This document shows positions 1 to 64,000 of a stretch of 64,000 bases of DNA, in pieces (position 1 is the stretch's first letter; the number at the start of each line of letters is the position of its first letter). This stretch comes from an uncultured Rivularia sp. (lineage in GTDB: Bacteria; Cyanobacteriota; Cyanobacteriia; Cyanobacteriales; Nostocaceae): positions 6,368,001 through 6,432,000 of the forward strand of contig OY762007.1 in NCBI GenBank assembly GCA_963665115.1, read 5' to 3'. Below the pieces are notes generated by a model. That model was not told the origin of the DNA. It saw nothing but the letters and a program-made list of their open reading frames with translations, and did not search any database. Made by a program: the position numbers and the translations under genes.

Positions 1-1169
1 ATGGAGCAAAAGCAGGTTCGTCTACTAATTCTGCAATATTAGCTAAATCGCTATTGATATTAACGATTAAACCATCTTCCGGTACCGGAATATTAGAATT
101 TATCGTCACGCTTAAAATAGGTGTTCCTGATTCGATAGAATCCACCAAATTAGGAGTAATTAAATTATCGTCAGCGTCAAATGTTCCTGCTAAAGTATCT
201 ATGGAAATAACTGGTAATTCATTCATCGGTGGTGCTGGATTATTCGCATCTTCTACATCAGTGATGCTGATAGTAATTGCACCATTCTCGGAATCTACTT
301 GATAACCTTCCCCATCAATTACCTCAAAAGTAAAAGATTCTGCTGCTTCATCCTCGTTTGCACCTTCATCAAATACTGGTAGAGTAATCGTAGCCGTAGG
401 TTCGGTAACGGTGACGAATATTCCACTATCCCCTTCAGCAGGAGCGGGAATTCCGCTGATTCCCGTTAATTCAATATTGAAAACATCAAATTCACTTAAT
501 GAGCGGCGTTGATTTTCAACGCTATTAGTGTCATTAATTAAAACTCTAATCCCTTCTGCTGGAATATCTCCATCAACAGTAAGAGTTAAAGTAATCGAAT
601 CTCCCTCAACTACATCAGTTTTATCAGCAGTTAAACCGACAATTGCATTCGTAGGTTTTGGTGTCGGTTCGGGATTGGGTTCGGGATTTGGTTCTGGATT
701 TGGTTCCGGTTTCCGTAGATGCGCTCGAAACATTAAAAGCTAAGGTATAATCGCTCGTTGCTCCTATTTGTTGTAAAGCAAAAGTATATTCACCGCTTGG
801 TAAAGCACCTTCAAAACCAATTGCATTTAGACCATTACCAACTTCATCTAAAATATCAGTACCAACTTGTCTGGGATTTCCGAATAAGGTATAGCCTAAA
901 ATATTTTCTCGAATCGCAGAATCATCAAGGGGTTCGGTAAAAGTATTTCCCTCTTGTACCCCAATAAAAGCCACATCCGACGGATTATAAGATTCCAACA
1001 CCACGGAATCTAACACAGAACCTTCGGGAACACTTACCGTCAAATATTCTTGGTCGCTATCTCCCGTACTAGCTGTAACTTTATTAGTTCCTTCGGACAA
1101 AGAAAGCTCTAACGGGTTTGTGGGATTATTAGAAATATCCCCATCAATCCTTTCATCGTAATTACTCAT
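1..1169 (-). CDS. Array paralog 1 (3' end outside window): secreted acidic modular protein with a distinct N-terminal domain, a PEPN linker and Calx-beta-like modules; +1 frameshift at T-run 710-712
   Basis: ORF 624..1169 goes out of frame in the linker (reads TKSRTKSRT). Removing one base gives TEPEPNPEPNPEPNPEPTPKP then VGLTADKTDVVEGDSITLTLTVDGDIPAEG..., closely matching an internal module of 22491..25817. The corrected frame stays open to position 1. Confidence 0.8.
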
Positions 1170-1361
1170 AATTAGGTTATAATTTTCAAAACAATATTTA
1201 ATGCGCTCAACCGCATGGTCAAGGCGATCGCAAATTTAAAGCAGTTAATATTTACTAGAAAATAAAAGTATAAAATTTATCCTCATAAATATTTTGAGGT
1301 TAATTGAACTTTCAATCCTTCAAATTCCCTTGCTGCTTATATTGACATTCTTTTAAGTAGG

Positions 1362-1453
1362 TTATTGCAAATAATTTTCAGTGTGTTGTTTACGTAAATT
1401 CTACTATAAATTTTCGTGAGTGAAAGTAGTAGTTTTATGAAGTTTTCGTTAAG
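1362..1453 (-). promoter_or_regulatory. Conserved promoter cassette A (Fur-family-like box, TTACGTAA, -10 element, 11-bp direct repeat)
   Basis: + strand TTATTGCAAATAATTTTCA...TTACGTAAATTCTACTATAAA...TTTATGAAGTTTTCGTTAAG, homologous to cassettes at 5751, 13603, 26110 and 28168; about 190 bp upstream of the 1169 start. Confidence 0.7.
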
Positions 1454-1540
1454 CAGTAGCGGTTGTGCAAAATTTGCATTTGGTGGTTGAACTGTTAGAG
1501 TAACGCAAACCCGACCATTTAATTACCAATAATACATAAA

Positions 1541-1709
1541 TGTAGAGACGTAGCACTGCTACGTCTCCCCGGATTTTGCGATTTATATTAATAATTTGGT
1601 TAATCGTAGGTGAATGGTATAATCCGTTCGGTTTTGTGCGGTGGTTGTTGGAGACGGTTTCGTTTTGTGCGGTGATTGATATGAGACGTAGCAGTGCTAC
1701 GTCTCTACA
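1541..1709. repeat. REP doublet (REPIN-like): two inverted GTAG-type palindromes
   Basis: TGTAGAGACGTAGCACTGCTACGTCTC at 1541 and an inverted copy GAGACGTAGCAGTGCTACGTCTCTACA ending 1709; homologous to 6968-7107. Confidence 0.8.
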
Positions 1710-1717
1710 CCAGTTAT

Positions 1718-4700
1718 TTATCCAAACGCAAAATTATCTGCAATTAAGCTATCAGTAGCAATTCCTTGCAAAATTGCTAATTCAGAATTATTTGCAGCAA
1801 TTAAGGTGTTATCATCCTGTTGAGAAATACTCAAATCATCAAAGCCGATTCCTAAGCCAGCGATACCGAGGACATCTTCACCGCTGGTAAAATCGGTTAT
1901 AACATTAGGTGCTCCAGGAATTTCGGCTGTTGCAATCCAGAATTGGTCTGCACCTGCGCCACCAGTAATGATATTATCACCACCACTCATAGCGAAGAAT
2001 TTATCAGCACCATCTCCACCAACAAGGCGATCGCCATTCCCTAAAATCAAAGTATCGTCACCGCTACCTGCATAAATCCGGTTTCCACCTTCGCTACCGA
2101 TAGAAGCGTCAATCAAATCATCGGAACTACCAGCGAAAGTAAACCCATTACTACCTTCGACTTCGATAACATCTCCCTCAAGAGAACCAAACACAGGTGG
2201 TACGGGTTCTGGTTCTGGTGCGGAAGTTAATTTAAAGCTGATGTCGTATTCACCAATATTAATGCCAAAGTCGGGGAAGATACGACCGCTACCTGTACCC
2301 GCTTCCAAGGGGTCGTAGGTGCGATTACCTAATTGCGCGACACCCGCATAATAAGTTCCGGCTTCCTCAGCAGTAAACTCTAAATAAGCATCACGGTTAG
2401 CGTTGAAGATTTCATCTGGTGCTGGTGCGCCGGTAACTAGGTCTAATTCGTTACCTTCTGCATCAAATAGACGCAGTTCGGAATCCAACCTTTGTGTTTC
2501 TTCAATTCCTTCAATTTCGTAGGGTATTGAATCTACATCAACGCTGACTGTATCTCCAGCTTGTAATTCAAAGCTGTACATATCAACGTCTTCGGAAGCA
2601 TCGACTAAGTTACGAGTTGCGCGAGCGGAATCGATTTCACCGCTAACGGTTAAGGTGGGACTGTCTGCGCTTAAACCTGTGATAATTGCGTCAGTAATTG
2701 TATCATTACCTTCGCTAAGGTCGGGGCCTGATTCACCTGGTTCTTCTGGTTCTTCGGGTTCTTCTGGAAATGCTACAGAGTCTGGATTATCGGAAATGCT
2801 GTAGGTGACGGAAGCGTTATCCGAAGCGATGCTATAACCGGGACTTTCAATTAAGGAAAGCGTAAATTCTTCAATTCCTTCTAAAGCGTCTTCTGCATCA
2901 ATTTCCGGATTGGTGGTTTCGTCAAAAACATTTAAGGTAATACTAGCTCCGTCTTCAAAAGCTCGGAAGTATAAACCGGAGGAGGAAAAGTTAGTGGTGG
3001 GGAAAACTCCTCCACTCACTTCTGCTTCAAAAATATTAAACTCACCAACTGCTGCCCTTTCATCTGTATTAGCGTAAATTAATACGCCGTCTTCAGGAAT
3101 TTCACCATCAATATTGAAACTGAAGGTAACACCTGTTGCTTCGGATTCAATTAGGTTAGTTTCGCTGATATTAATTCCAACGGTGGGTTCGGAAGTCGGA
3201 GCGGGAACATCGGCTAAGGTATCGTATACGGTGACGGAAGTTGTTGCTGCACTTTCGTTAACGACGTAACCAGTTGATGATTCTAAAGCAAAGTTTAGTA
3301 CTTCTGGCCCATCAGTTTCCGCTTCTTCTAGGTCTTCAATATCGATACTAATTAAAGCATTCGGACCAGTTGCTAAGAAACGAATACCGCTAGGATTACC
3401 GCTATCATCGTATACCGCTCCGATAACTTCTCCACCTAGAGTAAAAGGCGATCGCCCTAATCCCCCAAAGTATTCAGTAAGGTCAAAGTCGCTGTTGATA
3501 ACAACTTCCACACCATCTTCAGGAATTTCTCCTTCTACCTTCAAGGCTAAAGATAAGAGAGAAGCACCTCTTTGTTCTCCGAGAAATTCAACTAAATTGG
3601 GAGCTAAAACGGTATCGCGTAATTCGCTGCGTTCTCCGTTAAAGGTACCATATACCGATTGCAGAGAAACTGTTGGCCCGCTGCCATCTCCGGGAGTAAT
3701 TTCTGTTGCTGAAGGAGTATTATCTGTATTCAGACTGAGATTAAGGGTGTATTCCCCACTGCTGCGTCCGGTACCGCTAGCGGGTTCTGTAGGTTCGTAT
3801 GGGTTATTTTCACCTGGATCGAAATTCTCAAATTCACCATTCGGGTAACTGCTAATTCCCGCATAATAAGTACCATCAGTTTCCGCTGTATACTCAATGT
3901 AGGAATCTCGGAAAGCCAAGAAAGTTTCACCTGGTGCCCCGTCATCATCGCTTATAGCTAGTTGATTTCCTTCTGCATCAAATAAACGCAGTGCTGTATC
4001 TAAATCGGAAGGGTTTTCCAAATTAGTTTGACTAGCATCTGTATCCAGACGAACGGTGTCTCCGGCTTTTAAATCAAAGGAGTAAAGGTCAACATCTTCG
4101 GTAAAATCAACATACAACCTTCCATCTTCAAGTTCGTAGCGGTTGCTGTTGTTATAGTCAATCTCTCCAGTGATGGAAACTTGAGAATTAGCTTGATTTA
4201 AGCCTGACGCTTGAGCTAGTTCGAGAGTGTCGTTAGGTTCGCTAACTTCTTCGGTAGCGGGAGGAATTTGTTCTACGGTATCCACTAAATTGAAAGTACC
4301 GCTGTTAGCTTCTGGATTTACTTGATAACCGTCACCAGATTGTAAAGTAAAGACAGCAGTTTCTAATCCTTCATCTGCACCGTCATTTGCAACAGGTAAA
4401 TTAATAGTTGCCGATTGTTCGGTAATTGTAAACTGCAATTGGGGAGGAGAACTTTCGAGAATTTCAATATCACCAGAAATTCCAGTGGTTTCAATTCCTG
4501 TAGCGTCAAATTCTTCTAAACCATCAGCAGTGACTCTAACAGTTATCCCTTCTTCAGGTGGTGGCGAACTGAGACTAAAATTATGAACCCCAACAGTTGT
4601 TTCTGCTTCAACTAAAGTTTGTGGTTCAATAGTATAGCTAACTTGAATTTGAGAATCGGGATTATCCGCAATAGTTACACTTACTTCACCAGCATCGTCA

Positions 4701-5567
4701 CTAACCGAATATGAAGGGTCCATTGACTACTTCAAAGGTAAATTCTTGAACTCCTTCAACAATTCCCTCTTCAATTTCCGGATTGGTGGTTTCATCAAAA
4801 GCAGGTACGGTAATTGATGCTCCATCTTCGAGAATTTTGAAGTAAAAACCACTAGCAGCAAAGTTGGGGAAAGGAGTTGTACTACCAGAAATTTCCGCGT
4901 TAAAAACGTCGAATTCCCCTAAAGCACCTCTGCTAGGGCTATTAACATAAACTAATATCCCATCGGAGGGAACATCACCATCAACATTAAAAGTAAACGT
5001 AGTGGTATTTCCTTCGCTTTCCACTAGTTGATTTTCGTTTACATTCAAGCTAACTTCAGGAAAACCACCTTCCGGAGCATCGATAGCTGGTAAATCATCT
5101 AAACTGTCATTGAAAACTACAGTTGAAGAACTATTATCAGCATCAACAGTGTAACCAGAACCAGCTTCTAAACTAAAAGTTGCTTGTTCAACACCGTCTG
5201 TTTCGGCTTCATCTTTGTTTTCCAAAGGTAAACTAAGCAAAGCATTCGGACTATTAACTAATAGACGAACACCCGTTGCTACTCCTTCGTCGTTATAAAC
5301 AGCTTCTATAACTTCCGCTCCAAAGGTTAGAGGAGTTCTACCTAAATTAGCGAAATAATCAGTTAAAGCGATATCGCTGTTAATTACAACTTCTACACCA
5401 CCTTCAGGAATATCACCTTCGGTTTGTAAGCTGAGAACTAAAATTGATGAACCTGGTTGCTCTCCGAGGGATTCTACTAAACTTTCAGTAAGAAGAGTAT
5501 CTCGTAGCTCGGTTCTTTCACCATTAAATGTACCAGTTAAAGTTTGCAGGGAAATGTTTGGTGACAT
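1718..5567 (-). CDS. Array paralog 2: secreted acidic protein with Calx-beta-like modules, two PPC/DVUA0089-like domains and an RTX-like C-terminal tail; +1 frameshift at G-run 4716-4718
   Basis: ORFs 4701..5567 and 1718..4723 join as ...EVVNGPSYSVSDDAGEV. Motifs EPNDT..A, DVDLYSF.L.AGD, D..LRLFDAEGN, GTYYAG; tail with [24 protein letters not shown] ending DNFAFG. Confidence 0.8.
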
Positions 5568-5603
5568 GATGTTTGTTTGTGATTTTTAATTGACGTGGTA
5601 AAT

Positions 5604-5632
5604 GTGGAGACGCGATATATCGCGTCTCTACA
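5604..5632. repeat. GTAG-type palindromic REP-like element
   Basis: GAGACGCGATATATCGCGTCTCTACA, a perfect palindrome with the same outer stem as the other copies. Confidence 0.75.
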
Positions 5633-5750
5633 AGATTGTGGTTATTCTCAGTCAAAAGAAGCGATTATGTCGGGTTAGTAATTTTTGACTTGTGAAAAGT
5701 ACATTGCCCTCATTTATCCAGATGCACTACTAATAGAATAAATTTTTATT

Positions 5751-5840
5751 TTGTTGAGAATATATTTCATTAAACTTCTTACGTAAATCATACTATACAT
5801 TTGAGATTGTCTAGTATTTTTTTATAAACTTTTATGTGCG
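5751..5840 (-). promoter_or_regulatory. Conserved promoter cassette B
   Basis: TTGTTGAGAATATATTTCA...TTACGTAAATCATACTATA, with the same spacing as cassette A, upstream of the 5567 start. Confidence 0.65.
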
Positions 5841-6074
5841 TACTGCTTTTTTAGAGTCGAATCATTAAAACAATTACACCTGTAATGGGGATTGGAGATG
5901 GGGAGAGGGGGGAAGAGAGCAGTGAGCAGAGAAGGCAGGGGAGAAAAGGCTAAGAAAAATGAAATTGCTTCCTCCGCTCCTAACTCATAACTCCTAACTA
6001 CTTCCTACTCCCTATTGCCGGAAATATGATTCAATATATCCCAGGTTTAATAAATAATTGCAGCAAAATCCTTT

Positions 6075-6938
6075 ATGCGTCGAGATTCGATTTTTTATAA
6101 GCTGTTTCAACAATATCCACCTTTACTGTTTGAATTGTTGACAAATCCACCAGAGAATGCTTCTGAATACACATTTGATTCCAAAGCCGTTAAAGAAACA
6201 AAATTTGAAATCGATGGGGTGTTCGTACCACCGGAAAATAAAAGTCCAGGAGTGGTTTACTTCGTAGAAGTACAATTTCAAAAGGATGAAAAATTGTATG
6301 AGCGATTATTTGCGGAATCTTATCTATATTTCTACCGAAACCGCGATGACTTTAGCGATTTACAGATGGTTATAATTTATCCGTCACGAAGCATCGAACA
6401 AAGTAAAATTCGTCCTTACCGGAATCTGCTCAACAGCGATCAGGTAAATCGGATATATTTGGATGAATTAGGGGATATTCGCGAATTACCTTTGGAAGTA
6501 GCGGTAATGCTGTTGACTACGGTTTCCGAGGAGCAAGCACCAGAAGAAGCTAGGTATTTATTACAAAGAACTCAACAGGAAAATCCTCAACCTTCTTCTC
6601 AAGCCATAATAGAACTAATTACGACGATAATAGCCTACAAGTTTGTACAATTTAGTCGAAGGGAGGTAGAAGAGATGTTAGGGATTACGTTTGAAGAAAC
6701 CCAATTTTATCGGGATATTAGAGAAGAAGCACTACAAGAAGGAGAACAAAGGGGACGAGAAAGAGAACGAAACCTTATTCTCCGTCTGCTAACTCGACGG
6801 GTGGGAGAATTATCCCCAGAAGTGCGAGAAAAAGTTGAAAATCTCTCCTTAGAACAATTAGAAAATCTTGGTGAAGCACTGCTTGATTTTAACAGCATGG
6901 GTGATTTACAAGTTTGGTTGGATGGGAATAAGGAATAA
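6075..6938 (+). CDS. Rpn-family recombination-promoting nuclease / putative transposase (DUF2887-type PD-(D/E)xK domain plus C-terminal DUF4351-type helical domain)
   Basis: N-terminus MRRDSIFYKLFQ, VKETKFEIDGVF, YFVEVQFQKD, RIYLDEL; C-terminus LILRLLTRRVGEL...LSLEQLENLGEALLDF, typical of this cyanobacterial family. Confidence 0.9.
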   Translation: MRRDSIFYKLFQQYPPLLFELLTNPPENASEYTFDSKAVKETKFEIDGVFVPPENKSPGVVYFVEVQFQKDEKLYERLFAESYLYFYRNRDDFSDLQMVIIYPSRSIEQSKIRPYRNLLNSDQVNRIYLDELGDIRELPLEVAVMLLTTVSEEQAPEEARYLLQRTQQENPQPSSQAIIELITTIIAYKFVQFSRREVEEMLGITFEETQFYRDIREEALQEGEQRGRERERNLILRLLTRRVGELSPEVREKVENLSLEQLENLGEALLDFNSMGDLQVWLDGNKE

Positions 6939-6967
6939 CGATTAATTTAGGTAATACACATAACTAA

Positions 6968-7107
6968 TGTAGAGACGTAGCAGTGCTACGTCTCCCCGGA
7001 TTTAGCGATTTATATCAACAATTTGGTGAATCGTCGTAGGTGAATAGAATAATCCCTTTGGTTTTGTCCGCTGATTGTTGGAGACGTAGCACTGCTACGT
7101 CTCTACA
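6968..7107. repeat. REP doublet (REPIN-like), homolog of 1541-1709
   Basis: Inverted GTAGAGACGTAGCA(G/C)TGCTACGTCTC pair with a similar spacer (CCCGGATTT.GCGATTTATAT...TCGTAGGTGAAT). Confidence 0.8.
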
Positions 7108-7115
7108 CCAGTTAT

Positions 7116-10100
7116 TTAACCAAACGCAAAGTTATCTACACTCAAACTATCCATACCAACACCCTGCAAAATCGCTAACTCAGAATTATTCGCAGCAATC
7201 AAGATATTATCATCTTGCTGAGTAATACTCAAATCATCAAAACCGATACCCAAACCAGCTATACCTAAAACATCTTCACCGCTGGTAAAGTCGGTTATGA
7301 CATTCGCTGCGTCGGGAATTTCAGCCGTAGCAATCCAGAATTGGTCGGCACCTTCTCCACCAGTAATGATATTATCACCACCGCTCATCACAAAAAACTT
7401 ATCTTCACCAACACCACCAACAATTCTATCTGAAGTTCCCATTATTACAGTATCGTCACCGCTACCGGAATAAATACGATTATTACCTTCGCTACCAATA
7501 GAAGCGTCAATTAAATCATCGGAATCACCAGCAAAGATTAGGCGATCGCTACCTTCAACTTCAACAACATCGACCTTAATTGTCCCGAATATGTTTTCAA
7601 AAGTAGATTCTATTGGTTCGCTTTTACCTGCTGTTAATTCGACATTGAGTTCGTATTCTCCCGAAAAAACGCCGATTTCTGGAAAAATCCAACCGCTACC
7701 GCTACGCTCGACATTTGGGTCATAGTTGCGGTTTCCTAATTGACTTATTCCTACGTAATAATTACCAGTTTCTTCAGCGGTAAATTCAAGGTAAGGATCT
7801 CTCCCGGCTGGTTCGTCTGGTGCTGCTGCGTTGTTTACTCGAACTATTTCGTTACCGTCAGCATCAAATAAACGCAGCTCGGAATCTAACCTTTGTTCTA
7901 CTTGTGGAAATCTTGCGGTTTCAAAGGGGATGGAATCAATATCAATTTTTACGGTATCTCCCGATTTTAATTCCAAGCTGTAAAAATCTACGTCTTCGGA
8001 AAAATCTCGATAATCTGCTCTTTCTACTCCGTCTTCTCTGGGGAAGAGATTTCCTTTTACTCTAGCGCTAGTGTTTTGCGGATTGAGATTTAAGTCAACT
8101 GCTTGTGATATGGTGTCATTTGGGCCGGTTTCTTCAGCAGGTGCGGGAGTTTGTTCGGGAATATCTACTATAGTGAATGTGGTTTGATTATTTTCTGCAT
8201 TGACGAAATAGTTATCGGAATTTTCAATTAGCGCAAAACTTGCTGTTTCTACTTTTTCTGCTTCACCGTCGGATAATACGGGTAATTCAACTGTAGCGGT
8301 GGTTTCTTTGATATTGAGCAAAAATTCCGTATCGGTAACTTCGGTAATTTCTCCCCCAATAACTTCAACTGTTTCTAAATCAAATTCTGACAAGTTGGTT
8401 GCGTTAACCGTTACTGTAACTCCGTCTGATGGTGGTGGTGCTGTGAGGTTAAATTTATGAATGCTCTTGGTATTTTCCGACTCAATTAAAATTTCGGGTT
8501 CCCCACTCAAGCTGACTTCAACTACAGAATCGGGATTATCTCCAACGATAAAGTTAATTGCTCCAGCATTTTCGTTGATAGTATATAGCGAAGTTTCTTG
8601 TAGAGCAAAATTATAGCTTTGCAATCCTTCTGATATTGGATTGGGGAAAACTGAAAAGTTAATTGATGCTTCTTGCTCGGTTATTTTGAAGTAGAAACCG
8701 CTGAATTCACCGTTGGGAAAGGGAAAAGCACCTCCAGATACTTCTGCATTCAATACATCAAATTCTGCAAGCGCTGGTTTGTCTGCTTTAAGATAAACTA
8801 GTACACCTTCTTCTGGAGGAGGTTCGCTTAAAGTAAATTTGAGCGTGGTTTCCGATGCTTCGGATTCATATAGTTCGCTGTTAGTAATCGAAATGCTGAC
8901 TTCTGGGATAACTTCGGGTATGGGAGCTTGTTCTGGATTATCGTAAAAAGTTGCGGTAATTTGATTTTTAGCTTCAGATACCCCGTAACCTTCTCCTGCT
9001 TCTAAGAAAAATGTCGCTTCTTCTGGCCCATCGGTTTCAGGTTCTACTAATTCTCCTCGCAATTGAGTTCTAGCATTCAAGGGGAAGAAAGTTTTGGGTT
9101 GAAAAACTCGTAACTGCACCCCCGTTTCTCTTCCGGTGTCATCCGTCACCACATCAATTAATTCCGCACCAGGGGAAAAGGGAGCAGAGATTAGCGATCG
9201 CACCGTAAAATAATCTCGTAAATAAGTATCGCTGTTTATCGTTACCAGAATACCCTCTTCCGGAATTTCACCTTCGGTTTCCAAAAGTAAAGTTAAGATG
9301 GAACCTTGAATTGGCAGCCCTTCGACTAAATTATTACTAATTAAGTTGTCTTCACCATCGTAAGTTGCGCCCAGGAAATCTAAAGAAACCGTTGGTTCTC
9401 CCGGTGCTGCGATATCAACAGTTTCCGGAGGAGTATTATTGCTTCTATCCAACTGTGGAGCAACTAAAAGCGGATTTTCTGGATTTAAAGTAATTTGTAA
9501 ATCGTATTCGCCAATTCCCCGGTAATCTAAACCACCGCGACTGTCTCCATCTCCAGTTTCAGGTACAAAAGGATTATAAGCTCTTTCCTTATACTGTTCC
9601 GGGTCGCCAAATAAATCTCCGCCAAATCGGTAGGGAGTTCCATTAGTAAAAACACTTAACCCCAAGTAATAGCTGCCGTCCGCAGGAGCTTGAAATTCTA
9701 AGTATGGGTCGGTAGAAGTTGCAAATAATTCCCCAGCACCCGAACCCAAATCTTTCGCAGCTAATTCATTCCCCGACTCATCGAACAACCGAAAAATTAC
9801 ATTTCCTTGAGTGCGATCGCGTTCCAAATCGGGAATAGCTGGATTACCTTTAACAACCGCATCAATGTCAAAAGCAACAATATCATCAGCTTTCAAATCA
9901 ACTTGATAAAAATCTACATCTTCGGTTCCATCAACATAAGTAAAGCTACCATCCGGATTTTGATAGCGATTGCCAATATCAAAATCTAAACTACCACTCA
10001 ACGTCACCTGGGGATTTTCCGAACTAATTCCCGAATCTACCGCAAGCGGAATAGTATCATTCGGTTCGCTGACATTAAACGGAATTTTCTCTACTGTATC

Positions 10101-10478
10101 GGTAATATTGAAACTACCACCGCTCAAATCAGAATTTACCTCATATCCATCACCAGATTCTAAAGTGAAAGTCGCAGTTTCCAAACCCTCAGCTTCCCCA
10201 TCAGCAGCAACAGGAAGATTAATTAAAGTAGTTAAATCGGTTAATCTTAAATCAAAACCATCCTCGCGGACGTTGACAATTTCTCCATCAATAACTTCTA
10301 TATTATTTAAATCAAATTCGCTCAGATTAGTAGCTTTAACAGAAACAATCAATCCATCTTCAGGTATTATCCCCCCAGTCACATTAAAAACGTGAGCGCT
10401 AAATGTTTGATTATTTTCGACTAAATAATTCGGACCTAGATTCAAGCTAACTTTGGGTAAACCAGTTGTTGAAGCCAT
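7116..10478 (-). CDS. Array paralog 3: secreted acidic protein, Calx-beta-like modules, two PPC-like domains, RTX-like tail (1120 aa)
   Basis: Intact ORF, colinear with paralog 6 but lacking its first module; ends DNFAFG. Confidence 0.85.
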   Translation of the reverse strand: MASTTGLPKVSLNLGPNYLVENNQTFSAHVFNVTGGIIPEDGLIVSVKATNLSEFDLNNIEVIDGEIVNVREDGFDLRLTDLTTLINLPVAADGEAEGLETATFTLESGDGYEVNSDLSGGSFNITDTVEKIPFNVSEPNDTIPLAVDSGISSENPQVTLSGSLDFDIGNRYQNPDGSFTYVDGTEDVDFYQVDLKADDIVAFDIDAVVKGNPAIPDLERDRTQGNVIFRLFDESGNELAAKDLGSGAGELFATSTDPYLEFQAPADGSYYLGLSVFTNGTPYRFGGDLFGDPEQYKERAYNPFVPETGDGDSRGGLDYRGIGEYDLQITLNPENPLLVAPQLDRSNNTPPETVDIAAPGEPTVSLDFLGATYDGEDNLISNNLVEGLPIQGSILTLLLETEGEIPEEGILVTINSDTYLRDYFTVRSLISAPFSPGAELIDVVTDDTGRETGVQLRVFQPKTFFPLNARTQLRGELVEPETDGPEEATFFLEAGEGYGVSEAKNQITATFYDNPEQAPIPEVIPEVSISITNSELYESEASETTLKFTLSEPPPEEGVLVYLKADKPALAEFDVLNAEVSGGAFPFPNGEFSGFYFKITEQEASINFSVFPNPISEGLQSYNFALQETSLYTINENAGAINFIVGDNPDSVVEVSLSGEPEILIESENTKSIHKFNLTAPPPSDGVTVTVNATNLSEFDLETVEVIGGEITEVTDTEFLLNIKETTATVELPVLSDGEAEKVETASFALIENSDNYFVNAENNQTTFTIVDIPEQTPAPAEETGPNDTISQAVDLNLNPQNTSARVKGNLFPREDGVERADYRDFSEDVDFYSLELKSGDTVKIDIDSIPFETARFPQVEQRLDSELRLFDADGNEIVRVNNAAAPDEPAGRDPYLEFTAEETGNYYVGISQLGNRNYDPNVERSGSGWIFPEIGVFSGEYELNVELTAGKSEPIESTFENIFGTIKVDVVEVEGSDRLIFAGDSDDLIDASIGSEGNNRIYSGSGDDTVIMGTSDRIVGGVGEDKFFVMSGGDNIITGGEGADQFWIATAEIPDAANVITDFTSGEDVLGIAGLGIGFDDLSITQQDDNILIAANNSELAILQGVGMDSLSVDNFAFG

Positions 10479-10520
10479 GATATTTTTATTGATTATTGAG
10501 AGATTTAAATTCTCGTTAAA

Positions 10521-10629
10521 TTCTCGTTACAAGGCTCTGCCTTGTGACGCAGGTTTTAGAAGGCTCTGCCTTCTACTTGTAAGGCAGAGCCTTAAGAATA
10601 TGGGTTCCCAGCCAGAGACTGGGAACCAG
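10521..10629. repeat. Palindromic small dispersed repeat (AGGCTCTGCC/GGCAGAGCCT family)
   Basis: Nested inverted repeats AAGGCTCTGCCTT...AAGGCAGAGCCTT and GGTTCCCAG...CTGGGAACC; a related copy lies in frame in PKS1 at about 40933-41002. Confidence 0.65.
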
Positions 10630-10664
10630 TTATGAATCAATTCACGGAAAAACGATAAATTGGA

Positions 10665-13416
10665 TTAACCAAACGCGAAATTATCCGCAATCAAACTATC
10701 GGCACCAATTCCTTGCAATATCGCTAACTCAGAACCATTCGCAGCAATCAAAGTATTATCATCCTGCCCAGTTATGCTCAAATCATCAAAGCCAATACCT
10801 AAACCAGCAATACCAAGCACATCTTCACCACTGGTAAAATCGGTTATGATATTCGCTGCTTCCGGAATTTCTGCTGTAGCAATCCAGAATTGGTCGGCAC
10901 CTTCCCCACCAGTAATCATATTATTACCACCGCTCATTGCGAAGAATTTATCGTCACCTGCTCCACCGACAATTCTATCTTCGGTTCCCAGTATTACAGT
11001 ATCGTCACCGCTACCCGCGTAAATCCGGTTTCCACCTTCGCTACCGATAGAAGCGTCAATCAAATCGCTTTCGCTACCACCGAAAATAAATTGACCGCTA
11101 CCTTCTACTTCAATTATGTCTGCATTGATAGTTCCGAATTCCGGTGTAGTTGTTGGAGATGTAGGTTCGGGTGTTGTAGGACGCTGATCTTCAATAGTAA
11201 CGGTAATGGAACTGGCGTTGGCACCTACTTCGTAGAGTTCACCATCGCGCAGGGTGAAAGTTAAGGTTTCTAGACCTTCTGCCACATCATCCTGGAAAAC
11301 TGGTACCGTAATGCTAGAGTTTTCTTCGGTAACGCGGAAGAAAAATCCACCTGCGGTTTCGTCGGTACCGACAATACTACCACCTTCTATTACTGGCCCT
11401 GTAACTTCGGTTTCGTCTTCTGGTAGACGCGGGTTGGTTGCATTAACATCGAATTCTGCAATTGCTCTTGGTGGTCCTTCAATAAAGACGACTAAGCCTT
11501 CGGCTGGAATCTCACCCTGGGTTGTCAAGTTAATTGTGATTGGTGTCTGCTCATTTTCAAAGAGCGTATCGGTAGTAGCTGAAATTTCTACTGTCGGACC
11601 AACTCCACCCGGTACACCATCTGTAACAGTAAAGGTAGATTCATTAGCTTCCGGATTAACTGCGTAACCATCACCATCCACCAAGGTGTAGGTATAAGTT
11701 GCATCGGCTTCCTCAAGAATATCATTGAACACCGGAAGAGTAATGCTCGCATCCGCTTCGGTAATCGTAAAGCTAAAGTTACTCAAGAAACTAGTTCCGG
11801 CAGCGGCTTCATCGGATGCAGTTTCACTGGGGGTCCCCATCTTCGAGAGAGAAACGGTTGAGGGTACCACCGACGATATTACCATTGGTATTCTCGGCAA
11901 AACCGTTATCAAAACGATAGAAAATGCTACCTGTTTCCGCGTCAAAACGAGTTTGAGCTACGGTAAACTGCTGCATGATACCAGCAGCGTCACCTTCTAG
12001 GTCAACGGTAATACCAGCTTCGGGTATTTCACCGTCCACGCTGAAGTTCATCACCAACGCGGTACCTTCCGCTTCGTTGATTGTGGTTGGGATTGTGCTA
12101 AAGCTAACAGTGGGTTCACCAGCTTCACCTCCTTCAGATAGTTGAACCCATTCTTCAGGAAGTAAGTTAGCAAGGATTTCAAAATCACCGTTACCGTCAG
12201 GTTCGAGAACGTAAGCTATCCCTTGGGGATTGGGATAAATGCCTGTTCCTGCTTCAAAGAGATCGTCATGTCCAACGAGAATCGTGTTTGTTCCTGCTTC
12301 TGGTGGAGCAGTTAATAAAGGCAAAACATTTGCCCTCATCTCTTCTACCTGTTCGTCGGTATAGTCTTCAAAGGGTAGAAAATTGAGTGCGGGGTCTTTT
12401 TCATATTGACCAAAAGCTATTGCAGCAGTATTAATAGCACGACCGTATTCGCTGGTAATCACGTCGTCGTAAGGTATTTGAGATATTTCAAAACCTTCGC
12501 CAATAGCTAAAGATTGTTTCACCCCAAATTCACTTAGCACTCTCTGCGTAGAGAAGTCAGTCACATCAGCAGTAACTTGATCCGCAAAATCTTTCTCTGT
12601 TTGAGCGTGTCTGAAGTATATTACGTTACCACCATCTTGGAGTTCGTCTAATAATTCTTCACCTACTAACTTGTCTACAAAATCAACATTTGCTTGTTCC
12701 CCAGGAGTTAATTCACCTTCATAGGTAGGAGCAGGAGTTACTAATTCAAAACTATCTCCCGGTTGATAACCTTCGCCAACCGTTCCAGCTTCGCCGCCTT
12801 CACCGCCTTCTCCGCCTTCTGTAGGGGTTCCAGCTTCGCCGCCTTCACCACCTTCTCCTTCTGTAGGGGTTCCAGCTTCGCCGCCTTCACCGCCTTCTCC
12901 TCCTTCTGTAGGGGTTCCAGCTTCGCCACCTTCTCCTTCTGTGGGGGTTCCAGCTTCGCTGCCTTCACCACCTTCTCCTTCTGTGGGGGTTCCAGCTTCT
13001 CCACCTTCACCACCTTCGGTAGATTCGTTGGATGGACTACCTTCCGCATCTTGGAGGGACAAAGTTACAGAACCGGCGCTAGAGTCAATTGTGTATCCCT
13101 CACCCGGTTGAACAGCAAAAGTTATATCTTGTGCATCATCAACTTGGTCGTCAAAAATCGGTACGGCTATAGTTGCTGGCGATGCGTTAATGAGAAAATC
13201 AAAACCACTGGTAGTATCATTAACTCTTACAAATCGCCCATTACTGAATTGGGCTGCAAACACATCTAATTGACCTAGAGCATTTTCGGTTGGACTGTCA
13301 ATACTAACAACCAAACCATCTTCTGGTATTGCTTCACTTGAAGCCAGCGTAATTGTTAATACAGTTCCTTCTTCTTCAACGAGAACTGTAGGATTCGCAC
13401 TTATTGAAACTGCCAT
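10665..13416 (-). CDS. Array paralog 4: Calx-beta-like module, GEGG-rich linker, histidine-phosphatase-superfamily domain, further modules and RTX-like tail; +1 frameshift at G-run 11829-11833
   Basis: ORFs 11824..13416 and 10665..11945 join as ...LEDGDPSETASDEAAAG. Phosphatase motifs VIYFRHAQT, QRVLSEFG, TSEYGRAINTA, ILVGHD. Confidence 0.8.
12787..13020 (-). repeat. Coding tandem repeat (EGGEGGEAGTPTEG)n
   Basis: About 5-6 imperfect copies of GAAGCTGGAACCCC(T/C)ACAGAAGG...GAAGGCGGC. Confidence 0.9.
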
Positions 13417-13602
13417 AATTTATGTTGATTATAGAGTAAGTGTTTATACAATCTATTTTTTAGGCAATTGTGATTATGCCACCGTGGAATTAGTCATGCT
13501 ACAAGTATTATTTCGCGCTTATCATCAAACAAAAAGCTTCTAATTACCTAACAGAGCGTAGGTATAACGTCGGACAAAGTTTTTACTTTACTGTTGAATA
13601 AA

Positions 13603-13695
13603 TTATTGCGAAATAATCTCAAGCTTTTTGACTTACGTAAATTCTACTATAAACGATACTTTATAGAAGTAGCAATTTGTGAAGTTTTCGTGAAG
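13603..13695 (-). promoter_or_regulatory. Conserved promoter cassette C (paralogs 4-3)
   Basis: TTATTGCGAAATAATCTCAAG...TTACGTAAATTCTACTATAAA...TTTGTGAAGTTTTCGTGAAG. Confidence 0.7.
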
Positions 13696-13965
13696 AGCAT
13701 GGGAATTGGGCATTGAACATCGAGTTTGTAGGGTGCATGAAGACCTTGACCAATTATTGTTTTATGAATTAGCACTTATTGAAAAAGCCATTGTTGCGAA
13801 AGCTTCTCAAAATTTAGACCTACTATAGGAATTAAGATGATTTGAGGCGATCGCAAATAATCTTTAGTTCTATTTTTCTAATTTGCATTTTCCTCTGGGT
13901 AGAGTTTTATAAGTGCAAATTTTGCATGATTAAAACTCGATTCGTAGTTGTGGTGACAAAAAATT

Positions 13966-14074
13966 GGCATTGCTTAATCAAAATATAAATAGCCCCCTAA
14001 CCCCCAAATTTGGGGGATTTAGGGGGCTGTTGTTAGATACCAATTAGGAATTCATATCTGTATTCAGCAACGCC
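13966..14074. mobile_element. MITE with GGC(G/A)TTGCT terminal inverted repeats and an 8-bp target duplication (IS1595-family-like ends)
   Basis: GGCATTGCT...TCAGCAACGCC flanked on both sides by AAAAAATT; internal AGCCCCCTAA...TTAGGGGGCT hairpin. Confidence 0.8.
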
Positions 14075-14087
14075 AAAAAATTAATAA

Positions 14088-14114
14088 TGTAGAGACGTAG
14101 CACTGCTACGTCTC
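14088..14114. repeat. GTAG-type REP palindrome downstream of paralog 5
   Basis: TGTAGAGACGTAGCACTGCTACGTCTC; the block from here into the gene tail is near-identical to 18309 onward. Confidence 0.8.
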
Positions 14115-14155
14115 CAAATTGATGCGAAATAACGCCTAATTCAGGGAATGATTAT

Positions 14156-17100
14156 TTAAGCAAACGCAAAATTATCCGTAATCAAACTATCAGCACCAAT
14201 TCCTTGCAATATCGCTAAATCCGAGCCATTTGCAGCAATCAAGGTACTATCATCTTCTTGAGAAATACTTAAACCATCAAAGCCAATACCCAAACCAGCA
14301 ATACCAAGCACATCTTCACCACTGGTAAAATCAGTAATAATATTTGCCGAAGAAGGAATTTCAGCAGTCGCAATCCAGAATTGGTCTGCACCTTCCCCAC
14401 CAGTAATGATATTATCACCACCGCCCATTGCAAAGAATTTATCGTCACCTGCTCCACCGACAACTCTATCGGACATTCCCAATATCAAAGTATCGTCACC
14501 GCTACCAGCGTAAATCCGGTTTCCACCTTCACTACTTATAGAAGCGTCAATCAAATCATCGGAATCACCACCGAAAAGCAGTTGACTGCTGCCGCTAACT
14601 TCGATAATATCTGCTTCAAGGGAGCCAAATACGGTTTCGGTAGTAGGTGGTTCTGGTTCGGTATTACCGTCAACTAAAGTAGCAGTTAAATCGTAGAAGC
14701 CATTAAACACGCCGATTTCTGGGAATGTCCAACCACTACCACTTCTTGCTACATTAGGGTTGTAGTTGCGGTTGCCTAGTTGACTCACGCCTACATAGTA
14801 AGTCCCTGCTGTTTCGGCAGTGTATTTAACAAAAGGGTCGCGGGAAAACTCTTCATCGGGGGCTGCACCATCATTATTGGCAGCAAGTTCATTTCCCTCT
14901 GCGTCAAACAACCGCAGTTCGGTATCGGGCTTTTGGAGTGTTTCTGCCAAAGCAGGAGAAACCACAGGTCTGGCATTAATTGTCTCAGGAAGTATTTCTT
15001 CTGTATCAATGTCAAGGTTAACGGTTTGTCCAGCTTCTAGATTAAAGGAGTAGAAATCAACATCTTCGGGAAGATCGACAAAGCTTTCACCAATTAGTCC
15101 GCTAAGGGAAACAGAAGCACGCTCGGAACTTAAACCTAAAGCATTAGCTTCGGATAGAGTACTGTTGCTTTCACTTTCTTCGGCAACAGCAAGTTGATCC
15201 AAGGTTTCGGCTAAAGAGAAGCTAGCCTCTGTTGCTGCTGGGTTGATCTCATAGGTATCGCCCGGTTCTAAAGTAAAGGTTGCGGTTTCGTTGCCTTCAT
15301 CTGTACCATCATCAAGAACGGGTAGACTAATAGTTGCTTCGGGTTCGGTAATAGTAAGGTCAAAGCCATCGTCGCGCAGGTTAGCAATCGTACCACCTGT
15401 TACTTCAATCGCATTCAAATCAAAATCATCAAGAGACTCTGTACTGACGCTAACGGTTAAGCCTTCTTCTGGTGGTGGCGTACTGAGACTAAAGGTATGA
15501 ACGCTAACCGTACCTTCTGATTCAATCAAAGTGGTGCTTTCTTCATCTCCCTCAGTAGAAGCAGTCAAAGCTACTAGAATTTGTGAATCTGGGTTATCGG
15601 CAATGCTCAGGTTGATTTCGCTAGCATTACTATCGATGGTGTAACCCTCTTGCGGTTGTAAGGCAAAGGTAAGATCGAGAATGCCTTCTTGTAAAGTTTC
15701 TGGGGGAACTTCTAGACCAACTGTTAGTTCATCAAACACTGACAGCGTAACAGTTGCAGTCTGCTCGGTGATAGTGAAGAAAAAGCCAGAAGAATCTCCA
15801 TTCGGAACTGGGAAGTTGCCCCCGCTAATTTCAGCGTTCAAGACATCAAACTGACTGAGAACAGTACCGACAACTGGATTATCTTCGCTGTCTAAATAAA
15901 CTGTCACGCCCTCTGCGGCAGGAGCTTCGGACAAGGTAAACGTTAGCGTGGTTTCAGTTCCTTGCGTCTCAATTAGCTCTGTCTCACTGATGGTTATTCC
16001 CACTTCAGGAACGATGTCTCCGCCGCCAGTAGACGCGGGGACATCTTCTACAGAATCGTAGTAAGTTACCTGTGTCTCCCCAGCATCGGAGGCAATTTCA
16101 TAGCCTTCCCCTGGTTGTAAGAAGAAGTTAACATCTTCTGCCCCATCCGTCTCCAGAGGCTCAAATACATCTAATAATCCTTCTCCAAAGAAACGCGGAA
16201 TAATCGCATTAGGATTAGCGGCTTCGTAGTTAACCGTCATTAAAGGTTCTTCAATACGAAGACGAATACCAGTAGGTATCCCATCTTGATTATAAAAAGC
16301 GCCTAATGACTGTCCGCCAATCGTGTTAGGAAGCTGGCTTTGACCTTCAAAGGAAACGTAATCAAATAAATTAGCATCGCTGTTGAGAACAAATTCAATA
16401 CCCTCTTCGGGAATTTCACCCTCAGCTTCAATCGTAAAGGTAACGCTAGAAACTCCGCCTATTTCAACATATTCTACCACTGCACTACTGAAGTTACCTT
16501 CACTATCAGCAGTTGCAGGGTTGGCACTTAACGAGAGTGTGGGAGGATTTGTAATGCCTGGGTTACTAACAGGTGGTGTGGGTGTGCCTTCTATCCGAGG
16601 ATTATCTGGCGTTAACAAATCGATATTAATCGCATAGTCTCCAAACGCCGAGCGATTGCCGTTACCCGATTCAAACACAAGAGGATCGTATAGTGGCTGA
16701 GAGAATTCTCGGGTAAACGGGACATCGAGAACGTTACCGCTTCCACTACCCACTGCAAAATAGTAAATACCGTCTTCGGATGCGGTAAATTCTTCATAAC
16801 CATCCGTCTCATTCTCGTCAAAAGGGGTGGAGCCACCGAACAACTTATCGGGAGCAGCGGTTCTTCTGGCAGCACCGTAATCTCGAAGCGGGTTCCCTTC
16901 GGCATCGAATATCATGGTATCTAACCTAAGACCATCATCAAATGCATTAAGATTTGTATCGAAGTCAAAAGTTTCAACGGCGATTGTATCTCCTGCGCTC
17001 AGGTTTATCTTGTAAAGATCCACATCTTCGCTGTAGTCGATATAGCTATAGGTACCGTCTGGGTTTAGTTGGCGATTGCCGATATTAAAGTAGATGGAAT

Positions 17101-18106
17101 CGCTGCCAGAAAAGGTCGGATTCTCAGGGGTGATTTTAGTATCTGTTGCTAATGGGATAATATTGTTTGGCTCAGTAATAACGCCTTGTGGAAGATCCGA
17201 CTCTGTATCCACCAAGTTAAAACTACCGCTACTGTATTCCTCTACAACTTCGTACCCTTCTCCCGCAGCCAAACTGAAAGTAGCCGTTTCCGTTTCCTCA
17301 GCAACTCCATCAGCCGCAATAGGAAGATTAACTAAAGTGGTATATTCCGTCATCCGCAGGTCAAAACCATCATCGCGAACAGCAACAATTTCGCCCCCTT
17401 CAACCGAAACACCTGTTAAATCAAACTCGCTCAAAGAAGGTGCATTTACCTTTAACACCAAACCTTCGGCAGGAATTACTCCATCTGTAAGGTTAAAAGC
17501 ATGAGCGCTAACTGTTCCTTTGTCTTCAATTAAGTATGATGGTCCTGAGAACAAGCTTGCCTTGATTAAACCCGATGTAGGTGGCTCTGTAGGAGGTTCT
17601 GTATCGGTAAGCTGACTTTCTTCATCGGCAAATAATACGGTAGAAGAGCCTAAATCAATGTTAATTGTGTAATCTCCCAAAGTTCCTACATCGGCTAAAT
17701 CTTCTTGTTCTACTTCTCCTGGTGCGACGAGTGAAAAATTAGCTTCAACCAAACCATCAAAGGTTTCAGGTAAAAAAGTATCGAGTTCATCATTGTCAAA
17801 AACGTTGATGGTAAAACTAGCAGTAGTTGCACCCGAGTCGATAGTTAAGAAGAAGCCCGAATTATCGAAATTAGTGCCAACCAACGAAGGGTTGATATTT
17901 TCAACTATTGGATTAGCCCCAAACCCAGGCAAATCCAGACGGTTGACAATTTGCTCTACATCGCTATCTACATAAACTTTTAAACCGCCTTCTGGGGCTG
18001 GTTCATTGAGTTCAAAATTAAAGGTTAACGCCGTTCCCCGATCTTCAATGAGGGCTTTTTGTTGTCCGTCAAAGTTGGTGGAAATCGATAAACTTGCTTG
18101 TACCAT
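14156..18106 (-). CDS. Array paralog 5: secreted acidic protein, modules, two PPC-like domains, RTX-like tail (1316 aa)
   Basis: Intact ORF; N-terminal module shared with paralog 6 (MVQ.SLS...GGLKVYVDSDVEQIVNRL); ends DNFAFA. Confidence 0.85.
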   Translation of the reverse strand: MVQASLSISTNFDGQQKALIEDRGTALTFNFELNEPAPEGGLKVYVDSDVEQIVNRLDLPGFGANPIVENINPSLVGTNFDNSGFFLTIDSGATTASFTINVFDNDELDTFLPETFDGLVEANFSLVAPGEVEQEDLADVGTLGDYTINIDLGSSTVLFADEESQLTDTEPPTEPPTSGLIKASLFSGPSYLIEDKGTVSAHAFNLTDGVIPAEGLVLKVNAPSLSEFDLTGVSVEGGEIVAVRDDGFDLRMTEYTTLVNLPIAADGVAEETETATFSLAAGEGYEVVEEYSSGSFNLVDTESDLPQGVITEPNNIIPLATDTKITPENPTFSGSDSIYFNIGNRQLNPDGTYSYIDYSEDVDLYKINLSAGDTIAVETFDFDTNLNAFDDGLRLDTMIFDAEGNPLRDYGAARRTAAPDKLFGGSTPFDENETDGYEEFTASEDGIYYFAVGSGSGNVLDVPFTREFSQPLYDPLVFESGNGNRSAFGDYAINIDLLTPDNPRIEGTPTPPVSNPGITNPPTLSLSANPATADSEGNFSSAVVEYVEIGGVSSVTFTIEAEGEIPEEGIEFVLNSDANLFDYVSFEGQSQLPNTIGGQSLGAFYNQDGIPTGIRLRIEEPLMTVNYEAANPNAIIPRFFGEGLLDVFEPLETDGAEDVNFFLQPGEGYEIASDAGETQVTYYDSVEDVPASTGGGDIVPEVGITISETELIETQGTETTLTFTLSEAPAAEGVTVYLDSEDNPVVGTVLSQFDVLNAEISGGNFPVPNGDSSGFFFTITEQTATVTLSVFDELTVGLEVPPETLQEGILDLTFALQPQEGYTIDSNASEINLSIADNPDSQILVALTASTEGDEESTTLIESEGTVSVHTFSLSTPPPEEGLTVSVSTESLDDFDLNAIEVTGGTIANLRDDGFDLTITEPEATISLPVLDDGTDEGNETATFTLEPGDTYEINPAATEASFSLAETLDQLAVAEESESNSTLSEANALGLSSERASVSLSGLIGESFVDLPEDVDFYSFNLEAGQTVNLDIDTEEILPETINARPVVSPALAETLQKPDTELRLFDAEGNELAANNDGAAPDEEFSRDPFVKYTAETAGTYYVGVSQLGNRNYNPNVARSGSGWTFPEIGVFNGFYDLTATLVDGNTEPEPPTTETVFGSLEADIIEVSGSSQLLFGGDSDDLIDASISSEGGNRIYAGSGDDTLILGMSDRVVGGAGDDKFFAMGGGDNIITGGEGADQFWIATAEIPSSANIITDFTSGEDVLGIAGLGIGFDGLSISQEDDSTLIAANGSDLAILQGIGADSLITDNFAFA

Positions 18107-18126
18107 GTTATTTGTTTTTAGTGAAA

Positions 18127-18300
18127 TTAAATAGTTTGTTGGTCTTCAACGCCGTCCACAAAAATAATGCTTTGAAAAGTGCGATCGCCAATATTATAGT
18201 TTCTACCTTCAACATTAGTTAAAGCAAAATCCAAAAACTGAGCTTCTTCGTCAATTGCATCGGGAATAATTGGAATGATGTAAAAATTTGAAATTTTAGT
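18127..18300 (-). pseudogene. Remnant of one array module (no start codon)
   Basis: Minus strand reads ...IPIIPDAIDEEAQFLDFALTNVEGRNYNIGDRTFQSIIFVDGVEDQQTI*, resembling the second half of the repeated module (P...D...EE...F.F.....G..Y.....). Confidence 0.5.
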
Positions 18301-18308
18301 TCATAAGA

Positions 18309-18335
18309 TGTAGAGACGTAGCAGTGCTACGTCTC
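18309..18335. repeat. GTAG-type REP palindrome downstream of paralog 6
   Basis: TGTAGAGACGTAGCAGTGCTACGTCTC. Confidence 0.8.
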
Positions 18336-18376
18336 CAAATTGATGCGAAATAACGCCTAATTCAGGGAATGATTAT

Positions 18377-21300
18377 TTAAGCAAACGCAAAATTATCCGT
18401 AATCAAACTATCAGCACCAATTCCTTGCAATATCGCTAAATCTGAGCCATTCGCAGCAATCAAAGAGTTATCTTCCTGCTGGGTGATGCTCAAATCATCA
18501 AAGCCGATTCCTAAACCAGCAATACCAAGCACATCTTCACCGCTGGTAAAGTCAGTAATAATATTTGCTGCTTCCGGAGTTTCGGCTGTAGCAATCCAGA
18601 ATTGATCGGCACCGGCTCCACCAGTAATGATATTATCACCACCCGAAAGTGCAAAGAATTTATCGTCACCTTCACCACCAATCAGGCGATCGCCATTCCC
18701 CAAAATCAAAGTATCATCACCGCTACCAGCATAGATACGGTTTCCACCTTCACTACCAATAGAAGCGTCAATCAAATCATCGGAATCACCACCGAAAACA
18801 ATTTGACTGCTACCTTCTACTTCGATAATATCTCCTTCTAAGGAACCGAATATTGGTTCGGTAGTGGGTTTAGAGCCACCACTATCGGATGCTAATTCGA
18901 CGTTGAGTTCATATTCGCCGAAAAGAATGCCGATTTCGGCGAATATCCAACCGCTACCAACGCTTAGATTATTTTCTACCAAGGGGTCATAATCGGTATT
19001 TCCAAGCTGACTGACACCGACGTAGTAAGTACCCGCTTCCGAGGCTGTAAATTCAAGATAGGGGTCACGGCTAAATTCTTCGTTGGGTGCTGCACCGTTA
19101 TTGACGCTAGCTAATTCGTTACCCGAAGCATCGAATAAGCGCAGTTCCGAATCTAAACGTTGTTCTACTCCTTCAAATTTAGCTGACTCAAAGGGAATAG
19201 AATCAACATCAAGCTTAATCGTATCTCCTGCTTCCAAAGTAAAACTGTAGAAGTCAACATCTTCTGAAGCCTCTACGATTTCACCAACACTAGAATCTAC
19301 TCTTGCGGATTCACCTGGTTCGCGACTACTAAGAGCAGCGGTAAATTTTGCAGTGGGATTAAAGGGATTGATATTGAGATCGATCGCTTCAGAAATCGTA
19401 TCATTAGAATCAAATTCTTCAGTTGGAGCAGGAACTTGTTCTGGAATATCTACCACCGTAATTGTGGCTTCGGGTGCATCGGGGGTCGATTAGGTAATTT
19501 GTAGTTTCAACCAAAGAGAAAGTAGTTGTTTCTACTCCCTCATCTTCACCATCTGATATTGGTGGTAGCTCGACGATAGCAGTAGCATCGGTAATATTAA
19601 GGGAGAAACCCGTGTCTGTAACTTCTGTTATTTCTCCTCCCGTTACGGTAAATGCTTCGGTATCAAACTTCGATAAATCGTCAGCACTGACTGTTACGTC
19701 AACACCTGATTCTGTGGGAAATGCAGTCAGATTAAAGGTAAGCTCGCCTGCTGTATTATCTGACTCAACCGCAACAGTTTCGCTTCTTAAGCTAACTTCT
19801 AAAACAGAATCTGGATTATCAGCAATAGTGAAATTGACGAACGAAGCATTCTCATCAATCGTATACAGAGATCCTTCTTGAAGCGCAAGGTTAAAGCTTT
19901 GTAAACCTTCTTCAAAGGGGTCTTCAAAAGCAGATAAGCTAATAGATGCTTCTTGTTCAGTAATTTTGAAAAAGAAACCGTTAAATTCTCCATTAGGAGT
20001 TGGATAAACACCTCCGCTAACTTCAGCATTGAGAATATCAAATTGAGGTAGGATACCTACTGCATCACCCTTGACAAAAACCAGCACACCTTCAGAGGGC
20101 GGAGCTTCATTAAGGCTAAAGTTGAGCGTTGTTCGATCTCCTTCGGATTCAACTAGTTCGGTTTCGGTAATTGTTAGGCTGATTTCAGGAATAACGTTAG
20201 GTTCTGGAGCTTGCTCTTCACTGTCATAGAATGTGGGTGTGACTTGATTTTCGGTTTCAGATACCCCGTAGCCTTCACCGCCTTCTAAGAAGAACGTTAC
20301 CTCTTCTGGACCATCAGTTTCAGGTTCTAATAGCTGACCCCAATAAGGAGTTCTTGCATTCAATCCGACAAAAGTAACCGGCTCAAATATTCTAAGTTGA
20401 AAACCCGTTTCTCGTCCAGTGTTATCGGTTAGAACATCTACTAATTCTGCTCCAGGCGTAAAAGGAGGAAGAATTAGAGAGCGTACTGAAAAGTAGTCTC
20501 TTAGATAGCTGTCGCTATTTACATTAACTAAAATACCTTCTTCAGGAATTTCTCCTTCAGTTTCTAATACCAGGTTTAAAAGTGAACCCTCTAGGTCAAG
20601 TCCTTCGATTAAATTGTTTGAAAGTACGGTGTCTAAACCAAGCTCCCCAGAAATAACGCGGGGATCTGAAAACTGAGCATAAGTAGCACTGTTAAAGTTC
20701 AAAGAAACCGTTGGCTCACCATCTTGAGCTAAATCGATTGTTTGGGGAAGTGTGTTATTACTACGATTTTGCTGTTCCACTAAAAACGCTCGCTCTTCTG
20801 GATTAAGAGCAATTGTTAGTTCATACTCACCAATATTAAGAGAATCTTCGGAAGCATTAAACCCATCTCCACTAGCTGGAATGAAGGGGTTGTATGTCAG
20901 ACCACCCCAAGTATCGGGCGCACCAAATCTTTGAGGCGCGCCGTTGGAAAAAGAGCTAAGACCTAGATAGTAAGTTCCATCTTCTGGTGCTTCAAATTCA
21001 AGGTATGAATCTCCACTCGATCTGAAAATTTCACCTATCCCTGGACTGAGACCTCTTCCAGTAAGTTCGTTACCGTCTGCGTCAAATATGCGTTGTATGC
21101 CTACAATGCTATTAACCGTATCGAATTCAACGTTTGGAAAAGCTGCTCCATCTGTAGCACGAGAATCGATGTCAGAAGAAATAACGTCTCCTGCTTTAAG
21201 GTCAAATCTGTAGAGGTTTACGTTTTCTACCGCATCAACATAAGTAAAGCTGCCATCTTCATTTTGGTAGCGATTGCCAATATCAAAATCAAAGGTTTCA

Positions 21301-22319
21301 ACAATCGTAACTACTGAATTATCAGCACTGAGTCCAATATCGCTAGCTAAAGGAATAATATCGTTAGGCTCGCTGATATTATCAGGAACTTCTTCGGCAG
21401 TATCGGTAATAGTGAACTCACCACTACTAAAATCATCATTCACCTCATACCCATCACCCGCTTCCAAACTAAAGCTAGCCGTTTCTAACCCCTCAGCTTC
21501 CCCATCAGCAGCAACAGGAAGATTAATTAAAGTCGTAAAATCCGTGAGTCGAATATCAAAACCATCCTCTCGGACGTTGACAATTTCCCCACCATCACTA
21601 ACTTCAATCGCATCTAAACGGAAGCTACTCAAGTTGGGTGCATCAACTCCAACAACTATTCCACCTTCAGGTATTGTTGCTCCAGTGACATTAAAAACAT
21701 GAGCAGAAACCGTTCCGTCTTCCTCTACCAAATAATCCGGTCCCGTATTTAAACTAACTAACGGTAAACCAGTTTCTGGAGTTGGTTCCGGTGTCGGATT
21801 CGGTTCCCGTGTCTGCTCGGTAAGCTGGCTTTCAAGGTCAGCAAATAATACACTACTTGTTGCTGCATTACTATCAATAGTGTAATCGCTGAGATTGCCC
21901 ACATCCCCCAAATCTGCTGCATCCACCTGCTCGCTCGTCTTCAACTGAAACACCGCTTCTACCAAACCATCAAAAGTTTCTGGTAAAAACGTATCGGGTT
22001 CAGAATTATCAAACACATTAATCGTAAAGCTCGCATTCGTAGCTCCTGGATCAATAGTGAGGAAAAAGCCAGAATTATCAAAATTAGTTCCAAGCAACGA
22101 GGGGTTGATATTTTCGACGATTGGATTAACCCCAAACCCCGGTAAATTCAAACGGTTGACAATTTGTTCTACATCGCTATCTACATAAACTTTCAAACCA
22201 CCTTCGGGAGCTGGTTCATCTAAGGAGAAGTTTACAGTTAATGCATTTCCCTTCTCTTCAACGAGCGCATTCTGTTCACCCGAGTAGTTCGTAGTTGTAG
22301 AAAGGCTAACTTGTACCAT
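18377..22319 (-). CDS. Array paralog 6: secreted acidic protein, modules, two PPC-like domains, RTX-like tail; +1 frameshift at G-run 19481-19485
   Basis: ORFs 19419..22319 and 18377..19456 join as ...NYLIDPDAPEATITVVDIPEQVPAP, matching TTFTIVDIPEQTPAP in paralog 3. Confidence 0.8.
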
Positions 22320-22435
22320 TATTAATTTTCCTGAAGTTATTGTTATTTTTTCTCGTTACATGAAATGGTGCGCTCACAGCGCGAAAAAGACATATTTTTT
22401 TATAATCCGAATTATTCGTCGCGCCATAACAGAAC

Positions 22436-22488
22436 GGCAGTTTTGCGGCTTTGTGCATCCACACCGCAAACTGCCTCCCCTACGAGTG
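22436..22488 (-). repeat. Stem-loop directly after the paralog 7 stop (GTAG-led palindrome; possible mRNA stabiliser or terminator)
   Basis: GGCAGTTTTGCGG...CCGCAAACTGCC inverted repeat, preceded on the minus strand by CGTAGGGG. Confidence 0.5.
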
Positions 22489-22490
22489 AT

Positions 22491-25400
22491 TTAAGCGAAA
22501 GCAAAATTATCAGCAACCAAACTATCCGCGCCAATACCTTGCAAAATTGCTAATTCAGAATTATTTGCAGCAATCAAAGTATTATCATCTTGTTGAGAAA
22601 TACTCAAATCATCAAAACCGATACCCAAACCAGCAATACCTAAAACATCTTCACCACTAGCAAAGTCAGTAATAATATTTGCTGCTTCCGGAGTTTCGGC
22701 TGTAGCAATCCAGAATTGATCGGCACCGGCTCCACCAGTAATGATATTATCACCACCCGAAAGTGCAAAGAATTTATCACCACCTTCACCACCAATCAGG
22801 CGATCGCCATTCCCCAAAATCAAAGTATCATCACCGCTACCTGCGTAAATCCGGTTGCTTCCCGTGCTACCAATAGAAGCATCAATCAAATCGCTTTCGT
22901 CACCACCGAAAACAATTTGACTGCTGCCTAACACTTCGATAACGTCTGCTTCGATTGTTCCGAAGGTAGGGGAAGGTGTTGCTGCAACTTGACTATCATC
23001 AATGCTGAAAGCAACTTGTTGAGCGTTGGAATCAACTTCGTAAATTTCTCCATCTATTAAGCTGAAACTAAATTCTTCTAAACCTTCGTTTGCACCGTCG
23101 TCAAAAGTGGTTAAGGTAAGACTCGCATTACTGTCGGTAATCGTCGCTAAGAAACTACTTCCTCCCGAATCTCCCACTGTGGGAAAACCATCGATACCAG
23201 TTGTTTGAATTGCAAAATTTCCATCTTCGTCAAAGATGCTAAATTCACCTAGAATACCACGGGTTTCGCTATCAACGAGAACGGTTAAACCATCTTCAGG
23301 AATTTCTCCATCAACATTAAAGTTGACTGTAAATTGTTCTCCTTCACTTAGTTCGGTTTCGCTGAAAGAAAGTCCAACTGTGGGACCAATTCCAGCACCA
23401 CCATTACCGTCGATTAAGGTAACTCCATCGCTGTTAGTATCGGAAACAGCGTAATTTGAATCTATCGAACCATCATTTTCTATGACAGTAAAGCCAAAAT
23501 CTCGATCTTCTTCTTGAATAACATCGTTGAGGATGGGGAAAACAATAGAACCCTCATTTTCTGAAATAATTAATTCAGTAGTACTGGTTTCGGGGTCGAA
23601 AAATTCACCGATTGCAATATTGTTAAAGGTAACATCAATCTCACCATCTACTTGATCTGTTAAATCTAAATCCCCACTAATAAGAAATGAAAGTCCGTCT
23701 TCGGGAATTTCCCCATCTACGCTAAAGTTAGCAAAAACTGTTGCTTGTTCGTCTTCTTCGGAAACTAAATCTGGTTCAATGCTGAAGCTGACTACTGGTG
23801 CTTCTCCTGTAGGTGGTGTTGGTGTAGTACCGCTTGCATCGCTAAAATTGAGAGTAACTGCACCGTTTTCGGAATCAACTTGATAAGCTTCCCCATCAAT
23901 CACCTCAAAGGTAAATGATTCTAAAGCATCATCCTCATCTATACCTTCATCAATTACGGGTACGGTAATAGTAGCGGTGGGTTCGGTGATAGTAACAAAG
24001 AAACCGCTATCTCCGTCGGCAGGTCTGGGAAACTCGCTAAGTCCTGTAGTCTCAATTTGAGCCACATCAAATTCAGTTAGCGACCTTTGTTGAGTTGCTG
24101 CACCATCGATATCGTTAACTAAAACGGTAAGTCCTTCTGCTGGAATCTCCCCATCAACGTTAAGGGTTAAAGTAATCGAATCTCCTTCAACTACGTCGCT
24201 GTTATCTACAGTTAATCCAACGGTAGGCCCCGCTGGTTGTGTTTCATCGACTACGTTTAAAGTTATGCTACCAGCGTCGGGAGCAACTTCGTATTCTTCT
24301 CCATTCACAATCGTAAAGGGAAGTTCTAAAGGTTCTTCGGCAAGAATATCGTCAAAAACTGAGGTAGTAATTGATGCTTCCGGTTCGGCAATAGTCACGA
24401 AGAAACTGCTACCACCAGCATCCCCAACTTCGGGTAATCCTGCGATTCCATCTAGTTGCAAAGTACTTAAATCGGATAAGTCAAATTGTCCTAAAGCACC
24501 GGGAACCGAACTTTGAACTAAAACCTGTACTCCATCTTCGGGAATTTCCCCATCTGCACTAAAGTTAATGGTTATTTCATCACCTTCAGTTAAATCGGTT
24601 GCACTAGCAGAAATTCCCACATTCGGGCCAATTCCGGGACCACCGTTATCATCAGTTATGGTAAATAGGGTAGAGTTTTGAGATGAATCAACTGTATATC
24701 TTTCTCCTTCCACAAGTTGGAAATCAAAAGGTTGAGTACCTTCTTCGATAATGTCGTTAATGAAGTAAAGCTTGAATGAAGCTTCAGGTTCAGACAATAA
24801 GATATTTATTCTACCAGTGTCATCAGAATCAACGATTTCAGAATTAATGAATTCTGCTTCTGGTTCGGCTGCAAACTGATTGGTAAAGTCAAAAGGAATA
24901 TCAGGATTGCCACCCGAAGTATCCAAGTTTACTATAATTCCTTCTTCGGGAAAATCTCCGGTAACTGTCCACTTCCACTCAACTAAATTATTTTCAGCTT
25001 CTTCCGATAGGGTTGCGGGGGTTGTTTCAAAGCTGACTACTGGTAGTTCTCCCGTGGGTGGTTCTGTTGGAAGTTCGGATTCCGTTGCTGCTTCAACTGT
25101 AATCTCAACGGTTGCAGGTTCGGAAAATATTTCACCGTCGTTAGTTAAATAAGTAAAGGTATCTGTTCCGGAAAATCCCTCGTTAGGAGTATAGCTAAAA
25201 GAACCATCCTCATTTAAAGACAGTTGCCCACTGTCGGGAGTATCTAAAACAGAAACAATTAATTGATTTCCCTCAGCATCAGAATCATTAGCTAATATCC
25301 CCGCATCTACATCTACACTTAATTCCTCTCCCTCAGCAGTTGTATAACTATCGCTTTGAGCAACTGGAGGTGTATTATCTGATGGTTCTGGTTCTACAGG

Positions 25401-25817
25401 AACTTCTGGTTCTTCTGGTGGTGGTTCGATTGTCGTACTTTCCGCATCTTGAAGCGTCAAACTAATAGAATTTGCACTTTCATTAACTGTATAACCTTCA
25501 CCCGGTTGGACGGTAAACGTTAAACCTTCAATTGCATCGGCAACATCATCGTCGAAAATCGGTAAACTTAAAGTTCCCGTTTGCTCGGTGAGTCGAATAC
25601 TAAAACCGGAAGTGTCATCATTCACCCCCACCAAACGTAAATTTTCAAACTCGGTTGCGAACACATCTAATTGAGCCAAAGCATTTTCGGTTTCGCTATC
25701 CACAGTGACAACCAAACCACCTTCGGGTATTGGTTCATCTGAAGTCAGCGTAATCGTTAATACAGTTCCTTCTTCTTCAACTAGAACTGTGGGATTCGCA
25801 CTTATTGAAACTGCCAT
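22491..25817 (-). CDS. Array paralog 7: secreted acidic protein with several Calx-beta-like modules, one cadherin-like/tandem-95 (Big_9-type) domain and RTX-like tail (1108 aa)
   Basis: NTPPVAQSDSYTTAEGEELSV...GILANDSDAEG...DGSFSYTPNEGFSGTDTFTY; ends DNFAFA. Confidence 0.85.
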   Translation of the reverse strand: MAVSISANPTVLVEEEGTVLTITLTSDEPIPEGGLVVTVDSETENALAQLDVFATEFENLRLVGVNDDTSGFSIRLTEQTGTLSLPIFDDDVADAIEGLTFTVQPGEGYTVNESANSISLTLQDAESTTIEPPPEEPEVPVEPEPSDNTPPVAQSDSYTTAEGEELSVDVDAGILANDSDAEGNQLIVSVLDTPDSGQLSLNEDGSFSYTPNEGFSGTDTFTYLTNDGEIFSEPATVEITVEAATESELPTEPPTGELPVVSFETTPATLSEEAENNLVEWKWTVTGDFPEEGIIVNLDTSGGNPDIPFDFTNQFAAEPEAEFINSEIVDSDDTGRINILLSEPEASFKLYFINDIIEEGTQPFDFQLVEGERYTVDSSQNSTLFTITDDNGGPGIGPNVGISASATDLTEGDEITINFSADGEIPEDGVQVLVQSSVPGALGQFDLSDLSTLQLDGIAGLPEVGDAGGSSFFVTIAEPEASITTSVFDDILAEEPLELPFTIVNGEEYEVAPDAGSITLNVVDETQPAGPTVGLTVDNSDVVEGDSITLTLNVDGEIPAEGLTVLVNDIDGAATQQRSLTEFDVAQIETTGLSEFPRPADGDSGFFVTITEPTATITVPVIDEGIDEDDALESFTFEVIDGEAYQVDSENGAVTLNFSDASGTTPTPPTGEAPVVSFSIEPDLVSEEDEQATVFANFSVDGEIPEDGLSFLISGDLDLTDQVDGEIDVTFNNIAIGEFFDPETSTTELIISENEGSIVFPILNDVIQEEDRDFGFTVIENDGSIDSNYAVSDTNSDGVTLIDGNGGAGIGPTVGLSFSETELSEGEQFTVNFNVDGEIPEDGLTVLVDSETRGILGEFSIFDEDGNFAIQTTGIDGFPTVGDSGGSSFLATITDSNASLTLTTFDDGANEGLEEFSFSLIDGEIYEVDSNAQQVAFSIDDSQVAATPSPTFGTIEADVIEVLGSSQIVFGGDESDLIDASIGSTGSNRIYAGSGDDTLILGNGDRLIGGEGGDKFFALSGGDNIITGGAGADQFWIATAETPEAANIITDFASGEDVLGIAGLGIGFDDLSISQQDDNTLIAANNSELAILQGIGADSLVADNFAFA

Positions 25818-25851
25818 AATTTCTTTCCTATCGATTGGTATCTTTTTACAC

Positions 25852-26015
25852 GGCGTTGCTGTTAGCGTAGCTCGACGTTAGCCATATAAAAGTATGAATA
25901 GCCCCCTGACCCCCCAATTATGGGGGAGAAATATATTTTAAATTCCCCCAATACCCCCAAAATTGAGGGGGTCACGCGGGCAGGGGATTTAGGGGGCTGC
26001 GCTAACAGCAACGCC
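25852..26015. mobile_element. MITE (GGCGTTGCTG terminal inverted repeats) with an 8-bp target duplication
   Basis: GGCGTTGCTGTTAGCG...CGCTAACAGCAACGCC flanked on both sides by TTTTACAC; lies in the 5' leader of paralog 7. Confidence 0.85.
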
Positions 26016-26109
26016 TTTTACACGTTAATTTTGTTTTGCAGCGGAAATCGGAACTCGAATTAACGCACCTTCAGAGCCGGAAGAACTTTACTGATTAATC
26101 TTGAACTAA

Positions 26110-26201
26110 TTATTGCGAATTAATCTCAAGATTATCACTTACGTAAATTCTATGATAAATTCTGCTTCACGAAAGTAACTTTTCATGAAGATTTCGTAAA
26201 G
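26110..26201 (-). promoter_or_regulatory. Conserved promoter cassette D (paralogs 7-6-5)
   Basis: TTATTGCGAATTAATCTCAAG...TTACGTAAATTCTATGATAAA...TTCATGAAGATTTCGTAAAG. Confidence 0.7.
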
Positions 26202-26240
26202 TCAACTGATAAAGTAAGCAATTTGCAAATTTATTTTTTC

Positions 26241-26286
26241 TTAAAAAAAGGTGCATTGAGCCTTATGTAAAGCAACAATGCACCCT
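26241..26286 (-). terminator. Rho-independent terminator candidate after paralog 8
   Basis: GGTGCATTG...CAATGCACC stem followed on the minus strand by a T7 run. Confidence 0.6.
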
Positions 26287-26317
26287 GGGTTTGAATGTGG
26301 ACTAAAAAAAGCGGGCT

Positions 26318-26362
26318 TGTAGTAAGGGCTTAAGCCCTTTGAGGACTAAAGTCCTTACTACG
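26318..26362. repeat. GTAG-bounded double palindrome
   Basis: GTAGTAAGGGCTTAAGCCCTT...AGGACTAAAGTCCTTACTAC. Confidence 0.6.
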
Positions 26363-26374
26363 AACTTTGATTAA

Positions 26375-27731
26375 TTAACCGAAAGCAAAGTTATCTCCGC
26401 TTAAACTATCGGCTGCGATATCTGTCAATATCGCTAAATCTGTACCGCTAGCAGCAATCAACGCATTATCTCCCTGCTGAGTGATGCTGACATCCTCGAA
26501 GCCAATACCTAATCCAGCAATACCAAGGACATCTTCGCCACTGGCAAAGTCTTTTATCGTATTGATCCCGTCGGGTAGTTCTGCGGTTGCAATCCAGAAT
26601 TGGTCTGCACCTGCACCACCATGTATGAGGTTGTCCCCACCGCTCATGGCAAAGAACTTGTCGTCACCCGCACCACCGGAGTAATGGTCATCTTCTCCAA
26701 GTATGAAAGTATCGTCACCGCTTCCACCATAGATCCAGTTTCCACCTTCGCTACCAATAGAAGCATCAATCAAGTCATCTGAACCACCACCAAAGACTAG
26801 CTGTGCGCTACCTTCGACTTCAATAACGTCCATTTCCGTGGTTCCGAATTCTGTTGTGAATTCGGTATCAGTTTCACCTTCTCCCGGTTCGGGTAATTCC
26901 GGTTCTGGCTCAGGTTCTGGTTCGGGTTCTGGTTCGGGTTCTGGTTCCGGCTCCGGCTCAGGTTCTGGCTCAGGTTCTGGTTCCGGCTCGGGTTCGGGTT
27001 CTGGCTCAGGTTCGGGTTCTGGTTCTGGTTCTGGCTCAGGTTCGGGTTCTGGTTCTGGCTCAGGTTCTGGTTCTGGCTCAGGTTCGGGTTCTGGTTCTGG
27101 CTCAGGTTCGGGTTCTGGCTCAGGTTCGGGTTCTGGCTCAGGTTCGGGTTCTGGCTCAGGTTCGGGTTCTGGTTCGGGTTCGGGTTCTGGCTCAGGTTCG
27201 GGTTCTGGTTCTGGTTCTGGCTCAGGTTCGGGTTCGGGTTCTGGTTCTGGCTCAGGTTCGGGTTCTGGTTCTGGCTCAGGTTCGGGTTCTGGCTCAGGTT
27301 CTGGTTCTGGCTCAGGTTCTGGTTCTGGCTCAGGTTCGGGTTCTGGTTCTGCACCATCCGCGTCTTGGAGTGATAAAGTCACAGAACCAGCACTTCCATC
27401 AACTTCATATCCTTCACCAGGTACAACATTAAAAGTTAAATCTTGTGCATCATCATCTTGGTCGTCAAAAATCGGTACGGTTATAGTTGCTGGCGATGCG
27501 TTAATTAGAAAATCAAAACCACTGGTATCATCGTTAACGGTTGTAAACCGCCCATTTACAAATTGGGCAGCAAATACGTCTAATTGACCCCAGAGCATTT
27601 TCAGTGGGACTGTCAATAGTAACAGTTAAACCACCTTCCGGTATTGGTTCGCTTGAACTCAGTGTAAGTACTAGCGCAGTCCCTTCTTCTTCCACAAGAA
27701 CTGTGGGATTTGCGCTGATGCTAATTGCCAT
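26375..27731 (-). CDS. Array paralog 8: one Calx-beta-like module, (Glu-Pro)~75 rod, RTX-like tail; +1 frameshift at C-run 27588-27591
   Basis: ORFs 27534..27731 and 26375..27616 join as ...[17 protein letters not shown], identical to paralog 4 in this segment; ends DNFAFG. Confidence 0.85.
26899..27350 (-). repeat. Hexamer coding microsatellite GA(A/G)CCN encoding about 75 EP dipeptides
   Basis: About 450 bp of mixed GAACCA/GAACCC/GAGCCA/GAACCT units. Confidence 0.95.
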
Positions 27732-28167
27732 AATTTCAGTGTTAAAACTACATAAACGACGTTGAACCGAATGTATATTTTTAGCTAGCTAAAGGTTCAC
27801 AGATGGTAAATCCGGTAATCTAAAAGTCCGTCTACAAGGACTAATTACGCCCCAGCACGCCTTCTTAAAGCTTGCTGAAACACTCGAACGCACGCAGCAA
27901 AACTCAGTTTATTGATTCCCATGAAGGCATATGGATAGCCAACATCACTTGCTTAAATTTACAAATGCCTTATATCAAAGGGATATAAATGAGTTTGGGT
28001 TGCGTTTACGTCAATTCCGTGGTAAATGATTGGAAAGAGAGTATTAAACTTGACTATTCGGAATACATCCATAGTTAAATCTAACTTCATTTCCATTTAC
28101 ATCTTCCTAAAGACAGACTCGTTCTCGACTAAGTTAAAAACCTATCTTCTTTACTCGATAAGTATTT

Positions 28168-28267
28168 TTATTGAGAATAACTCTCAAAATATTTACAAGC
28201 AAACACAGTAACATTGTAGTTTTAAATTTTGTAATGCAAGTAGAATCTTCATGAAGTTTGTATAAAG
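28168..28267 (-). promoter_or_regulatory. Promoter cassette E (divergent copy) upstream of paralog 8
   Basis: TTATTGAGAATAACTCTCAA (near-palindromic 7-1-7 box) and AAGTAG...TTCATGAAGTTTGTATAAAG; the TTACGTAA element is missing. Confidence 0.6.
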
Positions 28268-28347
28268 AGATTTTGCTTATCAGTATATTTGACAAGAATT
28301 GGTAATTGGGAATGGGGGATTGGGCATTGGGCATTGGGCGTTGGTAA

Positions 28348-28491
28348 TAGACATCTCCGGAAATAAAAAAACACCTCTCTCCAAACCTCTCTCCTGAGAC
28401 GAGAGAGGCTTTAAACCCCACTTCCCTGGCAGGGAAGGGGGGTAGGGGGGTTAGGTTTTCAACTGTAATGAATGTTTTCCGGAGATGTCTA
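28348..28491. mobile_element. MITE with 16-bp terminal inverted repeats TAGACATCTCCGGAAA, inserted in an STRR-type heptamer tract
   Basis: TAGACATCTCCGGAAA...TTTCCGGAGATGTCTA; preceded by TGGG(G/C)AT heptamers at about 28306-28341. Confidence 0.75.
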
Positions 28492-28620
28492 ATGGGGAAA
28501 TTGAGGAATAGTTATTTAAGTAACAATGTCAAAATTATATTTTTTAATGCACATTTATGTGCAAATTAGTGTAACATATTGTGCCGTGCAAAATTTGCAC
28601 AAGAAATGAGAAAGAACATT

Positions 28621-28870
28621 GGGGTTGCTGATTCAAAGTATGATTTGCCCCCCAACCCCCAATTTTGAGGGAGAAAAGTAATTTCAAGTCCCCCAGAATT
28701 GGGGGATTTAGGGGGCTAGTACCGCTGCGCGGAAGTAAAAAGTAAAAAGTAAAAAGTAAAAAGTATTATATGATAAGGCTTTCAAACTTTTTAAATGGGT
28801 GCTTTATTTACGCCGTACTGTGCTAGTAAATATAAGAAAAAATAAATTCATACTTCAATTCAGCAATGCC
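28621..28870. mobile_element. Composite MITE: GG.GTTGCTGA-ended element with a nested second element (28717-28826)
   Basis: GGGGTTGCTGATT...AATTCAGCAATGCC with imperfect flanking duplication AGAACATT/AAAACATT; inner CTAGTACCGC...(AAGTAAA)n...GTACTGTGCTAG. Confidence 0.7.
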
Positions 28871-28897
28871 AAAACATTAATCTAACACCTTTAACCT

Positions 28898-30214
28898 TTA
28901 ACCTTTGACCTTCTCAAGCTGCTCCTCGCAATCGGGTAAAAGCTTTTCGACATTGCGTAATGTGGGGACAAAGTAACCGCCTATACCTACCAGCAAAATC
29001 CAAATAGAAGCGATCGCGTATATTACGGTAATCCCAGCGCCGTCACCAGTACCAAATATTGAACCGAAAATTGGAACTAAAGCACCATTCGGCTGCATTG
29101 CTGGTTCAAATACTTTATCTGCTAAAGGACCCGCGATTAAAGGGGCTGTTAAAGAAATTACGATACCAATGGATTGATCTGCTGCTAAAACTCTTCCTTG
29201 TAAGCTAGAGGGAACTTTTGCATACCAGATGGCATTGCTTGAACTGTAAAACAAGGGGGTATGCATGGTGGAAAGAAACATTGATGACATCCAGAGCCAG
29301 GGAATTTGCGTAAAAGCGAGGAAAGCTCTAAAGAAGCCAGCACCGATAAAACCAATTAACATTCCATGAATTTTACGTCTGAAACCACCCCAAGCACTTA
29401 GCAATAATGCTCCGATAACTCCCCCTAAACCAGCAGCAGTTGTGACGCTGCCTAAAATTTGGGAGTTACCGTTTGTTCGCGCCAAAATCAAGGGATTATA
29501 CAATACTTTAGCGATATCGTTGGGCAAAGCGAATAAAGTAAAAGCAATTACCATCGCTAATAAAGGTGGTTTAGCAAAGATATAACGGAAGCCAAAAGTT
29601 AATTTTTGCCAAATATTTTCTTTGACAGGATTTTCATTATCTGATTCTTCGGGTGAAGGTTGGGGAATATGGGAAATTAGTAAAGTGATTAAACCAACAA
29701 AAAAGGTGGCAATATCTACAGCGATTACTCCACCCAAGCCAATTATAGGATAAAGACCACCAGCTAAAGCCGGAGAAAGAATTGCTGAAGCGTAGTTGAC
29801 AGCAGAACTCATGCTACCGGCGCGGGTATACTGTTCTTTGGGAACCATTAAAGGAATTGAAGCAGAATAAGCTAGAGTTTGGATTTGTCCAAAACCGCCA
29901 TAAATTGCCACTACACAATAAAGATGCCAAACCTCTAATCTATCGGTGAAATGTAATAAACCGATGGTGAAAGTGCATAAAAAAGCCACAATATCGCCGA
30001 GCAGCATTAAGTGTTTGCGGTTAAAACGGTCTACAATAATTCCCGAAAATGGAGTTATCAGCAAACGCGGTAGTTGAACAAAAAAACTAACCAAAGTTAA
30101 AGCAGTAGCCGAACCAGTAACGTTCCAAACCCAGATTGACAGTGCAAATACGGTCATGTAGCTGCCGATGCTAGATACTATTTGACCGAGCCAGATGATG
30201 ATGAAGGTACGCAT
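28898..30214 (-). CDS. MFS transporter (DHA3/EntS-like exporter)
   Basis: About 12 hydrophobic segments; WLGQIVSSIGS, GIIVDRFNRK (motif A), VPSSLQGRV. Confidence 0.85.
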   Translation of the reverse strand: MRTFIIIWLGQIVSSIGSYMTVFALSIWVWNVTGSATALTLVSFFVQLPRLLITPFSGIIVDRFNRKHLMLLGDIVAFLCTFTIGLLHFTDRLEVWHLYCVVAIYGGFGQIQTLAYSASIPLMVPKEQYTRAGSMSSAVNYASAILSPALAGGLYPIIGLGGVIAVDIATFFVGLITLLISHIPQPSPEESDNENPVKENIWQKLTFGFRYIFAKPPLLAMVIAFTLFALPNDIAKVLYNPLILARTNGNSQILGSVTTAAGLGGVIGALLLSAWGGFRRKIHGMLIGFIGAGFFRAFLAFTQIPWLWMSSMFLSTMHTPLFYSSSNAIWYAKVPSSLQGRVLAADQSIGIVISLTAPLIAGPLADKVFEPAMQPNGALVPIFGSIFGTGDGAGITVIYAIASIWILLVGIGGYFVPTLRNVEKLLPDCEEQLEKVKG

Positions 30215-30223
30215 TTTTTATTT

Positions 30224-30426
30224 TGGGCATTGGGGATTGGGCATGGGGCATGGGGAGAGAGGGTAGAGGGGGTAGAGGGGGGAGATGGGGGAGATGGGGT
30301 AGAGGGAGGAGATAATTCTTAATTCTTAATTCTTAACTCCATCCGTTGCCTAACTCCATCCGTTGCCTAACTCCATCCGTTGCCTAACTCATAACTTTTT
30401 CAATCCAAAATCTAAAATCTAAAATC
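30224..30426. repeat. Cluster of short tandem repeats (STRR heptamers, GTAGAGGGG 9-mers, 17-mer x3, AAAATCT)
   Basis: TGGGCAT/TGGGGAT, GGTAGAGGG, AACTCCATCCGTTGCCT x3 and AAAATCT repeats between the receptor and the MFS gene. Confidence 0.85.
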
Positions 30427-33086
30427 TAAAATTCAACTGATACTTTTCCGAAAACTGTGAAGGGAGCGCCGGGGATAACGCGCAAGTCGTTACGGGCACC
30501 TTGGTAAAAGTCTACGTCAAATAAGTTTTGGAAGTTTAATGATGCGGACAAGTTTCTGCGTCTGTAAAATAAGGAGGCATCTGTTCGCACGTAGCTGGGA
30601 AGACTGAAGCTATTGTTAAAGTCTCCTTGGCGTTCTCCGACGTAATATAGTCCTAAACCCAATCCCCAACCTCGCAGGTTTCCGGATTTGATTTGATAGG
30701 TAGTCCACAAGCTAGCCGCGTTTTCGGGGACGTTTCGCAAGGAGTTGCCTTCGGTGAAGACATCATCTTCGGAAATTATGGCATCTGTATAGGCATAACT
30801 GGCTATAATATTCCACTCGGGTGTAATTTCACCTGCTACGCTAACTTCTACTCCTTGGCTGCGCTGTTTTCCTGTTTGCTGGGAGCCTAAAGGACTGTTT
30901 GCTCCTTCTTCGATGACGTTTGTCCGTTCTAAATGAAATAGTGCGAGTGTTGTTGAAAGTTTATTGTCTAGTAAATCGGCTTTGACACCGATTTCAAACT
31001 GGGTACCTTTTTCTGGCTCGAATGGTTCCCCGGTAATCAAATCGTTGGTAACTGGATCTAGGCTTGTTTCTCGTCCAATCACGGGCTTAAATGACCGGGT
31101 ATAGCTACCATAAAAGGATATATTTTCTGCTGGTTTATAAACAACACCCGCACGAGGACTAAACGCTTCATCTGTACGGTCAAAACTTTGCCTTATGTCC
31201 AGACTGTCTTCATAAGTTTGGTCGGCTACGTCAATGCGTCCACCTAATACCACAATCCACTGCTTGGATAATGAAATTTGGTCTTGGAGATAAAAGCCGA
31301 TGGAATTTGTTTCTGTTCTGACATCTTCAAGAGGAATCGGAAAATCGTTGAGGCTTTCGGGTGAATATTCGGGATTAAAAATATCAATGGGACCAATTCC
31401 TCTGATATCGAGCGCGTCTTCAAATGTATCTCGCGATATTTCTACACCAAAGAGCAGTTCGTGTTTTATATTCCCCGTGGCAAATTTTCCAGATAAACTG
31501 GTGTTTAGATTCAAGCTGCTTAATTCATTGGGATTTTCTACGACAATCCGGTCTAAGGTACGATTATCACCTCTGAGTCCCCTTGGCAAAATAAAATTAC
31601 TTGTTGGAACATCTGCATTAGAAATTAATAACTCGTTGGCAAATGTCAAGTTATCGTTAAATTCATGTTTGAATCGATAGCCCCAACGAGTTGCTCTACT
31701 TTCATTTTCCGAAAGTGATGGTTCTCCTAAGTTGACACTCGAATCAATTTCACCTTCGGGACTATCTATTACTGTTCCCAATGCTGGTAGTTCTGGCGCA
31801 CTTCCATTAGTGTTGTATGTAAGATGCTCTAATTCTGCGATTAATTGTGTGCGATCGCTATTTATTAATTTGAGTACGGGAGATACAAAAAATGTACGTC
31901 TTTCTTCAAAGTCTCTAAAACTTTCTGACCACTGATAAGAACTTGTCAAACGATATGCAGGAGAATCGGTTCTGTTACCTAAAGGTCCGGTAATATCAAT
32001 TGACGGACGATACAAACCGAACTGACCGGCTTGAAAATCAAATTTATATGAAGGGTCATTCAATGGTACTTTTGTAATCACATTTACTGTACCACCCAAG
32101 TCACCTTGTCCAAATAGAACTGAAGCAGGTCCTTTAAGGATTTCAAATCTTTCTACATTGGTTACTTCTGAAAGAGTTCCTAAAGTTGTATCTCGCAAGC
32201 CATTTCTCAAAGTATTTTTACTTTCAAATCCGCGAATTACCGGGGTAAGGGCTGGAGCATCGGAAGCGACACGTCCTGTTGTTACTCCTGCACTGTTACG
32301 TAGCGCGTCTCCCAAGCTCGTAACCCCCTGCTCCTCAAATACTTGTTCGGGAATGGCTTGAATGGACTGGGGTACGTTAATTACGGGAGTATCGGTTCTC
32401 GTTCCTACGGAAGATTCTATGATTCGATATCTTGTGGGTGCGCTACCCGTAACTACTAATTCAATTACATCGTCTTCTGTTGGCTGTTGCGTTGCTTGAG
32501 TATTATTTTCTTGAGGGATGGAAGGTGGTTGTGGCGTTTGAGCATTATTTTCTGAAGGAGTTGTTTGAGCATTCGTACCTTCCACCGGCGAAATTCCCAG
32601 AATAAATTCTTGTCCTTGAGTTCTGGGTGCTGTCGCTTTTGGTGGCGCACTTTGTCCGGTAATCTCAACGCGAACACCGCTACCATCAATATTAGTTACT
32701 TTAACTGATGCAATTCCCGCGAGCGGATTAACTAATTCAAATCGATTACCTTTTGGCAATTCCAATACCGCATTCGGAATATCGGTAACAACTGCATTCC
32801 CAACAGTAGTAGTTTTTCCGGGTTTGAGCAACTGCGGGTTTGGCGTTTTGAGAACTACTTCTATACCCGCATCTGTTTCATAAAGTTCCACAGCAGTAAC
32901 TTTAATTTGACTATTGGGAGAAGTTGATTGAGCAAGTAAGGAAGATTCAATTACTGGATTAAGGGCTGTTTCTGTTTTTTCCTTTGCCCATGCTGGAGCA
33001 ACAGCAATTATACTAACGGTGCTTATCAGCCATACATTGATAAAAAATAACTGCTGCTTCATCACAATATCCTCAAAACGTGACAT
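30426..33086 (-). CDS. TonB-dependent siderophore-type receptor with N-terminal AMIN domain
   Basis: Signal peptide (..AVAPAWA), AMIN-like domain, TonB-box-like IELVVTG, plug motif NVERFEILKGPASVLFGQGDLGG, C-terminal NLFD...PGAPFTVFGKVSVEF. Confidence 0.92.
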   Translation of the reverse strand: MSRFEDIVMKQQLFFINVWLISTVSIIAVAPAWAKEKTETALNPVIESSLLAQSTSPNSQIKVTAVELYETDAGIEVVLKTPNPQLLKPGKTTTVGNAVVTDIPNAVLELPKGNRFELVNPLAGIASVKVTNIDGSGVRVEITGQSAPPKATAPRTQGQEFILGISPVEGTNAQTTPSENNAQTPQPPSIPQENNTQATQQPTEDDVIELVVTGSAPTRYRIIESSVGTRTDTPVINVPQSIQAIPEQVFEEQGVTSLGDALRNSAGVTTGRVASDAPALTPVIRGFESKNTLRNGLRDTTLGTLSEVTNVERFEILKGPASVLFGQGDLGGTVNVITKVPLNDPSYKFDFQAGQFGLYRPSIDITGPLGNRTDSPAYRLTSSYQWSESFRDFEERRTFFVSPVLKLINSDRTQLIAELEHLTYNTNGSAPELPALGTVIDSPEGEIDSSVNLGEPSLSENESRATRWGYRFKHEFNDNLTFANELLISNADVPTSNFILPRGLRGDNRTLDRIVVENPNELSSLNLNTSLSGKFATGNIKHELLFGVEISRDTFEDALDIRGIGPIDIFNPEYSPESLNDFPIPLEDVRTETNSIGFYLQDQISLSKQWIVVLGGRIDVADQTYEDSLDIRQSFDRTDEAFSPRAGVVYKPAENISFYGSYTRSFKPVIGRETSLDPVTNDLITGEPFEPEKGTQFEIGVKADLLDNKLSTTLALFHLERTNVIEEGANSPLGSQQTGKQRSQGVEVSVAGEITPEWNIIASYAYTDAIISEDDVFTEGNSLRNVPENAASLWTTYQIKSGNLRGWGLGLGLYYVGERQGDFNNSFSLPSYVRTDASLFYRRRNLSASLNFQNLFDVDFYQGARNDLRVIPGAPFTVFGKVSVEF

Positions 33087-33253
33087 TTTCTCTACAAAGT
33101 TTTCGGTTGATTTAACAAACTATATAAGGTAGTCGTTGATAAATTTCAGATTGTTAAGATGCACAAAAATCAGAATCACACAATGAATTTAGTCAAATAA
33201 TTTACCTGCATCGGCTAATTTCGATTAACCTTACACCCTAAGATAGATTAACT

Positions 33254-33420
33254 GGCGTTGCTGATTAAAAGTATGAATTGCCCCCTAGCCCCCAATTATG
33301 GGGGAACAAGATGATTAAAAGTCCCCCAGTACCCCCTTGCATTGGGGTCACGGGGGCAGGGGATTTAGGGGACATCACTATGAAGGAAAAAATAAATTCA
33401 TACCCAGATTCAGCAACGCC
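33254..33420. mobile_element. MITE (GGCGTTGCTGA terminal inverted repeats) with an 8-bp target duplication
   Basis: GGCGTTGCTGATT...ATTCAGCAACGCC flanked on both sides by GATTAACT. Confidence 0.88.
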
Positions 33421-33760
33421 GATTAACTATTGCCTGTTTTTAATACTTTAGTTATAAGCTTGCTTTGTCAAGCACCTTTGATAGCATCTGAATTTTTGTT
33501 ACACTCTGTAAATTAATATGGCTTTACTCCCTTTTGGGGACGATATTAAACAATTTTGGGAAAAATTGGTTCAAAAAGCTTATTAACAATAGTTGCATAA
33601 AAAGGCAGTTAGCAGATATATTTAGTTATACTAAACTAAGAAATTTTACAATCAGTGCCAAAAAAGTATTATTTGGTTGTTGCTTGAAGTGAATTTATTA
33701 TTTTCGTTATGAGACAAGCTAGTAATTTCAAAAACAGATATAAATAAAGATTGTATAATC

Positions 33761-33844
33761 TTTTACGCATTTTTACGAATAAAAGTTGTATTATAACGAT
33801 TCAACACAAAACTATATTAGTTAATTGAGAATATTTTTTATTAA
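33761..33844 (+). promoter_or_regulatory. Biosynthetic cluster promoter: 10-bp direct repeat, -10-like element and Fur-family-like box
   Basis: TTTTACGCAT TTTTACGAAT, then TATTAT, then TTAATTGAGAATATTTTTTATTAA about 40 bp before the 33884 ATG. Confidence 0.55.
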
Positions 33845-33883
33845 TCAGGAATCGAAATTTATCGATTTTTAAACATTTCACCT

Positions 33884-36800
33884 ATGTCTACAGATTTCCC
33901 GGCATTTTCTACAGTGGTTGATTTGATGCAGTACCGCTCGAATCATCAACCCAAACAACAAGGTTATATTTTTCTGGCAGATGGCGATCGCCAGGAAAAT
34001 TCGCTTAACTATAGAGAAACTTGATACAAAAGCGCGAGCAATTGCTGCTCATCTCCAGAGTTTAAATACGATTGGAGAGCGAGCATTATTATTGTATCCG
34101 CCGGGGTTAGAATTTATTGCCGCTTTTTTAGGATGTTTGTACGCGGGTGTTATAGCAGTTCCCGCTTATCCACCAAGGAAAGGGCAGAGTTTGCTCAGGG
34201 TGAAATCTATTGCAGCAGATTCAAGCGCAAAGATTGTATTGACGACTCAATCTTACGCTGATTTTATAGAATCCCAACAAACAGCAAATTTAGCAAATGT
34301 AAAATATGTCATAGCAACTGATAATTTACCCCAAGATTTAGCCGCAAATTGGCAAAAGCCTGCAATTAATGCCGACACTTTAGCTTTCTTACAATATACC
34401 TCTGGCTCTACTGGAAATCCCAAGGGTGTAATAGTGAGTCACGGTAAATTGCTGTATAACGAACAAATTATCAAGCAAGGATTTGGGCATACCCAGGATA
34501 CTACGGTTGTCGGTTGGTTGCCTTTTTATCATGATATGGGACTGATAGGGAATGTATTGCAACCACTGTATTTAGGAATTTGCTCTATTTTAATGCCACC
34601 TGTAACGTTTCTCCAGAAGCCTATACGTTGGTTACAAGCAATTTCTGATTATAAAGCAACTACTAGTGGCGCTCCCAATTTTGCCTACGAGATGTGTTTG
34701 CAAAAAATTACACCTGAGCAGCGAGCAAGTTTAGATTTGAGTTCTTGGGAAGTGGCTTTTTGTGGTGCAGAAACAATTCGTGTTGAGACTTTAGAGAGGT
34801 TTGCTGAAGTATTCGCTGAGTGTGGATTTCGGAAGGAAGCATTTTATCCTTGTTATGGTTTAGCTGAAGCAACATTATTTGTCAGTGGTGGTGAGAAAAC
34901 GGAAGACTATAAAGTATGTCATGTTGAATCCAAAGCTTTAGCAGAAAATCGGATTGAATTATCAACAGATAACCTAACCCCCCAACCTGGGGAGAATAAA
35001 GAAAAATTATCAGATACCGCAATAGTTAGTTGTGGTAGGGTTATAGCGCAAGAAGTTGTCATAGTTAACCCAGATGATTTGTTACCTTATTCTGAAAATC
35101 AAGTCGGAGAGATTTGGGTAAGGGGGGAAAGTATTGCTCAAGGTTATTGGGGAAAAATTAAAGAAACAGCAGAAGTTTTTAAAGGGAAGATAGCGGGTGT
35201 TGAGGAAAAATGCTATTTACGCACGGGGGATTTAGGATTTATCAGGGAAGGGGAATTGTATATAACTGGAAGAATTAAAGATACGATTATTATTCGAGGT
35301 TTAAATTATTACCCGCAGGATATTGAGTTGACGGTAGAACAAAGCCATCCTAGTTTACAACCGGGATGTGGTGCTGCTTTTGGTGTGGAAATTGCCGAAA
35401 GAGCGAAAGAAGAGGGGTTGGTGATAGTTCAGGAAGTTAAGCGAGAAGGTTGGCGGAGTGTTGATGTTGATAGTGCGATCGCATCGATTCGTGCGGCGGT
35501 TTCGCAGCATCATCAGCTACAGGTTTATGCAGTAGTTTTGCTGAAGCCGGGGAGTATTCCGAAGACGACGAGTGGTAAAATTCAAAGGTATGCTTGTCGT
35601 GCTGGTTTTGGAAATGGTAGTTTGAATGCAATTGGTGAGTGGCAGGTTGAAGAGAGCAGAGGGAGCGGAGGAAGCAGAGGAAGCAGAGGAGAAGGAAATG
35701 AGGAATCTAAAATTCGTGCGGATGAGTTGATTGTTTGGCTGAGGGAGTATGCGAGTAGTTATATTAATTCGCGTTTGATTGATGAGCGTCGCTGTATTCC
35801 TCCTCATATTGTTTTGGATTTTGGCAATCGGGGATTGTTGGGAATGCAGGTTCCTGGTGAATACGGTGGTTTGGGATTGGGAAATTATGACACGATGCGG
35901 GTGTTGCAGCAGTTGGGAGCGATTGACACTACTTTATCGCTGTTTGTGGGATTAAATAATATTTTAGGGATTCGTCCGATTTTGCGCTACGGTAGCAAGG
36001 CTTTGCAGGATGAATTATTGCCGATTTTGGCGACGGGAAGAGAATTAGCAGCTTTTGCAATTACTGAGCCTGGTGCTGGATCTAATCCTCAAGGGATAAC
36101 TTCTCAAGCAATTCCTGATAATGGTGGTTGGAGGTTAAGCGGTACAAAGATTTGGAGTGGATCTGCTGCTTGGGCTGGAGTTACGAATGTGTTTGTACGG
36201 CATCAAAATAATGATGGAAGCTGGCAGGGTATTAGCGGTTTCGCTGTGCGAAAAGGTACGGGATTGCGTCAGGGTAAAGAAGCTTTGACAATGGGAATGC
36301 GGGGGATGGTGCAAAATACCGTTTACCTGAATGATGTGGCTGTGAGTGCAGAGCAGATGTTGGGTGAACCTGGTGCTGGAATGCAGGTAGCGCAAGATGC
36401 AATGATGTATGGAAGATTGGCGATCGCCGCTGCGAGTGTGGGAGGAATGAAGCGCTGTACTCAATTAATGTTGCGTTATAGTTCTCGTCGTTCTATTTCG
36501 ACAGGAAAGTTATTAGAGAATCCTTTTGTACTCAAGCGCTTAAGTGAAATTACTGCTGCGATAACTGCTGTCGAAAATTTAGTTTCTCAAGTTGCTCGAC
36601 GATTAGATGCAGGAGAAACGATTCCCCCGGAGATATATACAGCTTGTAAAACTGCTGCTCCCGAATTTTATTGGCAAGCTGCTGATAGTTTAGTACAAGT
36701 ATTGGGTGGACGTGGTTATATTGAAACTAATATAGCGCCACAGATTTTACGAGATGCCAGAATTTTACGTATTTTTGAAGGACCTACAGAAACATTAAAT

Positions 36801-37883
36801 ATGTTTTTAGGTTCAAGAGCGATTCATGAAAGTGACAGTTTGGCAAGTTTTATTAGTGAAAGTTTTCAAGCTCCGGAAGTAGCTGAGAAGTTGCAAGCAG
36901 CAGCTCTTCAAATTTATGGGGAAACCTCACCCCGTCCTGACGGACACCCCTCTCCTTATCAAGGAGAGGGGAAAGCTTCACCCTCTCCTGATGGACACCC
37001 CTCTCCTTACCAAGGAGAGCAGTGCGTTGCGGAGGTTCCCTCCGTTGAAGCAACTGCGGAAGAGGGGATGGGGGTGAGGTTATCTGCGAGTCGTTATGCT
37101 GCGATACTTACAGGTGAAATAACAACTTTTGCGATTCTTTGGGCTGCGTTACATCATACCCAAATAGATTCACCTTCCGAGTCAATTACTAGCGCTATAG
37201 AATGGGTAAAATTTCATTTTGAAGAAAAACTCAGACAAGCTCTATTAAATTCCCAACCTAAAGTTTTATCTTCCGAAGAAAATACCGAATTAATATCTGG
37301 TTACATTGATAGTATCGGCGATATAGAACAAACCCTACCGGGAGAAGATTGGGAATTAGACGAATATTTGAAAAAACAACCTGGGGAGACGTTATATATA
37401 ACGTCTCTACATAACTCCTCAGATCCCTCTACCCCCTCTACCCCCTCTACCCCCTCCACCCCCTCTACCCCCTCTACCCCCTCTACCTCCTCCGCTCCAA
37501 AATCTTCCTCAATCCAAACCTGGCTAATCGACTGGTTGAGTCAGAAATTAAAATTACTTGAAAACAGCATAGATATAAATAAATCTTTTGCTGACTATGG
37601 GATTGATTCAGTGATTGCTGTGGAATTGGCTCAGGATTTACAGGAATGGTTGAATTATCCCCGTGCTATTGAACCCACTATTGCCTGGAATTTTCCTACA
37701 ATTGAATCATTGAGTAATTATCTGGCTCAAACTTTAATCCAAGAAACTTCACTCGATAATCAACCCGAGGAAATTGAACTCCCGTCAGAAAATTCATCAG
37801 ATTTAGAGTCAATGTCTGATGTGGAATTAGCGGAGTTACTCGCAGCAGAAATTAATGCAGTTAAGGGGAGGGGAAGCGAATGA
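33884..37883 (+). CDS. Fatty acyl-AMP ligase - acyl-CoA dehydrogenase - ACP tridomain loading enzyme; +1 frameshift at A-run 34017-34019
   Basis: True start MSTDFPAFSTVVDLMQYRS...GYIFLADGD. Motifs FLQYTSGSTGNPKG, WLPFYHDMGLIG, YLRTGDLG, IPKTTSGKIQR; ACAD AITEPGAGS, GTKIWSG, IFEGPTE; ACP YGIDSV. Confidence 0.9.
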
Positions 37884-40800
37884 GTCAGAATGATGCAAAA
37901 ATTGATTATCGTTCGCTGCTGCAAGACGCACTGACAGAAATGCGTTCTTTACGGGGTAAGTTAGAAGCGGAAAAACAAGCCAAAACCGAACCAATTGCAA
38001 TTATTGGAATGGATTGTCGGTTTCCCGGTGGTGCAAATTCTCCGGAAGCTTATTGGAAATTATTACGAGAGGGAATTGATGCAATTAGTGAAGTTCCGAG
38101 GGAACGTTGGTTAATTGATGACTATTACGATTCCGATCCAGATGTTCCGGGGAAAATGTATACTCGTTACGGTGGATTTATTGATAATGTAGATAAATTT
38201 GACCCGCAATTTTTCGGTATATCTCCTCGGGAAGCAACACAAATGGACCCCCAACAGCGTTTGTTGTTGGAAGTTAGTTATACAGCTTTAGAGCGCTCCG
38301 GTCAAAGCGTTCAAGAATTAAATGGCAGTCATACAGGGGTTTTTGTTGGCATCAGCTTCGATGATTATGCTAAATTCAGCCTTAATTCTGGTGACGTTAA
38401 TCGTATTGATGCCTACAGTAGTTTAGGTAATACCCGCAGTATCGCCGTAGGACGTTTATCTTATGCATTAGGTTTACAAGGCCCGACAATGCAGTTAGAT
38501 ACAACCTGCTCCTCTTCTTTACTAGCGACTCATTTAGCTTGTCAGAGTCTGCGTAGTGGTGAATCCAATTTAGCCTTAGCTGGTGGAGTCAGTTTAATGC
38601 TTTCCCCAGAAGCAACTATTGGTTTTTGTAAATTGAAAGCATTAGCACCAGACGGACGTTGTAAAACCTTTGATGCGAATGCTAATGGTTATGTGAGGGG
38701 AGAAGGATGCGGGATTATTGTACTCAAACGACTTTCCGATGCAATAAGTAATAAAGATAATATTCTTGCTGTAATTAAAGGTTCAGCAGTTAACCACGAC
38801 GGACAAAGCAATGGTTTAACCGCTCCCAACGGTTCAGCACAAGAAAATGTAATTCGACAAGCTATAAAAAACGCTCAAGTCAAACCACTACAAATCCAAT
38901 ATGTAGAAACCCACGGAACGGGTACAAGTTTAGGAGATCCAATCGAAACCCTAGCGCTAGGGAAAATACTCGGTGAAGGTAGAAGCGAAGATAACCCCCT
39001 GACAATTGGTTCCGTCAAAACCAACATCGGACATTTAGAAGCAGCAGCGGGAGTTGCGAGCATAATTAAAGTAACCCTAGCGCTAGGGAATAAACAAATT
39101 CCTCCCCATTTACATTTTCAGAAACCGAATCCTCATATACCTTGGTCAAGACTACCGATTAACGTTCCTACCGAACTTACACCTTGGAATGTTGGTAGTG
39201 AAGAAAAGCGTTTAGCTGGGATTAGTTCCTTCGGGATGAGCGGTACGAATGCTCATGTGGTAATTGAAGATGTAGAGACGTTATACATAACGTCTCCCCA
39301 GCAATCAGAACACACCACCGAACGTCCTCTGCATTTACTGACATTATCGGCGAAGACAGAGCAAGCGTTATCGGAACTTGTAACGAATTACCAAGAATAC
39401 TTGACAAATAATAGTGATGTGAATTTTGCGGATATTTGTTTTAGTGCAAATATAGGGCGATCGCACTTTCAACATCGCTTGAGTATCGTTGCTGAATCTA
39501 CATTTGAAGCAATAGAAGAATTATCAAATTACCAAGAAACCTCACCCCGCGCTTACGCGCACCCCTCTCCTTATCAAGGAGAGGGGAAAATCTCAACCGG
39601 CTTTGAACACCCCTCTCCTTACCAAGGAGAGGGGATGGGGGTGAGGTTATTTCAAGGTGTAACATCTACAAATAAACGTCCTAAAATCGCTTTTCTATTT
39701 ACCGGGGAAGCTAGTCAATATATAAATATGGGTTGGGAATTATATCAAACTCAACCAACTTTTAAACAAGCTTTAAATGAATGCAACAAAATACTAAAAT
39801 CATTATTTAATCTAGATTTATTAACTCTTATTTATTCCTCAAAGGGAACGGGGAATGGGGAACAGGAAATAGGGAATCATTCTAACCCAATGCCCAAAAC
39901 CGCAATATTCGCCATACAATACGCTCTATATAAATTATGGAAATCTTGGGGTGTTAATCCTTCGGTATTAATTGGAGATGGGGTTGGGGAATATGTTGCT
40001 GCTACGGTTGCGGGAGTTTTCTGTTTAGAAGATGCATTAAACTTAGTTGTAAATCTTGCTAAGACTGAATTTGATAAAGTAGCAAATTCAATCAAATACT
40101 CTTCACCACAAATTGAGATAATTTCTGGTATTAACGGTAAATTAATTAATTCAGAAATTACAAATTCACAATATTGGTGTAGCAAGATTTCCTTGGCAGC
40201 AAGCTTTGAAAAAATTATTGATAAACTCAAAGAAATTAATTGTGATATTTGTTTAGAAATAGCATTAGAATCCGCAAATTTATTATCAAATGAAATATTA
40301 TTTTTACCAAGTTTCGGAGAAGAAAGTAATAATCATCAAGATTGGCAAGTAATGCTTTCAAGTTTGGCTCAGATGTATGTCAATGGAGTTAATATTAATT
40401 GGCGTGGTTTTGAGCAAGATTATTCTCGAAATTGTGTTTTATTACCAACTTATCCGTTTCAACGTCAGCGCTATTGGATTGAAGCTCCCAATGTTAAAAA
40501 CTTTCACAACATAAATTCGGAAAGTCTACATCCATTATTAGGACAAAGAATTGATATTGCAAATTTAGAAACGATTCATTTTGAAAATCTAATAAATCAA
40601 GATAATCCTGCTTATTTACAACATCATCAAGTATTTGATACGGTAATTATGCCGTTTTCGGGTTTTGTGGAAATGGTATTAGCTGCTGCTAGTAATCTGT
40701 ATGAAACAAAAGCTGAAATAAAAAATCTGTTATTAACTGATGTAGAAATTCATCAAGCTTTGATTTTAGAAAAAAGTTCTACAACAGTACAATTAATTCT

Positions 40801-43800
40801 CACTCCTATCTCTACATCTACAAATAAAGAATATAAATTTGAAATTTTTAGTTTAGCCGTAGGTTGGGTTGAAAGAAGTGAAACCCAACAATCAAGAAGG
40901 TACGAAACACAAAATCAAACTTGGATATTACACACGAGTGGTAAAGTTAATCAAGAGGCAGAGCCTCAACAACCTCGTTACCAGGCTGAGCCTAGTAACG
41001 AGAAATTTACTCACGAAATTGACGTAGATAATTTTTATCAAAGCTGTCAAGAACAGGGAATTAATTATGGTAAAAGTTTTAACGCAATTAATCAACTTTG
41101 GAATGATGAAAAAATTGCTTTAGGGAAAGTTTGTTTATCTCAAGAATTTATTAGTTCTACAGCTTATCAATTACATCCAATACTTTTAGATGCGAGTTTA
41201 CAAGTTGTAGGTTCTGTTTTAGCAGATAATCAAACCTATTTACCGATTGGAATCAAAAGTTTTACTTTTTCTGGAACTACAAGTAATATTCTCTGGAGTT
41301 ATGTAGAACTTGATAAAAATCAAAATCATAATAATAATTCATCTGTGATGATGGCAGATGTCAAAATTGTGGAACCAGATGGACGTTTGGTTGCTCAAGT
41401 TGAAGGTTTAAAATTAAAATCAGTTGATTCTCAATTTGTTTTCAATCAGATAAATAAAAAGCAGTCTTTTGAAGATTGGCTTTATAAAATAGAATGGCGA
41501 GAACAAGCTATTATTCCGAATTCATATAGTTCGTCGGATTATTTATTATCTCCTCAATTAATTTACGAACAGCTTATTCCTGCTTTACCTAAGTTGGTTG
41601 ATAAACCAGAAATTGAAATTTATCGGCAATTATTACCGAAGCTCGAAAGTTTGAGTATTGCTTATGTTTTAAAAGCTTTTAATGATTTGGGTTGGAAATT
41701 TATTGTCGATGAAAGTTTTTCTACGGTAGAAGTTGTTGAAAAGTTAAAAATTGTATCTCAACACAAGCGTTTGTTGGAGCGTTTGTTGGAAATGTTGGTG
41801 GAAGTTGGTGTATTGAAGAAGGAAGAAGATTTAATAAACCGCAGAGGCGCGGAGGGCGCAGAGGAAGAGGTTGTAGAGGAGTGGAGGGTTGTTGGTGAGA
41901 GGATATGTGATGCTGATGATGAATATCAACAATTATTAGAGAAATATTCTGTTAGTAAGAGCGAATTAAGTTTACTGCATCGTTGTGGTTTGAGTTTGGC
42001 TTCGGTGTTACGGGGTGAAGTTGATGGGGTACAGTTGCTGTTTCCGGAGGGGGATTTATCTACAGCAACGAATCTCTATCAAGATTCTCCTGGTGCGAAG
42101 TTGATGAATAGTTTGGTAGAGCAAGTTGTTAGTACGTCAATTGCTCAAAAGTCTAGCGCTAGGGTTTTACGGATTTTGGAAATTGGTGCGGGTACTGGGG
42201 GAACGACTGCATATTTATTACCATCGCTCGATGCTTCTAGTACTGAATATACTTTTAGCGATGTTTCTCCACTGTTTACAACTAAAGCACGGGAGAGGTT
42301 TGGGGAATATGATTTTGTTAATTATGAGTTGTTAGATATTGAGCAGACGGTTGGTGATGAGTTAAAAAATTCCTTTGATATTATTATTGCTGCTAATGTT
42401 TTACACGCGACTCAAGATATGCGGGAAACATTGGGTAATGTCAATGAATTACTTGCTCCTAATGGGTTATTGGTTTTATTAGAAGGAACTCGTCGTTTAC
42501 GTTGGGTTGATTTAATTTTTGGTTTAACTGAGGGTTGGTGGAGATTTACAGATACGGATTTGCGTGAAAATTATCCTTTGCTATCTGTTGGTAAGTGGGA
42601 GGAAGTTTTACTTCATGGTGGATTTGAGGAAGTTTTACCCATAGCTCCTGAGTTGGATGAAGAGGATTTGTTTAGTCAGCAAGCTGTGATTGTTTCAAGG
42701 AAAACCTCACCCCCAGCCCCTCTCCTTGTTAAGGAGAGGGGAGATTGGTTAATTTTTGGCGATCGCCGTTTTAATATTGGTAAGGAGTTAGCGCAACAGT
42801 TACAAAACCAAGGTGAAAGATGTATCTTGGTTTATTCGGGTACGGTGAAGGAACAACTCAACGAACAAGAATTCAGCATTAATCCAAGGAATTCCCAGAA
42901 TTTTAGTCAATTAATTGAAAATCTATCAAATTATCAATCATCTTTCAAAGGAGTTGTATATCTTTGGGGTTTGGATGCGACTCCTGTTGAAAATCTTAAT
43001 TCCGAAGTGCTGGAAGTTGATTTGGAAAACTATTGCGGTAGCGCTTTATATTTGATTCAAGCTTTGTTGAAAGTTAATATATCAAATACTCCTATATATT
43101 TAGTCACACAAAATTCTCAACCAATAGGAAACAATACAATATCTGGATTCTCCCAATCTTTGTTATGGGGTATTGGTAAAGTAGCAGCGCTCGAAACTGA
43201 TTTTAATTATAAAAATATAGATTTAGATGCACAAACAAATCTAACAGCACAGATACAAACTTTATTAACTGAATTACTATGGTCAGACGAGGAAACACAA
43301 GTTGCTTTCAGAGGTGACAAACGTTATGTTGCTAGATTGGCAAGATATCAAAATTTAGTTCAAAAGCAACCGTTACAATTAACAATTTCCGAACGAGGAA
43401 CTTTAGAAAACCTGGAATTTCAACCCTTAGTTAGAAAGAAACCAGCAGATAATGAAGTTGAAATTCATGTCAAAGCAACAGGAGTTAATTTCCGAGATAT
43501 TTTAAATACTTTGGGATTATATCCGGGGGATGCTGGTGCTTTAGGATGTGAATGTGTAGGTGAAATAGTAGCGCTAGGGAATCAAGTCGAAAATTTAAAG
43601 GTTGGGGATACTGTTATAGCGATTGCTTCAGGAAGTTTCAGCGAGTATGTCACTGTCAATGCTGCAATGGTAGTTGTTAAACCAGAAAAACTTACTATTG
43701 AAGAAACTGCCACAATTGGGGTGACTTTCCTAACTGCACATTATGGTTTACATCATCTTGCGAAAATTTCCCCTGGTGACAAAGTACTGATACATTCCGG

Positions 43801-45619
43801 TGCTGGTGGTGTCGGACAAGCAGCGATTCAAATAGCGCAACAAGCTGGTGCTGAAGTCTTTACAACAGCAAGTCCTGGTAAATGGGAAGTTTTAAAATCA
43901 ATGGGAATTGAGCGTAAAAACATCTTCAATTCCCGTACCCTTGATTTTGCAGAGGAAATAATTAAACTAACCCAGGGTGAAGGGGTAGATATTGTTCTCA
44001 ATTCCTTGTCTGGAGATTTTATTACTCAAAGTTTTTCTCTACTCAAAGACAACGGAAGATTTATAGAGTTGGGTAAAACACAAGATTGGAATTTCACTAA
44101 ATCTCAACTAAAACCAAATGCAGCTTATTTCCCAGTTGATTTAGTAGACTTGTGTCGTCAACAACCCGATTTAATTCAAACCATGCTACGAGATTTGATA
44201 TCTCAATTTGCAGCAAATAAACTCAAACCCCTTCCTTACACTGTTTTCCCATTTGAACAAACCGTCGATGCTTTCCGCTATATGCAGCAGTCTAAGCATA
44301 TTGGTAAAGTTGTAGTTTCTCAAACCTCAGCCCTACAAACCTCACCCCCAACCCCTCTCCTTATTAAGGAGAGGGGAGATGAAGCGCAGCTTTATCGGGG
44401 TGAGGTTGCGACTGCTCCCTCTATCAAAAAAGATGGTACATACCTCATCACAGGTGGACTCGGTGGATTGGGTTTATTAATTGCTGAGTGGTTAGTTAAA
44501 GAAGGTGCGAGAAATTTAGTTTTAGTCAGTCGTCGTGATGTTGATGCAGAAGCTAAACAACGAATTCAAGCTTTAGAAAACTCTAGCGCTAGAGTAATGG
44601 TTGCTCAAGTTGACGTTACTGATAAATCCCAACTCGCGGAATTAATATCAACAATTAAATATTCTACCCCCTCTACCCCCTCTACCCCCTCTCCCCCCTC
44701 TCCCCCTCCCATAAGGGGAATAATCCACGCTGCTGGTGTATTAGACGATGGTGTTTTACAAAATATGAGTTGGGAGCAATTTACTAATGTTGTTCATCCC
44801 AAGGTTCTCGGTGCTTGGAATCTCCACGATTTAACTCAAGATTGTCCTTTGGATTTCTTTGTATTATTCTCTTCAGCTACAGCTTTACTTGGTTCTCCCG
44901 GACAGAGCAATCACGTAGCTGCAAATGTATTTTTAGATTCCTTAGCTCATTATCGTCAAAATATTGGTAAACCGGGATTGAGTATTAATTGGGGAATTTG
45001 GTCGGATGTGGGTTCGGCTGCTAAACGCAATGCTGACAAAGAAATGCAGCTTAAAGGAATAAATGCGATCGCACCGCAAGATGGTATAGATTTATTTGCA
45101 AAAATATTGTGGTCTGATGCTCCTCAAATTGGTGTTTTACCAATTAATTGGTCGCAGTTTTTACAACAAATTAATTCATCATTTTTCGCTGATTTTATAT
45201 CGTCAAATGTAGAAACGCAATATATAACGTCTCTACAAAATGCAAAACCATCAGAACGTCGTCATCTTTTAGAAACACATTTACGAACTCAAATTTCCCA
45301 AATTCTTGGTTTTCAAGCAGATGAAATTGATGCAGAAGCAGGATTTTTTGATTTGGGAATGGATTCTTTAACTTCAGTAGAATTGAAAAATCGGTTACAA
45401 AAAAGTTTAGGAATTTCTCTCAGTTCAACTATTATCTTTGATAGACCAAATTTAAATACATTAGTAGATTATCTCCTTGAAGAAATGGGTTTGGAAAATA
45501 ACGAGGTGGAACAAAAGCCAGTTGAATTAGAAACAGAATCAACAGAATTTTCTGAAGATGACATTGCTGATTTACTGGTTCAAGAATTAATGGAAATTGA
45601 GCGAGGTAAAAAATCATGA
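37880..45619 (+). CDS. Type I PKS module 1: KS-AT(degenerate)-DH-cMT-ER-KR-ACP
   Basis: KS DTTCSSS/HGTGT/NIGH; AT GDGVG instead of GHSxG and no HAFH; DH HQVFDTVIMP and HPILLD; MT LEIGAGTGG; ER LIHSGAGGVG; KR TGGLGGLG and LDD; ACP GMDSL. ATGA overlap with the upstream gene. Confidence 0.92.
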   Translation: MSQNDAKIDYRSLLQDALTEMRSLRGKLEAEKQAKTEPIAIIGMDCRFPGGANSPEAYWKLLREGIDAISEVPRERWLIDDYYDSDPDVPGKMYTRYGGFIDNVDKFDPQFFGISPREATQMDPQQRLLLEVSYTALERSGQSVQELNGSHTGVFVGISFDDYAKFSLNSGDVNRIDAYSSLGNTRSIAVGRLSYALGLQGPTMQLDTTCSSSLLATHLACQSLRSGESNLALAGGVSLMLSPEATIGFCKLKALAPDGRCKTFDANANGYVRGEGCGIIVLKRLSDAISNKDNILAVIKGSAVNHDGQSNGLTAPNGSAQENVIRQAIKNAQVKPLQIQYVETHGTGTSLGDPIETLALGKILGEGRSEDNPLTIGSVKTNIGHLEAAAGVASIIKVTLALGNKQIPPHLHFQKPNPHIPWSRLPINVPTELTPWNVGSEEKRLAGISSFGMSGTNAHVVIEDVETLYITSPQQSEHTTERPLHLLTLSAKTEQALSELVTNYQEYLTNNSDVNFADICFSANIGRSHFQHRLSIVAESTFEAIEELSNYQETSPRAYAHPSPYQGEGKISTGFEHPSPYQGEGMGVRLFQGVTSTNKRPKIAFLFTGEASQYINMGWELYQTQPTFKQALNECNKILKSLFNLDLLTLIYSSKGTGNGEQEIGNHSNPMPKTAIFAIQYALYKLWKSWGVNPSVLIGDGVGEYVAATVAGVFCLEDALNLVVNLAKTEFDKVANSIKYSSPQIEIISGINGKLINSEITNSQYWCSKISLAASFEKIIDKLKEINCDICLEIALESANLLSNEILFLPSFGEESNNHQDWQVMLSSLAQMYVNGVNINWRGFEQDYSRNCVLLPTYPFQRQRYWIEAPNVKNFHNINSESLHPLLGQRIDIANLETIHFENLINQDNPAYLQHHQVFDTVIMPFSGFVEMVLAAASNLYETKAEIKNLLLTDVEIHQALILEKSSTTVQLILTPISTSTNKEYKFEIFSLAVGWVERSETQQSRRYETQNQTWILHTSGKVNQEAEPQQPRYQAEPSNEKFTHEIDVDNFYQSCQEQGINYGKSFNAINQLWNDEKIALGKVCLSQEFISSTAYQLHPILLDASLQVVGSVLADNQTYLPIGIKSFTFSGTTSNILWSYVELDKNQNHNNNSSVMMADVKIVEPDGRLVAQVEGLKLKSVDSQFVFNQINKKQSFEDWLYKIEWREQAIIPNSYSSSDYLLSPQLIYEQLIPALPKLVDKPEIEIYRQLLPKLESLSIAYVLKAFNDLGWKFIVDESFSTVEVVEKLKIVSQHKRLLERLLEMLVEVGVLKKEEDLINRRGAEGAEEEVVEEWRVVGERICDADDEYQQLLEKYSVSKSELSLLHRCGLSLASVLRGEVDGVQLLFPEGDLSTATNLYQDSPGAKLMNSLVEQVVSTSIAQKSSARVLRILEIGAGTGGTTAYLLPSLDASSTEYTFSDVSPLFTTKARERFGEYDFVNYELLDIEQTVGDELKNSFDIIIAANVLHATQDMRETLGNVNELLAPNGLLVLLEGTRRLRWVDLIFGLTEGWWRFTDTDLRENYPLLSVGKWEEVLLHGGFEEVLPIAPELDEEDLFSQQAVIVSRKTSPPAPLLVKERGDWLIFGDRRFNIGKELAQQLQNQGERCILVYSGTVKEQLNEQEFSINPRNSQNFSQLIENLSNYQSSFKGVVYLWGLDATPVENLNSEVLEVDLENYCGSALYLIQALLKVNISNTPIYLVTQNSQPIGNNTISGFSQSLLWGIGKVAALETDFNYKNIDLDAQTNLTAQIQTLLTELLWSDEETQVAFRGDKRYVARLARYQNLVQKQPLQLTISERGTLENLEFQPLVRKKPADNEVEIHVKATGVNFRDILNTLGLYPGDAGALGCECVGEIVALGNQVENLKVGDTVIAIASGSFSEYVTVNAAMVVVKPEKLTIEETATIGVTFLTAHYGLHHLAKISPGDKVLIHSGAGGVGQAAIQIAQQAGAEVFTTASPGKWEVLKSMGIERKNIFNSRTLDFAEEIIKLTQGEGVDIVLNSLSGDFITQSFSLLKDNGRFIELGKTQDWNFTKSQLKPNAAYFPVDLVDLCRQQPDLIQTMLRDLISQFAANKLKPLPYTVFPFEQTVDAFRYMQQSKHIGKVVVSQTSALQTSPPTPLLIKERGDEAQLYRGEVATAPSIKKDGTYLITGGLGGLGLLIAEWLVKEGARNLVLVSRRDVDAEAKQRIQALENSSARVMVAQVDVTDKSQLAELISTIKYSTPSTPSTPSPPSPPPIRGIIHAAGVLDDGVLQNMSWEQFTNVVHPKVLGAWNLHDLTQDCPLDFFVLFSSATALLGSPGQSNHVAANVFLDSLAHYRQNIGKPGLSINWGIWSDVGSAAKRNADKEMQLKGINAIAPQDGIDLFAKILWSDAPQIGVLPINWSQFLQQINSSFFADFISSNVETQYITSLQNAKPSERRHLLETHLRTQISQILGFQADEIDAEAGFFDLGMDSLTSVELKNRLQKSLGISLSSTIIFDRPNLNTLVDYLLEEMGLENNEVEQKPVELETESTEFSEDDIADLLVQELMEIERGKKS

Positions 45620-48600
45620 ATCAGCAGCAACCAAGAGATTATCGCTCTCTCATGCAGAAAGCTTTGCACGAACTAAAAGAAATGCGTGCAAAATTACAAA
45701 CATTAGAAACAGCAAAAACCGAACCAATTGCGATTATTGGAATGGGATGTCGTTTTCCTGGTGCTGATAATCCCCAAGCTTTTTGGGAACTTTTATCTAA
45801 TGGGATTGATGCTATTTCTGAAGTTCCTTCTGATAGATGGGATATCAACGCTTATTTTGATAATAATCCTGAAACACCAGGAAAAATAAATACTCGCTAC
45901 GGTGGATTTGTTAAGCAACTGTATGAATTTGATGCTGCATTTTTTGGTATTTCTCCCCGTGAAGCTGTTTCTTTAGATCCCCAGCAGCGATTGTTGATGG
46001 AAGTTAGTTGGGAAGCTTTGGAAAATGCGGGTATTATTCCTACAATACAAGGAAGTAAAACTGGTGTATTTGTCGGTATTAGCAGTAATGATTATTCTCA
46101 ACAGTTACTTACCAGGGAAGTAACCGATATTGATGCTTATTTAGCAACGGGTAATTCTCACAGTACCGCAGCTGGACGTTTATCATATACTTTGGGTTTA
46201 ACTGGACCAAGTATAGCAGTAGATACAGCTTGTTCTTCATCCTTGGTTGCAGTTCACCTTGCTTGTCAAAGCTTACGGAATCAAGAGTGTGATTCAGCAC
46301 TTGTGGGGGGAGTAAATCGACTGATATCGCCAGAATTCAGCATCAACTTTTCCAAAGCTCGAATGTTAGCTGCTGACGGACGTTGTAAAACCTTTGATGC
46401 AGCCGCAGACGGATTTGTACGAGGAGAAGGATGCGGAATTATTATACTCAAACGACTTTCGGATGCAATTGCAGATGGAAACTCAATTTTGGCGTTGATT
46501 CGAGGTTCAGCAGTTAATCAAGATGGTCGTAGTAGTGGATTAACTGTTCCTAATGGTCCTTCACAACAAGCGGTGATTTCCCAAGCTTTAGAAAACAGTC
46601 AAATCAAACCATCGCAGATTGATTATATAGAAGCTCACGGTACCGGAACAAGTTTAGGCGACCCAATCGAAATTAATGCATTAGGTTCCGTTTTCGGAAA
46701 ATACTATAGTGCAGATAATCCTCTAAAAATTGGTTCGGTTAAAACTAACATTGGTCATTTAGAAGCAGCAGCAGGAATCGCAGGAATAATTAAATTAGTA
46801 CTATCGCTTCAAAATCAACAAATTCCCCCTCACCTACATTTTCAACAACCAAATCCTTATATACCTTGGAAAGAATTGCCAATTGAGGTGACAACAGAAA
46901 CTACACCTTGGTTAATTTCTGATAGTCCACGATTTGCAGGTATGAGTTCCTTTGGTTTTAGCGGTACAAATGCTCATCTGATATTACAAGATGTAGAGAC
47001 GTTATACATAACGTCTCACCAGGAATTAGAAAACACAACAGAACGTCCACTACATTTACTGACATTATCAGCAAAGACAGAACAAGGATTATCAGAGCTT
47101 GTAAAGAATTACCAAGAATACTTGACAAAAAATAGTGATGTTAAATTTGCAGATATTTGTTTTAGTGCAAATACAGGGCGATCGCACTTTCAAAATCGCT
47201 TAGTTGTTATTGCTAAGTCTTATGAGGATGTACTTCAACAACTAGTAAATAACGAAAATCCGGAGACGTTATGTATAACGTCTCTACACAATGGTTCTGT
47301 TTTTACTGGAACAACATCTAATAAACGTCCTAAAATCGCTTTTTTATTCACTGGTGGAGATAGTGAATATATAAAAATGGGTTTACAACTATATCAAACT
47401 CAACCCACTTTTAAAAAAGCATTAGATGAATGCAATGAAATAATAAAACAATTAATTAACTTAGATTTAATAGCTCTTATTTATTCTCCCCCCTCTACCC
47501 CCTCTACCCCCTCTACCCCCTCTACCCCCTCCCTCAATACCGCTTACTTCGCCATAAAATACGCTTTATACAAACTCTGGAAATCTTGGGGAATACATCC
47601 AGATATCGTAATTGCAGATGGTATTGGTGAATATGTTGCTGCTACGGTTGCAGGAGTTTTTAGTTTAGAAGATGGATTGAAATTAGTTGAAAATATTGAT
47701 AAACCGGATTTTGAAAAAGTTGCTAATTCAATTAAATATTCATCACCACAAATTGAAATATTTTCTGGTATTAGCGAAAAATTAATTGATTCAGAAATTG
47801 TAAATCATAAATATTGGTGTAAGAAGACTTGGCAATCAGTTAGCTTTGATAAAATTATTGATAATCTCAAGCAAAATAATTGTGAGATTTGTTTAGAAAT
47901 AGGTGGTAAATCCGCCAAATCTACATCAACAGAAATATTATTATTGCCAAGTTTGGCATCAGAAGAAAATAATAATAATTGGCAGGTAATGCTATCAAGT
48001 TTGGCTCAAATGTATGTTAATGGAGTCAATATTGATTGGCAAGGATTTGAGCAAGATTATCGTAGAAATCGCGTTTTATTACCAACTTATCCATTTCAGC
48101 GACAGCTATATTATGCTGATGTAACTCCTAAATTAACTAAAACTATTCATCAAAAAAATATTTTACATCCACTATTAGGCGAAAAACTGGATTTATCCCG
48201 CTCAAATAAAATTTATTTTCAACATTCTATTAATTCAAATAATCCCGCTTATCTACAACAGCATCTAGTTTTTGATAAAGTTATTCTTCCCGGTGCTGGT
48301 TATATCGAAATGGCTTTAGCCGCAGGAAGTATTTTGTTTAATACAGATAATTTAATTTTAGAAAACCTGGAAATTCTCCAACCTTTAATATTATCTGATG
48401 ATGCAAATACAACTATTCAAGTTGTTTTAGAATCTCAGCAAGAAGAATATAACTTTGAAATTTTAAGTCTGCTGACAAAAGAAGAAAAATGGATATTACA
48501 CGCGAAAGGGAAAATCAAAAAATGTAGAGACGTGATACATCACGTCTCCCAAATGCACGAGAAAAACGAGATAAATCCCGTCTCCCAGATGTATAAGAAA

Positions 48601-51600
48601 AACGACATAAATCCCATATCTACATCAAAATACTATCAAGAATTCCAAAAACGCGGTATTAAATACGGAGAAAGTTTTCAAGCTATAACCGAATTATTTG
48701 GTAGCGAAAATCAAGCTTTAGGAAAGATTAAATTACCAGCTTCCTTAACAAATAATGGTTATAAACTCCATCCAGTAATGTTAGATGCTGCTTTTCAGGT
48801 GATTGGAGCGGCTTTAAATTGGGAAGAGTTTACGGATATTTATTTACCAGTTGGTTTTGAGAGTTTAACTCACTATGGTAATGTAAATGATTCTTTCTGG
48901 AGTTCGGTAAAAATTCATCCTCAGCAAAAGCAATTCCCTCAATTATTGATAGCGGATGTAGAATTAATTGCTGACGATGGAAAAATTTTAGTTAATATAT
49001 CTGGCTTACAACTGAGAAAAACGAATCCTCAAGCTGTTTTTGAAAGAAATGAAAATCAATCAAAATCAAAATTCTTTGAAGATTGGCTTTATGAAGTAGA
49101 ATGGCGCAATAAAGGAGATATTGAAAAAGTTTATCCCGATTATTTCCCAATTCCTTCAGCAGTACGAGATAATTTACTGACAAATTTAGAAAAATCACTA
49201 GCACAACCGGAATTACAAGTTTATCAACAAGTTTTAGTACAGCTTGAAGAATTGAGTATTGCTTATGTATTAAATGCTTTTGATTCTTTGAATTTACAAC
49301 TTATTCCTAATCAAACTTTTTCAACATCTGAATTAATTCAAAGTCTGGAAATAGTACCATCACATCAGCAATTATTTCAACGTCTTTTAGAAATGCTGGT
49401 GGAATCGGGTTATCTACAGCAACAGCAAGAAAAATTTAAAGTCGTTAAACAACCCCAAATATTAAACCCTGAAATTGAATATCAAAAATTATTAGCTCAA
49501 TATCCTAACGCAAACGCTGAATTAACATTATTACATCGTTGTGGAATTAATTTAGCTGAAGTATTACAGGGTAAAGTTGATTCTTTACAATTACTTTTCC
49601 CTCAAGGAGATTTAACTACTGCTACTCAACTTTATCAAGATTCACCTGGTGCTAAATTAATGAATTCTTTGGTAAAGCAGGTTGTACGGTCGTTATTAAC
49701 AAATAAACCTGAAAATAGAAAATTAAAAATATTAGAAATTGGTGCTGGTACTGGAGGAACCACTTCTTATTTACTGCCAATTTTAGATTCTAATATTACT
49801 GAATATACTTTTAGTGATGTTTCACCGTTATTCCTTCATAAAGCAAAGCAGAAGTTTTCTAAATATGATTTTGTCGATTATCAAACTTTAGATATTGAAA
49901 AATCTCCTGTTAGTCAAGGTTGGGAATTACAGCAGTATGACATTATTATTGCAGCGAATGTTTTACACGCGACTTGTGATTTAGAACAAACTTTGACTCA
50001 CGTACAGCAGTTGTTAGCACCGAAGGGACAACTTGTATTGCTCGAAGGTACTCAACCACAGCGATGGTTGGATTTGATTTTTGGTTTGACTGAGGGTTGG
50101 TGGAGGTTTACGGATACTGATTTACGTTCGGATTATCCTTTAATTTCTTTTGAAAAATGGCGATCGCTTTTATTGAAGTGTGGGTTTGAATCAGTTGCGG
50201 GGTTTGATACGCAACCGCAAGGGGTGGTTTTGGCGCGGAAGACTCGGAATTTAATAAACCGCAGAGACGCAAAGAGCGCTGAGGGAAGAGGTGGAGAGAG
50301 ATGGTTGATTTTTGCTGATAGTCACGGTTTGGGTGAGGAGTTAGCTCGACGGTTAGGAAGTAATTGTGTTTTGGTTTTTGCAGGAATTAATTATCAGCAG
50401 TTAGATGAATACCGTTATCAAGTTAATCCTTTAGTTAAAAATGATTTTGAGCGGTTGTTGGAAGGTGTAAGGGAAAATGCTGCTGTAGAAATTGTGCATT
50501 TATGGAGTTTGGATATTCCTACAATTTCGGAAATGACTGACGAGCAGGTACAGTTATCTTCGCAGTTGGGTTGTGCTAGTGTTTTACATTTGGTGCAATC
50601 TATTGATAGTAATCAGTCTTTGTGGTTGGTGACTCAAGGTGCGATTAATGTCGGAGATGATCAAGCTGGTGGTGTTATTCAATCTCCTTTGTGGGGTTTG
50701 GGAAAGGTTATTGGTTTGGAGTATCCGGGTGTTGGTGGTTTCTGTATCGATTTAGATCCAACTATTCCGATAGCGGAAACAGTCATCGGGTTTGATTTCG
50801 GAAATTTTATCTAAGAGTAAGGAAGAGCAAGTTGCTTTTCGTCAAAATCAGCGTTTTGTTCCCAGGTTGGTAAGATCCCCCCAACCCCCCTTCTTAAGGG
50901 GGGCTAATCAACTCTCTTTTTCAAACGAAGCTTCTCAATCCTCTTCAGACAGAGCTTCTCAACTCGCCTTCTCAAATGGGGCTTCTCAACCCCCCTTAAG
51001 AAGGGGGGCTAGGGGGGATCTTCAACTGGGAATATCCAAACGCGGAACTTTAGAAAATCTGGAATTACAACCTCTTTCACGAAGAAAACCCCAAGAAAAC
51101 GAAGTAGAAATTCAAGTACAAGCAACGGGTTTGAATTTTATTGATGTGCTTGATGCTTTGGGTTTATTACCTTTTGAACGTAATTGGTTTGGGGTGGAAT
51201 GTGCTGGTGAAGTTGTTGGTGTGGGAGATGAGGTAAAAGATTTTAAACCGGGCGATCGCATAATTGCTTTAGCACCAGGTAGTTTTAGTCAGTTTGTCAC
51301 AACTGATGCGAGGATGGTTATTCTCAAACCTGAAAATCTCAGCTTTGAGGAAGCAGCTACTATTCCCGCGAATTTTTTGACTGCTTATTACGCTTTAAAT
51401 AAAATAGCCAAAATTTCCATCGGAAAGCGGGTTTTAATTCATTCTGCTGCTGGGGGAACTGGAATGGCTGCGGTGAAAATCGCACAACAAGCGGGTGCGG
51501 AAGTATTTGCAACTGCGAGTCTTCCGAAATGGGAGAAGCTTGAAGCAATGGGAATTAAACGTGAAAATATTTTTAATTCCCGCACTTTGGACTTTGCTGA

Positions 51601-53362
51601 AGAAACTATTGCGATAACGCAAGGGAAAGGAGTAGACATTGTTCTTAATTCCTTATCTGGTGATTTTATCGATAAAAGTTTTTCTGTATTGAAAGCAGAT
51701 GGCTGTTTTCTCGAAATTGGAAAGCGGGATGTCTGGAGTTTAGAACAGGTAAAACAAGTTAAGCCAAATGCACAATATTCTTTAATTGATTTGATGAGTG
51801 TGGCTCAACATCAGCCAGATTTGATTCAATCAATGTTGCAAGATTTGATGCAGCTATTTGGAAATGAACAGCTTCAACCCTTACCACGTCAAGTTTTTTC
51901 GATTCAAAATGTAATATCGGCTTTCCGTCATATGCAGCAAGCGAAGCATATTGGGAAAGTTGTGGTTTCAACCTCACCCCCAACCCCTCTCCTTATTAAG
52001 GAGAGTGGAGATGAAAATGCAACAGTTCCAACCCCTCTCCTTGACAAGGAGAGGGGAGATGAAGCGCAGCTTTATCGGGGTGAGGTTATTAATTTTGAAG
52101 AAAACGCTACCTATCTCATAACAGGTGGATTGGGAGACTTAGGTTTATTATTCGCTGAATGGTTAATACAAAAAGGTGCGAAAAATCTAGTTTTAGTCAG
52201 TCGTCGTGATGTTGATGCAGAAATTCAAAAGCGGATTCAAGCTTTAGAAAACTCTAGTGCTAGAGTAATGGTTGCTCAAGTTGATGTCACCAATAAATCC
52301 CAACTTGCTCAATTAATCTCAAACATCAAATCTTCTACCCCCTCTTCCCCCTCTCCCCCCTCTCTACCACCTTTACGGGGAATAATCCACGCTGCTGGTG
52401 TATTAGATGATGGAGTATTACAACATTTAACTTGGGAAAGATTTACCACCGTACTAAATCCCAAAATGCTGGGAGCTTGGAATTTACACGTTTTAACCCA
52501 AGATTTACCGCTAGACTTTTTTATTATGTTCTCTTCTGCTGCTTCTTTGTTTGGTTCCCCTGGGCAAGGTAATCATGTTGCAGCAAATACCTTTTTAGAT
52601 AGTTTAGCCAAGTATCGTCAATCGCGAAGATTGCCCGGATTAAGCATTAATTGGGGTGTTTGGTCGGAAATTGGAGCCGCAGCAAAACGTGGTGTCAGCG
52701 AACAGATGCAGTCACGTGGGGTAGGTGAAATTACTAACGAGCAAGGATTGAAAATCTTTGAAAAATTACTTGCTCAATCTTCTGCTCAGATTGGAGTAAT
52801 ACCAGTTGATTGGGACAAGTTTTTACAACAAAATATTTCATCACCATTTTTTACAGACTTTCTTAACTCAAATTCAAATTCACAATTACTTAAGCAAGAC
52901 TCTCAATTATTACAAAAATTAGAAAGAGCAAATATTGAACAACGTTCTTCTATCGTCATGGGACATCTGCAAGCTGAAGTCGCTAAAGTTCTCGGACTTC
53001 CTTCCAATCAATTACCCGGTTTACAACAAGGCTTTTTTGATTTGGGTATGGATTCTTTAATGACTGTGGAATTAAGAAACCGTTTAGAAACTAGTTTGGG
53101 AATTTCTATCTCTTCCACCGTGATTTTTGAATATCCAACTATTGCTGATTTGGCTGAGTATTTAGTTGGGGAAGTGTTTGGAGGAAGGGAGGAATATGTT
53201 TTTAACGCAGAGGAGCGCGAAGGTAAACGCAAAGGAGCGCAGAGTTTTTCGGTTGATAGTGGAAATGATATTAATTTTTCTGTTCCCTCTGAGGAGGAAG
53301 ATGAGGTGATATCAGAATTACTAGCGCTAGAGAAAATACTGGGGAAAAATCAAGATGACTAA
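45616..53362 (+). CDS. Type I PKS module 2: KS-AT(degenerate)-DH-cMT-ER-KR-ACP; +1 frameshift at 50788-50793
   Basis: ORFs 45616..50814 and 50792..53362 join as ...ETVIGLISEILSKSKEEQVAFR. Same architecture as module 1; AT ADGIG. Confidence 0.9.
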
Positions 53363-56300
53363 GGAATTTACTCAAGAACGAATTTTATCAGCTTTAAAGG
53401 AAGCTAGAACTAAACTTGAAGCTGTAGAAGAATCCAAGAATGAGCGAGTAGCTATTGTTGGTATGGCTGGACGTTTTCCTGGAGCTAATAATATTGATGA
53501 GTTTTGGCAAAATCTTTGTAATGGTGTCAATTCGATTCAATTTTTATCTGATGAAGAGCTTTTGAATTCTGGTGTTGATGCAGATACTTTAAATAATCCT
53601 AATTACGTCAAAGCTTATTCTAGTTTTGCTGATTTTGATGGTTTTGATGCCAGTTTTTTCGGTTATTCTCCCAGAGAAGCTGAAGTTATCGACCCCCAGC
53701 ATCGGGTGTTTTTGGAATGTGCTTGGGAGGCTTTGGAACAAGCTGGATACGACCCCGGAACAATACAATGGTGCGATCGGTGTTTATGGTGGTTCGTCTC
53801 TCAATAGTTATATTATTAACCTTTTTTTAAATACAAATTTAAGAGCAAATACTGATAATATCCAAGCTGTTATTAGTAATGTGATGGGATTAATGCCCAC
53901 AAGAGTATCTTATAAATTAAATCTTACCGGCCCAAGTTGTGGAGTACAAACTGGCTGTTCTACTTCTTTGGTAAGCGTGCATCTTGCCTGTCAAAGTTTG
54001 CTGAATGGTGAGTGTAGTATAGCTTTGGCTGGTGGTGTTTCTGTTGCTGCTGACGGTAAATCTGGTTATCTTTATCAAGCTGATGGTGTGTTATCCCCTG
54101 ACGGATATTGTCGCTCTTTTGATGCTAAGGGAGAAGGAACGGTTTTTGGTAATGGTGTTGGGATAGTCGTATTAAAAAAACTCAGTGATGCAATAGCCGA
54201 TGGTGACTGTATTTATGCGGTTATCAAAGGTTCGGCAATTAACAACGATGGCTCGCAAAAAGTTGGGTTAACTGCTCCCTCCGTAAGGGGACAAGCAGAA
54301 GTTATCGCTGCAACTTTAGAAAAAGCCGGAATTAATCCCGAAACAATTGGTTATATTGAAGCTCATGGTACGGGTACAGCATTAGGAGATCCGATTGAAA
54401 TTGCCGCTTTAAATAAAGTATTTCGTCAACATACCCAAGACAGAAAATTTTGTGCGATCGCTTCAGTTAAAAGCAATATCGGACATTTAGATGCAGCTGC
54501 GGGAATCGCGGGTTTAATTAAAGCAGCATTAGCAGTTAAATATGGCAAAATTCCCCCCAGTCTTAATTTTGAATCTCCCAATCCTCAAATAGATTTTGAT
54601 AACAGTCCTTTTTACGTTAATAATCAACTGCTCAATTGGGATAGTAATGGTACACCACGAAGAGCTGCTGTTAGTTCCTTTGGGATGGGTGGGACTAATG
54701 CTCATATGGTATTGGAAGAAATTAACCTCACCCCGCCCTTACGGGCACCCCTCTCCTTATCAAGGAGAGGGGAAGAGTATCAAACACCCCTCTCCTTAAC
54801 AAGGAGAGGGGATGGGGGTGAGGTTAAATCGTGGCAACTGTTATTAATTTCTGCTAAAACCCCAACAGCATTATCTACAGCTACAAATAATCTCTCAGAA
54901 TATTTAAAATCCCATCCAGATGTTAATTTAGCCGATGTCGCTTACACCTTACAAATAGGAAGACAAGCACAAGATTTAAGACGTTTTATTGTTTGTAAAA
55001 ATCATCAACAAGCAATTCAAATTCTGAGTAATATTAATGATGATTCCTCAATAACTCAAACGAACCAAGCTGCAAATAAAACTGTAGTTTTCATGTTTTC
55101 TGGACAAGGTAGTCAATATGAAAACATGGGAAAAGAATTATACGAAACACAATCAGTATTCCGAGAAACTGTAGATAATTGCTGCAATTTACTAAAACCC
55201 CATATCGGTTTCGATTTAAGAACCATTATTTATTCTATCCCCTCTACCCCCTCTACCCCCTCTCCCCCCTCTACCCCTCTCTCCCTTAACCAAACTGCTT
55301 ACGCTCAACCAGCCATATTCGTCATCGAATACGCTTTAGCTAAATTATGGATGTCGTGGGGAATTCGTCCGCAAGCCTCTATTGGACATAGTATTGGGGA
55401 ATATGTTGCAGGTGCGATCGCCAATGTATTTTCTTTAGAAGATGGTTTAGAGATTGTGGCAATGCGGGGACAATTAATGCAAAAATGTCCTCCGGGAGCA
55501 ATGTTAGCGGTAAGTTTAACTGAATCGGAACTGAAGCAACATTTAAATAAAGATTTGACAATTGCGGTTATAAATGCACCAAAAATGTGTGTCGTATCTG
55601 GTAATAATGATGCGATAAAACAATTAGAAAAGGATTTAACTGCTCAAGAAATTACTTGTCGTCGTTTACATACTTCTCATGCTTTCCATTCTCCGATGAT
55701 GCAGCAAGCGGTAGAACCTTTTGTAGCGAAAATGCAGCAGGTAAAATTAAATCCACCTTCTTTACCTTTTATATCCAATGTAACAGGAACTTGGATTACT
55801 CCCGAACAAGCAACAGATGCAAATTACTGGGGAAATCATCTGCGTCAAACGGTGCGTTTTGCTGATGGAATGAATCAAGTATTAGAGCAATCATCACCAA
55901 TTTTATTGGAAGTGGGAGCGGGAAGAACTTTAAGTACTATTGCAAAACAAGCTATAACAAATCAAAAACAATCTGTACTTTCATTAACTTCGTTACGACA
56001 TCCTTTAGAGAAAAAATCCGATATTGATTTAATTTTAAATACATTGGGACAACTTTGGAAGTCAGGAATCAAGGTTGATTGGAATGGTTTTTATCAAGAT
56101 GAAAAGCGACAAAGAATTCCTCTACCTACCTATCCTTTTGAACGCAAACGCTATTGGATTGAACGTCAGGAAAATAGTGTTGCACCAGAGGAAGAAGATT
56201 TACAAATAATTAAAAAGTCAGATATTGCTGATTGGTTTTACCTTCCTTCCTGGAAACGTTCTGTACCTGTAAACCTAACCCCCCAACCCCCTTCCCTGCG

Positions 56301-58335
56301 AGGGAAGGGGGAGAATTCAAATTCTAAGCCTATTCTACGAGAAAACGCTTTCGGGTTCATGGAGAGGGGTAAATGTTGGCTGTTATTTGTTGATGAATAT
56401 GGTTTGGGTTCGCAACTTGCTCAACAATTACAGCAATTAGAACAAGATGTAATTATCGTCAAAGCTGGTAAAGAATTTTCTCAGCAGGGTGAAAGCTATA
56501 CAATTGCACCGGATAATCCCGAAGATTACGACAAGTTATTTGAGTCTTTGGAAGAATTGGGAAAAAATACTCAAAAAGTCGTGCATTTATGGCAACTGGA
56601 AACGGATATTTTGGCAACGGATGCTGATTTTGAAGAACAACAAAAGTGGGGATTTCATAGTTTACTATTTCTGACACAAGCACTTGCTAAAAATCAAACT
56701 CAAAATCAAGATTCCACAACTGTGGAACTTTCTGTGGTGACAAATGAATTGCATGATGTCGTCGGAATAGAAACAGTTAACCCCGCACAAACAACTATTT
56801 TGGGATTATGTAAAGTAATTCCCCAGGAATATCCCCAGATTCGCTGTCAAAATATTGATGTTGTGATCCCCAAAACTAGATCCCCCCTAACCCCCCTTGA
56901 AAAGGGGGGAACAAATCATCAATTAGCCCCTTTTGAGAAAGGGGAAACAAATCATCAATTAGCCCCCCTTGATAAGGGGAGCCACTCCGTTGCGGAGGTT
57001 CCCTCCGTTGAAGGAAGTGGCGTGGGTTGGGGGGATCTAATTGCAGAATTAACCGTACCAACACCCGACTCAATTGTTGCTTATAGAAATAACCATCGCT
57101 GGATACAAACTTTTGAATCATTACCACTTCCGGAAGCTAACACAACCAATCTTCCCTTAAAAAACAACGGTGTTTATTTAATCGCTGGAGACTTGATAGA
57201 AGGATTAGGATTAGTATTCGCTCAATATCTAGCCCAAAAATTCCAAGCCAAACTTATCTTAATTGCACGCTCCGGAATTCCAGAAAAGCACGATTGGGAA
57301 AAATGGTTAGCAACTCACGGTCAAAATGATGCAATAAGTCACTGTATCCGTAAATTACAAGGATTGGAAGCACTTGGTCAAGGTTTACTATTCTTCAGCG
57401 CAGATTTGACAGATGAAGGTAAGATTCAAGAAATTATCGATAAAGCAGACCAATATTTTGGCGAAATTAATGGAGTAATCCATGCTGGAGTCATGGGTGA
57501 CAGAGCCAGTTGTTTGATAAATTCTCTCAATAGTGATGAAATTAAACATCAATTCAGTTCCAAAGTTCGCGGTTTACTGAATCTAGAAAAAGCCTTAGAA
57601 AACAAAACACCGGACTTTTACCTACTTCAATCATCCCTTTCAAGCATCGTCGGTGGAGTAGGATTTTCAGCTTATGCGGGTGCAAATATCTTCATGGATA
57701 CTTTAGCACGAGAACGCAATAAACAAGGTTCTATCCCTTGGATAAGCGTTAATTGGGATGCTTGTCAGTTAGAAGAAACCGAAAACACACCTACAGGTTC
57801 AGCATTACTTGACTTAGCGATGACACCCCCAGAAGTTTGGGATGTTACCGAAAGAATTTTATCTCAAACCGCAATTCCTCAACTTATCGTCACCCCTATA
57901 GATTTACAAACTCGCATCGATGAATCAATACAAACAAAAATAACCGATAGTCAGCAGCAATTAAACGCTTATACTCGTCCCGAATTATCTACTACTTATG
58001 AAGCACCTCGAAACGAAATTGAGCAAAAAATTGCTGAAGCAATGCAAGATTTATTAGGAATAGAAAAAGTGGGAATTTACGACAACTTCTTTGAACTAGG
58101 AGGACATTCATTATTAGCAATTCAAGCAGTTACCAGAATTAGAAAAGAATGGAACGTTGAACTACCAATGCGACAATTTTTATTTGAATCTCCAACCGTC
58201 GCGGGAATCGCCAAAATTATTAACGAAAACCTGAATCAAAACCAATCGGAAATTGCTGATATGTTAGAAGAAATAGAACAAATGGAAATAGAAGAAGTAG
58301 AAGAAAATTTGAGAAATACGGAATTGAATAACTAA
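53355..58335 (+). CDS. Type I PKS module 3: hybrid-type KS-AT(malonyl)-KR(atypical)-ACP; +1 frameshift at C-run 53753-53756
   Basis: ORFs join as AGYDPEQYNGAIGVYGG. KS VQTGCSTS; AT GQGSQ, GHSIG, HAFHS; KR dinucleotide motif altered (AGDLIEGLG); carrier GGHSL. Confidence 0.9.
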
Positions 58336-58435
58336 TATCAGGTTTGCTTAATTTCTCATTCCCCTAAGAAGCCCTGTTAGCGTAGCGTGCCCGCTAGGGC
58401 ATAGCGCAACTACGAACCAATTACCAATTACCAAA

Positions 58436-59500
58436 ATGGACTTTAGCTTATTTTACTTTGACGGTGACGGCTCGTTAGCTCAATCAAACAAATACAAACT
58501 ATTATTTGAAAGCGCTAAATTCGCAGATGAAAATGGTTTTACCGCAGTGTGGACACCCGAAAGACATTTTCATGCATTTGGTGGATTATATCCCAACCCA
58601 TCCCTAACCGCAGCCGCTCTAGCAATGATTACTAAAAAAGTACAATTACGTGCTGGTAGCTGTGTTTTACCATTACATGACCCTGTTAGAATTGCTGAAG
58701 AATGGGCTGTGGTTGATAACCTTTCTAATGGGAGAGCTTCTATTGCTTTTGCTTCCGGTTGGACTGTTGATGATTTCGTATTAGCAAAAGACAGCCACGC
58801 AAACCGCAAAGCCAATATGTGGAAGGGTATAGATATTATTAAAAAACTTTGGAGCGGTGAAGCGGTTGAACGTCAGGATGCTACAGGCAAATCATTTACT
58901 ATTAAAACATTACCAAAACCGATTCAGTCAGAATTACCAATTTGGATGACTTGTCAATCCAATGAAACTTTTATGGAAGCAGGTAAACTCGGTACCAATG
59001 TTTTAACTTCTTTACTTACGGGAACTTTAGATAGTATTGTTCCTAAAATTAAACTGTATAGAAAACAGCGAGAAAAACACGGTCACAACCCTCAATCTGG
59101 TAAAGTTTCTTTGATGATCCACACTTTTTTAGGTGATGATATTAATACAGTTAAAGAAAAAGTTAGAAGACCATTTTGTAATTATTTAAAAACCCATTAT
59201 GATTTACTAGAAAATTTGGCTAAAGGTATGGGTTTAAATGTTAGTCTTAAAGATTTTTCCGAAGATGATCTCGATAGTTTATTACTATTTGGTGTCGAAG
59301 GATTTATGAAAGGTAGGTCATTAATTGGTACTCCAGAAAGCTGTCGTTCGTTAATTGATGAGCTTGAGAATGCAGGAGTGAATGAAGTGGCTTGTTTGAT
59401 TGATTTTGTTCAAGATTTTGATTATGTGATGGAGAGTTTACCGTATTTGAGCAAGTTGAAAGAAATGTGTGAGCAGTCAACAGTGAGCAGTCAACAGTGA
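58436..59500 (+). CDS. Luciferase-like flavin-dependent monooxygenase (natural-product biosynthesis LLM type)
   Basis: MDFSLFYF, AKFADENGFTAVWTPERHFHAFGGLYPNP, PLHDPVRIAEEWAVVDNLSNGR, GVNEVACLIDF. Confidence 0.9.
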   Translation: MDFSLFYFDGDGSLAQSNKYKLLFESAKFADENGFTAVWTPERHFHAFGGLYPNPSLTAAALAMITKKVQLRAGSCVLPLHDPVRIAEEWAVVDNLSNGRASIAFASGWTVDDFVLAKDSHANRKANMWKGIDIIKKLWSGEAVERQDATGKSFTIKTLPKPIQSELPIWMTCQSNETFMEAGKLGTNVLTSLLTGTLDSIVPKIKLYRKQREKHGHNPQSGKVSLMIHTFLGDDINTVKEKVRRPFCNYLKTHYDLLENLAKGMGLNVSLKDFSEDDLDSLLLFGVEGFMKGRSLIGTPESCRSLIDELENAGVNEVACLIDFVQDFDYVMESLPYLSKLKEMCEQSTVSSQQ

Positions 59501-59708
59501 GCAGTGAGGAAGAAAGCGGAAGGAGCGGAGGGAGCAGAGGTGAAAAATCAGCTTCCTCATCTCTCCTTGTCCCCTTGTCCCCTTGTCCCCTTGTCTCCCC
59601 ATCCCCATCTATAATTCTGTAACCAATAATTCCTTATCCAGAATATTGTTTGCAATATTTAAACTTTTTTCAACTTTGTATCCAAATATTATATTATTTG
59701 ATTAGTGC

Positions 59709-59731
59709 TTATTGAAATTAATACTCATTAA
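59709..59731 (+). promoter_or_regulatory. Fur-family-like box upstream of the hydrolase-fold gene
   Basis: TTATTGAAATTAATACTCATTAA; a second AT-rich box-like stretch TATTGGAAATAATTATTATT at about 59770. Confidence 0.5.
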
Positions 59732-59821
59732 CGCCTGTGAGGGCTTACTGCATTGTGGGGCAATGTATGTATTGGAAATAATTATTATTCCGTAAAGTTA
59801 TTTTGCTTAGAGAGAGTCAGA

Positions 59822-60574
59822 ATGTCTATATCTCGTTATGATTTTGATGTCCTTTGGGTTAGCAGTAGCCCTTCTTTGAGAACTTTTAGTATGCCTCTGA
59901 TAAAAACATTGTCAAGGCATACAAAGATTGCAGGATGGGATTATTTTCAGTCTTTGGATGAACCTGCTTGTATGGATACGGCAGTAGAGTTATTACATAA
60001 ATACTTGAAAACCAAGCAATTTCCGATCCATTTGATAGGTCATGGTATTGGTGGTACGATTGCATTAATGTTTGCTCGTAAATACCCTGAATTTGTTAAG
60101 TCATTAACCTTACTTGCAGTAGCCGCACAACCTGCAAATACCTGGCACGCATATTATTATCAACAACGTCGAATCTATTCTCTGAGTAAAGCAGAAGCTT
60201 TATTGAATACTATTCATAATTTATTTAGAGAAGAAGCAATTCCTTATCCACACAAATTAATTAATCAATTTAATAAGGATTTGAATAATTTACCTTTGAT
60301 GCACTCAATATTCGATATAGAACAACTACCTATAGGCGGTGTTTCTATGCCATTAATGATATGCGGTGGTCAAGTAGATCCTATTTTAAGTTATCTGGAG
60401 TTATACAAGTGGAAGAAATGGTTAAAACCTGAAGATATTATATGGAAATGTCCTCAAGGTAGTCATTTTTTCCATTCTTTTCACCCAGATTTAGTTTCTC
60501 AAGAAATATGCAAATTTTGGGGAATAAAACAGAATCAAACTCGACAAGAAAATTTTGTTAAATATCAAATATAA
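59822..60574 (+). CDS. Alpha/beta-hydrolase-fold protein (cyanobacterial type, possibly IsiC-like); nucleophile elbow reads GHGIGG
   Basis: DVLWVSSSPSL, IHLIGHGIGG, YPEFVKSLTLL, GSHFFHSFHP; ATG at 59822 preferred over the upstream TTG. Confidence 0.75.
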   Translation: MSISRYDFDVLWVSSSPSLRTFSMPLIKTLSRHTKIAGWDYFQSLDEPACMDTAVELLHKYLKTKQFPIHLIGHGIGGTIALMFARKYPEFVKSLTLLAVAAQPANTWHAYYYQQRRIYSLSKAEALLNTIHNLFREEAIPYPHKLINQFNKDLNNLPLMHSIFDIEQLPIGGVSMPLMICGGQVDPILSYLELYKWKKWLKPEDIIWKCPQGSHFFHSFHPDLVSQEICKFWGIKQNQTRQENFVKYQI

Positions 60575-60661
60575 TATATACTAGCTACGAAAAATGTAGC
60601 TTAATCAATCTATTTTAAGCTGTTTATGGTTGATACGGTTCTATCATAAATATTAGTGAAT

Positions 60662-60692
60662 AAACTCCTAGCGATAAGACTAGGAGTTTCTA
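60662..60692 (+). terminator. Hairpin, possible terminator, between the hydrolase-fold gene and the NRPS
   Basis: AAACTCCTAG-CGATAAGA-CTAGGAGTTT followed by T-rich sequence. Confidence 0.45.
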
Positions 60693-60807
60693 TTTAGTTA
60701 ATAATAAAACAAGTATAATGATTCTTAAAATCAGTGCAGTCACAGAATTGTTATAAGAAAATGTTTTAAAAGTCGAACTTTCTAACAATGGGGAAGCGGA
60801 AATTGAC

Positions 60808-63800
60808 ATGGATGATTTGAGAAAACGCATTGCAGCATTACCTCCAGAAAAGAGAGCGCTATTTGAGCGTCAACTCCGAGAAAAGGGATTGCAGCTTGAT
60901 AGAGCAACTATCTGCAAGCGAGATAATCTCAAGGAGTTACCTTTGTCTTTTGCTCAACAGAGGTTATGGTTTCTGCATCAGTTAGAGGCGGATACTACTG
61001 CTTATAATATTGCATTTTCATGGCGTTTTACCGGGAATTTAGATATTGCATTACTACAAAGTTGTCTGAATACTATTGTGCAGCGTCATGAGATTTTACG
61101 GACTGCTTTTGTGGCTGTAAACGGACAACCGAATCAAGTTATTATTCCCGAATTACTACTAGCTTTACCTATTATTGATTTACGTACAGTTCCAGAATTA
61201 ACTCGTCAAATAGAAGTAGAGAAATTAACAAAACAAGAAGCTCGGTATCCCTTCAATTTAACTGAAGCTCCTTTGATACGAGTTAAAATACTTCAAATTA
61301 CTGACAACGAAAATATATTACTTTTAACGTTACATCATTTAATTGCTGATGGTTGGTCGCGGGGTGTAATTTTACGAGAATTAACCGCATTATATAAGGG
61401 TTCGACTTTACCAGAATTACCGATTCAATATGTAGATTTTGCAGTTTATCAACAGCAATGGTTACAGGGTGAAGAACTCGCAGTACAAACAGCTTATTGG
61501 AAACAGCAATTAAACAATCTATCAATATTAGAATTACCTACCGATAATCCTCGCAAGCCAGTACAAACATTTCGTAGCGCTACTGAATCTGTTCTTATTT
61601 CAGAGGAAATTTTACACAGTTTAAAAGACTTAAGCCGCAAGCAAAGCGTAACATTATTTATGTCGGCTTTAGCAGCTTTTAAAGTATTGCTGCACCGCTA
61701 CACTTCTCAAGATGATATCGCTATTGGTTCGCCAATTGCTAATCGTAACTGGACAGAAGTAGAACCGTTAATTGGATTTTTTGTTAATACTTTGGTATTG
61801 CGAACTGATGTTTCTGCTAATCCGACTTTTCTAGAATTCTTGCAACGAGTAAAAGATGTTGCAGCAGGAGCCTTTAAGCATCAAGATTTACCTTTTGCAA
61901 AGTTAGTAGAAGAAATTCAACCCCAACGTAGTTTGAGTCATAATCCTTTATTTGGGATAATGTTCCAGGTTCAAAATGAAGCTTATCAGTTACAAAATGC
62001 CCTCAATCCAGAATTGGCAATACCGGGTTTAAGTTTAGAGCAGATGTGGAGCGATTCCGGTTCAACTAAGTTTGATATGACTTGGCATTTGGTAGAACGA
62101 AATGAAGGTTTATTGGCTGTAGTTGAGTACAGTACGGACTTATTTAATCAAGATACCATCGCTCGGATGTTAGGACATTTCCAGGTTTTATTAAAGGGTA
62201 TTATTGATAATCCAAACCAGCATTTATCGGAATTACCAATTTTAACAGAAATAGAACATCAGCAACTTTTGGTGGAATGGAATAATACATATACAAAATA
62301 TCCTCTAGAGCAAGGAATTCACCAATTATTTGAAAAGCAAGTTGAGAAAACACCGGATAATATTGCAGTTGAATTAAAAAACCTAACCCCCCAACCCCCT
62401 TCCCTACAAGGGAATGGGGAGAATTTAAAGCCTCTCTCCTGCAAGGAGAGAGGTTTTTCAGATACTGTACTCACCTACCAAGAACTAAATAATAAAGCAA
62501 ACCAACTTGCACATTATCTGAGAAAGCAAGGTGTAAAACCAGATATGCTGGTGGGGATTTGTGTAGAGAGAAACCCTTTAATGTTGGTTGGATTATTGGG
62601 TATTCTCAAAGCGGGTGGAGCTTACGTTCCTATTGATGCAAAATTACCGAGCAGTCGCATTGCTTTGATGCTTGCGGATTCTCAAGTTTCTATTTTAATA
62701 ACTCAAGAAAAAATATTAGCTCAATTACCCGCAAATTCAGCGCAAACTATTTGTATTGATAGCGAATGGGAAACTATTTCTCAATTATCTATAAATAATC
62801 CCCTCAATCAAACTGTTGCAGAGAATTTAGCTTATGTAATTTATACTTCTGGTTCAACGGGTAATCCAAAAGGAACGTTATTAACTCATCAAGGTTTAAC
62901 AAATTATTTAAGTTGGGCAATAGAAGCTTATAATTTAGCTCAAGGAAATGGTTCACCAGTACAATCTTCTATTGGTTTCGATGCTACAATTACTAGCCTT
63001 TATGCTCCTTTAATGGTAGGAAAAACAGTAACGCTAATACCCGAAGAACAAGAAATTGAAGCTTTAAGTAATTTACTAAATTCTGAATCGAATTCTAATA
63101 ATGATTTTAGTTTGGTGAAATTAACACCCGCTCATTTGAAGGTATTAAGTCAACTCGAAACCTCACCCCCTTCCCCTCTCCTTAACAAGGAGAGGGGTGT
63201 GCGTCAGGACGGGGTGAGGTTAAACCCAACCAGAGCCTTTATTATTGGTGGTGAAGCTCTATTAGAAAATCATCTTGAATTTTGGCGCGAAAATTTTCCT
63301 AATACCAGATTAATTAATGAATATGGTCCCACTGAAACTGTTGTCGGTTGCTGTATTTATGATGCTTCAAATAAACCTTCATCTAGTACAGTTCCGATTG
63401 GAAAAGCAATAGCAAATGTGCAGCTTTACGTATTAGATAAATATTTGCAACCAGTTCCCATTGGTATTCCAGGAGAATTGTACATCGGTGGGGTAGGTGT
63501 TGCGCGGGGTTATTTAAATAAACCAGAATTAATCGCTGAAAAATTTATTCCCAATCCGTTTAAAGAACAATTACCAATTACCAATTACCAATTACCAATC
63601 ACCAAATTATACAAAACTGGAGATTTAGTTCGTTATTTACCCGACGGTAATTTAGAATATTTAGGACGTTTAGATAATCAGGTGAAAATTCGGGGTTTCC
63701 GCATTGAGTTGGAAGAAATTGAAGCTGTTTTAAATCAACATCCACAGATTGAATTTAATTGTGTGATTCCTTATGTTGATAATTCTGGGAATCAGCGATT

Positions 63801-64000
63801 GGTTGCTTATATTGTTTCTTCTCATCCCATAGTTAACAACCAAATTCGTGAATTTTTACAGCAAATACTTCCCGATTATATGATTCCATCATTTTTTGTG
63901 GAATTGGAAAGTTTACCTTTAACAAATAATGGTAAAGTTGACCGGAAAAATTTACCCGTACCAGATTTATCTGAGCGAGAAAATGAAAATAATACTCCAC
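60808..64000 (+). CDS. NRPS (partial, runs off window): docking helix, C domain, A domain predicted to activate Asn
   Basis: Not in the ORF track because it has no stop in the window. MDDLRKRIAALPPEKRALFE, LPLSFAQQRLWFL, HHLIADGWS, YTSGSTGNPKG, GFDATITS, NEYGPTETVVGC, YKTGDL, NGKVDRK. Specificity code read by eye as DATKIGEVGK. Confidence 0.9.
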   Translation, partial: MDDLRKRIAALPPEKRALFERQLREKGLQLDRATICKRDNLKELPLSFAQQRLWFLHQLEADTTAYNIAFSWRFTGNLDIALLQSCLNTIVQRHEILRTAFVAVNGQPNQVIIPELLLALPIIDLRTVPELTRQIEVEKLTKQEARYPFNLTEAPLIRVKILQITDNENILLLTLHHLIADGWSRGVILRELTALYKGSTLPELPIQYVDFAVYQQQWLQGEELAVQTAYWKQQLNNLSILELPTDNPRKPVQTFRSATESVLISEEILHSLKDLSRKQSVTLFMSALAAFKVLLHRYTSQDDIAIGSPIANRNWTEVEPLIGFFVNTLVLRTDVSANPTFLEFLQRVKDVAAGAFKHQDLPFAKLVEEIQPQRSLSHNPLFGIMFQVQNEAYQLQNALNPELAIPGLSLEQMWSDSGSTKFDMTWHLVERNEGLLAVVEYSTDLFNQDTIARMLGHFQVLLKGIIDNPNQHLSELPILTEIEHQQLLVEWNNTYTKYPLEQGIHQLFEKQVEKTPDNIAVELKNLTPQPPSLQGNGENLKPLSCKERGFSDTVLTYQELNNKANQLAHYLRKQGVKPDMLVGICVERNPLMLVGLLGILKAGGAYVPIDAKLPSSRIALMLADSQVSILITQEKILAQLPANSAQTICIDSEWETISQLSINNPLNQTVAENLAYVIYTSGSTGNPKGTLLTHQGLTNYLSWAIEAYNLAQGNGSPVQSSIGFDATITSLYAPLMVGKTVTLIPEEQEIEALSNLLNSESNSNNDFSLVKLTPAHLKVLSQLETSPPSPLLNKERGVRQDGVRLNPTRAFIIGGEALLENHLEFWRENFPNTRLINEYGPTETVVGCCIYDASNKPSSSTVPIGKAIANVQLYVLDKYLQPVPIGIPGELYIGGVGVARGYLNKPELIAEKFIPNPFKEQLPITNYQLPITKLYKTGDLVRYLPDGNLEYLGRLDNQVKIRGFRIELEEIEAVLNQHPQIEFNCVIPYVDNSGNQRLVAYIVSSHPIVNNQIREFLQQILPDYMIPSFFVELESLPLTNNGKVDRKNLPVPDLSERENENNTP

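What the first reader, a model, noticed from the sequence alone, without database searches (positions are those of the whole stretch)
1362..28267. One ~90-bp promoter cassette copied in front of five array transcription units, with a Fur-family-like box
Seen at 1362, 5751, 13603, 26110 and (divergent) 28168. In gene orientation: an 11-bp-period direct repeat (CTTCACGAAAA-CTTCACAAA; CTTAACGAAAA-CTTCATAAA; CTTTACGAAAT-CTTCATGAA), then TATAGTAGAAT (-10-like), the palindrome TTACGTAA, and about 10 bp later TGA(G/A)A(T/A)TA(T/A)TT(C/T)GCAATAA or TTGAGAGTTATTCTCAATAA. The surrounding intergenic DNA is otherwise unrelated, so this conservation implies selection. Established: TGAnAAT-n-ATTnTCA 7-1-7 boxes are bound by Fur-family regulators, and ~11-bp direct repeats near -35 are typical of OmpR/PhoB-family regulators. 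Inference: dual control, with metal-dependent repression plus a two-component input. The cassettes define units 8, 7-6-5, 4-3, 2 and 1.
Basis: partly seen in the sequence, partly recalled or inferred. Interest (0 to 1): 0.75.

Follow-up and report, generated by a model that had tools for sequence, protein, structure and literature searches.

The report
Iron-box promoter with unassigned activator repeat
A short promoter is repeated in front of a family of large acidic, probably secreted proteins beside a likely iron-scavenging (siderophore) gene cluster in a cyanobacterium; it likely switches on only when the iron repressor Fur lets go and a second, still unidentified activator binds.

Summary
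The cassette is real. All five copies lie on the minus strand, and two more precede paralogues elsewhere in the genome. TTACGTAA is in 4 of 5 copies; it appears to mark the start site rather than an operator. The geometry is fixed: an 11-bp-period repeat, a TANNNT hexamer 48-50 nt after its start (22 of 22 genus copies), then a FurA-type box. A matrix built from these boxes picks out this genome's iron genes (6 of 11 independently chosen promoters in the top 5%) but not its Zur-like box. Repeat plus hexamer plus box recur in 8 of 21 boxed homologue promoters outside the genus, in 7 genomes; some others carry an AraC gene and a 21-bp repeat instead. The repeat scores poorly at this genome's Pho-, ManR-, CopR- and RpaA-like sites and against RpaB's HLR1, so its regulator is unknown. 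Best reading: a Fur-repressed, activator-dependent promoter like Synechocystis isiA, spread by old gene duplications and kept by selection. No expression or binding data. The scan's index held no earlier report of it.

The parts
1433..1453 (-). direct repeat (11-bp period), copy 1
   Evidence: score 28.2 (training site)
1398..1403 (-). predicted -10 hexamer, copy 1 (TTACGTAA follows at 1390-1397; inferred start site near 1391)
1364..1382 (-). FurA-type box, copy 1; precedes the gene starting at 1169
5820..5840 (-). degenerate direct repeat, copy 2
5787..5792 (-). predicted -10 hexamer, copy 2 (TTACGTAA at 5779-5786)
5753..5771 (-). FurA-type box, copy 2; precedes the gene starting at 5567
13675..13695 (-). 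direct repeat, copy 3
13641..13646 (-). predicted -10 hexamer, copy 3 (TTACGTAA at 13633-13640)
13605..13623 (-). FurA-type box, copy 3; precedes the gene starting at 13416
26181..26201 (-). direct repeat, copy 4
26147..26152 (-). predicted -10 hexamer, copy 4 (TTACGTAA at 26139-26146)
26112..26130 (-). FurA-type box, copy 4; precedes the gene starting at 25817
28247..28267 (-). direct repeat, copy 5 (the copy just after the MFS gene, the position conserved in other families)
28213..28218 (-). predicted -10 hexamer, copy 5; no TTACGTAA
28170..28188 (-). FurA-type box, copy 5; precedes the gene starting at 27731
1..27731 (-). array of eight paralogous genes for large acidic modular proteins (a repeated ~125-aa domain, PPC and Ig/cadherin domains, shared C-terminal tail with a weak RTX calcium-binding hit); continues left of the window
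   Evidence: 18-21% Asp+Glu in the three proteins measured
28898..33086 (-). MFS transporter (28898-30214) and AMIN-domain TonB-dependent receptor (30426-33086) upstream of the array
33981..63999 (+). fatty acyl-AMP ligase-like / PKS / NRPS block, divergent from the receptor; its promoter region carries a FurA-type box
   Evidence: rank 36 of 5454

Best explanation
The cassette is a conserved promoter module, predicted to be repressed by the iron sensor FurA and to need an unidentified, probably OmpR-type activator bound at the upstream direct repeat. Shown: the three elements keep a fixed spacing, sit only before paralogues of one acidic-protein family in this genome, and recur in other species and families. 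Inferred: the hexamer is the -10 element; transcription starts at an A near the end of TTACGTAA; the repeat is centred near -51, where activators bind; FurA binds from about +10 (+19 in copy 28168) and blocks RNA polymerase when iron is plentiful. The array would then be expressed under iron starvation together with the neighbouring siderophore-type cluster, and only when the second signal is present. The copies likely arose by duplication of gene plus promoter before these species split, and were kept by purifying selection.
For: Geometry: TANNNT lies 48-50 nt after the repeat start in 22 of 22 genus copies; the box lies at 69-72 nt in 20 and 78-79 nt in 2 (these are the training copies). Out of sample: two untrained copies in this genome and six in G041, one with a degenerate repeat. 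Outside the genus, 8 of 21 boxed gaps have repeat score at least 6 with TANNNT at 48-51 nt; chance for the repeat alone is 0.005 per gap. Box type: among 5454 upstream regions the box matrix ranks the crtH/upp gap 3rd-4th, a FecC-like permease 5th, tonB/exbB 13th-14th, a TonB receptor 35th and the cluster's first synthase 36th; the Zur-like box at znuA scores 1.9. In Synechocystis the crtH gap holds the IsaR1 Fur box and several Fur boxes start at +4 to +7 (PMC8634477 Table S7). RpaB sites centred about 50 nt upstream activate, and isiA needs both RpaB and Fur release (PMC6525291 passages). Receptor-MFS-promoter-acidic gene order is kept in other families. For 7 of 7 copies the most similar cassette lies in another genome, one by only one point.
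Against: No start site, expression or binding data; the only RNA run gave scattered contigs. Five of 11 independently chosen iron promoters were missed by the box matrix, including the window's own TonB receptor. De novo motif search on 11 iron promoters did not beat shuffles (137.9 vs 128-137). 13 of 21 boxed non-genus gaps lack a scoring repeat. The 70 other intergenic repeat hits in this genome show no excess of -10 hexamers at the same spacing (13 of 70, against 4-14 in other windows). No OmpR or AraC gene lies next to the array here. The simple sigma-70 scan of copy 3 picked a different, overlapping hexamer.
Confidence: 0.68

Rival explanations
1. The repeat is a variant site of a known cyanobacterial OmpR-type regulator, most plausibly RpaA (clock output) or RpaB, so the array would be gated by time of day or light as well as iron.
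For: The top RpaA-matrix matches listed for Anabaena show an 11-bp period with similar half-sites by eye (PMC10805033 supplement 2, part 1 of 233). The repeat spans distant families, as a universal regulator's site would. RpaB plus Fur is proven at isiA.
Against: Those RpaA matches have T-rich spacers, whereas the cassette's are mostly A-rich. The RpaA-like element before this genome's rpaB-like gene scores at most 6.0; 500 nt before two kaiB-like genes score at most 2.9, but the kaiA promoter was not covered. all2655 is absent from the RpaA list, which however needs a mapped start site. The 22 repeats differ from HLR1 at 4-7 of 16 positions and have period 11, not 10.
Confidence: 0.2
2. Only the -10 element and the Fur box matter; the repeat is an A/T-rich upstream (UP-like) element or a remnant of the ancestral promoter, read by RNA polymerase without any activator.
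For: All 7 copies in this genome precede paralogues, so descent alone gives some similarity. The repeat is weak at 5751 and in many non-genus promoters. No -10 excess behind other repeat hits.
Against: Conservation begins sharply at the first repeat base and drops in the spacer. The C and the invariant A of both half-sites are kept in 20-22 of 22 copies. Spacing is kept across families. Other homologues have an AraC gene and a 21-bp repeat in the same place, as if one activator site replaced another.
Confidence: 0.1
3. The cassette is a small mobile or recently homogenised repeat, or a structured RNA leader.
For: It has sharp ends, and in G008 and G002 it also precedes an unrelated 235-aa gene inside the array.
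Against: Seven copies only, all before one family; each copy is closest to a copy in another species; folding is no better than shuffles in 4 of 5 copies, with z -1.78 at best; no Rfam match.
Confidence: 0.02

Closest known systems
Synechocystis PCC 6803 isiA promoter (RpaB activation plus Fur repression; PMC6525291, passages read)
   Same: OmpR-type direct repeat in the activating position about 50 nt upstream, combined with Fur boxes; predicted AND logic.
   Different: Repeat has period 11 and differs from HLR1 at 4-7 of 16 positions; one box lies just downstream of the start; targets are acidic surface proteins.
Cyanobacterial Fur/FurA boxes (PMC8634477 passages and Table S7; PMC4005646 passages)
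   Same: A/T-rich 19-bp inverted repeat of the same shape by eye, placed just after the start site; FurA boxes are reported in the Anabaena siderophore NRPS/PKS cluster.
   Different: No binding test here; a matrix from the published sites was not computed.
IutR/PchR AraC activators acting with FurA on iron-uptake genes (PMC11221513, passages read)
   Same: Activator plus Fur on iron-acquisition genes; homologues of the array in other families have their own AraC gene and a 21-bp repeat before the box.
   Different: This lineage has an 11-bp repeat and no adjacent AraC gene.
Cyanochelin-type clusters with AMIN-domain TonB receptor and MFS exporter (bioRxiv 10.64898/2026.07.30.741596, passages read)
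   Same: AMIN receptor and MFS gene on the strand opposite a PKS-NRPS cluster.
   Different: The product of this cluster was not determined; the passages seen do not mention promoters or the acidic proteins.
3262-aa Nostocaceae Ig-like/PPC protein P0137 (BAB74354.1; its cluster includes Nostoc sp. PCC 7120 entries)
   Same: Homologue of the array proteins (31% identity over 70% of the query). I recall it as All2655, which is reported in the Anabaena exoproteome.
   Different: The name All2655 comes from memory, not from a call; the passages seen give no function or promoter for it.

Membership tests
FurA (iron) box | A/T-rich 19-bp 7-1-7 inverted repeat | tested here: met
   Position counts over 22 copies; by-eye agreement with published boxes.
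FurA (iron) box | same motif at the genome's other iron-uptake promoters | tested here: met
   7 of 12 in the top 5% length-matched; 6 of 11 after dropping the porin, which I had chosen from an earlier hit list; 5 missed.
FurA (iron) box | position overlapping or just after the start site; FurA gene present | tested here: inconclusive
   Box at +10 to +19 on an inferred start site; four Fur-family genes present, FurA label recalled.
FurA (iron) box | metal-dependent FurA binding and iron-starvation induction | not testable with these tools
   No usable RNA reads.
Zur box | match to the box at znuA | tested here: not met
   The Zur-like box before znuA (label recalled) scores 1.9; cassette boxes score 14-25 as training sites.
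OmpR/PhoB-type operator | tandem half-sites at 10-11 bp period in an activating position | tested here: met
   Period 11, centre near -51 on the inferred start.
OmpR/PhoB-type operator | cognate regulator identified or bound | tested here: inconclusive
   19 OmpR-type DNA-binding domain matches in the genome, none beside the array.
Pho box (SphR) | same motif before pstS genes | tested here: not met
   Best score 1.8 directly before the three pstS genes and 5.3 in neighbouring gaps.
ManR box | same motif at the mntC-like promoter | tested here: not met
   Two ManR-like repeats seen there (label recalled) score -0.6 at best.
CopR/RppA-type box | same motif beside rppA-like regulators | tested here: not met
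   Scores at most 4.2 beside one and 9.5 beside the other, against 20-30 for clear cassette repeats.
HLR1 (RpaB) | 8-nt repeats with 2-nt spacer (period 10) | tested here: not met
   4-7 mismatches of 16 in all 22 copies; definition.
RpaA site | match to the RpaA motif and presence at clock targets | tested here: inconclusive
   Same period and similar half-sites by eye; low scores before rpaB-like and kaiB-like genes.

The most novel reading that the evidence does not exclude
The repeat is the operator of an undescribed, widely conserved cyanobacterial response regulator. It would co-control exopolysaccharide and envelope genes (conserved Fur-less sites before a hexapeptide acetyltransferase in 5 genomes and a small membrane protein in 4) and, jointly with FurA, a family of giant acidic surface proteins tied to lipopeptide siderophore clusters, for example adhesins for mining iron from mineral surfaces.
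Probability: 0.25. Interest if true: 0.65.

Novelty: new variant of a known kind. Interest (0 to 1): 0.38.

Why it matters
The logic (activator plus Fur) is known, so this is not a new kind of system. Its value is as a ready-made test. It gives a precise, cross-family footprint for an activator site that fits none of the cyanobacterial boxes tested, and it ties an uncharacterised family of large acidic proteins to iron starvation and siderophore-type clusters. The same site occurs in other Nostocaceae genera, so a DNA pull-down could name the regulator and help wake silent siderophore clusters.

Tried and rejected
De novo Gibbs search on 11 iron promoters: not above shuffles, uninformative. 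A matrix from published Fur sites was not computed, so agreement with them is by eye only. In one search two of five training repeats were registered one unit off; corrected. The strict pattern found 6 of 27 genus genomes but undercounts, since G041 had no hit yet has six copies. Genome-contig scan gave only 3 loci. TTACGTAA as an operator: rejected. RNA structure and Rfam: nothing; IsaR1 itself was not detected in the crtH/upp gap. The repeat plus core-like site next to the ManR-like gene (C1:3440087) has the wrong spacing and no box. No Nramp gene to test. The metatranscriptome run X1 held 0.05 of the words and gave only contigs: no evidence. Not-in-print rests on ten searches of an open-access library: cyanochelin/gene cluster/iron; all2655; Fur/Synechocystis motif; cce_3030/cce_4675/cce_3031; AraC/IutR (36); ManR (52); OmpR/exopolysaccharide; RpaA motif; cyanobacteri + iron + Fur box + direct repeat + siderophore + activator, 0 papers. 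The original RpaA ChIP paper was not held; subscription papers and bioRxiv supplements were not seen and could name this motif.
Full report
Observation. The coordinates are the low ends of a conserved box on the minus strand. Upstream of each box lie an 11-bp-period direct repeat with half-site CTTYAY and a TANNNT hexamer. TTACGTAA follows the hexamer in four copies and is absent at 28168. The repeat at 5751 is degenerate. Read contigs from public runs cover all five cassettes without a differing letter. A three-part matrix found two untrained copies at C1:6115256 and C1:6316042 (55.3 and 45.3 bits; next site 27.9). Identity among the seven copies is high in repeat and box (0.70, 0.71), lower in the spacer (0.37) and at background in the flanks (0.28, 0.32).

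Context. The cassettes head units in an array of eight paralogous genes for large, very acidic proteins with PPC and Ig/cadherin domains and a shared C-terminal tail; the array continues left of the window. Secretion is inferred from the tail's weak RTX hit and from exoproteome reports of All2655, which I recall as a homologue. The array lies between NRPS/PKS blocks, directly after an AMIN-domain TonB receptor and an MFS gene that diverge from a fatty acyl-AMP ligase-like/PKS/NRPS cluster, a layout like that described for cyanochelin transport (bioRxiv 10.64898/2026.07.30.741596, passages). Both extra copies also precede paralogues that diverge from NRPS/PKS-linked genes.

The box. A symmetric matrix from 22 genus boxes ranked 5454 upstream regions. 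Apart from the array, top ranks include the crtH/upp gap (3-4; genes named), a FecC-like permease (5; label by eye), a porin (12), tonB/exbB (13-14), a TonB receptor (35) and the cluster's first synthase (36). Of 12 iron promoters, 7 fell in the top 5% for their length. The porin had come from an earlier hit list; without it the count is 6 of 11 (about 6e-6, worked by hand). Five were missed. The Zur-like box at znuA scores 1.9. In Synechocystis the crtH gap carries the IsaR1 Fur box and several boxes begin at +4 to +7 (PMC8634477, passages and part 26 of the supplement). FurA boxes are reported in the Anabaena siderophore cluster (PMC4005646, passages). The box is therefore most likely FurA type; binding is untested.

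Geometry. TANNNT starts 48-50 nt after the repeat in 22 of 22 genus copies. Taking it as -10 puts the start site at an A near the end of TTACGTAA, the repeat at about -61 to -41, and the box from +10 to +12 (+19 for 28168). RpaB sites centred about 50 nt upstream activate, and isiA requires RpaB as well as release from Fur (PMC6525291, passages). TTACGTAA is not palindromic in 7 of 19 copies and is lost outside the genus, so it is read as start-site sequence.

Conservation. A strict pattern hit 6 of 27 genus genomes, reversed control 0; G041 adds six copies. For 7 of 7 own copies the closest cassette lies in another genome, one by a single point, so the duplications are old and not homogenised; the tree on 101 columns has only 5 of 25 branches well supported. 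The protein family was found in 9 of 400 other genomes of the class and 17 of 250 of the family. Of 94 upstream gaps examined (some before internal fragments), 21 outside the genus had a box scoring at least 7; 8 of these, in 7 genomes (G078, G173, G218, G313, G543, G648, G261), have a repeat scoring at least 6 and TANNNT at 48-51 nt. Chance for the repeat alone is 0.005 per gap; the genomes are partly kin. G227 has a repeat of 12.5 before a box seen by eye that fell below the cut-off. Four other promoters show a 21-bp-period repeat instead (13-16 of 16 matches), three of them directly behind an AraC gene. Receptor, MFS, promoter, acidic gene keep their order in G078, G173 and G313.

Who binds the repeat. 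It scores at most 5.3 around pstS genes, -0.6 at ManR-like boxes, 4.2 and 9.5 beside two rppA-like regulators, and differs from HLR1 at 4-7 of 16 positions; the Pho, ManR, CopR and Zur labels are recalled. RpaA matches resemble it by eye (PMC10805033, passages and supplements 2 part 1 and 3), but RpaA-like and kaiB-proximal sites here score at most 6.0 and 2.9. Genome-wide there are 76 intergenic hits at 13 bits or more (6 are training copies) against 23-51 for 8 permuted matrices and 36-47 for other periods. Fur-less sites are conserved before a hexapeptide-repeat acetyltransferase (5 genomes) and a 144-149-aa membrane protein (4 genomes). The only non-array intergenic repeat-plus-box pair is at C1:4934202. 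The 70 non-array hits show no -10 excess at the cassette spacing, so a wider regulon is suggested, not shown.

Against. There are no expression data. In a furA turn-down RNA-seq, all2655 fell 2.6-fold from 1.8 RPKM, while known iron transporters also fell (PMC4788461, passages and supplement hits); the link of that gene to this family is recalled, although a Nostoc PCC 7120 homologue is shown. PMC4390870 lists all2655 among genes lower in a sigC mutant (passages). PMC11221513 (IutR) and PMC13079394 (Hrr1, an 11-nt repeat of different sequence) were read as passages.

Verdict. A real, selected promoter module of a known logic, with a probable FurA box and an unassigned activator-type repeat: a new variant of a known kind, interest 0.38. 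Look-ups in the scan's earlier notes returned nothing on this module.

Noticed in passing
window 710, 4716, 11829, 19481, 27588, 34017: The apparent frameshifts in array genes and the first synthase are single extra bases. Read contigs lack the base at 710, 4716 and 11829 (3 of 3 covering runs) and at 19481 (X2, X3, X4), so these are probably assembly errors; at 27588 and 34017 two runs lack it but X4 agrees with the window.
   Followed up: partly
window 26800-27420: A long Pro-Glu (PE)n repeat of about 150 residues in array gene 8, and a Gly/Glu-rich repeat at 12762-13017 in gene 4.
   Followed up: no
window 11824-13416: Array gene 4 contains a histidine-phosphatase domain (E 1e-4); homologues elsewhere carry serine hydrolase, amidase or spondin labels, suggesting a scaffold with exchangeable enzyme cargo.
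   Followed up: no
L146, L147, L148 (G313, G218): Several acidic-protein genes each have their own upstream AraC gene, a near-perfect 21-bp-period repeat and a Fur-like box: candidate IutR/PchR-type operators.
   Followed up: partly
cassette core around the -10 hexamer: The core holds two further half-site-like words at 12-bp spacing with the same C/T variation as the upstream repeat (counts); possibly a second, promoter-overlapping site. Genus-limited and untested.
   Followed up: no
L033:5524-6231 (G008) and L150:1339-2046 (G002): The full cassette precedes an unrelated 235-aa gene with no Pfam or NCBIfam match; this genome has two distant homologues elsewhere.
   Followed up: partly
G000:C1:6543194 and 7029160: Fur-less copies of the repeat conserved across the genus before a hexapeptide-repeat acetyltransferase pair and a small membrane protein; TACGTA also lies about 80 nt after the former.
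   Followed up: partly
window ~1468, ~13925, ~28595 (minus strand): A 13-bp TGCA-N5-TGCA palindrome recurs upstream of some cassettes and in related loci; not studied.
   Followed up: no
window 6075-6938: A DUF2887/DUF4351 (Rpn-like) gene is inserted on the opposite strand inside the array, flanked by short palindromic repeats.
   Followed up: no
G000:C1:2365458-2365553: Two ManR-like tandem repeats (label recalled) in the 95-bp gap of a divergent metal ABC transporter.
   Followed up: no
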